Assembly: GCA_965203275.1 (NCBI GenBank)
Contig: OZ241865.1
Location: forward strand, 576,001-640,000
DNA: 64,000 bases
Source: Bdellovibrionales bacterium
Lineage (GTDB): Bacteria > Bdellovibrionota > Bdellovibrionia > Bdellovibrionales > JAUICD01
Direction of reading: 5' to 3'
Shown here: piece by piece, positions 1 through 64,000 of the stretch
Layout of the letters: each line of letters starts with the position of its first letter
Numbering within the stretch: the first letter of the stretch is position 1
The notes under the pieces: model-generated
Told to the model about the DNA's origin: nothing
The model's database searches: none
Seen by the model: the letters and a program-made list of their open reading frames with translations, nothing else
Program-made: the position numbers and the translations under genes

Positions 1-525
1 GAGTTTGATAACATTTCAGATAAGACAATTCGCAACAGACTAATAGAAAATGGATATGAAGCTCAAGGAAGAAGTCGGAGTGCTTTATGGAATCATCCAA
101 CAATAATAGATGAAAAAAAGGCAAGACTTCGTCGCAAGCTAGAAGTTCTCTTTGCAAATCATCCGGGAGGTTTAACTTTCCAGCAGATCAAGGCTGGAAT
201 AACAGAGTTTGCTAACATTTCATATAGCACAATTCGCAACAGACTAAAGGAAAATGGGTATGAAGTTCAAGGACGTGTTCCGGGGGCTTTATGGCATCAG
301 CAAGGCCATCAAACAAAAAAAGATGAAGAAAAGACAATAATTACTCTTAAACTAGAAACTCTCTTTGCAGATCATCCGGGAGGTTTAACTTTAAAGCAGA
401 TCAAGGACGCTGGAATAACAGAGTTTGATAACATTTCAGATAAGACAATTCGCAACAGACTAATAGAAAATGGATATGAAGCTCAAAGACTCGGTCCGGG
501 TGCTTTATGGAAAAAAAGAAAATAA
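1..525 (+). CDS. 3' part of a protein made of tandem ~68-72 aa winged-helix-like repeats (runs off the window's 5' edge)
   Basis: Frame 1 is open from base 1 to TAA at 523-525 (absent from the ORF track). The unit LFAxHPGGLTxxQIK..GITEFxNISxxTIRNRLxENGYExQ...xALW recurs, with nucleotide repeat starts at 1, 205 and 421. Confidence 0.7.
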   Translation, partial: EFDNISDKTIRNRLIENGYEAQGRSRSALWNHPTIIDEKKARLRRKLEVLFANHPGGLTFQQIKAGITEFANISYSTIRNRLKENGYEVQGRVPGALWHQQGHQTKKDEEKTIITLKLETLFADHPGGLTLKQIKDAGITEFDNISDKTIRNRLIENGYEAQRLGPGALWKKRK

Positions 526-554
526 ACATCTTGTCTCCCTAACATTTTGTTTAT

Positions 555-970
555 CCGGGATCTGGGATCCGGCAACCCGGCATCAGATGAAACTCTTTTT
601 CCTTAACATTTCACTAAAAGTGGTCTAGCCTCTGGCTACTTTCTGGCAATGACCGCAATGGCTTTCGCCATTGGCAAAATGGTCATTGCCTAGAAAGCTT
701 GACCACTTTTAGTAGAGAAGGATCCCTTTATTCCTTTACAGCATGTTAAGGAAAAATTCTTTTATTGCCTCAAGAGCAAGCGACTTACGATAAAGGAACT
801 TTTTCCTTAACATCGTGTTAAAAAATGAGGACATCCTCCTTCCTAAAATTGAACAAGCTTTTGAGACAGTTAGCCTTTGATCGACGGCGAGAGCCGTCGT
901 GCTAACTGTCCAAAAGTAGCCAGAGGCTAGTTCAATTTTAGGGAAACAGAGGTTGGTTTACTTTTAGTGA
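555..970. repeat. Intergenic mosaic: GGGATCY module plus two oppositely oriented structured family-A elements (~609-755 minus, ~801-947 plus)
   Basis: Nested inverted repeats actaaaagtggtc/gaccacttttagt and cctaaaattgaac/gttcaattttagg. The same architecture recurs at ~4163, 6383, 30180, 38411, 39800, 51881 and 52715. Confidence 0.9.
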
Positions 971-978
971 GCCAAAGC

Positions 979-1538
979 CAACGCACGTATTTCCAAAAAA
1001 GGTTCGTACGGGTAGACGAAAATCAACGAAGTTAGATAATAAAAGGCCCAAATAAAGAAGTGAGAATGATATATACAACAAAGAGCATATATGTAGGATG
1101 TTATACAATGAATTTCTGCCCGATCACCTCAAAATTGACCTTCCAGTTCTCTGAAAGAAGCTTGACCTGGTGGATTTACGAAATTAGAAATGGAATATTC
1201 AAGGAAGGGAAATTTTGAGGGAAACAACGCACGTATCTCTGAAAGAGGTTCGTACGGGTAGACGAAAATATACGAAGTTAGACAATAGAAGGTCCAAGAA
1301 GTGAGAATGATATATACAACAAAGAGCATATATGTAGGATGTTATACAATGAATTTCTGACCGATCACCTCAAAATTGACCTTCCATTTCTCTGAAAAAA
1401 GCTTGACCTGGTGGATCTATGAAATTAGAAATGGAATATTCAAGGAAGGGAAATTTTGAGGGAAACAATTCACGTATCTCTGAAAGAGGTTCGTACGGGT
1501 AGACGAAAATATACGAAATTAGACAATAGAAGGTCCAA
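979..1538 (+). repeat. Tandem ~241-246 bp structured repeat, family B (~2.3 units)
   Basis: caac/caattcacgtat..ggttcgtacgggtagacgaa recurs at 979, 1225 and 1466; homologous to the array at 38613-39561. Confidence 0.9.
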
Positions 1539-1543
1539 TAGAA

Positions 1544-3109
1544 CTACTGGCTTGATATAACTTTTTGAAGTTTCTCTAAGGATTTTCTTAATTGTCCGGA
1601 GGCTTTTGTCATTCTCCATGCACTTAATTTAAGTTCTACTTGAGATTCACTTAATTGCAGATGGCTATTTGTTGCTTCATCACCTGATTGAATGATCTGC
1701 AAAAGAGGAATACGCCCTAATAAATAGCGTCTTTCATCTAATGTGGCTCTCTCTGTTTGCTTGCTCACATTTTCTTCTCGCAGTTTGACAATATTTTCAA
1801 GCTCCTTAAACTGTGAACAATTATTAAGCCATTGGAGTTGCAACTGAGATCGCATATAAGATGACATAGCGACCCCTTTAGCATGCTCTGCTAAAGCCTC
1901 TGACATATTTGCTTTTTCTTGAAATTTTGAAAGTGGCATCATCACCTCAAAACCTGCAAAAAGGCTTGTATTGTCAAATAGAAAAGATTTTTTCATCACT
2001 TGGAAAGCTGATGAATTTTCTTGATTGAGTGCAGATAATCCTAAAACAAGTTTCAAGTCAGGCAAGAAAGCATTACGAGCAACATTTTTTTTTAAAAGAC
2101 TTGCATTTTTTAAATATTCCCAATACTGCACTTCTGTAGATGTTTTAGGAATATCATTGATATCACAATCTTCTATTACATGGTCAGAATCCAATGATAT
2201 ATTAATTTTCAAAGGGTCATAAACAAGCCAGTGGCTAGGGAGCTTAAGATTTAAGACAACCTCTCGCCATATATTCATCAAAGATTCCCTTGCTAAACGC
2301 AACCTTACTTGAGCTTCTAACAGAGAGCCTTCTACTTGCAAAAGATCTGATCTCTCTGCTGTACCTCGCCTCCGTTTTATTCTTGTAATATTGACCAATC
2401 TTCTTTTACTAGCTAAATGATTTTGAGCTGCTTGCACTTCAGATCGGACTTTCCATACATTATAGTAGTTTTGAATCACATCCAATGCCCAGTTTTCAAT
2501 ATTTAAAGCTAAAGATTCTTGAGCAGCTTTTGTCGATAATACACCAGCTTGTTGTCTTTTCTTTGTTTGATAGCCAAAAGAATCTCTTAATAATGATTGT
2601 GAAACAGAAAATGTAAGATCTGATTGAAAGGCATTGGCTAAAGAAGTGTTATTTAAACCCAAAGTAACTTTTGTTCCTGTTTGAAAGAAAGTATCAGCTT
2701 GTACATTATAATAAGGACCATCACCAAAATTTCGCATAGTAGAAAATGAAGAGATATGCCTGTTAGATCTAGAAGAACCATCAGAGCGAAGGCCTACTTG
2801 TGAGGTCAAGCGAGTCTCTGTAGGAATACGAGATAAGTATTCTGCCTTTGGGATAGCAAAGGCTTCAGATGTAACAATCCTAAAAGTATCAGAGCTTTTA
2901 ATTAATTCTGTGAGGACAAAATCTAAAGTCAAAGTTTGTATAACTTTTTTATTGTTAGCCTGAGAGGTATTTTGAGAATGATCTTTTGGAGAGACAGCAT
3001 AAGAAAGATTGAAAAAATACAACAAAAAAAGAGGATAAACTAAAAATTGATTTTTTATTAATATCTCTTTCCGCAGTATTTTTTTCAATTTTAAAATTTT
3101 CATATTCAA
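1544..3109 (-). CDS. TolC-family outer membrane efflux protein
   Basis: 521 aa; signal peptide; two OEP-like helical repeats (RRRGTAERSDLLQVE; RYLLGRIPLLQIIQS; NAFLPDLKL). Confidence 0.8.
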   Translation of the reverse strand: MNMKILKLKKILRKEILIKNQFLVYPLFLLYFFNLSYAVSPKDHSQNTSQANNKKVIQTLTLDFVLTELIKSSDTFRIVTSEAFAIPKAEYLSRIPTETRLTSQVGLRSDGSSRSNRHISSFSTMRNFGDGPYYNVQADTFFQTGTKVTLGLNNTSLANAFQSDLTFSVSQSLLRDSFGYQTKKRQQAGVLSTKAAQESLALNIENWALDVIQNYYNVWKVRSEVQAAQNHLASKRRLVNITRIKRRRGTAERSDLLQVEGSLLEAQVRLRLARESLMNIWREVVLNLKLPSHWLVYDPLKINISLDSDHVIEDCDINDIPKTSTEVQYWEYLKNASLLKKNVARNAFLPDLKLVLGLSALNQENSSAFQVMKKSFLFDNTSLFAGFEVMMPLSKFQEKANMSEALAEHAKGVAMSSYMRSQLQLQWLNNCSQFKELENIVKLREENVSKQTERATLDERRYLLGRIPLLQIIQSGDEATNSHLQLSESQVELKLSAWRMTKASGQLRKSLEKLQKVISSQ

Positions 3110-3173
3110 AACCTCTCTATGTATAAAAAAGCTTTGAAGTCAAAGCCCATAATAAATGTAAAGAATATCAGAT

Positions 3174-4076
3174 TTACCATACAATGTCATAGGACCTGAT
3201 CAAAATACCTAGCCATTTATCTATGACTGGAGCTAATAAAAAAGCAAATAGGCTTGCATTTACCCATAAGAAAAACCTTAGCCATCCTGTACCAGCTGGC
3301 TTCTGAGAAAATCTAAAAAATTCATAAAGTAAAATAAAAGCAAACGGAAGTACTAAAAATACATAAAAGAAATGAGCATCTACAAACCAAGGGGATGCTA
3401 TAGCTACAGCAGTATAAGTAAATATATAGAGTCCTATATGATAGAGAGTTTTTTGTCGCCCTAGTATGGCAGGTAAGACTGGTATATGAGCTTTTTTATA
3501 ATCTTCTGCATATTTGATGGCTAAGGACCAAAAGTGTGGCATTTGCCATAAAAACAAAATCAGAAAAAGGTAAATACATTCAATGCCTAAAGCCAATAAG
3601 TCTCTAGTAGCAAAGTAGCCAATGACCACAGGCATAGCTCCAGGGATTGCACCTAGAACAGCACCAAAAATCATATAAGGTTTCCACCAAAGGGTATACA
3701 AACCATTGTAAAGGATCAGAGTCAAAAGTCCAAGTGTGGCCACAAGAGGTTTGAGCCAAAACAAAATTAAAAGCCCTAGTGTGAGCATCCAAAGACTTAT
3801 GCGAAAACCTAAAAGCCAAGAAATTTGACCTGACGGAATAGGCCGTCGACAAGTTCTTTTCATTTGAGCATCAAGAGAAGATTCTTGCACTTGATTAAAA
3901 GCACAGCTTCCTGCAGCAAGCAAAATAAACCCGATAGAAAATAATACGAGGTGAGCTAGCTCAAAGGGTTGGCCTGGCAACATACCTAAAAAATAGCCCG
4001 TCAAAGAGCATATATAGGAGAAAAAAACAATCCCTGATTTTGTAAATTTTGACCAGGTACGCATAGATGCTTTCAT
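3174..4076 (-). CDS. cyoE: Protoheme IX farnesyltransferase (heme O synthase)
   Basis: UbiA-family motifs NQVQESSLDAQMKRTCRRPIPSG, GAIPGAMP and LWQMPHFWSLA..DY. Confidence 0.93.
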   Translation of the reverse strand: MKASMRTWSKFTKSGIVFFSYICSLTGYFLGMLPGQPFELAHLVLFSIGFILLAAGSCAFNQVQESSLDAQMKRTCRRPIPSGQISWLLGFRISLWMLTLGLLILFWLKPLVATLGLLTLILYNGLYTLWWKPYMIFGAVLGAIPGAMPVVIGYFATRDLLALGIECIYLFLILFLWQMPHFWSLAIKYAEDYKKAHIPVLPAILGRQKTLYHIGLYIFTYTAVAIASPWFVDAHFFYVFLVLPFAFILLYEFFRFSQKPAGTGWLRFFLWVNASLFAFLLAPVIDKWLGILIRSYDIVW

Positions 4077-4161
4077 ACTTATTTTTTATACAAATACAAA
4101 TAAAAAATCAAGATATTCTTATAGCTTTCTTTTTGAAAAGCTGTCAAGGCTTAGGAGTCTA

Positions 4162-4302
4162 TTTCACTAAAAGTGGTCAGACAGCAAGCTTCTCTGAAGC
4201 TTGCCATGTAACAACACTAGGCAATGACCATTTTGCCAATGGCGAAAGCCATTGCGGTCATTGCCAGAAAGTAGCCAGAGGCTAGACCACTTTTAGTGAA
4301 AT
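4162..4302. repeat. Family-A element, palindromic (MITE-like) form
   Basis: Termini tttcactaaaagtggtc / gaccacttttagtgaaa; inner ggcaatgacc/ggtcattgcc and caatggc-gaaa-gccattg. Confidence 0.85.
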
Positions 4303-4546
4303 AGTGAAAGAGTGAAAAAGACGTTGACAAAAAAATCTCCTATTAATTAACATAAAAAATAATATATTCGATTCAACCATTATTCAAAATACAGATTAAA
4401 AGTAACTATCTAAATTAAGAAGTATAACTATTGAATGAATGTCTTTCAAAGGAATGATGATGCATCAGAAGAATAAATTTAAAAATATTTTAATAAATAA
4501 AAGATAGCTTCTATTTTGACAAGACAAAGAGAATAAAAAGGAACTT

Positions 4547-6202
4547 ATGCAAAAAATATGGCTTAAACATTATCCTAAAGGGATTGCAGAAAAGATTAAC
4601 CCATCTGCCTTTAAAAGCATAGTGGAAGTTTTTGAAGGAGCCTGTAGACGCTTTGGCCAATTACCTGCTTTTAAAAATATGGGGACGACAATTTCTTTTA
4701 ATGATTTAGATTGTCTCACTTATCAAATGGCTTCTTTTTTAAGTAACCACTTAGGTCTTCAAAAAGGGGATAGAATTGCCATACAATTACCTAATCTTTT
4801 GCAAACCCCTATTGCTATCTTTGGAGCCTTGCGTGCTGGTCTTATTGTAGTCAATACCAATCCTTTATATACTGCTAGAGAAATGAAGCATCAGTTTCAA
4901 GATTCAGGGGCTAATGCTATTATTATTTTAGCTCATTTTGCTGCACAACTAGAAAGTATCCTCAAAGAGACACAAATTAAACATGTTGTGGTCACAGAAG
5001 CAGGAGATGGACTTAAGTTTCCTAAAAATTTACTGGTCAATATAGCTTTAAAATACATGAAAAGGGCTGTCCCCTCTTACAATATCCCTCAAGCTATCTC
5101 CTACAAAGAAGCATTGGATATAGGCAAGAAGCATTCTCTTAATGTTCAAGAGTCTTCTGGAGAGGACCTGGCTTTTATACAGTACACAGGGGGAACAACG
5201 GGTGTCAGTAAAGGGGCTATGCTCACTCATAAAAATATCATAGCAAATATGGAACAAATAGGGGCTTGGCTTATTCCACAGCTAAGAGAAGGTACAGAAC
5301 AAATTATCACAGCCCTACCCTTGTATCATATTTTTTCACTCACAGTTAATTGTATGGCTTTAATGAAAATCGGTAGCTGTAACATTCTGATCACAAATCC
5401 AAAAGATATTTCAGGGTTTATTAAAGAACTTCAAAAACATCCCTTTACTGTGATGACAGGGGTGAATACTTTATTCTCTGCTTTGATGAATCATCCTTCT
5501 TTTTCTAAAATAGATTGGTCTACTAATAAAATATCAGTGGCAGGAGGCATGGCTTTGCAAAAGGCTGTAACAGATCAGTGGTATATTCACACAGGACAAG
5601 TCATTATAGAAGGTTATGGACTGACAGAAGCTTCTCCTGTTGTGACTTGCAATCCTCTTGATGGCAAAGAAAAAGTGGGTTCTATTGGATTGCCTCTACC
5701 TTCGACAGAAGTGAAAATGCTTGATAAAAAGGGACAGGAAGTACCTGTTGGGAAACCAGGCGAGCTTTGTGTCAGAGGTCCACAGGTGATGAAGGGTTAT
5801 TGGCAACATCCAGAAGAAACAAAAAAAGTGCTTTCAAAAGATGGCTGGCTTAAAACAGGGGATATTGCTATTTTAGAAGAAGGTGGTTACTTGAAAATTG
5901 TAGACAGAAAAAAAGACATGATTTTAGTTTCTGGATTTAATGTGTACCCTAATGAAATAGAGGATGTGATTGCTATGCATCCAGATGTTTTAGAAGTAGC
6001 TGCTGTGGGAGTACCTGATGATAAATCAGGAGAGGCTGTACAGGTTTTTATTATTCCTAAAAACGATGATGTTTCAAAACAAGATATTATGAACCATTCT
6101 CGAAAGCACCTTGTGGCTTACAAAGTTCCCAAGTATATTGAATTCCGCAAAACACTACCTAAAAGTCATATAGGGAAAATTCTTAGACGAGTCCTCAAAT
6201 AG
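4547..6202 (+). CDS. fadD: Long-chain fatty acid-CoA ligase
   Basis: AMP-binding motifs QYTGGTTGVSKGAMLTH, EGYGLTEASP, TGDIA, DRKKDMILVSGFNVYPNEIE. Confidence 0.93.
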   Translation: MQKIWLKHYPKGIAEKINPSAFKSIVEVFEGACRRFGQLPAFKNMGTTISFNDLDCLTYQMASFLSNHLGLQKGDRIAIQLPNLLQTPIAIFGALRAGLIVVNTNPLYTAREMKHQFQDSGANAIIILAHFAAQLESILKETQIKHVVVTEAGDGLKFPKNLLVNIALKYMKRAVPSYNIPQAISYKEALDIGKKHSLNVQESSGEDLAFIQYTGGTTGVSKGAMLTHKNIIANMEQIGAWLIPQLREGTEQIITALPLYHIFSLTVNCMALMKIGSCNILITNPKDISGFIKELQKHPFTVMTGVNTLFSALMNHPSFSKIDWSTNKISVAGGMALQKAVTDQWYIHTGQVIIEGYGLTEASPVVTCNPLDGKEKVGSIGLPLPSTEVKMLDKKGQEVPVGKPGELCVRGPQVMKGYWQHPEETKKVLSKDGWLKTGDIAILEEGGYLKIVDRKKDMILVSGFNVYPNEIEDVIAMHPDVLEVAAVGVPDDKSGEAVQVFIIPKNDDVSKQDIMNHSRKHLVAYKVPKYIEFRKTLPKSHIGKILRRVLK

Positions 6203-6382
6203 ACATAGTAATGAGTTTATTAGGGTGTTATTGTTTGTCGCTACTATTAAAATAGAATGCATTTCTACTGACAACAAATCTCGATTTGCTTTTATCCGTT
6301 TTCCACCAACTTATTACGATAAAAGCTTGGTTATGTCTCTTCCCTTTTTTTGACTTCTTGTACTTTTTAATTTCTAACTCTA

Positions 6383-6908
6383 TTTCACTCAAAGTGAACT
6401 GGCCTCTGGCCACTTTCTGGCGATGACCACGATGGCTTTCGCCATTGACAAAATGGTCATTGCCTAGAAAGCCTGTTCACTTTGAGTAGGAAGGATCCTT
6501 TCCTCTTTTAACACCATGTTAAGGAAAAAGTTCTTTCTTACACCTTTTGGCCCGACGGCTTACGCCGTCGATAAAATGGTCATTGCCTCAAAAATCTATG
6601 CATTTTGAGTAGGGCGAATCTCCTTGCTTCTTGACACCATGTTAAGGAAAAATTCTTTTATTGTCTCAAGAGCAAGCAGTTTGCGAATAAAACTCTGTTT
6701 CCTTAACATGTAGTTAAGAGACGAGAGGATCCTTCCTACTAAAAGTAAACGGATTTTTGAGGTATTGCTCTTTTTGGACAGCGTAAGCTGTCAGAGCAAT
6801 GCCCAAAAACAGCCAGAGGCTGGTTTATTTTTAGTGAAAAAGATAAGAAGGCGAATAGCCTTCGGCTGGCAACCCAAAAGTGACCAGAGGCTAGTTTACT
6901 TTTAGTGT
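6383..6908. repeat. Cluster of family-A elements between convergent fadD and dppA
   Basis: Copies at ~6383-6530 (minus), ~6545-6652 (minus, partial), ~6698-6840 (plus), ~6845-6908 (partial; overlaps the dppA stop codon). Confidence 0.9.
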
Positions 6909-8596
6909 AATAACACGTAAGTAAAAACATTTGTATTGCCAATAAGTGATATCTTATAACCAACTACATTTTTCCTCTTTGCAACATAAATAGTGGAATA
7001 TGCTATGGGTATCCATGGGACTTCCTCATTAAAAATCACCTGAGCTTTTTGATAGAGTTGAATCCTATCCTGACGATTCATTATACGTCTTGCCTGAGAT
7101 ACTAGCCGATCAAAAACAGGATGACACCAAAAAGCACGTGTTGCCCCTGTCTTAATAGCATGACAACTCAAGAGAGAATATAAAAAATCATCAGGGTCTC
7201 CATTATCAGCACTCCAGCCTAGTTGCATTAAAGAATGTTCTCCTTGATTGGTTTTTGCAAGATAAGTAGGCCACTTATAAGAGACCAGCTTGACCTGAAT
7301 GCCTATTTGAGCTAAGTCAAACTGCATCATCTCTGCTAATTTTTTACCCGATGGTAAATAAGGTCTTGATATAGGTAAAACCCAAAGATCCGTTTTAAAC
7401 CCCTTCGCAAATCCTGCTTTCTTTATTAAAGATTTTGCTTTCTGCACATTGTGATCATAACTTTTCACCTGATGATGATAGCTCCAAATTGTAGGAGGGA
7501 TAGGATTATAAGCTTTTTGAGCATGACCTAAATAAACAGATTGAATGTAAGCCTCTTTATCCAAAGCATAATGCACTGCTTGACGTACAAGCTTGTTATC
7601 AAAAGGAGGCTTTTGAGTATTAATAGCTAAAAAAGCAATATTCATACCTTCTGCTTTGACAAGATCTAAGTTTTTATCTTTTTTAATGGCATTTAAATCC
7701 TCTGGAGCAGGCACAGCTATTAACTGACATTCATTGGCTTTTAGCTTTTGAAAACGAATAGAAGCATCAGGTGTGATAGAAAAAATAAGATTTTGTATAT
7801 TACCTCTTTGGCTATCAAAGTAATCAGGGAAAGCCTCATATTGAATCAAATGATCTTTTTTATACTGTTTAAAAACAAAAGGACCTGTACCAATAGGCTG
7901 ACGATCAAACATCTTTAGAGTTTTAGCTTGCAACATTTGATCTGCATACTCCTTAGAAAAGATACTTGTAAAAGGCATTGTCAAATTGCTTAAAAATGGA
8001 GCGTTGGGTCTTGAGAGAATAAATTTTACTTTGTAATTATCTATCTTAATAATATCCTTAATAACAGACTTCATATCCATATTGTGAAAAAATTTATAAA
8101 GACCACCACTGACCTTATGATAAGGATGATGTAAATCCATTTGTCTTTTAAAGCTAAAGATCACATCATCTACATTCATATTTCTAGTAGGGACAAAGTA
8201 AGATGTCGCATGAAACTTCACATCTTCTCTCAGTTCAAATGTATATTCCAAGCCTTTATTGTCAATAGTCCATCTTTTAGCTAACTTAGGGATAATATTT
8301 GTTTTGCCATATTCAAAGTCAACAAGGGTGTCAAAGATAGGACGAGTGGCCTCAAAACTAGCATCGTCTATTTCAAACTGTGGATTAAAACCTGATGGAC
8401 TAGCTTCAGAGCAGTAAACTAAAGTTTTTGCTTTATCTTGCAAAGCTTTACCTTGCAAAGAAGATGTGCTGTATGCCATTTGTATAGAGATCACAAGAAA
8501 AAGCAATCCCACAAGCCATTTCAAAAAAAGATTTTGTGTTTTATAATACATAATCACTTCTTGTTTCCTACATACCCACATAGTATAAAAAATCAT
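6902..8596 (-). CDS. dppA: Dipeptide ABC transporter substrate-binding protein (SBP family 5); true start probably 8551
   Basis: KTLVYCSEASPSGFNPQ, PIGTGPF, GWSADNGDPDDF motifs; signal peptide after Met16. Confidence 0.88.
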   Translation of the reverse strand: MIFYTMWVCRKQEVIMYYKTQNLFLKWLVGLLFLVISIQMAYSTSSLQGKALQDKAKTLVYCSEASPSGFNPQFEIDDASFEATRPIFDTLVDFEYGKTNIIPKLAKRWTIDNKGLEYTFELREDVKFHATSYFVPTRNMNVDDVIFSFKRQMDLHHPYHKVSGGLYKFFHNMDMKSVIKDIIKIDNYKVKFILSRPNAPFLSNLTMPFTSIFSKEYADQMLQAKTLKMFDRQPIGTGPFVFKQYKKDHLIQYEAFPDYFDSQRGNIQNLIFSITPDASIRFQKLKANECQLIAVPAPEDLNAIKKDKNLDLVKAEGMNIAFLAINTQKPPFDNKLVRQAVHYALDKEAYIQSVYLGHAQKAYNPIPPTIWSYHHQVKSYDHNVQKAKSLIKKAGFAKGFKTDLWVLPISRPYLPSGKKLAEMMQFDLAQIGIQVKLVSYKWPTYLAKTNQGEHSLMQLGWSADNGDPDDFLYSLLSCHAIKTGATRAFWCHPVFDRLVSQARRIMNRQDRIQLYQKAQVIFNEEVPWIPIAYSTIYVAKRKNVVGYKISLIGNTNVFTYVLLH

Positions 8597-8762
8597 AAAG
8601 TTTTTATAACGCTTTATATTCTTTCAGAAAATAAATTTAGATATATAAAGTTTCTTTACATACTTGTCAAGAAATATGATACTATTTTTTATTGGTGGTA
8701 GCGTATACACCTTGCTATCTTTAGAATAGAAGATATAAAGCAAAAAATAATTTTCATAAAAA

Positions 8763-9824
8763 TCAAGGGACTTCATTTAAGATGGCTTCTATTTCTGCCT
8801 GAATATTTTTTATTTGAGGGATCGTAGCTTCTTCCAAGTTTTCATGCAAGCCCACACCAGGAACATTTTGAGCAGCAAGCACTCTTGGTTTTGCTAAAAG
8901 TTCATAAAATAATTCATCAATGACCCTCCGCATGAGATGTTCTTGAAAACAAACCACTTCAGTATCTTCACCCACAAAAAGCACTCGTTTGGTCTTTGAA
9001 ACAGAATCTTTAATCAAAGTCCAATCGTATGGATAGACAGAGCGAAGATCTATCACCTCAATGCTCACACCACTATTTTGTTCTATAGCGTGAGTAGCTT
9101 GCATACAAAATAAAACCATACGTCCATAACTGATAACAGTCACATCAGTACCTTCTTGCAATCTGTGACCTTGACCAATAGGGATGGAAAGGTATTTAAG
9201 GTCTGGAAAGTTGGGAGACCATATTTTACGTAAATCGCCCACAGGTGCATCAATCTGTTGCTTGAGTTCTTCTTGATCCGTCGGTTCTCCAGGGATGAGT
9301 TCCTTGCCACGTACTCTCAGTAGTGCTTTAGGCTCTAAAAACATCACGGGATTTGGATCTTCAATAGCAGAGATCAACAAACCATACGCATCAAGTGGGG
9401 TGCTAGGAATAATAATTTTCCACCCTTGAATGCGACAAGCCCAAGAATCAAAACTATGGCTATGGTAAACAGACCCTCGAATGCCAGCACCTACAGGGAT
9501 TCTCAAAACTAAGGGCAAATGCATTTGACCATTAGAACACCAATGGGTATTGCCTATAAGTTTTAAAAGGTCTATAGTGTTGAAAATATAATCTGCAAAT
9601 TGGATTTCTGCCACACAGCGATCACCTGTCATGGCAATGCCAGCAGCCATACCTACAATGCCTCGCTCATCAAGAGGTGTATTCCAAGCTGTCTTTAAAC
9701 CTTGAGTGGCTGTAAAAATACCTCCTAGAGGTGGGCCGACATCTTGCCCAAAAATATCTTTGAGTTCAAGATGATTTTCAGCATAGTGGAGAGCCATGCG
9801 TATCGCTTGAGCCATGTTTGCCAT
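8763..9824 (-). CDS. 2-oxoacid dehydrogenase E1 beta subunit
   Basis: FGQDVG..GGIF, NTPLDERGIVG, AEIQFADY, YHSHS, DPNPVMFLEPK, EVIDLRS. Confidence 0.9.
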   Translation of the reverse strand: MANMAQAIRMALHYAENHLELKDIFGQDVGPPLGGIFTATQGLKTAWNTPLDERGIVGMAAGIAMTGDRCVAEIQFADYIFNTIDLLKLIGNTHWCSNGQMHLPLVLRIPVGAGIRGSVYHSHSFDSWACRIQGWKIIIPSTPLDAYGLLISAIEDPNPVMFLEPKALLRVRGKELIPGEPTDQEELKQQIDAPVGDLRKIWSPNFPDLKYLSIPIGQGHRLQEGTDVTVISYGRMVLFCMQATHAIEQNSGVSIEVIDLRSVYPYDWTLIKDSVSKTKRVLFVGEDTEVVCFQEHLMRRVIDELFYELLAKPRVLAAQNVPGVGLHENLEEATIPQIKNIQAEIEAILNEVP

Positions 9825-9873
9825 TTGTCAGCCTTTAGATAATCGTCAAGGTTAAGGTTTCTAATGTGGATGA

Positions 9874-10416
9874 TCATACGGGCTTTTCTTTATCTTTAGT
9901 ATGTTCTTTTTTCACCTCTTTATCTTTGTCTTTATTGACTATAAGTCCATACAATGTGTCGAACTTTCGATCAAACTTATCTTCCATAATTTCGAATCTT
10001 CGATCAAACTTATCTTCCATGGTGTCAAATTTTCGATTAAACTTCTCTTCTATGGTGTTGAACTTTCGATCAAACTTATCTTCCATGGCTTTCATCTGTG
10101 TAGGTATATGATTGTATACCTGCTCCTGAATAGGTTCCATTTTAGCATCTATATATTCCTTTAAATGCTTTTCTGATTGATTTATTCGCTCATTTAAGTT
10201 CTTTTCTGATTGGTTTACCAATTCCCTTAAGTTATTTTCTGATTTGTTTACCATTTCCTTTAAGCTATTTACCAACTCCTTTAAGTTCTTTTCTGATTGG
10301 TTGATCCGTTCATTAAAAGAATTTGTCACTTTAGTATAAAAAAAATATCCTATACCAAACATAGCTAAGATGGTCATTGCATCTAGCTGATTAAGTGTTT
10401 CAATGAAAGCTTCCAT
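9874..10416 (-). CDS. Membrane-anchored 11-residue-repeat coiled-coil protein, array copy 5
   Basis: N-terminal TM segment, SExNLxELVNx repeats, NHIPTQ motif, 4x MEDKFDRKFDT-like repeats; RBS aagga. Confidence 0.85.
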   Translation of the reverse strand: MEAFIETLNQLDAMTILAMFGIGYFFYTKVTNSFNERINQSEKNLKELVNSLKEMVNKSENNLRELVNQSEKNLNERINQSEKHLKEYIDAKMEPIQEQVYNHIPTQMKAMEDKFDRKFNTIEEKFNRKFDTMEDKFDRRFEIMEDKFDRKFDTLYGLIVNKDKDKEVKKEHTKDKEKPV

Positions 10417-10567
10417 AATATCATCCTTGGTGATACCATCACCCGATTAATATAAAAAAACAAAGCATTTAAACAGTACATCATCATACAACATAATCTA
10501 AGGCCCGTCTAGCAACAAACACTGGAAACATACTATGAGGGTTAAGGTTTCCAATCAATGTGGATGA

Positions 10568-11131
10568 TCATAAGGGCTTTTCTTTATCTTTAGTATGTTC
10601 TTTTTTCACCTCTTTATCTTTGTCTTTATTGACTATAAGTCCATACAATGTGTCGAATTTTCGATCAAACTTATCTTCCATGGTGTCAAACTTTCGATTA
10701 AACTTCTCTTCTATGGTGTTGAATTTTTGATCAAACTTATTGTCCATGGCTTTCATCTGTGTAGGTATATGATTGTTTACTTGCTCTTGAATAGGTTCAA
10801 TTTTAGCATCTATATATTGCTTTAAATTATTTTCTGATTTGCTTACCAATTCCCTTAAATTATTTTCTGATTTGCTTACCTGTTCCCTTAAGCTGTTTAC
10901 CAATTCCCTTAAGTTATTTTCTGATTGGTTTACCAATTCCCTTAAATTATTTTCTGATTGGTTTACCAATTCCCTTAAGTTATTTTCTGACTGGTTGATC
11001 CGTTCATTAAAAGATCTAGTTGCCCTGTCATAAAACTTAAAGCCAATAATAAAGCCAATAATAGATAGGCTTATAATTGTCATTAGGTCTGTAGTTTTAA
11101 GTATTTCTAAAACAAATTCATAGAACCCCAT
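10568..11131 (-). CDS. Coiled-coil array copy 4 (different N-terminal anchor)
   Basis: Same stalk and C-terminus as its neighbours, divergent first ~38 aa; RBS aaggagg. Confidence 0.85.
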   Translation of the reverse strand: MGFYEFVLEILKTTDLMTIISLSIIGFIIGFKFYDRATRSFNERINQSENNLRELVNQSENNLRELVNQSENNLRELVNSLREQVSKSENNLRELVSKSENNLKQYIDAKIEPIQEQVNNHIPTQMKAMDNKFDQKFNTIEEKFNRKFDTMEDKFDRKFDTLYGLIVNKDKDKEVKKEHTKDKEKPL

Positions 11132-11282
11132 AATATCCTCCTTAGTGATACCATCACCCGATTAATATAAAAAAACAAAGCATTTAAACAGTACATCATC
11201 ATACAACATAATCTAAGGCCCGTCTAACAACAAACACTGGAAACATACTATGAGGGTTAAGGTTTCCAATCAATGTGGATGA

Positions 11283-11789
11283 TCATAAGGGCTTGTCTTT
11301 TTTAGTATGTTCTTTTTTCACCTCTTTATCTTTGTCTTTATTGACTATAAGTCCATACAATGTGTCGAATTTTCGATCAAACTTATCTTCCATAATTTCG
11401 AATCTTCGATCAAACTTATCCTCCATGGTGTCAAACTTTCGATTAAACTTCTCTTCTATGGTGTTGAACTTTCGATCAAACTTATCTTCCATGGCTTTCA
11501 TCTGTGTAGGTATATGATTGTATACCTGCTCTTGAATAGGTTCCATTTTAGCATCTATATATTCCTTTAAGTGCTTTTCTGATTGGTTTATTCGCTCATT
11601 TAAGTTCTTTTCTGATTGGTTTATTCGCTCATTTAAGCTATTTACCAATTCCTTTAAGTTATTTTCTGATTGGTTGATTCGTTCATTAAAAGAATTTGTC
11701 ACTTTAGTATAAAAAAAATATCCTATACCAAACATAGCTAAGATGGTCATTGCATCTAGCTGATTAAGTATTTCAATGAAAGCTTCCAT
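11283..11789 (-). CDS. Coiled-coil array copy 3
   Basis: Paralogue of 9874-10416; RBS aaggagg. Confidence 0.85.
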   Translation of the reverse strand: MEAFIEILNQLDAMTILAMFGIGYFFYTKVTNSFNERINQSENNLKELVNSLNERINQSEKNLNERINQSEKHLKEYIDAKMEPIQEQVYNHIPTQMKAMEDKFDRKFNTIEEKFNRKFDTMEDKFDRRFEIMEDKFDRKFDTLYGLIVNKDKDKEVKKEHTKKDKPL

Positions 11790-11939
11790 AATATCCTCCT
11801 TGGCTATACATCACCTGATTAATATAAAAAAACAAAGCATTTAAACAGTACATCATCATACAACATAATCTAAGGCCCGTCTAACAACAAACACTGGAAA
11901 CATACTATGAGGGTTAAGGTTTCCAATCAATGTGGATGA

Positions 11940-12413
11940 TCATAAGGGCTTTTCTTTTTTAGTATGTTCTTTTTTCATCTCTTTATCTTTGTCTTTATTG
12001 ACTATAAGTCCATACAATGTGTCGAATTTTCGATCGAACTTATCTTCCATAATTTCGAATTTTCGATCAAACTTATCCTCCATGGTTTTCATCTGTGTAG
12101 GTATATGATTGTTTACTTGCTCTTGAATAGGTTCAATTTTAGCATCTATATATTCCTTTAAGTGCTTTTCTGATTGGTTTATTCGCTCATTTAAGCTATT
12201 TACCAATTCCCTTAAGTTATTCTCTGATTTGCTTACCAATTCCCTTAAATTATTTTCTGATTTGTTTACTAATTCCTTTAAGTTATTTTCTGATTGGTTG
12301 ATTCGTTCATTAAAAGCATTTGTGATTTTAGTATAAAAAAAATATCCTATACCAAACATAGCTAAGATGGTCATTGCATCTAGCTGATTAAGTATTTCAA
12401 TGAAAGCTTCCAT
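11940..12413 (-). CDS. Coiled-coil array copy 2
   Basis: Paralogue with 2 C-side repeats; RBS aaggagg. Confidence 0.85.
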   Translation of the reverse strand: MEAFIEILNQLDAMTILAMFGIGYFFYTKITNAFNERINQSENNLKELVNKSENNLRELVSKSENNLRELVNSLNERINQSEKHLKEYIDAKIEPIQEQVNNHIPTQMKTMEDKFDRKFEIMEDKFDRKFDTLYGLIVNKDKDKEMKKEHTKKEKPL

Positions 12414-12564
12414 AATGTCCTCCTTAGTGATACCATCACCCGATTAATATAAAAAAACAAAGCATTTAAACAGTACATCATTATACAACATAATCTAAGG
12501 CCCGTCTAACAACAAACACTGGAAACATACTATGAGGGTTAAGGTTTCCAATCAATGTGGATGA

Positions 12565-13044
12565 TCATACGGGCTTTTCTTTTTTAGTATGTTCTTTTTT
12601 CATCTCTTTGCCCTTTTCTTTGCCTTTATCGACTATGAGTCCATACAATGTATCGAACTTTCGATCAAGCTTATCCTCCATAGCTTTCATCTGTGTAGGT
12701 ATATGATTGTATACTTGCTCTTGAATAGGTTCAATTTTAGCATCTATATATTCCTTTAAGTGCTTTTCTGATTGGTTTATTCGCTCATTTAAGCTATTTA
12801 CCAATTCCCTTAAGTTATTCTCTGATTTGCTTACCAATTCCCTTAAGTTATTTTCTGATTTGTTTACCAATTCCCTTAAATTATGTTCTGATTTGTTTAC
12901 TAATTCCTTTAAGTTATTTTCTGATTGGTTGATTCGTTCATTAAAAGAATTTGTCACTTTAGTATAAAAAAAATATCCTATACCAAACATAGCTAAGATG
13001 GTCATTGCATCTAGCTGATTAAGTATTTCAATGAAAGCTTCCAT
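12565..13044 (-). CDS. Coiled-coil array copy 1
   Basis: Paralogue with 1 C-side repeat; RBS aaggagg. Confidence 0.85.
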   Translation of the reverse strand: MEAFIEILNQLDAMTILAMFGIGYFFYTKVTNSFNERINQSENNLKELVNKSEHNLRELVNKSENNLRELVSKSENNLRELVNSLNERINQSEKHLKEYIDAKIEPIQEQVYNHIPTQMKAMEDKLDRKFDTLYGLIVDKGKEKGKEMKKEHTKKEKPV

Positions 13045-13411
13045 AATGTCCTCCTTGGTTGGTTATGCCTTTATATATCGTCAGGATTTTAGTCTGACTT
13101 TAATCGCAATTTTTTACTTGAATGTCGATAAAGCTGGCTACGTAATAATTTTAGCATAAAACAACATTAAGGTCAAGTCTTTTATATGGTATCAGCTTTT
13201 TTGGTCTTTGTGATGTGCTGTCAGGCTTACCTTATAATACTTTGATGGGTCATTTATTTTGTAATACCCTTTTAAAAAGTCAAGAAGGATTAATGATTGT
13301 TAAGATGCTCTGAAAGTGTTTGCAGTTTGAAAAAAGGGGGCCACGAAATCTCTTTAAAAAACATGGCCCCCAGGCATTATGAAATATATTTTTTGAAGTT
13401 TAGAGACTTGT

Positions 13412-16400
13412 TTATGAAGGAGGATCGTGTTTGCATATCTCAGGTCTTTCATCATCAGGTGGGGTATTATGGGACCCCCAGCATCTGACGTGACCATTAT
13501 TTAAAGTAGCACAGTTGGTCCATCGTGTTGCGTCTATAGATTGAACTTTATTGCCACCTAATATTTCAGTATTTAAGTCATTCACAACAGGGCCTCGATG
13601 GTTATCATTTTCTCTGTTTGAGTTTCCAAAGCAAATGGCTTCACCAGTATTTTTTGATAAAATACAAGCACTAACTTCACCAAGAGAGACGCTTACTGCT
13701 TTTCTAGTATCAGGTGCTTTAAATTTAATGGTTTGTAGTTTCTTATCATTTGAAGGTGTAGCCTCAAAGGATAGAACAGTGGCCGATGGAGCGTCTATAG
13801 AATTAAAATCAGTATGGTTTGATCTACAGATCACATTATCAGTAGTCTCTTGAATAATACATGTACGTTTATATCCTGCCACAACATACTTGGCTTTATA
13901 GGCAGTTTCATCGTTATCTGAAAAAAAGCCGGCATTGGTTACTGTATTAGGAGTATCTTTTCCATAATTTGGAGTAGTAGCATCTTTTATTTGTCTTGCT
14001 TGGTTGTCTCCCCAACATTTAACTTTATTATCATCATCATTGTTGTTTCTCTTCAGGATTGCACAGGTATGATTTTCACCTGCAGAAATAGCTCTGACGG
14101 TCCCTAAATCAACAACTTCTGATGGGGATGTTTCACCGGATTCATCTCCTATAGCATTCTCGCCTGTATTTTTTCCTAGTTGCCCGTGGTCATTTTTTCC
14201 CCAGCATCTTGCCTTATCATCATTTGTGATCACACAAGTATGAGCTACACCTGCCGAAATAGCTTTAGCTTTTAAATTATTTCCTAAGTCAATAGTATCA
14301 AGTGAAGCCGGATTAAGATTCTCATTTGAATCAAGTTTATTACCTTGGAGCAATTGGCCATGTGTATTCTTTCCCCAACATTTGACTTCTTGATCGTCTA
14401 GGATAGCACAAAAATGGTATTCATTGGCTCCAGTGGAGTTGAAAGAAAGAGCAAGAGCTTTGTATTTTTTATCAGAAGGACAGGTTCCTGTTGTTGCTTC
14501 TTTGCAACCTAAGTCTACAGAATTAGCGAATCTCATTGGATCAAAAGATGCAAGCCATTCTTTTGCATCTCCTTGAGGTCCAAATGTCCCACCCGGAGGC
14601 AAGCACCTGTTAAAATACGATGGATGACTATTATTTCCCCCGGCTTCTGACCAACATCTTATTTTACCTAATTTAGATAAATGACAAGCTGTCCGAGGAG
14701 GATACCCTAAGTGTATTGCTTTATAAGGCCACAATCTATATTCTACATTTTTATTTTCAGTTGCTACTTTAGAACATTTGGTCCTTTTAACTCTATCAGG
14801 GCCGTCATGTTCTTTTTTCACATAGAATGTATAAGTTTTATAATCTGAAAAAGCAGGATAAGAAAGCTTATCTGCATCTACCTGAATTGTACATGGGCCT
14901 GTAGTAGGACAGGTTTTGTTAGCAACTTTTTCTACATTATCCCCTTCAGCATCACAGCAGTTTACTCCAGTACAAGCATCACCACCAGTACCACTATCAG
15001 CATAAAGCTCGATCTTATTGCCACTTGCCTTTTCCACAGTAAACGTTGGTCTATCATGTAAATAGTTAGGTGATGGATTTGGCATTGGAGTTGTTAAAAC
15101 AATTTGAGGGGGTCGGGCAGGGTACGTCAAAATAAGATTACAGGTACTTGCATTCTTAGCTTGATCAATCACCTGTACACAATAATCAGTTTCGCCTGTT
15201 TGAACAGGAAATTTTATAAAGGTCTCATCACTCTCAACTGTTGCCGTGCCTAAGAAAGAGCTTGATTCACCATTTCTCATTGTATAAACCTTTACTGTAT
15301 CACCCACAGTAAGACCTGAAAATTGAATCCTAAGCTTATCATCTCCATCTTCAGTTAGAATTAAATACACTATATCATTTTGAGTCGGTGTAGCCGGTGG
15401 AGTTTTGTCTAGATTTACATAGACAGTTTTTACATTTGATTCTCCTGCGTCGGTTTTTGCCTGAACATGAATATAATACTTTCTGCCATTATCCCCGGAT
15501 GCACCCTCTTTAGTCGCCTCAGTTGTCGTGCTATAAGCATCTCCACTTTCAAATGTATGAGTTCTTTCTCGATTAATGGCATGTCGATAAGTACAACCCT
15601 GTACACTGCAACCCCACTGCCAAGTTTTTCTCTGTCGAGGGACATCATCATTTGTTAGACCTGTGACTTGTGGAATAAAGGCACTCCCTGAAGGATAAGC
15701 AAATAAATACCCACAACCACCTTTATTGCCTGCTTGATCTATAATATTGGCATAATATCTTTTAGGGGTTGAACCCGCATTAAATGTGATCACGGCTCTA
15801 TTGTTATTATCCACTACAGAATTACCTAAGGTACGTCCCCGACAATTTGAAGCTTCGTAAATATAAATATGCTCCCTTGGTAGAATTCCAGTATCACTAA
15901 AGGTCACTGTCACCTGATGGTTATCTGTAGCCCGAAAGGTCATAGAATTATTATCTGGTGTTTTAGGTGCTGTGTTATCTATTGTCACAGAAACAGACTT
16001 TACGATTGATGCACCTGCCCTATTTTTAGCTTGAACATGTAAAGACCATTTATCGTCGGCTTTACCTCTTGTACTTGCTTCATTATCTAAAGAATATTCC
16101 ACTCCTTCAGCAAATGTATGAGTCGCTTTGTCGTTTATTGTATGACGATATTCGCAGGTATGAGGGGGGTCCATGCTTTCGGTAGTGCAACCCCACTCCC
16201 AAGTTTTGATCTTTCTAGGTGTTTTATCATTGGCAAGACCTGTCACCGCAGGTAGAACTGGCAACACATTATCAGGGTAAGTGAACACCTCACCGCACCC
16301 GCTTCTATTATCTGCTTCATCCACGACTTGAGCATAGTATTTTTGACGATTGCCCGTTGCCTTAAATGTAATGACTGCTTGGTTATTATTAGTCACTCTG

Positions 16401-17628
16401 GCAGTTCCTAAAGAGCTACCCTGACAATTTGACGTATTATATAGATAAACACGATCTCTAAGGATCAGGTCTCTAAAGGTCACTTCCAAAGAATGGAGTC
16501 TGCTATTAAGAACTTTATAAGTTACTGAACCTGCATTTGGAGTTTCAGGGCTTGTTCTGTCAATTCTAACAGAAACCGATTTGACGTTTGATTCTCTCTT
16601 TGTGTTTTTAGCTTGAACATGTAAATACCACAGGTTGTTGGTCTTGCCTGTTGTGTTGGCTCTATTATTAGCAGAGTAAGTCGCCTTACTATCAAATAAA
16701 TGAGTCGCTTTATTATTTATTGTATGACGATATTCACAAGGCAAGGTCTTTTCTGTAGTGCAACCCCACTCCCAGCTTTTAAACCTACGGGGGTTTTTGT
16801 CAGTCGTAAGACCTGTCACTTCTAAAATTCCGCCAGTATTTGTATGTTCAAAGACCTGGCTACATGGGCCTCTATTACCTGCTTCATCCACGACTTGAGC
16901 GTGATAGTTACTTGTCCCTTCCCTTGCCGTGACCGTTACTACAACAGAAGTGCCACTAGAGACTGTCGCTTTACCTACTGCATTACCAGATACGCAATTC
17001 GAACCTTCTGTGTTCCTACGTGCGAAGAGAGAGGCTAGAAAGCGTAATCCTAGGAAATTTGAGGGGGGGGGGGGGGGGGGGGTGCATAAATAGTCACTGT
17101 GTCGCCCGTTTTAAGACCATTCACAGTCACTCTAAAAGTCTTCCCGGTGCTTCTACCAGTTGGAGCTTTTACATTAGAAGACTTGAGAGCTTGTGGTGGG
17201 GTTGTATCTAATAGAGTATAAACACTTTTGACTTTTGATACTATATTACTTTTAGCTTTTGCCTGAACATGAATATAATATTTTGTACGATCATCTTTAG
17301 ATTCACCTTTTCGTGTGGCTTTTCTTGTATTGTCATACTTTACACTGCTAGCAAATGTATGAGTCGTTTTTTGATTGATAGCATGTCGATAAGTGCAATC
17401 TACGTTTTTTCTCTTTTTATCTGTTTTATTATATTCCTCACAACCCCATCGCCATTCTTTATTTCTCAAAGCTTTGGTATCATTGGATAAGCCTGTTACA
17501 TTAATCTCTACATTGTTATTAAAATTATTATTATTGTTATTCTTATCGCTTCCGCAGGATATGAATATAAAAGATAGAATTAAAATACTGATTGAATGTA
17601 AATGTAATAAAATTTTTTGATTTGTCAT
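13412..17628 (-). CDS. Large surface lipoprotein (repeated Ig-like modules plus RCC1-like propeller), split by a frameshift in a G20 tract
   Basis: ORF 17050-17628 has a lipobox (FISC) and module 1. The frame of ORF 13412-16891 is open upstream to 17062, next to the tract. Four VTGLxxD..WxWGC..YRHxIN..HVQAK modules; ISAGxxHTC..CWGxN..GQL RCC1-like repeats. Confidence 0.85.
17063..17082 (+). repeat. Poly-G20 homopolymer (C20 on the coding strand)
   Basis: Counted from the sequence. Confidence 0.9.
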
Positions 17629-18122
17629 GGATTCACCACCTTTTATGATATTTTCTCAAAGATTCTTTTATGTGTAAACTTTTCGGATGATTACTATACT
17701 TTCAGTCTGTGTTGGGCTTTAGGTTAAAAGTCTATGTTTTGATATTAGAGGATAGTAGAAGATATGAAAGGATATGAAAAAAACTAAGGAAGTTAAAGGG
17801 TTTTTAACTTTGTTAATAGACTATTGAGAGAAAAAAATATTACCAGGGCTTTTGACTTAGTCAATGGACTGGATGCGTTGGCGTTGGATTGGCATTGGGG
17901 CATTGGATGGATGCGTTGGATGATCATTCTTATTTTGAGACAAAAGAGGCTTTCAATTGTGTGGAGTCTGGATTAAAGAGTTCGTGTAAGTGGGTGGTGA
18001 TCGCCCTGGTTGGTAAATGAGCCTTAGAGTGTGCTTTTTGCCGATCTCAGACACTTTTCTTATCCTGAACAATAGCAAACTACTGGATTTTATGGCAATG
18101 CATCATAATTTATCACTACCTG

Positions 18123-18150
18123 TTGATTTTTCCCTTAAATAAGGTATAAT
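18123..18150 (+). promoter_or_regulatory. Sigma70-like promoter TTGATT-N16-TATAAT; duplicated at 18970-18997
   Basis: Consensus match inside a ~120 bp block duplicated upstream of both 18220 and 19064. Confidence 0.6.
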
Positions 18151-18219
18151 AAAATAAAAGTCATATAAATTACGAATAGTTTGAACTTTTCTTCACTTTA
18201 CAAAAACAGGAGGTTTTAA

Positions 18220-18684
18220 ATGGAGCTTTTACAAATACTTGTAACTATCATGGTTTTTTTTGGTAGCTTAGTTGGAATTGTGAGATTTTATATCAGACCT
18301 ATTGAACAAAGAATCGAGGATTTTAAAAATGAGATTAAAGAACAAGTCACCAATCATCTACCCTCACAAATTAGAGGACTAGAAGGTAAAATTAGAGGAC
18401 TAGAAGGTAAAATTAGAGGACTAGAAGATAAAATTCAGGCATTAGATAAGAAAGTTGATGACAATGCAAAGGAACTCAATCAGAAGATTGACGACAATGC
18501 AAAGGAACTCAATCAGAAAATTGACGACAATGCAAAACAACTCAATCAGAAGATTGACGACAATGCAAAGGAACTTAATCAAAAGATTGACGACAATGCG
18601 AAACAAACCAATCAAAAATTTGATCATGTCAATCAACGTCTTGATAAGATATTTGAGTTATTAACTAATCTTCCAAATAAATAA
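18220..18684 (+). CDS. Membrane-anchored coiled-coil repeat protein (NHLPSQ subfamily)
   Basis: N-terminal TM segment, NHLPSQ, GLEGKIR heptads, IDDNAKELNQK hendecads; RBS aggagg. Confidence 0.85.
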   Translation: MELLQILVTIMVFFGSLVGIVRFYIRPIEQRIEDFKNEIKEQVTNHLPSQIRGLEGKIRGLEGKIRGLEDKIQALDKKVDDNAKELNQKIDDNAKELNQKIDDNAKQLNQKIDDNAKELNQKIDDNAKQTNQKFDHVNQRLDKIFELLTNLPNK

Positions 18685-19063
18685 TCTCTTTTTAAACCAT
18701 AAGACTTTTAACAAAATGCGATAAGGTATTATGTTTCATAATAACTTAATCCTTTTCACAACTTTAATTTGGTTTAGATTGGAAACTTCTCTGGAAAAAG
18801 CTCGTATGAAAAGGTGCTGATGGCTCTGTTAGGTGGTTGGCTTTAGAGTTTGCTTTGTTTGCTTTGGTTGCTTTTTGCCGATTTCAGATACTTTCCCTAT
18901 CCTGAAAAGTACTAGCCTACTGAACTTTGTGGCAATTTATGGCAATGCATCATAATTTATCACTACCTGTTGATTTTTCCCTTAAATAAGGTATAATAAA
19001 ATAAAAGTCATATAAATACGGATGAACTTTTCTTCACTTTACAAAAACAGGAGATTTTAAAAT

Positions 19064-19573
19064 ATGAGTTTTCCAGAATGGTTTGAGTCTTTATTCACTA
19101 TTTCAAAAGAGAGTATCCATCTTTTCCTTCTTTTTTCAGCTTTTTATTTATGTTATTTAGCTGGAGGTGTTAAGTTACAGCTGTATAATCATCTACCTTC
19201 ACAAATTAGAGGGCTAGATGATAAAATTAGAGGACTAGAAGATAAAATTAAAAGACTAGAAGACAACATGAAGGCACTTAATCAAAAGATTGATGACAAT
19301 GCAAAAGAACTTAATCAGAAAATTGATGACAATGCAAAGGAACTCAATCAAAAAATTGACGACAATGCAAAGGAACTTAATCAGAAAATTGATGACAATG
19401 CAAAGGCACTTAATCAAAAGATTGACGACAATGCAAAGGAACTCAATCAAAAAATTGATGACAATGCAAAACAAACCAATCAAAAATTTGATCATGTCAA
19501 TCAACGTCTTGATAAGATATTTGAGTTATTAACTAAATCTATTTTGAGTGAAAAAGACGGCGGTTCACTTTGA
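19064..19573 (+). CDS. Paralogue of 18220 with a different N-terminal TM segment
   Basis: Nearly identical from NHLPSQ onward, with more hendecads; the 3' end overlaps the convergent aldehyde dehydrogenase gene by 35 bp. Confidence 0.8.
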   Translation: MSFPEWFESLFTISKESIHLFLLFSAFYLCYLAGGVKLQLYNHLPSQIRGLDDKIRGLEDKIKRLEDNMKALNQKIDDNAKELNQKIDDNAKELNQKIDDNAKELNQKIDDNAKALNQKIDDNAKELNQKIDDNAKQTNQKFDHVNQRLDKIFELLTKSILSEKDGGSL

Positions 19574-21077
19574 GTGAATCTAACTCATTATGATCTTGCA
19601 AAGAAGCTAAAGGTGATGTGCAGTAATAAATTGCAAAATATCCAGAGGGTCTATCATTACCTGATCTACCAAGCCCACCAAAAGGCATCAAAGAATTAGC
19701 CCCCACTGTTGAACGATTCCAATTCAAAATACCTACTTTTGCATACAAGCAAGCTCTTTTATAAAGCTTCTCATCCTGTGTGAAGATCGACATAGCAAGT
19801 CCATAACCTGTGGCATTATTAATAGCCAGTGCTTCATCAAGGTTGTCTACAACAGAAATAGCCACATCAGGACCAAAAATTTCTGACTTTTGGTAGAGTG
19901 ATTTTAGAGAACTTTTCACAAAATGCACACTTGGAGTGACATAATAACCTTGGTAGTCTTTGTTTTCAAATTTTTGAGCTTTTAATAAGACTTGGGCTTC
20001 TTCCTCCTTTGCCACATTTTGAAAATAAAAGTATTTATCAAAAGCTTGCTTGGAAACCAAAGGCCCCATAAAAACATCCTGACTCCAATGGCCAATAGTC
20101 AAGCTTTGAACAGCCTTAACAAATTTTTCAATAAAAATATCAGATATATCCTTATGAATTAAAATACGGCTTGTACAGGAACACCTCTGCCCTGTGGTGC
20201 TAAAAGCTCCTACAATGCACTCATAAACAGCCTTATCTAAAGCAGCATCTTTCCAAACAATAGATGTATTTTTCCCACCCATTTCTAACGCTAAAATCTT
20301 CCAATAATCTTCGAGAGTGGCTTTTTTGATCTGAAGACCTGTTTCATAACAGCCTGTGAAAAGTACGCCGTCCACGTCTTGATGTTTGACAAGTCTCTGC
20401 CCTATGCGACCGTCGCCTTGGACGAGATTAAACACCCCTTTAGGGAAACCAGCTTGATGAAATAACTGAGCCATCAATTGACCTGTCATAGGAGTTTGCT
20501 CTGAAGGCTTAAAGACCACAGTATTACCCACAGCCAGTGCAGGGATGATACTGCCATTAGGCAGATGACCTGGGAAATTATAAGGCCCCAGCACAGCCAA
20601 CACACCTCTAGCTTTATAAGAAGTTATGCCTTTGATATTAGCAGGCAATCCTTCTACATACTGATCTTTGATCAACTGCATAGATTGATTAAGGGTGATG
20701 TCAATCTTAGATATCATGCCTTGCACTTCTGTATGGCTTTCCCACAGGGGTTTACCCATTTCTCTTGAAATAACTTGTGCTAATTGATCCTTGGAGTCCT
20801 GATAAAGAGTCTTTAGCTGCATTAAATAATTTTTACGATCTTCTTGGCTTAACTCTAACCAAGTAGGATAAGCCTTTCTAGCAGCAGAGACAGCTATATC
20901 CACATGACCCTCATAAGAGTTCACTTCACAGAGCATATCCGATGTATCAGCAGGACTGATTTTCTCGTATGTAGAGTCTGCTTTTTGACCAGTCACAAAC
21001 TGTCCATCAACATAATCACCTAAAAAAGCAATCTTTTTGATCTCTTCTCTTTTAACCTCTGACATAAAATCCTCCAT
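19539..21077 (-). CDS. astD: Aldehyde dehydrogenase, succinylglutamate-semialdehyde dehydrogenase-like
   Basis: VLGPYNFPGHLPNG, FKPSE.TP, LALEMGGKN, GQRCSC, EIFGP, PFGGLGRSGNDRPSG. Confidence 0.75.
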   Translation of the reverse strand: MEDFMSEVKREEIKKIAFLGDYVDGQFVTGQKADSTYEKISPADTSDMLCEVNSYEGHVDIAVSAARKAYPTWLELSQEDRKNYLMQLKTLYQDSKDQLAQVISREMGKPLWESHTEVQGMISKIDITLNQSMQLIKDQYVEGLPANIKGITSYKARGVLAVLGPYNFPGHLPNGSIIPALAVGNTVVFKPSEQTPMTGQLMAQLFHQAGFPKGVFNLVQGDGRIGQRLVKHQDVDGVLFTGCYETGLQIKKATLEDYWKILALEMGGKNTSIVWKDAALDKAVYECIVGAFSTTGQRCSCTSRILIHKDISDIFIEKFVKAVQSLTIGHWSQDVFMGPLVSKQAFDKYFYFQNVAKEEEAQVLLKAQKFENKDYQGYYVTPSVHFVKSSLKSLYQKSEIFGPDVAISVVDNLDEALAINNATGYGLAMSIFTQDEKLYKRACLYAKVGILNWNRSTVGANSLMPFGGLGRSGNDRPSGYFAIYYCTSPLASLQDHNELDSLKVNRRLFHSK

Positions 21078-21430
21078 AAATATTTGTATTGTTTCTTCAC
21101 AACCCCACGAGCCACTTACACAACTCTACTCTCTTTGATGTACATTTTAATAACCTAAAAATCTATAGATGACACTACATGTCATTTATCATTTTTTAAT
21201 TTCTAGGGTTTTTCATTTCAAGAGTTTATCATGGATTCATTATGGGTGAGGGATTATTGACTTGATCGATCAGTCGACAATAAAATTATTATCAGAAAAT
21301 ATTATATTTCAAGTTTTATCTTAGAGCAATTAGAGCAACGAGTAGCATACGAGTAGCATAATTGATACCTCAATCAAATTACATTATATTAAATTTAAGG
21401 ATCATCATTGATATAGGGGTTGAAAACATA

Positions 21431-22660
21431 ATGCCAATGACTTTAAATCCTCAAGAGCAATTAACAGAACTGAAAAAAGGTATTGTACAAATTGAGCGTG
21501 AAGATGAGCTTTTGCAAAAATTGCAAAAGAGTCATCAAACAGGCAAGCCTCTCAAAATCAAGGTAGGATTTGATCCAACCCGTCCTGACTTGCATCTAGG
21601 TCATGTTGTGTTATTGAACAAAATGAGGCAATTTCAAAATTTTGGACATGATGTGATTTTTCTCATTGGAGATTTTACAGCTCTTATTGGAGACCCCACA
21701 GGTCGGAACGAAACGCGTCCACCTCTTACTGCGACAGAAATTCAACAAAATGCACAGACTTATTCTCAACAAGTTTTTAAGGTACTCAACAAACAAAAAA
21801 CACAAATACGTTACAATACAGAATGGACCTCTCAGCTTTCTGCTTTTGATTTTGTCAAGCTTATGAGCAAATACACCTTAGCCCGCATGGCAGAAAAGCA
21901 CGATTTTAAAAACCGGCTTTTTTCAGATGATTCTTCTATTGCATTCCATGAACTCATATATCCTTTACTACAAGGCTATGATTCTGTGGTTTTAAAAGCA
22001 GATGTTGAATTAGGAGGGACAGATCAAATCTTTAATTTATTAGCTGGACGAAAGCTACAAAAGTCATACAATCAAACTCCCCAATGCATTCTCACATTAC
22101 CTCTTTTAGAAGGATTAGATGGTATAAAAAAAATGTCTAAAAGTTACGATAATTACATTGCCTTAGATGTATCAGCAAAAGACATGTTTGGTAAAATTAT
22201 GAGAATTTCAGATGACTTAATGGTAAGATATTATGAGTTACTCACAGAGATCAGTGTCAAGGAGCTAACGGACCTTAAAAATAAAACAGGCCCGTTTGCT
22301 TTAGAAAATCCAAGAGACACTAAAATAAAACTAGCTAAAATGTTGGCATCACAGTTTTATTCTCAAGAAGAAGCAGAGCAAGCTCATCAGGAGTTTATAA
22401 AAGTTTTTTCAAGAGGAGGGCAACCTGATGAAATACCAGAGTTTATTTTAAAGGACAATCCAATAGGGATATGCAAATTGCTTGTAGAGGCCCAAATGGT
22501 TTCATCTAATAGTGAAGCTAGAAGGCTTATTCGCAGTCGGGCAGTTAAAAAAGATGGAGAAGTGATCACTGATGAACACACACAGATCACTTTGTCAAAA
22601 TCAGATAAACCTTTTATATTAAAAGTCGGCAAAAGACGCTTTGTCAAAATATGCCAATAG
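21431..22660 (+). CDS. tyrS: Tyrosine-tRNA ligase
   Basis: GFDPTRPDLHLGH (HIGH), GGTDQ, KMSKS, C-terminal S4-like domain; ATG at 21431 follows an agggg RBS-like run. Confidence 0.96.
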   Translation: MPMTLNPQEQLTELKKGIVQIEREDELLQKLQKSHQTGKPLKIKVGFDPTRPDLHLGHVVLLNKMRQFQNFGHDVIFLIGDFTALIGDPTGRNETRPPLTATEIQQNAQTYSQQVFKVLNKQKTQIRYNTEWTSQLSAFDFVKLMSKYTLARMAEKHDFKNRLFSDDSSIAFHELIYPLLQGYDSVVLKADVELGGTDQIFNLLAGRKLQKSYNQTPQCILTLPLLEGLDGIKKMSKSYDNYIALDVSAKDMFGKIMRISDDLMVRYYELLTEISVKELTDLKNKTGPFALENPRDTKIKLAKMLASQFYSQEEAEQAHQEFIKVFSRGGQPDEIPEFILKDNPIGICKLLVEAQMVSSNSEARRLIRSRAVKKDGEVITDEHTQITLSKSDKPFILKVGKRRFVKICQ

Positions 22661-22693
22661 TCAAAGTATGCCAATAATAAGGATAATGATATT

Positions 22694-23533
22694 ATGAAGA
22701 AACAAAAACAAACATTAAAGGACACCATTAAAAAAACATTTTTAGTCAATCCTTATGAACCTATTGCAATAAAAAACATTACCTTTATTGATCAGATATT
22801 GATGGGCTTTATTATTTTGAGTATTGCTATTGTTCTCTTAGATAGCATAGAGAATACTCAATATAAAAGCTTTTTTATGTATTGCGATTGGTTTTTTGTG
22901 GTGATTTTTACAATGGAATATTTTTTAAGAATTTATTCTGCCCGTATCAAACGGGAATATATATTTAGTTTTTATGGCATTGTTGATTTTATAGCTATAT
23001 TTCCATCTTATTTAAGTTTATTTTTTTCAGGGACAACTTCTCTCCTTGTGATCCGAGCTTTTAGATTGCTACGTGTTTTTCGTATCTTTAAATTACTGCG
23101 ATATTTAGAAGCTGTAAAAGTTTTGACTTTTGTCTTGAAGGAGAGTCGCACGAAGATTATTGTTTTTTTAACAGCTGTGATGATCTTTGTGACTTTTATG
23201 GGTTCTGTGATGTTCTTTATAGAAGGTGAAGAACACGGATTTACAAGCATCCCTCGATCTATTTATTGGTCGATTGTGACAATCACCACTGTGGGTTATG
23301 GTGATATCACTCCACAAACTACGTGGGGTCAAATGGTTGCTAGCTGTTTAATGATTATTAGTTATGGTGTCATTGCTATCCCTACGGGTATTATATCGTC
23401 TTCATTTACAAAATACCAAGCTTCAAAATTAATGTGTCCTCGATGTCAAACATCTTTCCATGATACTGACGCAAAATATTGTAAGCTTTGCGGTGCAGGA
23501 TTGACACCTGCCATTATTGCTCCTCCTCACTGA
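22694..23533 (+). CDS. Voltage-gated-type potassium channel (ion transporter)
   Basis: S4-like RAFRLLRVFRIFKLLRY, filter TTVGYGD, C-terminal CxxC..CxxC. Confidence 0.92.
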   Translation: MKKQKQTLKDTIKKTFLVNPYEPIAIKNITFIDQILMGFIILSIAIVLLDSIENTQYKSFFMYCDWFFVVIFTMEYFLRIYSARIKREYIFSFYGIVDFIAIFPSYLSLFFSGTTSLLVIRAFRLLRVFRIFKLLRYLEAVKVLTFVLKESRTKIIVFLTAVMIFVTFMGSVMFFIEGEEHGFTSIPRSIYWSIVTITTVGYGDITPQTTWGQMVASCLMIISYGVIAIPTGIISSSFTKYQASKLMCPRCQTSFHDTDAKYCKLCGAGLTPAIIAPPH

Positions 23534-23758
23534 ACTGACCACTTTTTTATTTTAACGTCTGTGCATCACTGAAAATACAACAAACATTTAATGTAGGTTT
23601 ATTCAATGGTAATATTTTGAATCATTATGTTAAAATGTTTTTTAAACTTAAAAAATATTGACCTTAACTTAAATGTTATATTATTTATAAAGACGAAGTA
23701 AAAAACGAAGTAAAAATAAGCATCTTTTTCAACAGACTCTACAATAGAGAAAGGAAGT

Positions 23759-25165
23759 ATGGCTATGAATTTTGATATCACATTTATTGGAGCAGGTCCT
23801 GGGGGTTATACAGGGGCTATCAAAGCAGCTCAACTGGGTCTTAAAACGGCTGTGGTCGAGAAAGACTCAGTGCTAGGTGGTACTTGCCTTAATGTGGGTT
23901 GCATCCCTAGTAAGGCTTTGCTAGATTCCTCAGAACATTTTGCCTTTCTGCAACATGATGCAGCTAAGCATGGCATTAGCATTAAAGGAAACTATCAGTT
24001 AGATTTATCCACTATGATGAAAAGAAAAAGCAATATTGTCAAAGACCTCAATAAGGGCATTGATTTTTTAATGAAAAAAAACAAAATTCAAGTATTTCAT
24101 GGGGTGGGAAAGATCACATCCTCTCAATCTATACAAGTGACAGCCAATAACAAAAAGCAACAGGACATTCAAAGTAAAGCCATTGTCATTGCTTCTGGCA
24201 GTGTTCCCATACCTTTGCCTTCTTTGCCTTTTGATGGTGAGAGGATCATCAGCTCAACAGAAGCTTTAAGTTTGTCTGCTGTGCCGAAGACCCTAATAGT
24301 TATAGGTGGTGGTGCTGTGGGTTTAGAGATGGCATCTATTTGGTTACGTCTTGGTGCTAAAGTGACTTTAGTTGAAGCTGCTTCTTATATTTGTGCTGGA
24401 ATGGATGAAATCTTAAGCAAAGAACTCAAAAAGGTTTTAATCAAACAAGGTATGAATATTTTAGTAGACACAAAGGTCATAGATTGTCATCTCAATCGGA
24501 AGAAAGAAATCACTTTAGATTTGGAATCTCAAGAAGGTCAAAAATCTATGAAGGGGGATGTATGCCTTGTAGCCATTGGGCGAAAGCCTTACAGTGAAGG
24601 GCTTGGTTTAAAAGATATGGGGATTGCATGCACTCAAAGAGGGCAGATTCAAGTAGATAAAAACTTTCAAACCAATATCCCTGGCATTTATGCTATTGGC
24701 GATATCATTGAAGGGCCTATGTTAGCACATAAAGCAGAAGAGGAGGGCGTCGCTGTTGCTGAGATTATTTCTGGACAGAAAGCTTACGTGAATCATTTGA
24801 CCATACCATATATTATTTATACTTGGCCAGAGGTTGCTAGTGTAGGTTATACAGAAAGGCAATTAAGGGATCAGGGCATCGAATATAATAAAGGACAATT
24901 TCCTTTTATTGCTAATGGAAGGGCTAAGGCACTTGGAGAAACATCAGGACTTGTGAAGTTTTTAGCAGATAAAACCAATGATCGTATTTTAGGTTGTCAT
25001 ATTTTAGGTCCGAGGGCTTCTGATATTTTAGCAGAAGCTGTTGTGGCTATGGAATTTTCTGCCACTAGTGAGGATATTGCTCGGTCTTTTCATGCTCATC
25101 CTACATTAAGTGAAGTGATGCGAGAAGCTGCTTTAGATGTTCAATCCAAAGCTCGTCAAATGTAA
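23759..25165 (+). CDS. lpdA: Dihydrolipoamide dehydrogenase
   Basis: GAGPGGY, GGTCLNVGCIPSK, HAHPTLSE. Confidence 0.96.
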   Translation: MAMNFDITFIGAGPGGYTGAIKAAQLGLKTAVVEKDSVLGGTCLNVGCIPSKALLDSSEHFAFLQHDAAKHGISIKGNYQLDLSTMMKRKSNIVKDLNKGIDFLMKKNKIQVFHGVGKITSSQSIQVTANNKKQQDIQSKAIVIASGSVPIPLPSLPFDGERIISSTEALSLSAVPKTLIVIGGGAVGLEMASIWLRLGAKVTLVEAASYICAGMDEILSKELKKVLIKQGMNILVDTKVIDCHLNRKKEITLDLESQEGQKSMKGDVCLVAIGRKPYSEGLGLKDMGIACTQRGQIQVDKNFQTNIPGIYAIGDIIEGPMLAHKAEEEGVAVAEIISGQKAYVNHLTIPYIIYTWPEVASVGYTERQLRDQGIEYNKGQFPFIANGRAKALGETSGLVKFLADKTNDRILGCHILGPRASDILAEAVVAMEFSATSEDIARSFHAHPTLSEVMREAALDVQSKARQM

Positions 25166-25418
25166 TGTTGGGAAGGGTTATCAGCCGGCACTCATCTAGC
25201 GAACACCCGTCAAATGTAATGTTGGATGTAATGTTGGGCAAATTTTATTCAAGAGATCATCTCACCTTTCAATGCTACTTTTCAATGCTACTTTTCAATG
25301 CTAGGTCGGGCTGTCTATTTGCTTGCCTTGCAAAGAGTGGATGCTTATTGATTTGGAGTTACATTGCTTTGGCTTTGGAATAACTTGGCTTGGGAATAAC
25401 TTGGAATTTAAAGATGAA

Positions 25419-25660
25419 TCAATCGCATGTAGATGAATCCCAACCTGATATTGCACAATTCTGACCTCTTCCTCCATTCTGTCCTGGACAATACCATTCG
25501 CATCTCCATGTGTGTGCACCATCTTCTCTACAATTAGAATCTACTGATTCAGGAGTGCAGGCACCACAGGTGGTATTGCTACATTGTCCAGAGACAGGGT
25601 TGCTATCGGAATCGGAATCTGAATCCTGAGGATCTGAATTAGGTACGGAAGTTCTATTCG
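25419..25660 (-). pseudogene. Out-of-frame second copy of the Cys-rich C-terminal domain of the giant pilin-like gene
   Basis: PVSGQCSNTTCGACT..EDGAHTWRCEWYCPGQN matches PVPGQCGSTCGACT..EDGPHTWRCEWTCHGQN; it lies one base out of frame across the TAG at 25654. Confidence 0.7.
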
Positions 25661-28600
25661 TTACATTCATTTGAAGGCAAATGGGGAACGGAACAATTAA
25701 TTCGCCCTCTATTCTGTCCATGACAGGTCCATTCACATCTCCATGTGTGTGGACCATCTTCCATGCAAGCAGGACTGGAATTACGTCGTCCAACAGTGCA
25801 GGCGCCACAGGTACTGCCACATTGTCCAGGGACGGGGTCGCCTCGGACCCAGCATCCATTTTGTTGTTTACATGTATCATTACCAGAGACACTGGTACAG
25901 CTGGATTCATCGTTGTATTGTCCAGTGCCAGTGCAAGTTTCAGGGCGATTAGGTTTTGCTTTGGCACATGAAACTGAGGTTCCACCAAGTACACAAGACC
26001 ATTTATACTCAGTGGCTGTGTCAGCTACTGGACGGAGTGTACCTCTATGACAAGCATCTTCTTGAGCATTATTACAAGCTGGAGATTGTGGATTAGAAGG
26101 TGGATCAGGATCAGCAGGTGGATTCACATTTTGACTAGGTAGAGAAGTTCTATAACAGCAATGTCTACCAGAGTTCACTTGGAGTTCCCATATATCTCTT
26201 TTTGTTAGGCCAGGAGGCACGACATCTTTCCAACCACCAGGTCCAGTTCCATATCTGTCTAAATCTTCACATTTTGTATCATATGAAGTTGCAATCAAAC
26301 CTTTTGATGGATCTGGATTTGAATCTAATGGTCCATGGCCTAAACGGCAACTACGACCGTTGTTCGACCAAAGACTATTTCCTAACCGCTCCATCATTAG
26401 ATTACAAGAATATCCACAAGATGGATAACACCTTCCACCCACATCTTTAACATGACAATTATATCGATTAGAATCATGACACCCTACTGATTCTGCACAA
26501 TAAGACCCTGTACATCCTCCTCTTCTTTTGCTACAGGCTCCATGGGGATTAGGTTCATTAGGGTCAGGAGTTGCATTAGGATCAGGAGTTGCATTAGGGT
26601 CAGGAATAGGATCAGGGGTTGGAGTGTAACCACAAGCGGGTCGTAGTCTACATCTTTGCTGTGAGTCATTATCTATTTTACGACGCTTGTTTTTAGTACA
26701 ACCACCACTTGTATAAGGTTGACAATGTCCTTTGAATGGCACACTAAGTGTCTTTCTTTTAGCTCTACATTTAGTTTCATCCTGGTTCACTTTCAGTACC
26801 CACCTTACATGTTGGCTTCCAGGAATATTTTCACAAACTCCTGAGCTTGCTCTTGTAGATTCAGGCTCAGAACTCTGCCATTCATTAGGTACACCATCCT
26901 TTAGTCTACATTTATATTTATGCTTTACACCCAAGGCATCTGTATATTGACAGTCATCTGATGGGCCGTCCGTACTATCAAGTCGCCATTTTGTAGCACA
27001 ACTTGCCTCAACATCACAACTTTTTCCTATAGTCTCATTATTATCGGTGAGATAATATTTACCCTTATCGTTCTCAATAGTCGATTTAGCGTGTGTACCG
27101 CTCATATAATTATTTTTACAGATAGCTTCTCTATTAAAACTACATTTGTTTGCATCACCAGAACCTGCACGCTTACCTCTACAACGAGAGGGATTATAAT
27201 CTGTTCTTGTCCGTTGTGTTGGAGTTTGTGATTTTCCTTTGCAGGGAAGTAGATATTCGCATTTATTTAAACCTAGTGGTGGACAGCTAGATAGTGTTTC
27301 ATCGTTCCTAGTCTGTCTGCCTCCTTTAGGATTGGTGCAATGCCTTGTGTTGGGTACACCACATTGTTCATTATTTACTCCATTACAAGTACCTGCATTA
27401 CGATCACAACAAGCAAGGTGAGATTCACACTTCACATATTTACAACTATGACCATCTCCAAGCCCAAGTATAGGTGTAGTTGGATGTGGTACAAACACAC
27501 TCCATTGTGTTGGCTTAACACTTGAAGTGCCTCCACAAATATGGTAATATTTAACTCCTACATATCTAGGATTACAGCCATCATGTTCATTTGAAGAACC
27601 TGGTGCTGTTAGGTTACATTCGATGGGAGAACCATTGCCGTCTTTTCTGGTCCTTACACATTGGCTTTGATGACAATCTACAGAATAATGTTTTGGGAAT
27701 TTACCTGCTGTTGAGTTGGTTGGTACAATTGTATTAATAGTATATTGTGTCTTATCACTATTCTTAAACCAATAAGTACTATTTGGAAAGTTTTGAGCTG
27801 CAAATGTACTTGGAAGGTCTGTATCCCATACAAGAGGGTTACCAGAACCACTTCCACAGACATCCTTAGGGATGGTGGTTACTGTTTGTCGACCATGTTG
27901 AATTCCGCTCAAAGTACCCTTACAAACCGGTGGACTTGTCGTTCTGTCAATCGTCATGCTAATGGAGCTACTTGTATTAGTGGTGCCACTACCATCCCTT
28001 CGACGACCTGACTTTGTGCAAGGTTCTAAATTATGAGTAAATTGATCTGTGACTTTGCCTGTAAAGGAGACATTATTTTGATTGCACTGTATACCAGTGA
28101 TATACAAAACATTCAAACTTCTTCCACTATGACTCACACGAGTGAAAGGCAATTTCCAACGAGTATTTGGACCTGAGTAATTCCTTCCCTTAACCCCATC
28201 ACTGATTGAACCTACATCGTCCTCATCACTATTGAGAGCTACAGTTGATGTGGGTCTTTTAGAATCTATATAAAAACGACTATTAACAATCTGACGTGGA
28301 TTTGTTACGCCCAACTGTGAGGCTTCTATAACCTCTAGCTCATACCTTCTATTAGATGGTAAACTATTGAACTTTAATCGCAACTTGATATCATTACCAC
28401 TGCTATCTAAAAATGTACTGCTTGTACTGCCTGGTTGTCCCGGAAATTTCACTTGATGACACTTCTGCCAAGGACCTCTTGTAAAAGTACAACTTGTCCC
28501 TGAATAGGCAGCTGTGCTATCACCACTTAGACAACCCCTGATCCCCCGGCATAACAAGACTGTTCCAAACTCTTTTGACCTGCTCTGAGGAAACTTCAAA

Positions 28601-29906
28601 TCCATAATAATATTTTTGTAATTAGAGCCATCTGTATTACACGAAGTTTGTTTGCGTGAACTCAGCAGTAAGTCCTTATTATGACCATTTTTAAGGGAGG
28701 TGACTTCTACACTGACAGGAGTCTGATTCCCTTCTACAAGCATTCTAGTTTGATGAGAAAATCTTTGCATTGCATTGCAAGAATAACTCTGGCTTTCTTT
28801 TTCATATTTTAACTTAACTGTCACCTGAAATCCTAAGTCAGGATTACCTATGGTACTTAAACCTGAATTACTGCTTTTGATTCTATTTTTAAAAGCTATA
28901 CTTGGATTCTGTGATAGAGAAAGCCTAGGGTGAGTCAGTATTAACTTATGCGTCGGGTGAGTAGATGAATGTGGACAAGTCACAGGTGTTGATACAAACT
29001 CACTGCCGACATACTTTGTCTCTTTACATTCAATATTTGCATAACTCTCTATGACTTTTTGGTTTTTAAGATCAACAGGATTAATCCTAATGTAGAATTT
29101 TACGTTTTGAAGATTGTACTTTTTAAGATAGTCCTTCCATAAAGAAGCTATCCTTCCATCACTTGTTGTGGTGCTACTGGTAATGGTAAAGTCTTTACCT
29201 TTTTCGTCTTCGTCCTGTTCCTCTTCATCAAAAAATTCATGGTCAGAGTTATATAAAAATTGTAGAAAATTAACAGCATTCAGCAACAAGACAGATGTAC
29301 CTGTTTGAACAGAAGAACCAGCATTTACTTTCACCAAATCCACTCCTGTATTGATAAATTGAGATGGAGGGTTGCTATTGATTAATTCTCTGTATAATTT
29401 TGTATACAGCGTTGGAGTATTTAAGCTAGTACCTGAACTGATATCTTGGATTTGATATTCAGCTGGATTTGTGCTGGCAATTTGAGTGCCTTTTTTAATA
29501 AGCAGTGGATTATAATCATAGCCAGCTTTGTATCCATAAAGACGAGTCCCTAATGAGACCACCCTATCTAAACCTGATTGGGCAATGCTTTGACAATCTG
29601 AATCTTGTGCAGATGAACGCATCACTGTTTGACTTTGTGTGAAGTAATATGCTGTGCCTACACTGATTAAGGCAAGCATGGTCATCACAATCAACATCTC
29701 TACTAAGCCCATTCCTAGCTCTGGCTGTTTGCATTTTTTAAAATGATTTTTTTTAAGACAATGAAAACCTGGACTTAAGGGGGGGGGGGGGGGGGGTAGG
29801 CTAATTGCGTTATGCAATTTTTTTGCAGAAGTGTTTGTACAAATATTTGTACAAATGAAAAACAAAACCGAACTAAATAAATAATTTTTTTGTATATATA
29901 AATCAT
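25654..29906 (-). CDS. Giant (~1400 aa) Cys-rich protein with a type IV prepilin-like N-terminus; G18 tract in the leader
   Basis: G|MGLVEMLIVMTMLALISVG prepilin motif; many Cys; PDPNAT repeats. The ORF track starts at TTG 29865; an ATG at 29906 with an aaggg RBS is in another frame and stops just after the tract. Confidence 0.75.
29779..29796 (+). repeat. Poly-G18 homopolymer (C18 on the coding strand)
   Basis: Counted from the sequence. Confidence 0.9.
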
Positions 29907-30031
29907 AACTGAACCCTTAAACTTATTATAAACGACTTATCGACAATTCAACGAAAAAAGTAAAAAATATATAATTTTTTTAAGATTTTGTATCAATATA
30001 ATACACATCGACTGTGAAATACCCAGAATCC

Positions 30032-30108
30032 GGGATCCGGGATCCGGGATCCGGGATCTGGGATCTGGGATCCGGGATCTGGGATCTGGGATCTGGGATC
30101 CGGGATCC
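30032..30108 (+). repeat. Heptamer tandem repeat (GGGATCY)x11
   Basis: Eleven units counted, followed by an inverted copy (ccggatcccagatcccgg) at ~30136-30153. Confidence 0.95.
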
Positions 30109-30179
30109 GGCATCAGTTCCCGGTATGCCAGATTGCCGGATCCCAGATCCCGGATCATGGGAGTGAATATAAAGTCTTG

Positions 30180-31702
30180 TTTCCTTAACATGGTGTTAAA
30201 AAATGAGGACATCCTCCTTCCTAAAATTGAACAAGCTTTTGAGGCAGTTAGCCTTTGATCGACGGCGGTAGCCGTCGGGCTAACTGCCCAAAAGTAGCCA
30301 GAGGCTAGTTCAATTTTAGGGAAACAGAGGTCAGACCACTTTTAGTGAAACAAATCCTTCAGTCTCCCACTGCCCCATCCTCTCCCTAATTATTTTTTGT
30401 TTGATGGTTACGCAGAATCTAAAAAAAATAAAAAAACAAAAAAAAAGAACTTTTTCCCTAACATGGTGTTAAGAGAAAAAAGGATCCTTCCCTACTCAAA
30501 ATAAATGGATTTTCTAGGCAGTTAGCCTTTGATCAACGGCGATAAGCCGTTGGGCTAACTGCCAGAAAACATGCCAGAGGCATGATGCATTTTGAGTGAA
30601 ACAAACCCTTAACATGGTGTTAAAAAATGAGGAGATCCTCCCTACTAAAAGTGGTCAGGCTTTCTAGGTTGCCAGCATTTGAGAAGGCGATAGCCTTCGG
30701 CTGGCAACCAGAAAGTGACCAGAGGTCAGACCACTTTTAGTGAAACAAATCCTTCAGTCTCCCACTGCCCCATCCTCTCCCTAATTATTTTTTGTTTGAT
30801 GGTTACGCAGAATCTAAAAAAAATAAAAAAACAAAAAAAAAGAACTTTTTCCCTAACATGGTGTTAAGAGAAAAAAGGATCCTTCCCTACTCAAAATAAA
30901 TGGATTTTCTAGGCAGTTAGCCTTTGATCAACGGCGATAAGCCGTTGGGCTAACTGCCAGAAAACATGCCAGAGGCATGATGCATTTTGAGTGAAACAAA
31001 CCCTTAACATGGTGTTAAAAAATGAGGAGATCCTCCCTACTAAAAGTGGTCAGGCTTTCTAGGTTGCCAGCATTTGAGAAGGCGATAGCCTTCGGCTGGC
31101 AACCAGAAAGTGACCAGAGGTCAGACCACTTTTAGTGAAACAAATCCTTCAGTCTCCCACTGCCCCATCCTCTCCCTAATTATTTTTTGTTTGATGGTTA
31201 CGCAGAATCTAAAAAAAATAAAAAAACAAAAAAAAAGAACTTTTTCCCTAACATGGTGTTAAGAGAAAAAAGGATCCTTCCCTACTCAAAATAAATGGAT
31301 TTTCTAGGCAGTTAGCCTTTGATCAACGGCGATAAGCCGTTGGGCTAACTGCCAGAAAACATGCCAGAGGCATGATGCATTTTGAGTGAAACAAACCCTT
31401 AACATGTTGTTAAAAAACGAGGAGATCCTTCCCTACTAAAAGTGGTCAGGCTTTCTAGGTTGCCAGCATTTGAGAAGGCGATAGCCTTCGGCTGGCAACC
31501 AGAAAGTGACCAGAGGTCAGACCACTTTTAGTGAAACAGAGGCCAGTTCACTTTGAGTGAACGAGAGCCTTCGGCTGGCAACCAGAAAGTGACCAGAGGT
31601 CAGACCACTTTTAGTGAAACAGCTTAGCCTTTGATCGACGGCGGTAGCCGTCGGGCTAACTGCCAGAAAACATGCCAGAGGCATGATGCATTTTGAGTGA
31701 AA
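30180..31702 (+). repeat. Family-A cluster including a 395-bp unit triplicated in tandem (30325-31538)
   Basis: caaatccttcagtctccc at 30351, 30746 and 31141; each unit holds two different family-A variants. Confidence 0.93.
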
Positions 31703-31836
31703 AAAAATGAGGACTTCGGAAGCCTGCACCCGCATTCCACTCATATAACAAAAATGAAAAAGCAGAATCGAAGGGCGGGGGGTGGGGTTAGGGATTATCC
31801 CTTTGCTACTGGGCAAAAAATTATCTTTGCAAAAGG

Positions 31837-33198
31837 CTATTGTTCAGAAGCTTGCCTTAATATCTCACTAATATTACCCATATTGCTTTTGATCTGAGAT
31901 GAAGGTTGATTTTTCAAGTGACCCACAGAGTTTATAGTATGAATCCCTGCTGTGTTCTGTACAAAATCAACTGGTAAATTATGATGGAGATCATCTTTCT
32001 GCCCTGTAATAGACATGGATGAAGACTTCATAGCTAAAGCAGCCCATGCATTTAACTTTCCAGAGGTAATAGTTTTAGATCGAAGTATTCTTTTCTCATC
32101 AGCAGTAGATAAAATTTGATTTTTCACATCTAAGTAATTAAATTCTTTGTTTTGAGCATACAAAAGAGAACTCACTCCTGAAACAAAAGCTGTAGCTTGA
32201 GATGTTCCTGTCATTTCTCCATATCGATTATTAGGCAGAGTAGAACGAATATTATCCCCTGGTGCTGCAATATGTACAGTCTGATCACCCCAATTACTAG
32301 AAGATAAAACCTTTGTAGAACGATTGATAGCTGTCACAGAAATAATATTATCTAAATTATATTTTGCAGGATAATAATCAGATTTATTGGAGTTAGATTT
32401 CTCATTTCCAGCAGCAGCTATAAATAAAATACCTTTGTCTCTGGCTTTTTTAATAGCATTAAACTCATGTTTAGAATATTGCACTCCACCACCTGAATAA
32501 TTAATAATTTTAGCTCCCATTTTGACAGCATATTCAATAGCCATCACTGTATTTTTCAGGTTATCTGTATTGGGAAAACGAGGATCATAATACTTTAAGA
32601 TCATAAGGCTCACCTTAGGTGAAACTCCACTAATACCTTTGCCATTACTACCTTCCGCACCAATAATCCCTGCGACATGTGTCCCATGGCCATGATGATC
32701 TTTAATATCCTTGTTATTAGATACAAAGTTCCAACCATACACGTCATCTACAAATCCATTGCCATCATCATCTATTTTATTTGTAGCTTTAGATCTGCCT
32801 CTGCTATCTAAACCAACTTCTCCTTGGTTTTTCCAGAGATTATTCTTTAAATCTTCATGCTGTACATCAATGCCTGTATCAATCACAGCTACCACAACAT
32901 CTCGACTGCCTTTAGAGATTTCCCATGCCTTCATTGCTCGAATGTCAGCTTCACTTGTTCCCATTAATCCCCAATTACGGGCAATAGACGAATCATTGAT
33001 CAAAACAGAAGATTCTTTACCTGTTTTGTTCTTAATATTATGAGCTTTATTGAAATTTACAGATCTGCTCTGAAGAGCTTCATATACTTGCTGTGATAAT
33101 GGTGATGCATCCACATAAAAAGTGTAATATCCCTCAAACAAACAAGCCACTAATAATAAAATTGCAACATATATTTTTTCACTACGTGTCGTCCACAT
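31837..33198 (-). CDS. Secreted S8 (subtilisin-like) serine protease
   Basis: Catalytic motifs VAVIDTG, HGHGTHVAG, GTSQAT; AAGN oxyanion motif. Confidence 0.93.
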   Translation of the reverse strand: MWTTRSEKIYVAILLLVACLFEGYYTFYVDASPLSQQVYEALQSRSVNFNKAHNIKNKTGKESSVLINDSSIARNWGLMGTSEADIRAMKAWEISKGSRDVVVAVIDTGIDVQHEDLKNNLWKNQGEVGLDSRGRSKATNKIDDDGNGFVDDVYGWNFVSNNKDIKDHHGHGTHVAGIIGAEGSNGKGISGVSPKVSLMILKYYDPRFPNTDNLKNTVMAIEYAVKMGAKIINYSGGGVQYSKHEFNAIKKARDKGILFIAAAGNEKSNSNKSDYYPAKYNLDNIISVTAINRSTKVLSSSNWGDQTVHIAAPGDNIRSTLPNNRYGEMTGTSQATAFVSGVSSLLYAQNKEFNYLDVKNQILSTADEKRILRSKTITSGKLNAWAALAMKSSSMSITGQKDDLHHNLPVDFVQNTAGIHTINSVGHLKNQPSSQIKSNMGNISEILRQASEQ

Positions 33199-33479
33199 AT
33201 TATTTCCCCTTATTTTTCCTTATACTTTTTTATAAGCAAAATAAGGGCCAAAATGAAAGTGCATTATTTGCAAGCTCAGAGATAAAATAAACTATTTTGA
33301 TAACTAAAAGTTAAAGAGTTGTCAATTGTTTAGACAGTATTGATATTGAGATAAGGTTATGATGGGCTTGGAGGGGGGTGGGTTCAAATGCATTGAGGAT
33401 TTGACCTTCTTCATTGCATTTATTCCCACGATGATACCCTTTTACCCTTTAGCTTCCTTTATCCGATGAAAGGAAAGCA

Positions 33480-33890
33480 TTATTTCCCCCAGAAATGCGG
33501 TTTTCCAACAGGATGTTGACTGGGATGATTCAAATAATTTGATGGAGTGTTAGCATTCATAGAAGTAACTGTAGAACTTCCTCTAGGAATAGGGTTTTGA
33601 TGAGCAAGTAAGCCTTGTTCATTAGGACCCTGTACCACCTGTTGCTGCTGTGTTGTTCTCCTTGCTTCCTCCTCTAAAAAATGCTGATGAGGCATGCACC
33701 AAACAATCAACTGAGCCCTCGATTTTAAGTTCATCTTTTTATAAATATTAGTCAGATGAAACTTAATAGTTTTTTCAGTCACAAAAAGCTGGTTAGCTAC
33801 CTCCTTATTGGATAAGCCTTTAGTGACCATTTCAACAACCTCTGCTTCCCTTTTAGAAAGCCCTTTTTGAATGAGAATATTTCTGAGCAT
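33480..33890 (-). CDS. LuxR-type HTH regulator with a low-complexity Gln-rich tail
   Basis: LSKREAEVV..GLSNKEVANQLFVTEKTIKFHLTNIYKKM. Confidence 0.9.
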   Translation of the reverse strand: MLRNILIQKGLSKREAEVVEMVTKGLSNKEVANQLFVTEKTIKFHLTNIYKKMNLKSRAQLIVWCMPHQHFLEEEARRTTQQQQVVQGPNEQGLLAHQNPIPRGSSTVTSMNANTPSNYLNHPSQHPVGKPHFWGK

Positions 33891-34152
33891 TTTACGTCCC
33901 CCCTCTCTAAAAATTTATTTTTACATAGCTCATAAGAATAGTCTCACAACAAAGCTGATATTGTGCAACCTCTCTATTTATGACCTTTAAAAACTAGACT
34001 GAATTACTTGCCCTTTTGGTTAGAAAAAACTTGCTCTTTTATTTCATTTGTTTTTATGATGAGGTCAAAAAAGTGAACCTCTCTTAATATTTACATACTT
34101 TAAAGTGTATTTTAATTTATTTTTTAACCTCATTTTAACCTCACTAGAAGGC

Positions 34153-35166
34153 CTAAGACTTTGGGATGCTATTTTTTGCTTCCATTGCTACAGATTTAAA
34201 AAAATAAGGACCTTCAAAAACAAGGGCTGTATAAACCTGTACCAAATCTGCCCCATGAAATAAGCGTTTTTTGACATCTGAGGGACTTAATACACCCCCT
34301 ACAGAAATCAATAAATATTCCTTTCTTTTTTGTTCTCCTAATTTTTCTATTAAGTAATGATGGGCTAACTGAAGATGTTTTAAAGACTTTTCCTTTAAAA
34401 AAGCTCCTGAAAGTCCTCCATCCAGAGGATAGCTAGATGAGGAAGGCCTAGCTTCTGTCGTATTAGTTAAAATCCACCCTTTAAACCCTAAACTCAAACT
34501 CACATCTATCAAATGAAAAAAATCCTTAGCTGTCATATCAGGGCTTATTTTTAAAAAGGTATGACAAGGCTTAGAACCTCCACAGGCTACTTGTGCTATG
34601 GGTTCTAAAAAAGTTTTTATTTTAGAAGGGGAAGCCAAATCACGAAGTCCCTTTGTATTCGGACTAGAAATATTTATAACAAATCCATCCACAATTAGAC
34701 GAAAGTCCTGAATTAAAGAAATATAATCATCAGATGCATGCTCTTTAGGTGTCTGTCTATTTTGACCTATATTTAAAAAAATAGGCGTAGGATAAGGTTT
34801 TTTAAGTTTAAGAAGTCTTTTTTTAATAAACTCTGCACCTTTATTAGGAAAGCCCAACTTATTCCAGAGAATTTTATTTTGAGTATCTCTCAGCAAGACC
34901 GGTGAAGGGTTGGCTTTTTGAGGTTGAGGAGTGACTGTACCGATTTCTATAAAGCCTACACCTTGTGTCCACCAATCATCAACGTTAAAGGCATTTTTAT
35001 CTATGCCTCCAGCAATCCCTAAAGGGTTTAAAAATTGAAGATTATGCCATTGAAAAGGCGACCATTGATAGGTCACTCTTTTGCGAAAAAAACACACCAC
35101 CTTTAAAAAAAAAGGGGCAAGAAAATGTGCTAAGGATACAGGCAATAATAAAAAGAATTTCATCAT
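34153..35166 (-). CDS. pyrD: Dihydroorotate dehydrogenase (quinone, class 2)
   Basis: NPLGIAGGIDKN, EIGTVTP.PQ, INISSPNT.GLR, KISPD, GGLSG. Confidence 0.92.
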   Translation of the reverse strand: MMKFFLLLPVSLAHFLAPFFLKVVCFFRKRVTYQWSPFQWHNLQFLNPLGIAGGIDKNAFNVDDWWTQGVGFIEIGTVTPQPQKANPSPVLLRDTQNKILWNKLGFPNKGAEFIKKRLLKLKKPYPTPIFLNIGQNRQTPKEHASDDYISLIQDFRLIVDGFVINISSPNTKGLRDLASPSKIKTFLEPIAQVACGGSKPCHTFLKISPDMTAKDFFHLIDVSLSLGFKGWILTNTTEARPSSSSYPLDGGLSGAFLKEKSLKHLQLAHHYLIEKLGEQKRKEYLLISVGGVLSPSDVKKRLFHGADLVQVYTALVFEGPYFFKSVAMEAKNSIPKS

Positions 35167-35288
35167 TATATTATATTTAACCTCGCTCTTTTCTTTGAAT
35201 CTTTGTGGTTTTTGTGATTTTTAAGATTTTTGAGATTTCTAAACAGAATTTTTTCATATTATTTTCTCTTATTTTTTAATACAGCTTT

Positions 35289-36203
35289 TTATTTTTGAGA
35301 TGCAGGTTGATTTTGACTTTGACAACTTTTAGAACAGATGCGAGAACAACCAGCTGCTAAACAAGCATCGCATATTTTTGTGGGTTTGCCACAAAACTTA
35401 CAATGAAGAATATTTCGAGCAGGCTGTCCACAATGTGGACAAAGAGAGTAAATCTTTGAAGGCTCCATAGCAGAATTGACAGCCACTCGATGATCAAAAA
35501 CAAAGCATTCTCCATGCCATTGATTATCTTTTTGATGAGCATATTCTTGCAGATAGCCTAAAATACCTCCCTGTAATTGATAAGTATATTTATAGCCCAT
35601 TTTTTGCATTTCCATACAGGCTTTTTCACATCGAATGCCTCCTGTACAGAAAGTATAAATAGGTTGATCTTTTTTTAGACCTAGTTTTTTAAATTGATCA
35701 CTAAACTCAGCAAATGTTTTGATATTTAAAATGTGAGAGGAGGGAAAGCTTCCTAGCTGTGTCTCATACCAATTGCGTACATCTAAAAGCACACTTTTAT
35801 TTTTCTGATGAGATGATTGCTTAAGTAGGTTATGCCATTTTTTTGGAGAAAGATATATTGATTTTTCTAGTATTTCTTTGGGATCAATTAGCTTCATTTT
35901 AATAATTTCTTTCTTAACTTTGACCTTCATCCTTTTGAAAGGTAAAAAACCACAAAGACTCTCTTTATAAGACAGCCTTGATGCCAACTTCTCATCTAAA
36001 AAAGACTTGATATGAGAAATAGCATCCCCTGAGCCAGCAATAGTTCCATTGATTCCTTCCTGGCCAATAAGGATTAATCCTTTGATATGAAGCTTGTTTG
36101 TGAGCATTTGCAATGATTGGTTCAAATCCAAAAGCTCCTTTTGTGAGAACGTCACAAATTGATAGAAGCTTATAATATGGTAGGGTTCTTTTTGAGTCAT
36201 CAT
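35289..36203 (-). CDS. trhO: Rhodanese-domain tRNA uridine(34) hydroxylase (YceA/TrhO family)
   Basis: EGINGT, LDVRN.YE..G.F, FCTGGIRCEKA, LQGGIL.Y, CFVFD.R. Confidence 0.85.
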   Translation of the reverse strand: MMTQKEPYHIISFYQFVTFSQKELLDLNQSLQMLTNKLHIKGLILIGQEGINGTIAGSGDAISHIKSFLDEKLASRLSYKESLCGFLPFKRMKVKVKKEIIKMKLIDPKEILEKSIYLSPKKWHNLLKQSSHQKNKSVLLDVRNWYETQLGSFPSSHILNIKTFAEFSDQFKKLGLKKDQPIYTFCTGGIRCEKACMEMQKMGYKYTYQLQGGILGYLQEYAHQKDNQWHGECFVFDHRVAVNSAMEPSKIYSLCPHCGQPARNILHCKFCGKPTKICDACLAAGCSRICSKSCQSQNQPASQK

Positions 36204-36417
36204 TATAGCCTCATTATATCTATAGACGTTACTTATTTCAAATTTTTTATTCCTTCATTGTTGACAAAGCATTGACAAAGTGTTTTTTTATTGTAATTGT
36301 ATGATTTGATGATTTTGATTTGATGATTTTGATGATAACACAATGTTGAAATTATTGCCCGATTGAATGTATTGCTCAGCTGTAAGCTGTAAATAAAAAC
36401 ATCAATAAGCGATTATA

Positions 36418-36738
36418 ATGAAAAAACAAATTATTTTACTCATTATTTTATTAATTTGCATATCTTGTGCTTCATCCAGCATACAAAACAAAGCTGTATC
36501 ACGACCATCATCAATGGACCCTCAATGGACAGTATGCAAAACAAATAGAGATTGTATCAAAGTAAAAAGTTTTTGCCGGTTACCTGCTACAGTGAATAGA
36601 CAATATAAGGATATTTTTTTAGATTTTGTAAAACAAAATAAAGATTCTATAAACTGCAAAAGATATCAAAATGTAAAGTATGATCAAATCACAGAGGCTT
36701 TATGTCAAGACCGCCAATGTCGACTTGTCATACCATGA
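36418..36738 (+). CDS. Small Cys-rich putative lipoprotein
   Basis: Lipobox-like CISC; 6 further Cys. Confidence 0.7.
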   Translation: MKKQIILLIILLICISCASSSIQNKAVSRPSSMDPQWTVCKTNRDCIKVKSFCRLPATVNRQYKDIFLDFVKQNKDSINCKRYQNVKYDQITEALCQDRQCRLVIP

Positions 36739-36775
36739 AATACCATAACTTTAAAAATAACATAAGGAGGAATCA

Positions 36776-38410
36776 GTGAATAAAATCAATGTCAAAGTCC
36801 TAACCCAAGAATCTTCTAAAGATTTTGTGATAAAAGGTTTAAAAACTCAAGATGTGGAGGTGATCTTTTGCCTTCGTAGCAAAGAAATATCTTATGACCA
36901 TAAGAGCTTTGCCCTGCCTTCTAAAAAAGATTTTTTTATCATAAAGCCTCACTCTTCTCCAGAGCTTTTAGATAAAATTCAAGAGGCAATCCATGAAGGA
37001 GCTTTTTTGGCAAAAGCTGATCAAAGCTTAATTTTGAGATCTTCTGGTACATATACCAAGCATGTTGTAGTGGTGGGTCTTGGTGAAGTGAAAGGCTTTC
37101 GCCAAAAAGAAACCCTTTGTCTTGAGGCTTTCCGTAGAGGTGGAGCTATTGCCTATAAGGCTTTAGCTACTCTTAAAGCTAAAACGGCTGTGCTAAATTT
37201 ACAACATTTTGATTATTTGTTTGCAGGACAAACAGAGAAAATCACACAAGCTTTTTTACTTGGTTTTAAACTGGCTAGTTATAAATTCGAAGATCATTTA
37301 AGTGAAAAATCAAAATATTCTTTTGAAACATTGCATCTTGTCATCACACAGCGTCCTTCACAGTCTGCACAACAAAGCAAAACAGTCGAAGATTCTTTAA
37401 ATCATATTGTCAAGCAGACTTTTTGTATTACGGAGGGGGTTGAGTTTGCTAGATGGCTTAGTGACCATCCTGGCAACATCATTAATCCTGAAACCTTAGC
37501 AAAGCAAGTACAGAAAAAGTTTAAAGGCACTTCTGTTAAGGTGACTGTATGGGATCAAGCTCGTATCAAAAGGGAACGCATGGGACTTCTTTATGGTGTG
37601 GGGCAGGGCAGTGCTGTAGAATCTCGCTTGATTATTATGGAATACAAAAGCAAAGACGTGAGAGGTCAAGCTCCTGTTTGTTTTGTGGGCAAGGGAATCA
37701 CATTTGATTCAGGTGGTATTAGTATTAAGCCTTCTCAGTCTATGGAGGAGATGAAATACGATATGTGTGGGAGTGCTGATGTGATTGGAACACTTGTAGC
37801 ACTTGAAAAGCTTCAAGCTCCTGTGCATATTATTGGTATTGTAGCAGCAGCAGAAAATATGCCAGGTCCTTCTGCTACAAAGCCAGGGGATATACATTAT
37901 GCTCGTAACGGCACATCTGTAGAGGTTTTTAATACTGATGCAGAAGGTCGGTTAGCTTTAGGCGATGCTTTATGTCTTGCTGTTGAAAAAAAGCCACAGT
38001 TTATTGTGGATGTAGCTACCCTTACAGGAGCTATTATTGTAGCTTTAGGGGCTTATCATACAGGTTATTTTGTTCGTGACAAACAGCTAGCTGAAGCGAT
38101 CAATAAGGCTCTTGATGCTACTGAAGAAAATGCTTGGAGACTTCCTTTGAATGAAGAACACCGCAAATTAATGAAAGGCACACATGCTGACTTACAAAAT
38201 ATTTGCGATGGAAAGAGGGGAGCAGGTAGCACGAAGGGGGCAGCCTTTTTGTCTTATTTTGTAGATGATATTCCTTGGGCTCATTTTGATATTGCAGGAA
38301 CAGCTTGGAATATAGGGCATCTCTATCCTTATTGTCCTAAAAAGGGAGCATCTGCTCTCATGGTACGTACCTTTTGCCAGCTAGCAATAAACACTTTCCG
38401 CCCACATTAG
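36776..38410 (+). CDS. pepA: Leucyl aminopeptidase (M17)
   Basis: VGKGITFDSGGISIK, MKYDMCG, NTDAEGRL, DVATLTGA, WAHFDIAGT. Confidence 0.95.
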   Translation: MNKINVKVLTQESSKDFVIKGLKTQDVEVIFCLRSKEISYDHKSFALPSKKDFFIIKPHSSPELLDKIQEAIHEGAFLAKADQSLILRSSGTYTKHVVVVGLGEVKGFRQKETLCLEAFRRGGAIAYKALATLKAKTAVLNLQHFDYLFAGQTEKITQAFLLGFKLASYKFEDHLSEKSKYSFETLHLVITQRPSQSAQQSKTVEDSLNHIVKQTFCITEGVEFARWLSDHPGNIINPETLAKQVQKKFKGTSVKVTVWDQARIKRERMGLLYGVGQGSAVESRLIIMEYKSKDVRGQAPVCFVGKGITFDSGGISIKPSQSMEEMKYDMCGSADVIGTLVALEKLQAPVHIIGIVAAAENMPGPSATKPGDIHYARNGTSVEVFNTDAEGRLALGDALCLAVEKKPQFIVDVATLTGAIIVALGAYHTGYFVRDKQLAEAINKALDATEENAWRLPLNEEHRKLMKGTHADLQNICDGKRGAGSTKGAAFLSYFVDDIPWAHFDIAGTAWNIGHLYPYCPKKGASALMVRTFCQLAINTFRPH

Positions 38411-38612
38411 TGTTTCACTCAAAATAAATCATGCCTCTGGCATGTTTTCTGGCAGTTAGCCCGACGGCTTATCGCCGTCGGGCTGATTGCCCAAAAACAG
38501 CCAGAGGCTGGTTTATTTTTAGTGAAACAAACGCGGTCATTGCCCAAAAACATGCCAGAGGCATGATGCATTTTGAGTGAAAAAGACGGTTGGTTTACTT
38601 TTAGTGAAAAAG
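38411..38612. repeat. Palindromic family-A doublet (38411-38529) plus partial copies
   Basis: tgtttcactcaaaataaa ... tttatttttagtgaaaca, beginning immediately after the pepA stop. Confidence 0.88.
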
Positions 38613-39561
38613 ATAAAAGGTCCAAAATGATATGTACAAAGAAATTGAGGTAAATACAAATTTTAGTAGTGAGATTCTGACCGATCACCTCAAAATTGAC
38701 CTTTCAATTCTCTGAAAAAAGCTTGATTTGATAGATTTGCGAAATAAGACAATTATAGATTCAAGGAAGGGAAATTTTGAGGGAAACAACGCACGTATTT
38801 CTAAAAGAGGTTCGTACGGGTAGACGAAGATCAACGAAATTAGACAATAAAAGGTCCAAAATGATATGTACAAAGAAATTGAGGTAAATACAAATTTTAG
38901 TAGTGAGATTCTGACCGATCACCTCAAAATTGACCTTTCAATTCTCTGAAAAAAGCTTGATTTGATAGATTTGCGAAATAAGACAATTATAGATTCAAGG
39001 AAGGGAAATTTTGAGGGAAACAACGCACGTATTTCTAAAAGAGGTTCGTACGGGTAGACGAAGATCAACGAAATTAGACAATAAAAGGTCCAAAATGATA
39101 TGTACAAAAAAATTGAGGTAAATACAAATTTTAGTAGTGAGATTCTGACCGATCACCTCAAAATTGACCTTTCAATTCTCTGAAAAAAGCTTGATTTGAT
39201 AGATTTGCGAAATAAGACAATTATAGATTCAAGGAAGGGAAATTTTGAGGGAAACAACGCACGTATTTCTAAAAGAGGTTCGTACGGGTAGACGAAGATC
39301 AACGAAATTAGACAATAAAAGGTCCAAAATGATATGTACAAAAAAATTGAGGTAAATACAAGTTTTAGTAGTGAGATTCTGACCGATCACCTCAAAATTG
39401 ACCTTTCAATTCTCTGAAAAAAGCTTGATTTGATAGATTTGCGAAATAAGACAATTATAGATTCAAGGAAGGGAAATTTTGAGGGAAACAACGCACGTAT
39501 TTCTAAAAGAGGTTCGTACGGGTAGACGAAGATCAACGAAATTAGACAATAAAAGGTCCAA
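38613..39561 (+). repeat. Family B, four tandem 234-bp units
   Basis: Period 234; units differ by only 1-2 bases. Confidence 0.95.
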
Positions 39562-39585
39562 CTTAAGATTTTGTGTGTTTTTATC

Positions 39586-40660
39586 GATAAGTATAAGGAG
39601 GGAGTATTATTGTATGAATAATGAAGGAGAGTACCCTCCGGGATCGGGCAACCCGGCAGTCAGGCATCCGAAAGAACTCTTTTTCCTTAACATCCTGTTT
39701 ATCCGGGATCTGGGATCTGGCAAACCGGCATCACTTCCCGGTATGCCAGATTGCCGGATCCCAGATCCCGGATCATGGGAGTGAATATAAAGTCTTGTTT
39801 CCTTAACATGGTGTTAGAAAACGAAGGTTTCCTCTCTACTCAAAGTGAACAGGCTTTTGAGGTAGCCAGCCTTTGATCGACGACGAAAGTCGTCGGGCTG
39901 GCTACCCAAAAGTGACCAGAGGTCAGTTCACTTTGAGTGAAATAAATCGATAAGTATAAGGAGGGAGTATTATTATATGAATAATGAAGGAGAGTACCCT
40001 CCGGGATCTGGGATCCGGCAACCCGGCATCAAAAAGAACTCTTTCCTTAACATTGTGTTAAAAAACGAAGGGTTTCTTCTTACTCAAAGTGAACAGGCTT
40101 TCTAGACGATGACCATTTTATCGATGGCGAAAGCCATCGTGGTCATCGCCAGAAAGTGGCCAGAGGCCAGTTCACTTTGAGTGAAACAGCTCAGCCTTTG
40201 ATCGACGGCGAGAGCCGTCGTGGTCATCGCCCAGGGTGTAAGAAGGAACTTTTTCCTTAACATGTAGTTAAGAGATGAGGAGATCCTTCTTACTAAAAGT
40301 AAACGGACTTTTGAGGTTGCCAGCGGTGATGAAGGAATTTTTTCCTTAACATGGTGTTAAAAAACGAAGATATCCTCTTTACTAAAAATAAACGGATTTT
40401 TGAGGCATTGCTCTTTTTAGACAGCATAAGCTGTCAGAGCAATGCCCAAAAACAGCCAGAGGCTGGTTTATTTTTAGTGAAAAAGATAAGAAGGCGAATA
40501 GCCTTCGGCTGGCAACCCAAAAGTGACCAGAGGTCAGTTTACTTTTAGTGAAAAAGATAAGAAGTATAAGGAGGGAGTATTATTATATGAATAATGGAGG
40601 ATAGAATCCTCCGGGGATCTGGGATCCGGGATCTGGTAAGCAAGTGTAAGAAGGAACTTT
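39586..40660 (+). repeat. Mosaic of family-A elements, GGGATCY modules and a thrice-repeated aagtataaggagggagtattatt module
   Basis: Family-A cores at 39838, 40082 and 40381; module copies at ~39589, ~39952 and ~40562. Confidence 0.9.
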
Positions 40661-40666
40661 TTACCA

Positions 40667-41716
40667 ATGAAATTAATAAAAAAATCTATAAAATACATCT
40701 TTGATAGATCGGCTCTGCAACTATCTAAAGGGCAAGCTGTTACTGAATATCTCTTATTAATGGTAATTGTATTAACTGTGATAGGAGCTTTTTTGCAAGC
40801 TTTTCATAAAGGCACTCGAACTTTTTTAGAAGGAATTTATGGGGATAATAATGAACAACATTATCTAGGTTGCCTTTTAAGAAAGGGCGAACTACCTGGA
40901 GAGCAACAGGGGAAATGCAAAATGCCTACATTTTCTTTTACAACACCTGATATATCTGTTCCACCAGCTCCGGCTATTCCACCAGCCCCTGATATCCCTC
41001 CCGCCCCACTGATTCCTCCCGCTCCCAACATTCCACCGCCCCCCAGTATCCCTCCTGCTCCATTGATTCCACCGGCTCCAGCTATTCCCCCAGCTCCAAA
41101 CATTCCTTTAGCCCCTAATATTCCTCCCGCTCCAAATATTCCACCAGGAGAAGGTGCTTCCAATGCAATCGCTCAAAATAAAGCAGGAGGAGCAGGTAGA
41201 GGAATAGGAGGTGGCTTAAATAAAGGGCTTATTCCTACAAAAAGAAATTCTAATAATACAGGGATATTTGGTACAGGTAGACTTCGCACAGGAGCAGGAG
41301 CAGGAGCAGGAGGTTCTGGTCAAAATAATACAGTTGCCTTAAATAAAGAAGAAAGTGATAGCATGTCTGTTGCCAATAGTAACAGTGGTTCATTAAATAG
41401 GGTGAGAGGAAGAGATATTATAGGTTCTCGTTTTGTAAGTCTTTCTCAAAAGGCAAAAAAACAAAGAGATAATCAAACTCGCATTAGAAGATCACCTGCC
41501 TCAGAAGCAGGAGGCGGGGGGACTGGACTTGTCAAAAAAGCCATTCCATTAGAAAATCGTACAATAACAACTCAAACTGATGATGTAGAAATCGGCTGGG
41601 ACTTTGCCTTTTTATTAAAAGTTTTAGTGATTGCTGGTATTCTTATTGGAATTTTTCTGCTCTTAGGAGGGCAGTTTCTGCAAATTAAAAAGGGCCTCGA
41701 AGGGGGAGGAACTTAA
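40667..41716 (+). CDS. Membrane protein with a Flp/TadE-like class III signal peptide, Pro-rich xIPPAP repeats and a C-terminal TM segment
   Basis: [15 protein letters not shown]; about 10 xIPPAP units; hydrophobic segment near the C-terminus. Confidence 0.75.
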
Positions 41717-43329
41717 ACATGAGGGGATTTTGGGTTTTGTTGTTTACGAATGTAAGCTGGCACATCTAAAACACCTGGCTCAAATGGTGAACTTAAAAGC
41801 TTCTCTGCTAATTTCTCTGCTGAATGTGCAGGTGAGTCTTCCGTTTGCATATCCATTGAAAGTTGCTGAGAGGATTTATTTTTTGAGTCAGTAGCAGTTT
41901 GCTTATAAGTTTTAATTTTTGCTAACAAGGCTTGTCTTGTTTGAATATCCTCATTCTCAGTGTTTTTTTTAATATTTTCCTTTGTACCTCCAGCCTCCGC
42001 AGTACCTCCAGCCTCCGCAGTACCTCCAGTCTCCGCAGTACCTTCAGCTCCCGCAGTATCTTCTTTAAAATTTTTATTATTTTCTTTTTTGTTGTGATCC
42101 ATATCCATATTATGTGCATTGTGATCTATATTATGTGTAGGCTTTGCAACATTTTCTACAGGCATTTCTACAGGTACATTTACAGGCACAGCTACAGGTT
42201 TAGGTGGGAGGTTAGTAAGTGTTTGATGAGTTGGTGTTTGAAAAGAGGCATCTACATCTATAGAAGGTGTAAAAGAGTGAGAGGCAAGGCTTGTATTCAC
42301 TTCTGCAAATGGGCGATGGGCGACAGATGGTTTTCTATTTCTAAAATTTCTCTGATAGATTTTAGCACTGTTGTGTTCATCAAAGCCAGTCGCAATGACT
42401 GTCACTTTTAATTCATCTGTCAGGCTTTCATCAATGACAGCACCAAAAATAATTTCTGCGTCTTCATGGGCCATATCTGTGACCAAAATAGAAGCTTCAT
42501 TGACTTCATGCAAACTCAAATTAGGAGGCCCTGTGACATTGATAATAATACCTGTAGCTCCATCAATAGAGATATTCTCTAATAAAGGTGAAGAAATAGC
42601 ATTGGTAGCAGCTTCTGTTGCTCGGTGATCTCCTGAAGCATGTCCTGCTCCCATAATGGCCATCCCTTGATTGGACATGACTGTTTTTATATCTGCAAAG
42701 TCTAAATTAATTAAACCTTTCACATTAATTAAATTAGAAATACCTTGAACAGCATTGAGTAGAACCTCATCTGCCTTTTTAAAAGTATCCAGCAGAGGAG
42801 TTTTTTCTGCTGAAATACTTAAAAGTTTTTGGTTTGGAATCACAATCAATGTGTCTACATTTTCTTTTAATTCAGATAAACCAATATCTGCGTGACGTTG
42901 CCTCCTACGTCCCTCAAAGACAAAAGGACGTGTGACAACACCAATAGTTAAGGCTCCCATATCTTTAGCAATTTTAGCAACAATAGGAGCTCCTCCAGTA
43001 CCTGTTCCACCGCCCATTCCAGCAGTGACAAATACCATATCTATACCTTTAAGAGCATTCATAATATCATTTTGTGATTCCATGGCTGCTCGCCGGCCAA
43101 TTTCAGGGTTGGCTCCTGCACCTAACCCTTTTGTGAGTTCCTGACCCAGCTGTATACGAATATCTGCTGAGTTAGAATTCAAAGCTTGCTTATCAGTGTT
43201 GGCAATAATAAATTCAACACCTTTTAAACCACTATTGATCATAGTGGACACGGCATTGCCACCACCACCGCCCACACCAATCACCTTGATATTGGCTCCT
43301 AATTCTACATTTTCGTCTAATTCTAACAT
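41713..43329 (-). CDS. ftsZ: Cell division protein FtsZ with a long C-terminal linker
   Basis: [26 protein letters not shown]-terminal LDVPAYIRK. Confidence 0.98.
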
Positions 43330-43512
43330 AGTAACTCCTTTTTAGTTTGTAGAATCTATTATTATCTCACTTTGCAAATCCAAAATCCAACAGGTCAAGC
43401 TCTTTGAGAAAGATGTCTTCATTGCCCACCTGCCAGATTATCTAAACTCTTTCAAAAAATCTTATACACTTTATTTCACTTAAGATGCACTAAGATGCAC
43501 TTAAGATGAACC

Positions 43513-44736
43513 CTAGTGAAATAACTTAAAAGCTGACTTTATTTTTTCAAACCACTGAGTAGATTGTGACACTCGGCCTCTTTTTTGTATTTCTTTTAAA
43601 CCATACAACAGTAAACCTATCCCCATCATAAAAGAAGGGGAACTGACTGTTTTTGTAAGTCCTCCTACATTTTGAATTTGTCCCCTACGAACAGGCATAT
43701 CAAAAAGAAACTCTCCCATTTCTACAAGACCTTCTAATTGACTTCCGCCCCCTACGAGTACGATACCAGATGCCATTTGATTTGCAAAACCTGTTTTTTG
43801 AATATTATTTTGGATAAAGTGAAATATTTCTTCCACACGGCTTTCAATGATCTCACAGAGGTATTTTCTTTTTATATCTTCAGATTTATGATTGCCTACA
43901 CTTATAACATCTAACTTTTCATCTTCCATCACAAGGTGAGGCATAGCACATCCAAATTGACATTTAAGGTTTTCTGCTGCATGAGGTGATGTCCTCAACA
44001 CAATGGCAATATCATTTGTGATAGAAGAGGCCCCTATAGGCAAAACTGCTGTATAAACCAGTTCTCCTTTTGTATAAATAATGATGTTTGTTGTTTCACT
44101 GCCAATATCTACAAGACCTACACCTAGTTTCTGCTCATCTGCACTCAATAAAAAATGAGCTGATGCTAGTGTATTTAATACTAAAGATTCTACTTTTAAA
44201 CCTGTTTTTTGACAACATTTTAAAACATTTTGCAAGGCTGTACGATTTGCTGTCACGATATGTACAGAGGATTCTAACCTCACACCTGACATGCCTATAG
44301 GGTCACTAATGCCTTCCTGATCGTCTACTTTAAAACCTTTAGATACAATATGAATTACGTTACGATCTGATGGAACAGAAACCGCTTGACTTGCATCCAT
44401 AACCCTTTGAATATCAATAGGGCGGATTTCTTTCCCTTGAATGGCAATCATACCCTTTGAATCGAAGGAATTAATATGACACCCTGAAATACCCACATAA
44501 ACTGTAGAAATACTTACTCCTGCCATGGCCTCTGCAGCTTCAACAGCTTCATGGATAGCTTTTGTGGTGGCATCAATATTGACCACTATTCCTTTACGTA
44601 AGCCACTTGTGGCTGCTCGCCCTACACCAATAATATCTATGCTGGATTCATAAACTTGACCGATCACAACACGTACTTCTACGTTACCTACATCTAGACT
44701 GGCAATAATGGATTCTTTGCGTTTGAGTTGTTTCAA
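43513..44736 (-). CDS. ftsA: Cell division protein FtsA
   Basis: LDVG, G.RKG.VVNID, P.GMSGVRLE, VDIG, GIVLVGGGSQL; upstream of ftsZ. Confidence 0.96.
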   Translation of the reverse strand: MKQLKRKESIIASLDVGNVEVRVVIGQVYESSIDIIGVGRAATSGLRKGIVVNIDATTKAIHEAVEAAEAMAGVSISTVYVGISGCHINSFDSKGMIAIQGKEIRPIDIQRVMDASQAVSVPSDRNVIHIVSKGFKVDDQEGISDPIGMSGVRLESSVHIVTANRTALQNVLKCCQKTGLKVESLVLNTLASAHFLLSADEQKLGVGLVDIGSETTNIIIYTKGELVYTAVLPIGASSITNDIAIVLRTSPHAAENLKCQFGCAMPHLVMEDEKLDVISVGNHKSEDIKRKYLCEIIESRVEEIFHFIQNNIQKTGFANQMASGIVLVGGGSQLEGLVEMGEFLFDMPVRRGQIQNVGGLTKTVSSPSFMMGIGLLLYGLKEIQKRGRVSQSTQWFEKIKSAFKLFH

Positions 44737-44758
44737 TTTTACCCCCCCCCTAAATAAG

Positions 44759-45502
44759 TTATCGGTGTTTTAAAGGCCTCACAAGCACTTTCTGATAGAA
44801 GTCAGCATCAATAACGCGTCCTGTAATATCTTGACTTCTTAAGTATTTTAATATTTTAGAAACACGTGCTATTTTAACAGGGATATGTTTTTCACCCAAC
44901 TGTATTTTCATTTGTTCCTTGAGTAAGTGAAGATAAATTTGATTTTCCTCTATTGTGATTTCATCAACTTTTTGCAAACTAAGGTCCCCTTGATCTGGTA
45001 AGTGAGATAACATATAGGTGAGTTTTTTTCTTATTTTTGTATCTTTTAAGAAACTTTGTTTAGAATACCTTATAATAGGTGCGAGGGGAGCTATCATCAG
45101 AGGGCTAGCATCTAATGTACTTCCGTCACGAGCAAGAGGGAAAACCGTTGCCCTGTGGTTGACTTCAAGAGCTATTATTTTTTTAGGTTTTAATAAAATC
45201 TTTAATTGATCAGGCCATATACGTTGTAACCGGAAGGCTTGAATCCATTTTTTTTTAGAAAGCTCTCTTTTGATTTGATAAGGATTAATACTCCAAAGAT
45301 GTCGTCCTTTCATTTGATCGAATTGTTTACGTAGGACATTGATATGATTTGTCCAATAGATTTCTTTTGTTTGAAACGAAGGAATATATGAAATATGAAT
45401 ATTTTTGAGTTTAAAAAAGTCTGATGAATAGATGAAGTAAAATCCAACCACCAAAGCAGTCACAAAACTGAAACAAAAAACTATAAAAGTGCGACGTTTC
45501 AT
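44759..45502 (-). CDS. ftsQ: Cell division protein FtsQ/DivIB
   Basis: N-terminal TM segment, POTRA-like W......RIWPDQLKI motif, synteny with ftsA-ftsZ. Confidence 0.8.
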   Translation of the reverse strand: MKRRTFIVFCFSFVTALVVGFYFIYSSDFFKLKNIHISYIPSFQTKEIYWTNHINVLRKQFDQMKGRHLWSINPYQIKRELSKKKWIQAFRLQRIWPDQLKILLKPKKIIALEVNHRATVFPLARDGSTLDASPLMIAPLAPIIRYSKQSFLKDTKIRKKLTYMLSHLPDQGDLSLQKVDEITIEENQIYLHLLKEQMKIQLGEKHIPVKIARVSKILKYLRSQDITGRVIDADFYQKVLVRPLKHR

Positions 45503-45792
45503 CTTTTTAGGATAGCAGAAACCTTTCCATAAAAAAACACAATATAGACTTGAGTATTGAAAGATTTATCTAACTATAAAAACTATGAAAACAAAACCTG
45601 AGTTTTTTGTAAAGGTTCATTTGAGCTAAAAATAAAGTTCCTGAGTTTGATAGCCTGCAAAAATAAAGTTGAGCAGTAGGTTATGAGTCGAAAGGGATTT
45701 TGTGCCACTAGGTTTTTGTTTTTGTGCCAGAATTTTAGACAATCTATGTTGTTTCACTCAAAGTGGGCTGTTTCACTAAAAATAAATAGGGC

Positions 45793-45821
45793 TTGACTTT
45801 TTAGATATATGTTGTTATAAA
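45793..45821 (+). promoter_or_regulatory. Sigma70-like promoter TTGACT-N17-TATAAA
   Basis: Consensus match with an extended -10 TG, 46 bp upstream of the ankyrin ATG. Confidence 0.5.
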
Positions 45822-45867
45822 ATCAAAAATTAATTAATTCAAAGAAGAAAAAGAAGGAGAAGTACAA

Positions 45868-46374
45868 ATGAAAAAATATATTTTTATCTTATTTATTGCT
45901 TTGCTTGTTTCTAGTGATTCTCTATGGGCTTATTCTGAAAGCCTTATGCATGCCAAACAAAGTGAGAGGGAATTACTCAATAATGACTTATTAAATCGCG
46001 TTGTTTTCGGTAGCCATAGATCGGTAAGGGAATTGCTAGAAAAAGGTGTGGACGTCAATTATCAAAGAGAAAATGACGGCTGGACGGCTTTAATTAGAGC
46101 TAGTTATTTTAGTTATTCAAACAACTTCCGTATAGATATTATAAGGTTATTGATAGAATATGGTGCGAACGTCAATCTTCAAGACAAAGATGGCTATACG
46201 GCTTTAGTGTTTGCAAGCTATAACGGCCATACTGAGGCTGTAAAGCTATTGCTAGCGAACGGAGCCAAAGTCAATCTTCAAGACGACCGTGACTATACGG
46301 CTTTATATTATGCTAATCGAGAAGGTTATATTGAAATTCAAAAACTATTAAGAGAGGCCGGAGCTACAGAATAA
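45868..46374 (+). CDS. Secreted ankyrin-repeat protein
   Basis: Signal peptide; GWTALIRAS, GYTALVFASYNGH, LL..GA.VN repeats. Confidence 0.92.
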   Translation: MKKYIFILFIALLVSSDSLWAYSESLMHAKQSERELLNNDLLNRVVFGSHRSVRELLEKGVDVNYQRENDGWTALIRASYFSYSNNFRIDIIRLLIEYGANVNLQDKDGYTALVFASYNGHTEAVKLLLANGAKVNLQDDRDYTALYYANREGYIEIQKLLREAGATE

Positions 46375-46945
46375 TACCAATTCTATATTTGTTTCAAAGT
46401 GAGAATCTTTTTTTATTTTCTTGAGTTTGACAGTTGATTTGCAAATTTGGGCATTTTCTTTTTTGAGAATGCTTTATTTATAGGTATTAAAGGTTTGTAG
46501 ATTTTAATTTGTAAATTTTGGTGGAACTTCTAGTGAAGCATATTTTTGTAAATTTTTATCAATAAAACCTTGATATAGAAAGCTATGTATTATTGAGTAA
46601 AGATAATGATGAAAATATGAAAATCCTAAAAATAAGGGGAAAGATGAAGTGTCAGATGAATCAATTAATGATTTCCCCTAAATTAAAAAGCTTACAGTAA
46701 AAAGCTTACATTGTAGTTGTAGTGGCACAAAATCTCTCTCGGCTTATAACCTACTGAAATCTCACAACTTTATTTTTGCTGGCTATCAAACTCAGGATGA
46801 GGCAACCGCTTCTTTGAGAGAGCTTTTGCTAGATAGCTAGATGGCCAAAAGGCCAGATGGTCTGAAAAATATTTATTTTTGTATTCTTTTACAGAAACTA
46901 TGAGATTAGTTTTTTCTGGATGCTGGATGCTTTTTATCTCAGGGA

Positions 46946-49702
46946 TCATTCAGAGACCATCTCGTCAATAATTTTGTGTATTTGACCGCCTGTGGAATCT
47001 TCTAAAATACAAAAACACCAGTTTTGTTCTGAGTCTTGTGAAACGACTTTACACCACTGGTGCATAAAATCCCATTTTTGAATATCTCTTTTCTTTTTAT
47101 TCCCTTTAACTTCTAAAATTAAATAATTCTCATCAAAAAGCTTTACAATAAAATCAGGGATGTATTTTCTTCTCTTTCCTTCTTCATCCATGTAATTAAT
47201 TTCAAATCCTAAGTGATCATTTTTAACAAATGCAAGTACATTGCTATTTCTGTCAAGCTCTCTAGCACAAGCATATTCCCAATGACTGTCAATCACACAT
47301 TGATTTAAGTGTGTTTTCTTGAAAAGACCTACCTTCTTTTGAGTCCACCACTCTTCCATATCAGCCGTAGAACAGAAAAGCATTTCTTCATTATAAACAG
47401 CAGAGACTTGTTCAAAAGAATCTGCTTGTATCAATGTTAAGATTTTATTGACAATTTCATTCATTTTAATCATGACAATAAGCTCCTTTTTTTCTTTTTC
47501 ACAATCAGGTTTGACTTGAAACATTGGTGAATTAACAAATTTTTTGACAAGATAAAGAATCATTTGAAGGGCATCCAGTTTAGATACTTCATTTTTCCAA
47601 TGAAAATCAGCTTGATTGTAAACTTGATGTGTGACCTTCCAGGTCAGTGTCTTCAGACGATCATTGCGATCACATTGTTCTTGTTCTTCAAGAATTTTTT
47701 GAAGATTTAAAACAGTGACAGATCCTGCTTTTTTGCCGTCAAGAACAGAAGCCATCTCTTGAACTCTTGGAATTTGAGAAACATCTATTGTAAAAGGTTC
47801 TATAGCTTCAAAATTAATAGTGAGCTTTGATCTCAGGTAGACTTTAATTTTTTCTATATGAGGCCATAAGATTTCATACTTTGATTTTTCTTTTTCAGGA
47901 TAAATGCAATATCTTGTGATATCTTCTTTTTTTCCAGTGTCGTTCCCCTCTTGAGGGAGGTAAGCAAAAGGTACACCTAAGACATGCACATACTCTGGTC
48001 TAAATAGACCTTCATCATTAATTTCATAAGAGGTGCGTCTTAAGCCTCTGCCTATAACTTGCTCGCAAAGCAATTGACTACTAAAAGCTCTTAAACCCAT
48101 GATATGGGTGACTTGTGTACAGTTCCAACCTTCAGAGAGCATAGCTACAGAAATAACGTGATGGATATGTTGTTCTTGTGTTCCTATTTTACCTATATTA
48201 TTGAGTTGTTTTCTTATTTCTTCATCCTCATCATCTTTTAATCCAGAGTAGATTTTGAACGTTTTGTTCGAACCTTTAAATTTTTCAGGAATGCCAGGGA
48301 TGGCATCAGTTTTAAAGCTATATTCAAGTCGATCAGCAGTTTCTTTTCTGTTCACTACTGAAATCATTACAGGAGGGCGGAAATCCTTTAAATTTTGTCT
48401 ATAGGCATCCTTCCATGCTTCGTATTTTTTATTCCAACTACTGCAAAGATATGTATATCCTGTTTTGACAATATCTAGTAGATGTTCTTTTTCAGAAGCC
48501 TTTCTATTGAGATCATTTTTTACTTCGTCATTTTCATAAATATGATAGAGTCTTGGCTTGAGAGTTTTATTGATGGAGGCATCATCACCTACAGCAAATT
48601 GAGGGGTTTTGACAAGTCCGGACTCAATGGCATCAGCCAGTCCAAAATCGCTGACAATCCAACCAAATAAGCCTTGTGGATTAGCTGTTGAACCCATGGG
48701 GATATAAGGTGTAGCAGAAAAATCAAAGATCTTATGAATTCCTATCGTGCGATGAATGCGATCTAAGCTTTCTATCCATTTTGTAGCTTGATCTACATCT
48801 ATACCTTCTTTTTTTAAAGTTCTTTTTTTTCTTTTCATTTCTGGTGAAGATCGCCATGCATGATGAGCTTCATCATTGATCACAAGAATATTTTTAGATG
48901 TAGCTATATCTTCAAGCACTTCTCTGATGTAAGCTTTATCACTTTGAGGTCCTCTTTTATCGACAGTTTTTCTATTTTGAATTTGATCTTCTGTTTCCCA
49001 TTGCAATTGTTGCCAATTTTTAATTAAGATTTTACCTTGCCTAAATTTTTCTTGCCAATGGTTAGGTATGATCTTGTATTCTTTATAATAGTTGTGAGGA
49101 TGACTATATTTTAAAACGTTGAGTCTTTCTTTGACAGTTAAATTAGGGGTGACAATAAATATATTTTTTGAAAATCTTGTATCTTGTGGATGATTGATTT
49201 TGTTGAGTATTTGCCAAGCAATAGTCATAGCCATCACGACTGTTTTACCTGTACCGGTGGCCATTTTACAGCATAATCGATGGAGTTTCTCATCTTGAGG
49301 TATCACAAGACCTTGCTTAAAATCTTCTCTAGCTTCTAGTAAGAAAATCAAAGTTTTAATGGCTTCTAATTGAGCAAAAAAGAAATTATATTTCCGACCA
49401 GAATCTTCTGGGTTTGTATTCCAATATTCTAATAGTTGGTGAGTGGTGGTGGTGATCCCTTGATAATTTTCTTGCTTCCATTCTGTCATTCTTTTGCGTA
49501 TGTTATTGACAAGAGGAATTTCTTTTACGATGCCATATTCGTCGTAAGATTTGTTTTGGGGGTCATTAATAATATAGTTAGCAGGCCGACGGCTCTTTTT
49601 CAAGACATGTTCTTGATGAGTTTTATCCCAATACCAATGCTTTATCGGCTCTTGAAATGGAGAGTTAATAATCAGTTTTTTGATAGGTTTGATTGTTGAC
49701 AT
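46946..49702 (-). CDS. res: Type III restriction enzyme Res subunit
   Basis: KMATGTGKT, INDEAHH, EQVIGRGLRR, C-terminal YIPDF..LEVKG nuclease motif. Confidence 0.9.
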   Translation of the reverse strand: MSTIKPIKKLIINSPFQEPIKHWYWDKTHQEHVLKKSRRPANYIINDPQNKSYDEYGIVKEIPLVNNIRKRMTEWKQENYQGITTTTHQLLEYWNTNPEDSGRKYNFFFAQLEAIKTLIFLLEAREDFKQGLVIPQDEKLHRLCCKMATGTGKTVVMAMTIAWQILNKINHPQDTRFSKNIFIVTPNLTVKERLNVLKYSHPHNYYKEYKIIPNHWQEKFRQGKILIKNWQQLQWETEDQIQNRKTVDKRGPQSDKAYIREVLEDIATSKNILVINDEAHHAWRSSPEMKRKKRTLKKEGIDVDQATKWIESLDRIHRTIGIHKIFDFSATPYIPMGSTANPQGLFGWIVSDFGLADAIESGLVKTPQFAVGDDASINKTLKPRLYHIYENDEVKNDLNRKASEKEHLLDIVKTGYTYLCSSWNKKYEAWKDAYRQNLKDFRPPVMISVVNRKETADRLEYSFKTDAIPGIPEKFKGSNKTFKIYSGLKDDEDEEIRKQLNNIGKIGTQEQHIHHVISVAMLSEGWNCTQVTHIMGLRAFSSQLLCEQVIGRGLRRTSYEINDEGLFRPEYVHVLGVPFAYLPQEGNDTGKKEDITRYCIYPEKEKSKYEILWPHIEKIKVYLRSKLTINFEAIEPFTIDVSQIPRVQEMASVLDGKKAGSVTVLNLQKILEEQEQCDRNDRLKTLTWKVTHQVYNQADFHWKNEVSKLDALQMILYLVKKFVNSPMFQVKPDCEKEKKELIVMIKMNEIVNKILTLIQADSFEQVSAVYNEEMLFCSTADMEEWWTQKKVGLFKKTHLNQCVIDSHWEYACARELDRNSNVLAFVKNDHLGFEINYMDEEGKRRKYIPDFIVKLFDENYLILEVKGNKKKRDIQKWDFMHQWCKVVSQDSEQNWCFCILEDSTGGQIHKIIDEMVSE

Positions 49703-49902
49703 GTTATGACTTATTTTGTTTAGGTTGTTTTCTATTATTTCTATCCACTAGGCAAAATATTTACAAGAGGCTCTCTTTATTTGTAAATGCTTTATATATT
49801 TTCTTCTTTGATGGATGCTCTTTTTTGATCAACTTAGAGTATATCTCTTGCCATGACAAGCTTTTTTAGTTAAAATGGCTAAAAAATAACTTAAGAATAG
49901 TT

Positions 49903-50430
49903 ATGGAACAAATAAGAAGTACACTGGAACGTCGCTTATCACTTCATACCTTTGAAAACTTAATTAAAGAAAATCCATTTGTTCCAAAAGAACGGAAACA
50001 AATTTTTCTTAAGGGGTTAAATGCAGGATTAAAAGGAGATCATTTAACCTGTATGCATTTGCTTATTCCACAAATTGAAAATTCTATTCGTATGATTTTA
50101 GAGCAACATGGAGTACTTACCACAAAATTAAAAGAACAAAGAAAAAAGCATAAGGCAGAAAAAGAACAAGACGAGGCACAGAGTCAACCTAACTTAACCC
50201 AGGAATATTTTGATCTCAATAAAATTCTCCGAGGGTCTGAAACTGAAAAAATATTTGGAGAAGATATGATATTTCATTTGCGATCTCTTCTGGTGAGTAA
50301 ATCAGGTAAAAATTACCGCAATAGGTTAGCACATGGTTTACTAAAAGATAATGATTTTTCCGCAGGATGGCCTAATTATTTGTGGGTTGTCACAATAAAA
50401 CTTTGCTTGCATTTTCTTCACTTAAAGTAA
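49903..50430 (+). CDS. DUF4209-like HEPN-domain protein (C-terminal domain only)
   Basis: HLLIPQIENSIR and NYRNRLAHGL (RxxxxH) motifs. Confidence 0.7.
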   Translation: MEQIRSTLERRLSLHTFENLIKENPFVPKERKQIFLKGLNAGLKGDHLTCMHLLIPQIENSIRMILEQHGVLTTKLKEQRKKHKAEKEQDEAQSQPNLTQEYFDLNKILRGSETEKIFGEDMIFHLRSLLVSKSGKNYRNRLAHGLLKDNDFSAGWPNYLWVVTIKLCLHFLHLK

Positions 50431-50472
50431 ACTAGCCTCTGTTTCACTCAAAATAAATCATGCCGTCTTTTG

Positions 50473-51872
50473 GAGCTTGTCCCTGATATCGGTGAAAATA
50501 GACGGCTCATAAATTAGTTTTTAATTGTTTTTTCTTTTTGTCAATAATAATTTTTTTTAAACTTTGTTCTAATTGTTCTAAATCTTTAAATCCTTTAATG
50601 CTTTTGAAATGTTTTTCTGCTTCCAATAGACTCACAGCAGACCATCTTAAAACTTGATCTGAAGAAGAACTCCAATTCTTTACCCTCCGAACTTTTTCCC
50701 TCACAACTGAAAAAACAGACTCAATAGGATTTGTCGATGATAATGACCTCCTTAAAAGTAATGAAACTCCAAGCTTGATCGTTGTCAGTGTCTCCATCTC
50801 TGCCTCTTTTAAAGATGTGAATGCTGAATGATTGACCCGCTTTAACCAGCTTAATAAAGACTCATGCTCTAACTTCGATGACAACTCATCTGGCATACCA
50901 TGTAACTTCTTCCAACGACTCTTAAACTCTATGTGACGACTTGGAGGTAAGCAACTCAGAATATTTCTCTCTTTATGCTGAATACAACGCTGAACTACTG
51001 AACGACCTGAAAATACTCTATCTATTCCCTTCCTTAATGCTTTGCTACCATCAATCACAAAAAGATAACCCTTCTCTTTATCAAGACCACGACCTATAAG
51101 TCCCTCCAGAAGATCACGGCAAACTTCCCAACTCTCTGTATTGCCTTCTTTAAGACCTAATATAACCTTCTTACCTTGATCTGTGATTCCTAAGGCCACT
51201 ATAACCAGCGTAGAACCAATACCCACTCCATCTATCATTATCGCTGGAAACCTGTACTTACTTAAATCACGATTGTTAATCGACTCAAGGGCTTGTTTAG
51301 ATGACTTATTAAAAACTCTACTCACACTACTCCTAGAAAGTTTAAGCCCTCCTGAAATATCATCTAAAAGATGATTGTAATTCCGTGATGAAACTCCACT
51401 CATGGCATGTTTTAAAACACGATCACTGAGTATGTCATAGTGTTGAAGGGCTGAATAGATCTTAAGCCTCACTTCACGACCTGACTGCTTAACACGAGGC
51501 TTCCTAACCTGCAACTTTTGACCACCTGCAAGTATGCTACCTTTATCACTACCAGCTCTATGATATGGTGTATCTCTATGACGACCATAACGCTCACCGC
51601 AAAGCTCTAATAGCTCTGCTTCAAAAAAACCATAGACCGAACAAAGAATAGATGACTTGATCTCATCCTCTACAATCTGACGAATTTCTGACAAAGTATT
51701 GGCTGAAACTTGAAATGAATGACTATTTTTGGTACACTTCATAATGGCTCCTTTCTTTTTATTTTTAAAAGTTAATTGTTAATAAAATTTGGTTGGCTGA
51801 AATATGCCAACCAGGAGCCTTCTATCTTAACATCTTCTCTAAGAAAAATTCACCGAATTATAGGACATGCTC
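50473..51872 (-). mobile_element. IS256-family insertion sequence, 1400 bp, with 8-bp target duplication GTCTTTTG
   Basis: Ends gagcttgtccctgatatcggtgaa / ttcaccgaattataggacatgctc; direct repeats at 50465-50472 and 51873-51880. Confidence 0.92.
50507..51742 (-). CDS. IS256-family (Mutator-like DDE) transposase
   Basis: GVSSR, IMIDG, VIDGSKAL, QRCIQHKERN, STNPIES. Confidence 0.93.
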   Translation of the reverse strand: MKCTKNSHSFQVSANTLSEIRQIVEDEIKSSILCSVYGFFEAELLELCGERYGRHRDTPYHRAGSDKGSILAGGQKLQVRKPRVKQSGREVRLKIYSALQHYDILSDRVLKHAMSGVSSRNYNHLLDDISGGLKLSRSSVSRVFNKSSKQALESINNRDLSKYRFPAIMIDGVGIGSTLVIVALGITDQGKKVILGLKEGNTESWEVCRDLLEGLIGRGLDKEKGYLFVIDGSKALRKGIDRVFSGRSVVQRCIQHKERNILSCLPPSRHIEFKSRWKKLHGMPDELSSKLEHESLLSWLKRVNHSAFTSLKEAEMETLTTIKLGVSLLLRRSLSSTNPIESVFSVVREKVRRVKNWSSSSDQVLRWSAVSLLEAEKHFKSIKGFKDLEQLEQSLKKIIIDKKKKQLKTNL

Positions 51873-51880
51873 GTCTTTTG

Positions 51881-52105
51881 CACTCAAAGTGAACTGGCCT
51901 CTGGCCACTTTTGGACGATGACCGCAAAGGCTTTCGTCTTTGACAAAATGGTCATCGTCTCAAAAGCCTGTTCACTTTGAGTAAGGAGGATCCCTTCATT
52001 TTTTTTACACCATGTTAAGGAAAAAGTTCTTTCTCATGCTAATTTGCCGGGGTGCCAGGTCCCGGGTTGCCAGATCCAGATCCCGGATAAATATCATGTT
52101 AGGGA
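51881..52105 (-). repeat. Family-A element plus GGGATCY-type module; its neighbour (50440-50464) lies on the other side of IS256
   Basis: actcaaagtgaac/gttcactttgagt stem, followed by ..catgttaaggaaaa. Confidence 0.88.
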
Positions 52106-52173
52106 AACAAGGTGTTCGTTTTTATGGATTTCTTTGAAAAGGTAAGGAATTTAGGTTTGAAAATTAGATTTTC

Positions 52174-52586
52174 AGTGATTTCAGCTACTTAATATTGTGA
52201 CTTTTGTATAAAAGTCACAGTATTAAGTGTTTGTAATTGTTAGACTTTTTTAGGTCGACTTTAGAAATTTCTAATTTTTCGTCTAACACAATTCTTATCG
52301 TTTATTATGACATAAAACTTTATATTTTTGTTAAAAAAAATCAAAAAAAGTTACATTTTGTATCAAAAAGAATCACTTTTTTAAATTTTTGTATCATCTT
52401 GAAACACTTTACCAATCTTAAAGATATAAGATCAGCAAAACAAACAATAATTTTTCATTTGTGTTTTATAACTTTTGCTTTGTTTGATTTTTCAAAACAG
52501 TTTTCTTGCAAAAATTTGTCTGTTTTTTGCCCTTTCAAATTGTGACTTTTATACAAAAGTTACAGTGCTAAGTCATTGAAATCACT
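52174..52586. repeat. 46-bp inverted repeats (52174-52219, 52541-52586), each containing a TGTRACTTT-N6-AAAGTCACA palindrome
   Basis: 39/46 identical by hand alignment; the inner 20 bp are perfect. Confidence 0.85.
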
Positions 52587-52660
52587 AGAGTCATTTTTTT
52601 GTACTCTCTAAAGGTATAGAGACAAAATACAAAATAAATGCACTAAGGTAGTTTCATTGG

Positions 52661-53010
52661 GTTTCACTCAAAGTGACCAGGACTCAGGCCACTTTGAGTG
52701 AAAAAAAGAAGGAACTTTTTCCTTAACATGGTGTTAAGAGACAAGGAGATCCTTTCTACTAAAAGTAAACGGACTTTTGAGGTAGCCAGCCTTTGATCGA
52801 CGGCGAAAGCCGTCGGGCTGGCTATCCAAAAGTAGCCAGAGGCTAGTTTACTTTTAGTGAAACAAACTCCTTAACATGGTGTTAAGAGAGAAGGAGATCC
52901 TTCCTACTCAAAATGAGCGGGTTTTTGAGGCATTGCTCTTTTTGGACAGCGATAGCTGTCTGAGCAATGCCCAAAAACACACCAGAGGTGTGGCTCATTT
53001 TGAGTGAAAA
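52661..53010 (+). repeat. Minimal palindrome plus two tandem family-A elements upstream of the pilin gene
   Basis: Cores at 52758-52863 and 52906-53010. Confidence 0.9.
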
Positions 53011-53118
53011 AGGTTAGGTAAGCATCTGGGAGATACAAACAAGCCTAACTATAAAAGGTAAAAGAGGATGGTTTAAGATGCTATCCAAATTTTAATTAAT
53101 TAACGAAGGAGTTTTAAA

Positions 53119-53853
53119 ATGAAAAAGTTAAAATTTAATCAAAAGGGCTTTAGCTTAATCGAGCTAATGGTCGTCGTAGCAATTATTGGATTATTGGCCG
53201 CTGTGGCTATTCCAAACTATTCTAGGTTTCAAAAAAGGGCAATGCAAACTGAAGCAAAGGCTGCTTTAGGTGGCATTTATTTGGCCCAAATGACATTTAT
53301 CAATGAATGGGGTTTTGGTACTCCAAATCTTAATCAGTTAGGATATGTTCAAGAGGGAGAAGCTAGATACATAACAGGATGGAATAAAAACGATAATGTT
53401 GCCATGCCGTCCACAAGAAATGTAAATAGCACAAGTCGTGTGACGGGTTATAGAGGTCCTTTAGCTATCAATCCAGATGATGTAAATAATGAGCAAATAG
53501 GTGCATCTTTTGTCCCTGGTTATGACGATAAAATTGGTACTGTTAAACCCGAGCTACCAGTTCAAGGGAGTTGTGCTATAACAGCTCAGGCAGGGACGAA
53601 TTGTCCTACTAGTTGTCCATCCGTTGAAATTCATGCGACTACCAGGGTAGCCTCGTGTCCAGCGGCTACTGGTTTAAATGCTAACTGTACAACTTTCACA
53701 TGCGGTTTATCAAGAGGTGGAGTAGACAACACCAATTCTAAGAATATAGCCTTTACGATAAACTCAATTGCAAATCTTGGAGGTTCCAGATATGACGAAT
53801 GGACTATGACCGATGAGAAAACACTAACCAACACAGCAAGCGGAATTGACTAA
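53119..53853 (+). CDS. pilA: Type IV pilin
   Basis: QKG|FSLIELMVVVAIIGLLAAVAIPNY; RBS aaggag. Confidence 0.88.
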   Translation: MKKLKFNQKGFSLIELMVVVAIIGLLAAVAIPNYSRFQKRAMQTEAKAALGGIYLAQMTFINEWGFGTPNLNQLGYVQEGEARYITGWNKNDNVAMPSTRNVNSTSRVTGYRGPLAINPDDVNNEQIGASFVPGYDDKIGTVKPELPVQGSCAITAQAGTNCPTSCPSVEIHATTRVASCPAATGLNANCTTFTCGLSRGGVDNTNSKNIAFTINSIANLGGSRYDEWTMTDEKTLTNTASGID

Positions 53854-53876
53854 AATGTTCTTTGAATAACCTTTAG

Positions 53877-53904
53877 GCTATGGGTTTACAAGCCCATAGC
53901 TTTT
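53877..53904 (+). terminator. Intrinsic terminator after the pilin gene
   Basis: gctatggg..cccatagc followed by tttt. Confidence 0.7.
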
Positions 53905-53913
53905 ATTTTATCT

Positions 53914-54429
53914 TTGGAGAGTATAATCATGTTTAAAATAAGAAAAGCAATCAAATATTTAGCAAAGCCGAGACAATTTATGTATTTATTGGCTTTATTG
54001 GTCGTGGTTTGGATACATGCCTTTTATTTAATTTATAAATATAACTATCTAGCAGCCGAGGCCAAGACTGAAAGAAACCTTGAAAAGTATGAATTATCTC
54101 TTAACAAAACAATGCAAATAGATATTAACACTGGCCGGATGGCTTACGATGGTGTATTTGATCCGGATGAGGCTATCAGGGATAAGACAGTAGGTACTTT
54201 TGAGAGGTTTATCAATATATGTGATCGTGCTACATGTCGAGTGATCAGTGGGTTAAACCCGACAATTGATGTTTGCAATAAAGAGCTGTCAACATCCAGG
54301 ACTTTTCATAAGTATAGAGTGTATTCATGTAGTTTAAAAATCACAGTAGAAAATAATGAGCCTATGAATTGTACGAGGGTCAATTGGAGTGATGTAAAGG
54401 GCTTTTGTAAAAAATTAAATGATACATAA
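53914..54429 (+). CDS. Hypothetical membrane-anchored Cys-containing protein (start may be ATG 53929)
   Basis: One TM segment, 6 Cys; ggag precedes the second Met. Confidence 0.65.
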   Translation: MESIIMFKIRKAIKYLAKPRQFMYLLALLVVVWIHAFYLIYKYNYLAAEAKTERNLEKYELSLNKTMQIDINTGRMAYDGVFDPDEAIRDKTVGTFERFINICDRATCRVISGLNPTIDVCNKELSTSRTFHKYRVYSCSLKITVENNEPMNCTRVNWSDVKGFCKKLNDT

Positions 54430-54464
54430 ACCTTTTTGAGAACTTAATTATGAGTTTTCATTTT

Positions 54465-54494
54465 ACAGAAGGGCCAAATGGCCCTTCTGTTTTT
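54465..54494 (+). terminator. Intrinsic terminator
   Basis: acagaagggcc-aaat-ggcccttctgt-tttt. Confidence 0.75.
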
Positions 54495-54508
54495 AATAGG
54501 GGGGATAT

Positions 54509-54829
54509 ATGGACAAAGTTTTAGAACGATTAGTATTTGCTCTTATGATTATATGTTTACTGCCTCTTATCTTAATGTCTGTATTTATAGGTTTCTTTTC
54601 AATACCTTATATGATATTTTTTGAGACTTTTTTAGGCCCGATTTTAGGAAGGATAGCCGGCCTCTTGATGGGACTTTATTTTATTTATCTTTTTTGGGGA
54701 TCTGAAAATAAAATATTTATGATATGTTTTTTGGTGTTTTTTTATTTCTTTGCAGTTTTTAGTAGGATGCGGTTACTTCAATCGCTTGTTAATATGGAAA
54801 AAAGAAAGGATGCATCTCTACGGAATTAA
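54509..54829 (+). CDS. Small hypothetical multi-pass membrane protein
   Basis: 106 aa, mostly hydrophobic; G-rich RBS. Confidence 0.65.
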   Translation: MDKVLERLVFALMIICLLPLILMSVFIGFFSIPYMIFFETFLGPILGRIAGLLMGLYFIYLFWGSENKIFMICFLVFFYFFAVFSRMRLLQSLVNMEKRKDASLRN

Positions 54830-55019
54830 AAAATACCGACGTTAAATAGACATAACCTTTAATTTTAAAGTTTAAGCATGATCGAATATACGGGCCGTTT
54901 GCTACGGCCCTTATATTCTTATTTACACAATTTCTTTTTTAATTTTTAAGCTTTTCATTTTTATACAATCCTTCTTAATTCATTCTTAAAAGTTATACAC
55001 ACTTTAAAAAAATGACTTA

Positions 55020-55144
55020 TTTTGTTTTGTTGAGGATTTGATTGAGTTGATCAGTAAAGTCTTTTTCTGCTTTGTTAAGGCGATCTTCACAGGGTTTTCT
55101 GATACGGTTTTTGATGTTCCCTCCTTCTGTTTGTTAAGTGACCG
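55020..55144 (-). pseudogene. Degenerate duplicate of the 3' end of ORF 59047-59541
   Basis: Direct repeat of 59066-59193 with small indels. Confidence 0.85.
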
Positions 55145-55305
55145 ATGTGAGACATTCAAAAAAGGTCAACAATGATATAATTATTATAAAAAACATCCAA
55201 GAAATACCTTGGAGTTTGACTTAAGTTTTTAAGATACGACTCTCAGAGGTTTAAGGCAGTAAGACTCTCTCATAAAAGCCAGTCCTTAAAAATTCTTTGA
55301 TATCA

Positions 55306-58300
55306 TTAAGGATTGATTTTAACAGGTGGTCTTTCTTCTTCAAAGTAGATAGACCCTTTAGGTACTTCATCAACAAGTTTAAATAAACCCTTATATGTTA
55401 CTATTCCATAAAATCCATCCTTAAAAGAGAATGAAAATAATTCTTTTTCACCACTCACTAACCAAAATAACTCTAAATCTTTTTGGGCTAACCATTCTTT
55501 TAATTTATGACTTTCCATTAGGGCATAACTTGGGCCATATTCCTTAATACTTGGATCGCAAAAAACCACGTTATCTTTATCTTGCCATGATCCAAAATCA
55601 CTGGTTCTGTTGAGATTCAAATCCTTTATGAATTCTCTTGGAGGAGTATAAAATGATATTGTATCATCAATAGAATAGTCTTGGTTTCCTTGTTCCCAAT
55701 GGTATTTTAAGTAAGGTACAAAGCATCTAATAGATCCTAATGATTCATACTTAGACCTTATAGAATTTATATCAAGATGCCCCCATCCTGATATAAGTTG
55801 ACAATTAAAGTGCCAAGGATGTTCTCCAAAAAATTTTTGATCATCTATAGATGGAAACTCAAGCATTTCAGAAGATGCAATATATTTGTTTTCTAAATTT
55901 TTCTCTATTAAATGACAATCTTTTTTAGGAACACAAATAGATTCAATGCTAAACCATCCATTTAATCTTGGAGCATCTTTATCTTCAATAGATTCTTTTT
56001 GTTGCTCGTGCCAATAACCAGATAATACTGACCAGCTATTTTTATTATTAGGATTTTCTATTTGTAATAACTTAGAAAAATCAGGAATTTGTTTTTTATT
56101 CCATAAATATTTCTTTTGATCTTCAATATTTTCTATTTTATGAAATGAAAATTGATAGGGTTGCCACCATGTATTGCTCTTATTGTGAGATGATTTGTAT
56201 TCACCATTTTTTCTTATCCATATTGTGGGATCAATATCTCTTACCCATATTTGCCATGGGCCTTTATATTTTTGTTCATTAGAATCATCAAATCTTTCTC
56301 CAATAAAATGTACATTGTCGGATAAGTACGCCAACAGCTCGTGGAAAGCAATCCACTGGTATTTTTTTCCTATTCTCTCTATTCTTTCTGGCAGAGGAGT
56401 CTTTCTATCTGTATATTGAAAATTTCTAATTTTTCGTTCGAAGTTTAAAAATAATTTTTCTGACCAACCAAGTTGATAGGCACGTTGACAGACCCATCTT
56501 TGGGCCCATTTGCGACTGAATTCAGCAGGATCATTACGTAAACTAGACAGCCATCTATCATATTCCTCTCTATCTTCTTTATCTAACTTTTCTTTAGCAA
56601 ATTTCTCTCTTAAATCTTCTGGTGTTTCTGGAAAAGGTTGATTCAAAGATGTTGGTGAGAAATCATGAACACACCTCATAATGTACTTTCCAAAATCACC
56701 ATTTATTACAGAATGTTTTATAATTGATATGCTACCAGCTATTTCCTCAATTTGCTTGTTGCTAGGGTTTTCTATTGGCCATCGACTTTTATATGGTGGA
56801 CGAAACTGCTGAACTTTTATATGTTGAGGAAGCAAACCTTTACACAAAGTAAATTCTAAAATACCACGTGCATAATCTCTTAGAAGTATATGAGGCTTTG
56901 CATCTTCAAATACAAATTTAAAAGTAGCCTCTGCTATTTTTGAAATTAATTGATGATCAGAGGAAACATTACAAATGACTCCATATACAACAGCATATAG
57001 CCTTTCAACCAAATAGAGATCATTCACTGAATGAAATTTACACAGTAAGTTTAGTAAAAGAGAAGGATACTGTGAGAGCATTCGTACCAATGATTTTGTG
57101 GCTCTATCCCTCAACCTTCTATTAGATGTAGTGAGAAACCAAAACAAAACAATGGCACATAGTCTTATTCTCTCTTCTTCTACCTTTTCTATATTTCCGG
57201 AATGAGACCACTCAATAATATCTTGTATAATAGACTCTGAAGTGTAATTTAAAGCTAGATAGGTTGACCAATATGAATCACGTTCAGGCATAGTTTTATT
57301 TACTAAACTCTTATGTAGAAAATCTGCATTCCAAGGATGTGAAGGTTCTGTTGATAACTTTAATAAAATATCAAGATGATGACCTTCAAAATTTTTCATT
57401 CTATCAAATTTTAAAAATAAAGGATTGGTAAACTCTGGATATAATACAGGCATACTAGGCTTTGAAATACCTTGTTTAGACAAATATATCTCTGTAGCAC
57501 GACGTTCACATCCTTGAAATCCTGGATGTTTAATTGGCACAAGACTCTCTTCATTGGTACTGTTTAATGATTGATCCCCAGACATTTCCTTATGAATATT
57601 ATCTGGTAATAGATATTTTAAATAAGTGCTTCGACAGCTTAAAAGAATTGCGATATTTTTAAATTGAGATATTTGCGACAAAAAGCCACTGAGATGGTTT
57701 TGCCAATCTTCCTTGTGTAGACCCTCATTGATAGCATCAATCATAATCAAAGTCCTTGAACCTGATCTTTCTCCAAGAGCATCTATTGCTCCAAGGACCT
57801 GTGAATTAGTGTAATGCTCAAGATCAAGAGAGTTTTTTATAAGAGAAATAGGATCACTACCACCATATTGAGACCCTAAAAGAAAAATAATAGGCAATTT
57901 ATTTTTTACTCTGTACAGAGCTATATCACACATTAAGTGTGATTTGCCAATCCCTGCATCACCATATAGGAGAGCCACTCCGACCTTTGCTGCTCTGAGA
58001 AATTTACTATCTAAAAATTCAGAAAGCTGGTATAATGCGTTAGAAAAACGACGAAAAAGTCGCCTATTATTTAACTCATCATTTATAAAAAAATTTAAAA
58101 CATCGGGATTCTTTTCTATACTATCTATTTGCTTTTTTATCTCATTTATACAGGACAAAATATTCTTGTGTTTTAATCCATTCAATAGATTATCTCTCAA
58201 TTGAGAATATTGAATTTGTAGCTTTTTAATATTGTCTTTATCAGAGCTATCTATAAATCCTCTAAAAAAGTCTTCACTTCTCTCATTTAGTTCTTGTACT

Positions 58301-58977
58301 TTTTTTCTAAAATCTTCCCACCATTGAGGGTGAAGACAGAAGGCTTCAAGGTTTTTAGAAATTGGTAGATTGACATGAAATTCAGGTGTGTATCTATCTC
58401 CTAATGTTTTTCTTGATCTATTTGCTAAGTCTTCAAGCTTTTTAGAAGATAATACAGTTTCATCGAACCAAAATAAAGCCTTACCAGAATATTCTGGATC
58501 ATCAATGGTTAAGAAATTTGTTATTTCATGTTTCCCCCAATATTCAATTTCAATATTACGATTTTTCTCATTAGCAAGATTTTTCCATTTTTTGACATGT
58601 TCATTCCATTTGTCCTCAAAAGATTCGGATTGCTTATTTTTATTTTGCTTTCTACTATCAGGTTTATCAAAAGGCAGACAAATGATATATTTTATTAATT
58701 TAGGATGTTTATTTAAAGCTGTTTCAAATGAGTTACACAGCTGGGTCCATTGGGATGATTTCATTCCATCTATAAAATACTTTGCTTGCCAGCATATCTC
58801 AGATTCATCAGTTAATACCCAATAACATTCAACGCCCGCATCACCTCCTAGGCCTTTCCTTATAAAATGTGATGCATTCTGAGGTTTTTGTAGACGGGCC
58901 AATTGACAAATGAGTTCTTCAAATCCAAAATTTTGACTTCCGTTATATGGTCTGATTTTAGAGAAATCAATATTCAT
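55306..58977 (-). CDS. AVAST/Avs-like STAND NTPase with an N-terminal Mrr-like nuclease
   Basis: FEELICQL..GDAGVE..WQAKYF nuclease-like motif; Walker A GDAGIGKS; Walker B IMIDAINE; NPLFLK; ERIGKKYQWIA. Confidence 0.75.
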   Translation of the reverse strand: MNIDFSKIRPYNGSQNFGFEELICQLARLQKPQNASHFIRKGLGGDAGVECYWVLTDESEICWQAKYFIDGMKSSQWTQLCNSFETALNKHPKLIKYIICLPFDKPDSRKQNKNKQSESFEDKWNEHVKKWKNLANEKNRNIEIEYWGKHEITNFLTIDDPEYSGKALFWFDETVLSSKKLEDLANRSRKTLGDRYTPEFHVNLPISKNLEAFCLHPQWWEDFRKKVQELNERSEDFFRGFIDSSDKDNIKKLQIQYSQLRDNLLNGLKHKNILSCINEIKKQIDSIEKNPDVLNFFINDELNNRRLFRRFSNALYQLSEFLDSKFLRAAKVGVALLYGDAGIGKSHLMCDIALYRVKNKLPIIFLLGSQYGGSDPISLIKNSLDLEHYTNSQVLGAIDALGERSGSRTLIMIDAINEGLHKEDWQNHLSGFLSQISQFKNIAILLSCRSTYLKYLLPDNIHKEMSGDQSLNSTNEESLVPIKHPGFQGCERRATEIYLSKQGISKPSMPVLYPEFTNPLFLKFDRMKNFEGHHLDILLKLSTEPSHPWNADFLHKSLVNKTMPERDSYWSTYLALNYTSESIIQDIIEWSHSGNIEKVEEERIRLCAIVLFWFLTTSNRRLRDRATKSLVRMLSQYPSLLLNLLCKFHSVNDLYLVERLYAVVYGVICNVSSDHQLISKIAEATFKFVFEDAKPHILLRDYARGILEFTLCKGLLPQHIKVQQFRPPYKSRWPIENPSNKQIEEIAGSISIIKHSVINGDFGKYIMRCVHDFSPTSLNQPFPETPEDLREKFAKEKLDKEDREEYDRWLSSLRNDPAEFSRKWAQRWVCQRAYQLGWSEKLFLNFERKIRNFQYTDRKTPLPERIERIGKKYQWIAFHELLAYLSDNVHFIGERFDDSNEQKYKGPWQIWVRDIDPTIWIRKNGEYKSSHNKSNTWWQPYQFSFHKIENIEDQKKYLWNKKQIPDFSKLLQIENPNNKNSWSVLSGYWHEQQKESIEDKDAPRLNGWFSIESICVPKKDCHLIEKNLENKYIASSEMLEFPSIDDQKFFGEHPWHFNCQLISGWGHLDINSIRSKYESLGSIRCFVPYLKYHWEQGNQDYSIDDTISFYTPPREFIKDLNLNRTSDFGSWQDKDNVVFCDPSIKEYGPSYALMESHKLKEWLAQKDLELFWLVSGEKELFSFSFKDGFYGIVTYKGLFKLVDEVPKGSIYFEEERPPVKINP

Positions 58978-59046
58978 TTTTAGTCCTTTTTAGGTATCTA
59001 AGGTATTTTAATATCAAGAAAACTTTTATAATATAAAAAATCATTA

Positions 59047-59541
59047 TTATTGGCTTGTTTTGTCTTTTGTTTTGTTGAGGATTTGATTGAGTTGATCAGT
59101 AAAGTCTTTTTCTGCTTTGTTAAGGCGATCTTCACAGGGGTTTTCTGATACGGTTTTTGATGTTCCCTCCTTTTGTTGTTTGTTAAGTGACCGGTTCGTA
59201 CAACCAATGTAATCAAGAACCCCCTTGTTTCTGGTATCACAAAGGTTGTTGATTCTTTTACAGGCATCATCTGATCGTTGGAATTGTTCAAATGTTCTCA
59301 TATTAGCCGATGTGCTGACACTGTTATTGCTATTGACAATAAAGACCAAGTAATTACACTTACAAAAGCTCTTGATCTCTTGTGCGTAAGTGGACTGTGT
59401 ATGTAAAAACATAAACAATAAAGCTATAAAAATAAATTTACAAATCACTATCTTTAAAGGACGAATATTAAAATGTTGCTCTTGAGCAAAGCACCTGATA
59501 TTTTTTATTATAAATTGAAAGTTTCTATCTTGATCATTCAT
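59047..59541 (-). CDS. Hypothetical, apparently chimeric protein
   Basis: The first ~31 aa resemble the pre-Walker-A start of ABC/AAA ATPases; a signal-peptide-like segment and a Cys-containing domain follow. Confidence 0.5.
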   Translation of the reverse strand: MNDQDRNFQFIIKNIRCFAQEQHFNIRPLKIVICKFIFIALLFMFLHTQSTYAQEIKSFCKCNYLVFIVNSNNSVSTSANMRTFEQFQRSDDACKRINNLCDTRNKGVLDYIGCTNRSLNKQQKEGTSKTVSENPCEDRLNKAEKDFTDQLNQILNKTKDKTSQ

Positions 59542-59598
59542 TCTATGTCCTTCTAAACTATATGAAACTAAACTGTATTAAAAAAACAAACTATTCCA

Positions 59599-62163
59599 TC
59601 AAAGGGATTCTACAGCAAAGCTCTCAATCCCTCGATCATCTACGATTTTGACAGCAATTCTTTTATGTTCTTCTGCCTCAAAAGGGATAGACTCTGTCCC
59701 TTGAAATTTATCTATAAGATCTTCATTGATCTCTGATTTTAATGTTTTCTTAAGCTTAGACCATCCATCCTTATTGCCAGAAGGAGGGAAGAATACCTGA
59801 CGTGGATATAAACAGCGATCATCATAATTGGTATCTAACATCCAAAGTGCAATCTTGTTTTTACCTCCAGAGATGATTTCATCTGTTCTAGTATCAAAAT
59901 AATCAAACCCTTCCACACGGGCAATGTATTTGCCTTTATGCTCACCCTTTTTGATTTTTTCTATCTGCACATCTGGTTCACCTATTAACCAAAAGCTTTT
60001 CTCTTTTTCATTTTTTATTTTCTGTTTAAGATCAAAGGTAAATAAGTCATTGTTCATTTGCACTTTCAATATTTTTGTTTTGCCTATGTTTATTTCTTGT
60101 ATATCTTTAGAACAGTCAGCATCAAATTGAAAGGCACAAAAGATCACCAAGTCAGTTCGATAAACCTTAGCTTCTGTAAGAGCTTCTTCCACTTGACGCT
60201 TTTCTAAAAGAGAGTAAGGGGAAGTAAAACACACAATAACTTTTTGCCCATCTTGAGTTTCACCCTCTGCATGGATGTACTGAGCATCATGGATGAGTTC
60301 AAGCCTTGTAAATGCAATATCCTTAGAAAGCCCCTTTTTCCCTCTAATGCCATTTTGTTTAAGATTGTCAAACCATTCTGCTTCAAATTTGATTTGCTCT
60401 CCATAAGGTTTGTCTTTGGTGGTACTTTCTACCCTTGTGGCAGGCACAGCTTCCACAGTAAAAGGCCCAGACACACGCAATTTTGTTTTATCTATAAGAG
60501 GTTGATCGTATAGTATTTCTTGCGGGGCATGGCGTGCGATCGCCTCCTCTATGGCTTTTTGACTCATGCCTTCTTTGATGTCTGGATTGTTAGCAATAGA
60601 TTTTAAGGTGATGTGAGGGACTGTCTTGTAGTTAAAGCCACTACTGACACCTTGGGCAGGTTCTTTGATTTGGTAATAGTCAAATGTGGCTGTCATTAAT
60701 CTTTGTTTAGCCAGAGCAAGGGCTACACGAGAGGTGTCACAGGTAATCCAACGACGCCCCCACTTTTCTGCCACGTAAGCCGTTGTGCCACTACCACAAG
60801 TGGGGTCAAGGACAAGGTCGCCTGGATCTGTGGTCATTAAGATACAACGCTGGATGACTTTTTCATTCGTTTGTACAATATATTTTAAATCTGTTGCTCC
60901 CATTAGGTCAGACCATATATTAGTCAAAGAAGTCACCGGGAAGTCTCTAAACATCATTTTATATCTTATACTATTTTTTGAAATTAATAATCTTCTAGCC
61001 TTGTGTAATTTTTTAATTCCTTCTAATGTTGTTTTCCAATGAGCATTATTGCGAGGCTTAAAGGTTTGTCCATTGATTTCTATTTCTCTTGATCCCATTT
61101 CAGATGAACCAGATGATTCCATAGAAACAGATTGAAAAATAAAATCTTTGTTTTTATTAAAATAAGAAATATTCTTGTCTTCTTGAGTAATAGATGTGAT
61201 TTCTTTTTTATTTTTATTTTCAATAAAATTGTAACTTTTTAGTAAGTGCAAAGAAGATGAACGATCCATGTATAATTTTCTCCATTTAGTCATTTTTTTG
61301 TTTTTTCCATAACAAATAATATAATCACATGTATTTGACATATAATTTGATGGAAGACTACCAGTCTTTTGAAATGTGATATTAGTGACAAAATTTTCTT
61401 TGCCAAAAATTTCATCCATTAAATTACGCACAAGATGGACATTTTCGTCAGAGATTTGCACAAAGCAAGAGCCACTTTCTGTCAATAGCTCCTTTGCTAG
61501 TAACAACCGATCACGAAGATAAGTCAAATAAGAGTGAATGCCAAGCTCCCATGTATCTCGAAAAGCTTTGATCATCTCAGGCTCTGCCGTAAGGTCTTCG
61601 TCTTTACGATCTTGCACATTTCTTTTGCCAATAAAAGGTTGAAAATTAGAGCCGTACTCAATGCCGTAAGGTGGGTCAATATAGATGCACTGCACTTTAC
61701 CAGCCATTGCCTCTTTTTGCAGAAGGGAGTTCATCACCAAAAGAGAATCACCAGCAATCAAACGATTGCTCCAAAGCTTTTCATGTTGATAAAATTCAAT
61801 TTCTTTTTTGATAGGCCTTTGTTCTGTCGGATTATGGAAAAAGCACAATTGCCGAGTGTCAATGGTGTTTCTCTTGCGAACAATCTCAATAATGCTTCGA
61901 GGGTCTATTTTTTCATGAATATGAAGGGGAACAAGAGGCACTTCAAAAGAAAGCCTCTCAGCTTTACCTGCCCAATCAAGTTGTGGGTCAAAATGTGGGT
62001 CATATTTGTACTGATCGGATTTTAACCCGTGTGAGTATTTTTGAGTTTTCACAAGAGGCTTATCTGTTGTAGAAGTCACAAGCCCTACCTGCGGGTTGTT
62101 AGCCCTTCTTTGCCCCTTATGTTTATAAATCTCAATTGTCTTTTGTGTGATCTGCTTTGCCAT
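59599..62163 (-). CDS. mod: Type III R-M adenine methyltransferase Mod subunit
   Basis: IYIDPPYG precedes DPTCGSGTT (beta order); AT-richer central target-recognition region. Confidence 0.9.
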   Translation of the reverse strand: MAKQITQKTIEIYKHKGQRRANNPQVGLVTSTTDKPLVKTQKYSHGLKSDQYKYDPHFDPQLDWAGKAERLSFEVPLVPLHIHEKIDPRSIIEIVRKRNTIDTRQLCFFHNPTEQRPIKKEIEFYQHEKLWSNRLIAGDSLLVMNSLLQKEAMAGKVQCIYIDPPYGIEYGSNFQPFIGKRNVQDRKDEDLTAEPEMIKAFRDTWELGIHSYLTYLRDRLLLAKELLTESGSCFVQISDENVHLVRNLMDEIFGKENFVTNITFQKTGSLPSNYMSNTCDYIICYGKNKKMTKWRKLYMDRSSSLHLLKSYNFIENKNKKEITSITQEDKNISYFNKNKDFIFQSVSMESSGSSEMGSREIEINGQTFKPRNNAHWKTTLEGIKKLHKARRLLISKNSIRYKMMFRDFPVTSLTNIWSDLMGATDLKYIVQTNEKVIQRCILMTTDPGDLVLDPTCGSGTTAYVAEKWGRRWITCDTSRVALALAKQRLMTATFDYYQIKEPAQGVSSGFNYKTVPHITLKSIANNPDIKEGMSQKAIEEAIARHAPQEILYDQPLIDKTKLRVSGPFTVEAVPATRVESTTKDKPYGEQIKFEAEWFDNLKQNGIRGKKGLSKDIAFTRLELIHDAQYIHAEGETQDGQKVIVCFTSPYSLLEKRQVEEALTEAKVYRTDLVIFCAFQFDADCSKDIQEINIGKTKILKVQMNNDLFTFDLKQKIKNEKEKSFWLIGEPDVQIEKIKKGEHKGKYIARVEGFDYFDTRTDEIISGGKNKIALWMLDTNYDDRCLYPRQVFFPPSGNKDGWSKLKKTLKSEINEDLIDKFQGTESIPFEAEEHKRIAVKIVDDRGIESFAVESL

Positions 62164-62392
62164 TCTATTTTCTCTTTGTTTTTATATTTATGTTATTGCT
62201 GATTTGATATTTTTTGAGAAAAAGTTAAAATTATTTGTAAAAAGTTTTAAAATAGCATTATTATAATATATCAAAATGTTGTATAAGTCTTATGTTGTTA
62301 TAATTGTTTTGTCAAATAACACTTATAAAATAAAGGCTTATAAAATAAAATTTATAATAAAATTTATTAAAATAAAGCTTATTAAAATAAAA

Positions 62393-62482
62393 GCCCGAGT
62401 GGCGAAATTGGTAGACGCACAGGACTTAAAATCCTGCGACTTTAATAAAGTCGTGCCAGTTCAAATCTGGCCTTGGGCACCA
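62393..62482 (+). tRNA. tRNA-Leu(TAA)
   Basis: gcccgag/cttgggc acceptor stem, D-arm ggcgaaattggtagacgc, anticodon arm cagga-ctTAAaa-tcctg, long variable arm, gttcaaatc T-loop, encoded CCA. Confidence 0.96.
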
Positions 62483-62523
62483 TTATCTACTCATAACTTA
62501 TGAATAATATGAAATTTACAGGA

Positions 62524-63240
62524 TTAATCTCCTGATACAATTGTTCCTATCTTTTCACCACAGACAGCTCGTAGAATATTCTCTGATGTATTGAGGTTAA
62601 ACATCAAGATAGGTATTTTATTATCTCTGCAAAGGCTAATAGCTGCTGCGTCCATAGCATTAAGCTTATTTTTAAGAACATCTGTATAAGAAATATCTTC
62701 ATATTTAGAAGCATTTGTATTTTTAAAAGGGTCTTTGTCATAGATGCCATCGACTTTTGTAGCTTTAAAGATAATGTCTGCACTGATCTCCATAGCTCTA
62801 AGAGCTGCTGCTGTATCTGTTGTGAAATAAGGATTCCCTGTTCCTGCAGCAAAAATAACTATACGCCCTTTCTCTAAATGCCGAATAGCACGTCGCCTGA
62901 TATAAGGTTCAGCAATAGCTGCCATAGCGATTGCTGATTGCACACGAGTGGGGATTTTTCTTTTTTCAAAAGCATCTTGTAAGGCCAAGGCATTGATACA
63001 AGTAGCTAGCATGCCCATATAATCAGAGTTGACTCGATCCATCCCTTTAGTAGAGGCTGCAATCCCTCGAAAAATATTGCCTCCACCAATGACAATACCA
63101 ATTTGTACATTGGTTTTATAAACCTTGATAATATCATCAGTAATTCTCTCAAGTATAGAATGTGAAACAGCTACTTTACTTTGACCTGCAAGGGCTTCTC
63201 CACTGAGCTTTAATAAAATACGCTTGTATTTTGGAATCAA
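62524..63240 (-). CDS. pyrH: UMP kinase
   Basis: [36 protein letters not shown]. Confidence 0.97.
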
Positions 63241-63263
63241 TTTTTAAAATCCTTATTTATATT

Positions 63264-63863
63264 TTAAGTATCAGATAATCCAAGCTCATATCTTACAAAA
63301 CGGCGAATCACAATGTTTTCCCCTATTCTTGCAATAGTAGCAGTTAAAATATCTTGTATTGTTTTGTCAGGGTCTTTGACAAAAGGTTGTTCTAATAAGA
63401 TTTTGTTTTTTTTCCACTTGTTGATCTGCCCTTCAATCATTCGATCTAAGAAGTCTTTATTTTTACCTTCTTCAATTGCCTTTGCTTCTAAAATACGTCT
63501 TTCAGCTTCTACTTCTTTTGATGGTAAATCCTCTAAAGAGACACATAGAGGAGAAGATGCAGCAATATGCATAGCAATATCTTTGACAAAATCTTGAAAC
63601 TCTTGGTTCCTAGCTACAAAATCCGTTTCACAACCTACTTCTAACAGAACGCCTATTTTCCCACTGTGAATATAACTACTGATTAACCCCTCTGTAGCAG
63701 ACCTTCCTGCCTTTTTAGCAGCTTTACTTAATCCCTTCTTTCTAAGCCATTCAATTCCCTGATCTATATCACCAGAGGTTTCTACTAAAGCCTTTTTACA
63801 ATCCATCATGCCTGCACCTGTACGCTCTCTTAACAGTTTGATTTGATCTGTTGATATAGCCAC
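63264..63863 (-). CDS. tsf: Elongation factor Ts (short form)
   Basis: LRERTGAGMMDCKKAL, CETDFVARN, IGENIVIRRF. Confidence 0.97.
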   Translation of the reverse strand: MAISTDQIKLLRERTGAGMMDCKKALVETSGDIDQGIEWLRKKGLSKAAKKAGRSATEGLISSYIHSGKIGVLLEVGCETDFVARNQEFQDFVKDIAMHIAASSPLCVSLEDLPSKEVEAERRILEAKAIEEGKNKDFLDRMIEGQINKWKKNKILLEQPFVKDPDKTIQDILTATIARIGENIVIRRFVRYELGLSDT

Positions 63864-63902
63864 ATTGACCTCCTATGTTCGATTCGTAAATTTAGTGAGT
63901 AT

Positions 63903-64000
63903 TTATTTTTTATCCTTTGAAGGGGTTGCTTTTTTTAAGTTCGTTTTGGTTTTTTTATTGGATTCTTTATTTGTCTTTTTTTGAGTGGTGCTTTTTACCT
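63903..64000 (-). CDS. Lys-rich C-terminal tail of an upstream gene, probably ribosomal protein S2 (truncated by the window edge)
   Basis: Open frame VKSTTQKKTNKESNKKTKTNLKKATPSKDKK*; identity inferred only from the usual rpsB-tsf-pyrH order. Confidence 0.5.
   Translation of the reverse strand, partial: VKSTTQKKTNKESNKKTKTNLKKATPSKDKK

Follow-up and report, generated by a model that had tools for sequence, protein, structure and literature searches.

A dispersed repeat with a conserved three-armed hairpin fold, apparently a new variety of bacterial mobile element, in a Bdellovibrio-like genome

What kind of sequence recurs between the genes of a Bdellovibrionales bacterium, varying in its letters while keeping its helices paired, and what might move it? 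The question is raised by a 64-kb stretch of DNA (the window, meaning the whole stretch analysed here), for which an initial annotation described 19 copies of an intergenic element, here called family A, as a candidate for structured mobile DNA or ncRNA.

Copy number and distribution

Using nhmmer with a profile built from the genome copies, we recovered all 19 listed copies, 17 of them full (model 1-2 to 141-142) and two 5'-truncated. Together with eight further fragments they make 27 matches in the window, all of which sit between long ORFs, in agreement with the intergenic placement first reported (Table 1).

Table 1. Family A copies and enzyme-related features in the window (slashes within motifs mark joints)
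Feature	Position	Strand	Basis and remarks
IS630-type HTH fragment	1-525		window
Full copy (model 1-142)	606..767, core 608-749	-	nhmmer; 5' head pairs with inverted head at 3' flank; DNA fold -39.2 kcal/mol, z -10.0
Full copy with leader	789..949, core 807-947	+	nhmmer
27-nt 3'-terminal mini-unit, joint GAAAC/AGAGG	946..974	+	sequence
5'-truncated copy (model 26-142)	4155..4302	+	nhmmer
Full copy	6382..6522	-	nhmmer
3'-truncated copy (model 1-99)	6548..6645	-	nhmmer
Full copy	6703..6840	+	nhmmer
5'-truncated fragment (model 78-141), directly behind copy 6703..6840	6847..6910	+	nhmmer
Full copy with leader	30167..30327, core 30185-30325	+	nhmmer; GAAAC/AGAGG mini-unit next, 30324-30350; DNA fold -44.5 kcal/mol, z -10.0
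Six full copies: 30459-30602, 30609-30746, 30854-30997, 31004-31141, 31249-31392, 31399-31537	30459..31538	+	nhmmer; in tandem array 395-bp x 3.1 spanning 30325-31538
Mini-unit 31536-31559; 5'-truncated fragments 31562-31620 (model 83-142), 31624-31703 (model 65-142)	31536..31703	+	nhmmer/sequence
5'-truncated copy 38412-38525 (-, model 35-142) and fragment 38532-38582 (+, model 93-141)	38412..38582	mixed	nhmmer
Full copy	39785..39945, core 39803-39943	+	nhmmer
Full copy	40029..40189, core 40047-40187	+	nhmmer
Composite: 40191-40233 (model 65-107), 3'-truncated 40257-40324 (1-69), full 40346-40482, fragment 40490-40554 (78-142)	40191..40554	+	nhmmer; genome 616257-616554
TnsA-like nuclease domain	46946-49702		window
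Two 3'-terminal fragments, joint GAAAC/AGAGG, just downstream of IS256 transposase ORF	50419..50470	-	
IS256-type transposase	50507-51742		window
Full copy	51876..52036, core 51878-52018	-	nhmmer
Two full copies head to tail: 52723-52863, 52871-53010	52705..53012	+	nhmmer; second begins at CCTTAACA, 5 nt past GAAAC of the first; DNA fold -41.0 kcal/mol, z -10.5

The host genome (G000) is a 2.57-Mb Bdellovibrionales MAG of an uncultured Bdellovibrio-like bacterium, in one contig and with a marker completeness of 90%. It holds 1309 non-overlapping family A matches (nhmmer), which make up 5.75% of its length: 736 are full, 231 5'-truncated, 278 3'-truncated and 64 truncated at both ends. Only 33 of the 1309 lie inside ORFs, compared with 75% of the genome being ORF; copies are also found nested within other copies, as well as within genes. 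In co-directional intergenic regions the two orientations relative to the flanking genes number 197 and 177 (p = 0.33), so there is no orientation bias.

Among 151 genomes of the order, three carry family A: G000, G001 and, from another genus, G004. A blastn search of 72,556 plasmids with family A gave no match, and pattern matches in viral contigs (three) and metagenome contigs (ten) were all rejected by the covariance model. Rfam searches of the window returned tRNA only at the gathering score, with no family A match, and at E <= 1 only chance matches to miRNA hairpins (20-21 bits against cut-offs of 51-60). In our view family A is probably a lineage-restricted, non-autonomous mobile DNA repeat, a selfish one that belongs with REP/BIME/MITE sequences and whose fold is unusually elaborate.

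Fold and strand specificity

The unit measures 150-166 nt including its leader and has a 143-nt core. It opens with a leader, rich in purines and some 18 nt long, followed by the head (TTTCC-TTAACA-nnn-TGTTAA), a GGATCC mini-palindrome, a three-way junction and the GAAAC end. The junction is made up of P1, which closes a long bulged arm (P2a/P2/P2b) ending in a GNNA loop, and of the short hairpin P3, whose loop is AGA. Every element named in the initial annotation was found in a 473-copy alignment, namely the head hairpin, the GGATCC-centred small hairpin, the 13-bp P1, P2 with one bulged A, the internal loop, P2b, P3 with CC-AGA-GG, and GAAA(C); in addition, a J1/J3 pairing extends P2 by 6 bp. 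The helix alleles listed there were correct but incomplete, with 26 P1 variants and 31 P2 variants present genome-wide. The helices are mosaic, one P1 allele being found alongside at least nine P2 alleles.

Covariation, shuffle controls and a strand-specific wobble bias all uphold the earlier proposal that the three-way junction is selected for structure over sequence. Of the 469 copies that could be compared, 376 have a perfectly complementary P1 and P1', and 454 a perfectly complementary P3. When given 22 copies from three species, with no helices supplied, RNAalifold found P1, the bulged P2, P2b and P3 blind, calling 42 pairs, 30 of which show double (compensatory) changes. Pairing stood at 97.7%, a level reached by none of 500 shuffles (81.0 +/- 0.8), and sliding the partner by 1-3 columns lowered it to 33-47%. 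The head and the small hairpin, although present in the alignment, were not called by RNAalifold, and the head is the least constrained element (83% of cells Watson-Crick). The CCAGAGG described as invariant is so only within G000; in relatives its place is taken by GCTAGAGGC and GTCAGAGAC, of which GTCAGAGAC is a compensated pair.

Among near-identical copies the stems change at a fifth of the rate seen in the head and loops (0.0052 versus 0.024-0.028 per column per edge), and the AGA loop shows 0 changes. Such slow stem change between close copies could mean function in place, and not selection only at copying. The GNNA loop has its G in 463 and its A in 471 of the 473 copies; since 163 of the 473 have GNYA in the P2b loop, with a pyrimidine at loop position 3, GNRA is not enforced. 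An inverted head lies at the 3' flank of 64 of 725 full copies, and these 64 are bracketed by CCTTAACAT...ATGTTAAGG. The local TGTTAA arm is kept in 4 of these 64, compared with 353 of the 661 others (Fisher p = 1e-14), and the inverted head is an alternative pairing partner of the 5' head.

One-sided stem changes among near-identical copies comprise 94 G·T versus 31 A·C events (p = 1.5e-8), and mismatch cells, after removing one allele-fixed terminal pair, 306 versus 161. This excess of G·T indicates that the fold of one strand is what counts, although in silico either strand folds about equally well, which speaks against a single-strand reading.

Traces of movement

Copies whose 143-nt cores are 100% identical number 137 and fall into 53 groups. 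The identical-core pairs include 38 with unrelated distal flanks on both sides, 81 with one flank in common and 23 segmental duplicates. When filled and empty sites were compared, the cleanest case was found between paralogous sites of the same genome: at 1827554-1827691 a 157-nt unit (GATAGAAGAAC...GTGAAACA) lies between gtggttgtt and tgctagcc, and in the empty counterpart at 1812350 these flanks are contiguous. Another such paralogous comparison defines a 166-nt unit at 1199155, and at both 2515098 and 1341358 a 150-nt unit (CCTTAACA...GAAACAAAC) is placed exactly ahead of another CCTTAACA head. No target-site duplication was found at 1827554, 2515098 or 1341358, and direct repeats of 9-10 nt occur at two composite sites only (GAATAAAAGG at 893121 and GGCATCAGG at 573800). 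The insertion targets differ (gtggttgtt/tgctagcc, ..ccaaac/aaatg and ttt/ccttaaca). Most filled/empty pairs are not clean, having 5 to 50 nt of target replaced or a short direct repeat, and with such messy junctions recombination fits as well as transposition. Since the filled and empty sites compared are all paralogous sites of one genome, we infer insertion, as opposed to deletion, from these comparisons.

Copies are also joined precisely to one another. Of 1069 3'-terminal units, 155 are without the 5' arm of P3 and are fused straight to the end of another copy (...GAAAC/AGAGG...); the window has four such joints, against 0.03 expected, and there is one more in G004. Of the two natures first proposed, mobile DNA is supported by the dispersal of identical copies, by a clean filled/empty site and by the nesting and exact fusion of copies. 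For ncRNA there is no such backing, orientation being even and the loops free of GNRA constraint.

A second small element of 146 nt, family C, was found exactly at TGCC/CAAAAG in 15 family A copies. Since these copies represent nine different host sequences, the fold of family A is itself a target too.

Candidate enzymes, rival explanations and a possible mechanism

Any enzyme that moves family A looks like none of the usual ones. No enzyme encoded in the window tracks the element, as the initial annotation stated, but that statement needs the qualifier that an IS256-type transposase, an IS630-type HTH fragment and a TnsA-like nuclease domain are present. In profile searches across the five family genomes, no transposase follows the element convincingly. 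Reverse transcriptase (PF00078) had no candidate in G000 or G004, which separates family A from retroelements (retron, group II intron, DGR); IS110 had no match in G000, and DDE_3 was absent. TnpB-family PF07282 gave one weak zinc-ribbon match in G000 (29 bits, in a 1365-residue frame). Y2_Tnp and Helitron-like N were silent in five family genomes and equally so in the control genomes, and are thus uninformative. IS256 was rejected as the mover, being absent from the carrier G004 and having copies within 300 bp up- and downstream of only 2 and 1 of 9 genes. A parent IS with the same ends was also sought, and no ORF is flanked by the two halves of a copy.

PDDEXK_2 (Rpn-type) fits the distribution of family A best, if weakly: it is the only one of 11 enzyme families compared whose presence matches that of family A (14 matches in G000, 5 in G001, 1 in G004, and 0 in G003 and G002), in a comparison of five related genomes with many families tested. 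It is present in 8 of the 151 genomes of the order, and in G000 a copy lies within 300 bp downstream of 20 of 23 PDDEXK_2 ORFs, compared with 18% of all ORFs. However, no copy lies within 2.5-3 kb of the intact genes in G001 and G004, a G001 gene that does adjoin a copy is a stop-interrupted fragment, and in G000 copies lie inside several Rpn-type ORFs and break up others. Another genome, G022, has 14 PDDEXK_2 genes, and no shared hairpin repeat was found in the four loci examined. This widespread "putative transposase" family is currently taken for a toxin/defence nuclease with no ends defined (10.1101/2023.05.02.539157). It is quite unlikely, we think, that the three-way junction is the substrate of such a structure-specific PD-(D/E)XK nuclease acting as transposase.

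Could family A have spread with no dedicated enzyme, as a palindromic satellite that owes its dispersal and shuffling to slipped replication, to ectopic recombination and to switches of template at hairpins? Switching from one arm to the other (quasipalindrome correction) would keep stems complementary without selection, and the mostly messy junctions with replaced target bases and microhomologies, the freely recombining modules, the many copies in tandem arrays and larger duplicated composites, and the lack of a transposase convincingly tracking the element all agree with this explanation. Such correction predicts no bias of G·T over A·C, however, and slippage does not put identical 143-nt units in unrelated flanks; the clean 157-nt insertion in unique sequence, the 155 joints at one exact dinucleotide step and the invariant AGA and GAAAC are likewise unexplained, making a satellite of this kind unlikely. 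The strong covariation, the three-way junction with its G..A tetraloop and bulged A, the wobble favoured on one strand and the stems conserved between close copies would also suit a structured RNA family (small RNAs, cis-regulatory UTR elements, or the guides or scaffolds of an RNA-guided system), with the DNA copies as its genes or mobile carriers. We regard this as very unlikely, given the absence of orientation bias, of a promoter-like site inside the copies scanned, of an Rfam match beyond chance hairpins and of a TnpB/IscB-type or reverse transcriptase partner, the GNYA tetraloops, and a spectrum of truncated, nested and gene-disrupting copies that is that of selfish DNA.

Elements of the IS200/IS605 family move without target duplication, have end hairpins, strand specificity and fixed cut sites beside hairpins, and insert head to tail. 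Family A may resemble them, with no target duplication in its cleanest filled/empty pair, hairpins near both ends, strand specificity, fixed break points beside hairpins and head-to-tail insertion, though its targets differ and many sites show replaced bases. Like the PATEs derived from them, it needs no terminal inverted repeat; with the RAYT-moved REP/BIME/REPIN sequences of gamma-proteobacteria it shares high copy number, extragenic location, hairpins with kept complementarity, BIME-like mosaic motifs and the lack of an encoded protein. It might be a REPIN/PATE-type element orphaned of its Y1 HUH transposase (RAYT or IS200/IS605 TnpA), the enzyme having been lost, being too divergent to detect or lying in the missing part of the G000 genome. 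Yet Y1_Tnp (PF01797) has 0 matches in the carriers G000 (6 candidates scored) and G004, against 3 in G002, which is without family A (control genomes were positive in 6 of 14). The one gene in G001 was rejected as the mover: it belongs to an ordinary IS200 flanked by unrelated hairpins of its own, and no family A copy lies within 1.5 kb. Identical dispersed copies, moreover, argue for recent activity in G000. The REP is a 20-40-nt palindrome or simple inverted doublet, in contrast to the larger three-way junction with five helices seen here, and no head of the GTAG/CGTC type was seen in family A. Compared with PATEs, G000 has no TnpA and no convincing TnpB, the clean targets show no single fixed tetra- or pentanucleotide, and the leader travels with the unit. 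We consider a Y1 orphan decidedly improbable. Integron attC sites, too, are recognised by fold over sequence and have extrahelical bases and single-strand specificity; the head CTTAAC...GTTAAG resembles their RYYYAAC/GTTRRRY boxes, and the 64 bracketed copies would fit as well. However, the best scores of the integron-integrase model (TIGR02249) in G000 and G001 are 33-45 bits, where the cut-off is 265, the carrier G004 has no Phage_integrase (PF00589) match, and copies are dispersed on both strands with no cassettes or cassette arrays. The notion of attC-like sites of an integron-type tyrosine recombinase is thus close to refuted, and we give it hardly any credence.

MITEs (Correia, ERIC/IRU, RUP, Nezha, Rickettsia palindromic elements) and the modular pneumococcal BOX are 100-170 bp long, have hundreds of copies and strong predicted structure, insert occasionally into genes and abound in host-associated bacteria. 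Family A is like them, as compared by description, in size, copy number, predicted secondary structure, modularity and occasional gene insertion. It differs from classical MITEs in that a terminal inverted repeat is confined to the 64 copies with an inverted 3' head, target-site duplication is not consistent and no DDE transposase matches.

We favour, as the likelier account, a mobile DNA whose spread requires one of its strands to fold. A specific nick-and-join scheme can be put forward tentatively, as a possibility more doubtful than that general claim. The drawn strand would fold, and an enzyme acting in trans, encoded outside the element, would recognise the fold and cut and join at fixed points, after GAAAC and within the P3 loop at CC/AGAGG, so that the 150-166-nt unit would be copied to new places without target-site duplication. 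Other copies would be preferred as targets, whether at the boundary ahead of a CCTTAACA head, in the P3 loop or in the P2/P2b arm, and recombination between copies would then shuffle whole helices. Covariation would arise because only units with still-pairing arms are propagated. The single-stranded intermediate, the nick-and-join chemistry and the action in trans are what we infer from these patterns.

Family A is apparently a new variety of bacterial mobile repeat, which folds into a conserved three-armed hairpin and is present in some 1,300 copies. If the proposed link to PDDEXK_2 were true, it would be the first cognate mobile DNA for that family and would reveal an HUH-independent way to move folded single-stranded DNA.

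Family A in the genome and its fold

The Bdellovibrionales genome under study (G000) is a single contig of 2,567,810 bp with 35% G+C. When it was searched with nhmmer, using a profile made from 473 regex-selected genome copies, family A gave 1351 raw matches, or 1309 non-overlapping ones (679 on the + strand, 630 on the - strand). These comprise 736 full-length copies, 231 truncated at the 5' end, 278 at the 3' end and 64 at both, and together cover 147,663 bp (5.75%) of the contig. No replication-strand bias was seen in G000, where GC skew is weak. The window (G000:C1:576001-640000) has 27 matches. All 19 copy positions listed in the initial annotation were among them (17 full, 2 truncated), and its claim of intergenic placement was borne out, every window copy lying between long ORFs. 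In sample X4, the summed depth of family A was ~160x the single-copy depth. Contigs of four runs compared with window 39650-59649 were broken at the repeats and their joints were chimeras between copies, so that no empty site could be read by strain comparison; short-read assemblies from this lineage fragment at the repeats.

Family A has a narrow distribution. It was detected by blastn in 3 of 61 relatives and by a covariance model, scoring the best 21 candidates per genome, in 3 of 151 genomes of the order, namely G000, a genome of the same genus (G001) and one of another genus of the same taxonomic family (G004). Two further genomes of that taxonomic family, G002 and G003, had none by this model. 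Pattern matches in viral (3) and metagenome (10) contigs were all rejected by the covariance model, and a plasmid collection yielded no match.

The consensus begins with a head (H0, TTAACA-nnn-TGTTAA), a small palindrome centred on GGATCC (H1) and the 13-bp helix P1. Three unpaired bases, P2a (CTTTTG), a bulged A, the 11-bp P2 and an internal loop lead to P2b (7 bp, capped G-N-N-A), which is followed by the 3' strands of P2b, P2 and P2a, then by P3 (5-6 bp, AGA loop), P1' and GAAAC. Conservation extends upstream for ~18 nt, as a purine-rich leader ending in TTTTTCC, and downstream for only ~2 nt past GAAACA. Folded in silico as single-stranded DNA, copies reached -39 to -45 kcal/mol (z -8.7 to -12.6) on either strand.

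The initial annotation had proposed that structure rather than sequence is maintained, and the covariation analysis upheld this. Given 22 copies, of which the window supplied 14, G001 3 and G004 5, unguided RNAalifold recovered P1, P2a/P2, P2b and P3 as 42 pairs; for 30 of them, both bases differed in one sequence or more. Paired cells made up 97.7%, compared with 81.0 +/- 0.8 when the 3' partners were shuffled, and the 30 compensated pairs compared with 19.2 +/- 2.0; neither value was reached in 500 shuffles. Sliding the partner by 1-3 columns lowered pairing to 33-47%. The relatives contributed new helix alleles, including a compensated closing pair of the AGA loop (GTC-AGA-GAC). Within G000 the helices occur as discrete matched alleles that have been shuffled among one another: one P1 allele is combined with at least nine P2 alleles. 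P1 and P2 share a normalised mutual information of 0.63, as against 0.91-0.92 for opposite arms of the same helix, P2b or P3. The head can pair with either of two partners: its local TGTTAA arm persists in 4 of the 64 copies that have an inverted head in the 3' flank, compared with 353 of the 661 others (p = 1e-14).

Dispersal, insertion sites and break points

Family A bears clear signs of recent activity. In G000, 137 copies fall into 53 groups with 100%-identical cores; pairs with identical cores include 38 with unrelated flanks on both sides, 23 segmental duplicates and 81 sharing one flank. Junctions were read from gapped alignments and a whole-genome self-comparison of G000. At 1827554, a 157-nt unit (leader GATAGAAGAAC ... 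GTGAAACA) splits gtggttgtt/tgctagcc, which is uninterrupted at the paralogous site 1812350; the flanks are identical at 29/30 and 30/30 positions and there is no duplication. A filled/empty paralogous pair at 1199155 defines a unit of 166 nt with an AAAC ambiguity at its boundary, and at 2515098 and 1341358 a 150-nt unit, CCTTAACA...GAAACAAAC, is placed exactly before another CCTTAACA head. Many other pairs are not clean, with 5-50 nt of target replaced or 9-10-nt direct repeats.

P3 is intact in 838 of 1069 3'-terminal units. A further 155 are without the P3 5' arm and fused to the end of another copy as ...GAAAC/AGAGG...; the allele is frequently a different one, and in places several such units follow one another. 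The window contains 4 such joints where 0.03 are expected, and G004 contains one. The break points are thus fixed, immediately after GAAAC and between CC and AGAGG. Full copies are often nested in others, always in the same orientation, with the left junction mostly at model positions 65-109 and the right junction in the P3 loop or at positions 30-99. Genes are also interrupted, among them nuclease genes of the Rpn type (PD-(D/E)XK; PDDEXK_2 or Transposase_31) in both G000 and G001. Matched family A half-copies around an ORF, as in an autonomous version, were not found. At window 52660-52706, just upstream of a full copy, two 3' ends face each other across a 13-nt spacer as a perfect 15-nt inverted repeat (TTTCACTCAAAGTGG..CCACTTTGAGTGAAA).

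Candidate enzymes, neighbouring repeats and genes

The initial annotation had named several enzymes to be looked for beside a copy. Y1_Tnp and reverse transcriptase (RVT_1) had 0 matches in G000, as did IS110 and DDE_3; there was a lone, weak TnpB zinc-ribbon match (29 bits, inside a 1365-residue frame), and the 2 tyrosine recombinases matched did not include an integron integrase. Y2_Tnp and Helitron gave no match in G000, but as the control genomes were likewise silent these two negatives carry no information. Apparently, none of the enzyme classes known to mobilise folded DNA is present. The single Y1 gene of G001 was rejected as a candidate, since it belongs to an ordinary IS200 whose own hairpins are unrelated. 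We also discarded 5'-truncation as a sign of retrotransposition, since 5'- and 3'-truncated copies are about equal in number (231 vs 278) and G000 has no reverse transcriptase.

Among the families compared across the five genomes G000-G004, only PDDEXK_2 follows family A, with 14, 5 and 1 matches in the carriers G000, G001 and G004, and 0 and 0 in the non-carriers; in the order it is rare (8 of 151 genomes). IS256 (Transposase_mut) has 8 matches in G000, 11 in G001 and none in G003 or G004, resolvase occurs in all five, and Transposase_31 is abundant in G003, which is without family A. Rpn-type genes are greatly expanded in G000, where 29 ORFs or fragments belong to Transposase_31 and 23 to PDDEXK_2; family A copies split or interrupt some of these. 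A copy lies within 300 bp downstream of 20 of the 23 PDDEXK_2 and 18 of the 29 Transposase_31 ORFs, the comparison value for all G000 ORFs being 18%. Several observations weigh against a causal connection. The geometry of gene and copy is not fixed; in G001 and G004, the PDDEXK_2 genes that are intact lack a neighbouring copy, and those adjacent to family A in G001 are broken fragments. Four loci examined in G022, which has 14 PDDEXK_2 genes, had no shared hairpin repeat. Rpn proteins are presented in one report as toxin or defence nucleases without defined ends (10.1101/2023.05.02.539157). Since a dozen families were tested in five related genomes, the co-distribution of PDDEXK_2 with family A is only a lead.

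Features of the window and of G000 near or alongside family A.
Feature	Coordinates	Strand	Remarks
Third repeat family	window 30350-30458, 30745-30853, 31140-31248; genome e.g. 454781-454806
Heptamer arrays	window 30028-30114, 540-600		ATCCGGG, 12.4 copies, then GGCAACCCGGCATCAG
234-bp tandem repeat and related dispersed family	window 38613-39561, 979-1545		4.1 copies, 99% matches
Tandem paralogous ORFs	window 9874-13044 (five), 18220-19573 (two)		154-187 aa
RCC1-repeat / ankyrin proteins	window 13412-16891, 45868-46374; genome-wide		eukaryote-like repeat content
349-aa ORF	window 40667-41716	+	no Pfam match; over 18-nt periodic DNA repeat 40928-41163
918-aa ORF	window 46946-49702	-	ResIII helicase domain, C-terminal TnsA-like endonuclease domain
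IS256-family transposase gene	window 50507-51742	-	Transposase_mut match
Rpn-type PD-(D/E)XK genes, examples	G000:C1:1135829-1137040, 945996-947078

Several other repeats accompany family A. Family C, a second small element of 146 nt (CATTACC...GATCCAGCT), has 23 copies in G000 and none in the window; eight form a spacer-less tandem array (G000:C1:467212-468331), a further locus lies at 2552135-2553027, and 15 copies sit in family A copies at exactly TGCC/CAAAAG, in nine different host sequences. The third repeat family, ~190 nt (..CTCCCTAACCCCACCC..GAGGATGGGGCAGTGTGAGCC..GAGCTTGCTTTTAAAGAGCAAGCTC..), is palindromic and has at least 20 copies; family A has landed in it repeatedly. The heptamer-array module has a CCTTAACAT..TGTT head in common with family A, to which it is often fused. 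Units of the 234-bp tandem repeat and of a related dispersed 80-nt family (CAACGCACGTAT..GGTTCGTACGGGTAGACG..) bear a solitary TTTGAGGGAAAC, resembling the family A 3' end.

Of the genes, the tandem 154-187-aa ORFs gave weak apolipoprotein-like coiled-coil matches in 4 of 7 scanned, and related multi-copy ORF clusters contain 31 and 11 members across G000. This genome, which has no reverse transcriptase, also carries eleven copies of a gene for a four-helix bundle (23S_rRNA_IVP / TIGR02436; e.g. G000:C1:2111804-2112109). Each is followed within 300 bp downstream by a family A copy, which in 10 cases has the same orientation. In contigs from two other samples, window position 46416 is followed directly by 50473, with ~4 kb missing, and hence the segment around the ResIII/TnsA-like ORF may be variable. 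In the 18-nt periodic repeat, the + strand units listed are rich in CCA/CCC/CCG triplets. Ankyrin repeats are present in 62 ORFs of G000, and the window encodes an RCC1-repeat protein. Eukaryote-like repeat content is commonly taken as a sign of a host-associated lifestyle, and this small genome is probably host-associated.

Constrained strand, rival readings and significance

Along the minimum-spanning-tree edges that join near-identical copies (106 edges of up to 3 differences), stems changed at 0.0052 per column per edge and GAAACA at 0.0047, whereas the head, H1 region and tetraloop changed at 0.024-0.028; the AGA loop did not change at all. One-sided stem changes gave G·T rather than A·C by 94 to 31 on edges of up to 6 differences (p = 1.5e-8) and by 21 to 6 on edges of up to 3. 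Mismatch cells, counted without the last P2 pair, were 306 G·T vs 161 A·C (p = 2e-11); an apparent parity (310 vs 335 cells) had arisen from that pair alone, where an allele-fixed A·C accounts for 174 cells. The excess of G·T indicates that the fold of the drawn strand, that on which it is written here, is the constrained one. Taken alone, a wobble excess on one strand does not tell RNA from single-stranded DNA.

That family A is a structured RNA nevertheless seems improbable. In co-directional intergenic regions, full copies are oriented with the genes in 197 cases and against them in 177 (p = 0.33). An orientation bias found when all ORFs of at least 150 aa were used (180 upstream copies co-oriented, 68 opposed) was lost on a recount with a non-overlapping ORF set and sorting by intergenic type. 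No promoter-like sites were found inside the copies scanned. The tetraloop has G in 463 and A in 471 of 473 copies, and a pyrimidine at its third base in 163, so that the GNRA requirement is not satisfied; it is compatible with the d(cGNNAg) class of stable DNA loops. The balanced orientation, the lack of internal promoter-like sites, the non-GNRA tetraloop and the failure of any Rfam family to match, the last in keeping with the novelty proposed initially, favour DNA over RNA. Our own reading, which we hold to be probable but well short of certain, is that family A is a non-autonomous mobile DNA element dependent on its single-strand fold. A trans-acting activity would recognise this fold and cut at fixed points, and family A would land preferentially in or beside its own kind; recombination among copies, coupled with selection for a competent fold, would then give the mosaic of covarying helices.

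An enzyme-free palindromic satellite, spread by slippage and recombination, could account for the many messy filled/empty pairs, but not for the duplication-free insertion at 1827554 or the fixed break points, and we rate this explanation as rather unlikely. REP/BIME/REPIN and IS200/IS605-derived elements work in the way that family A does, but are defined by a Y1 enzyme in the genome, and G000 is without one; that family A is an orphan of this kind, dependent on an HUH enzyme, is distinctly doubtful. Classical MITEs differ in the TIR/TSD test, which family A fails. That the copies are attC-like sites we consider highly improbable, with no integron integrase among the tyrosine recombinases of G000. 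No description of family A was found in the literature searched.

To our knowledge, small structured repeats are the least understood bacterial mobile DNA, the moving enzyme of most families being not known. With five helices and dozens of compensated alleles, the recognition features of family A can be read straight from its sequences, and the family is suited to separating selection on the fold from mechanical homogenisation of palindromes. Its informative fold, copy number, recent activity and fixed break points, together with the apparent absence of the known enzyme classes, make it a good system in which to look for a new transposition or recombination activity. In this lineage, the repeats disrupt genes and could serve as strain markers.
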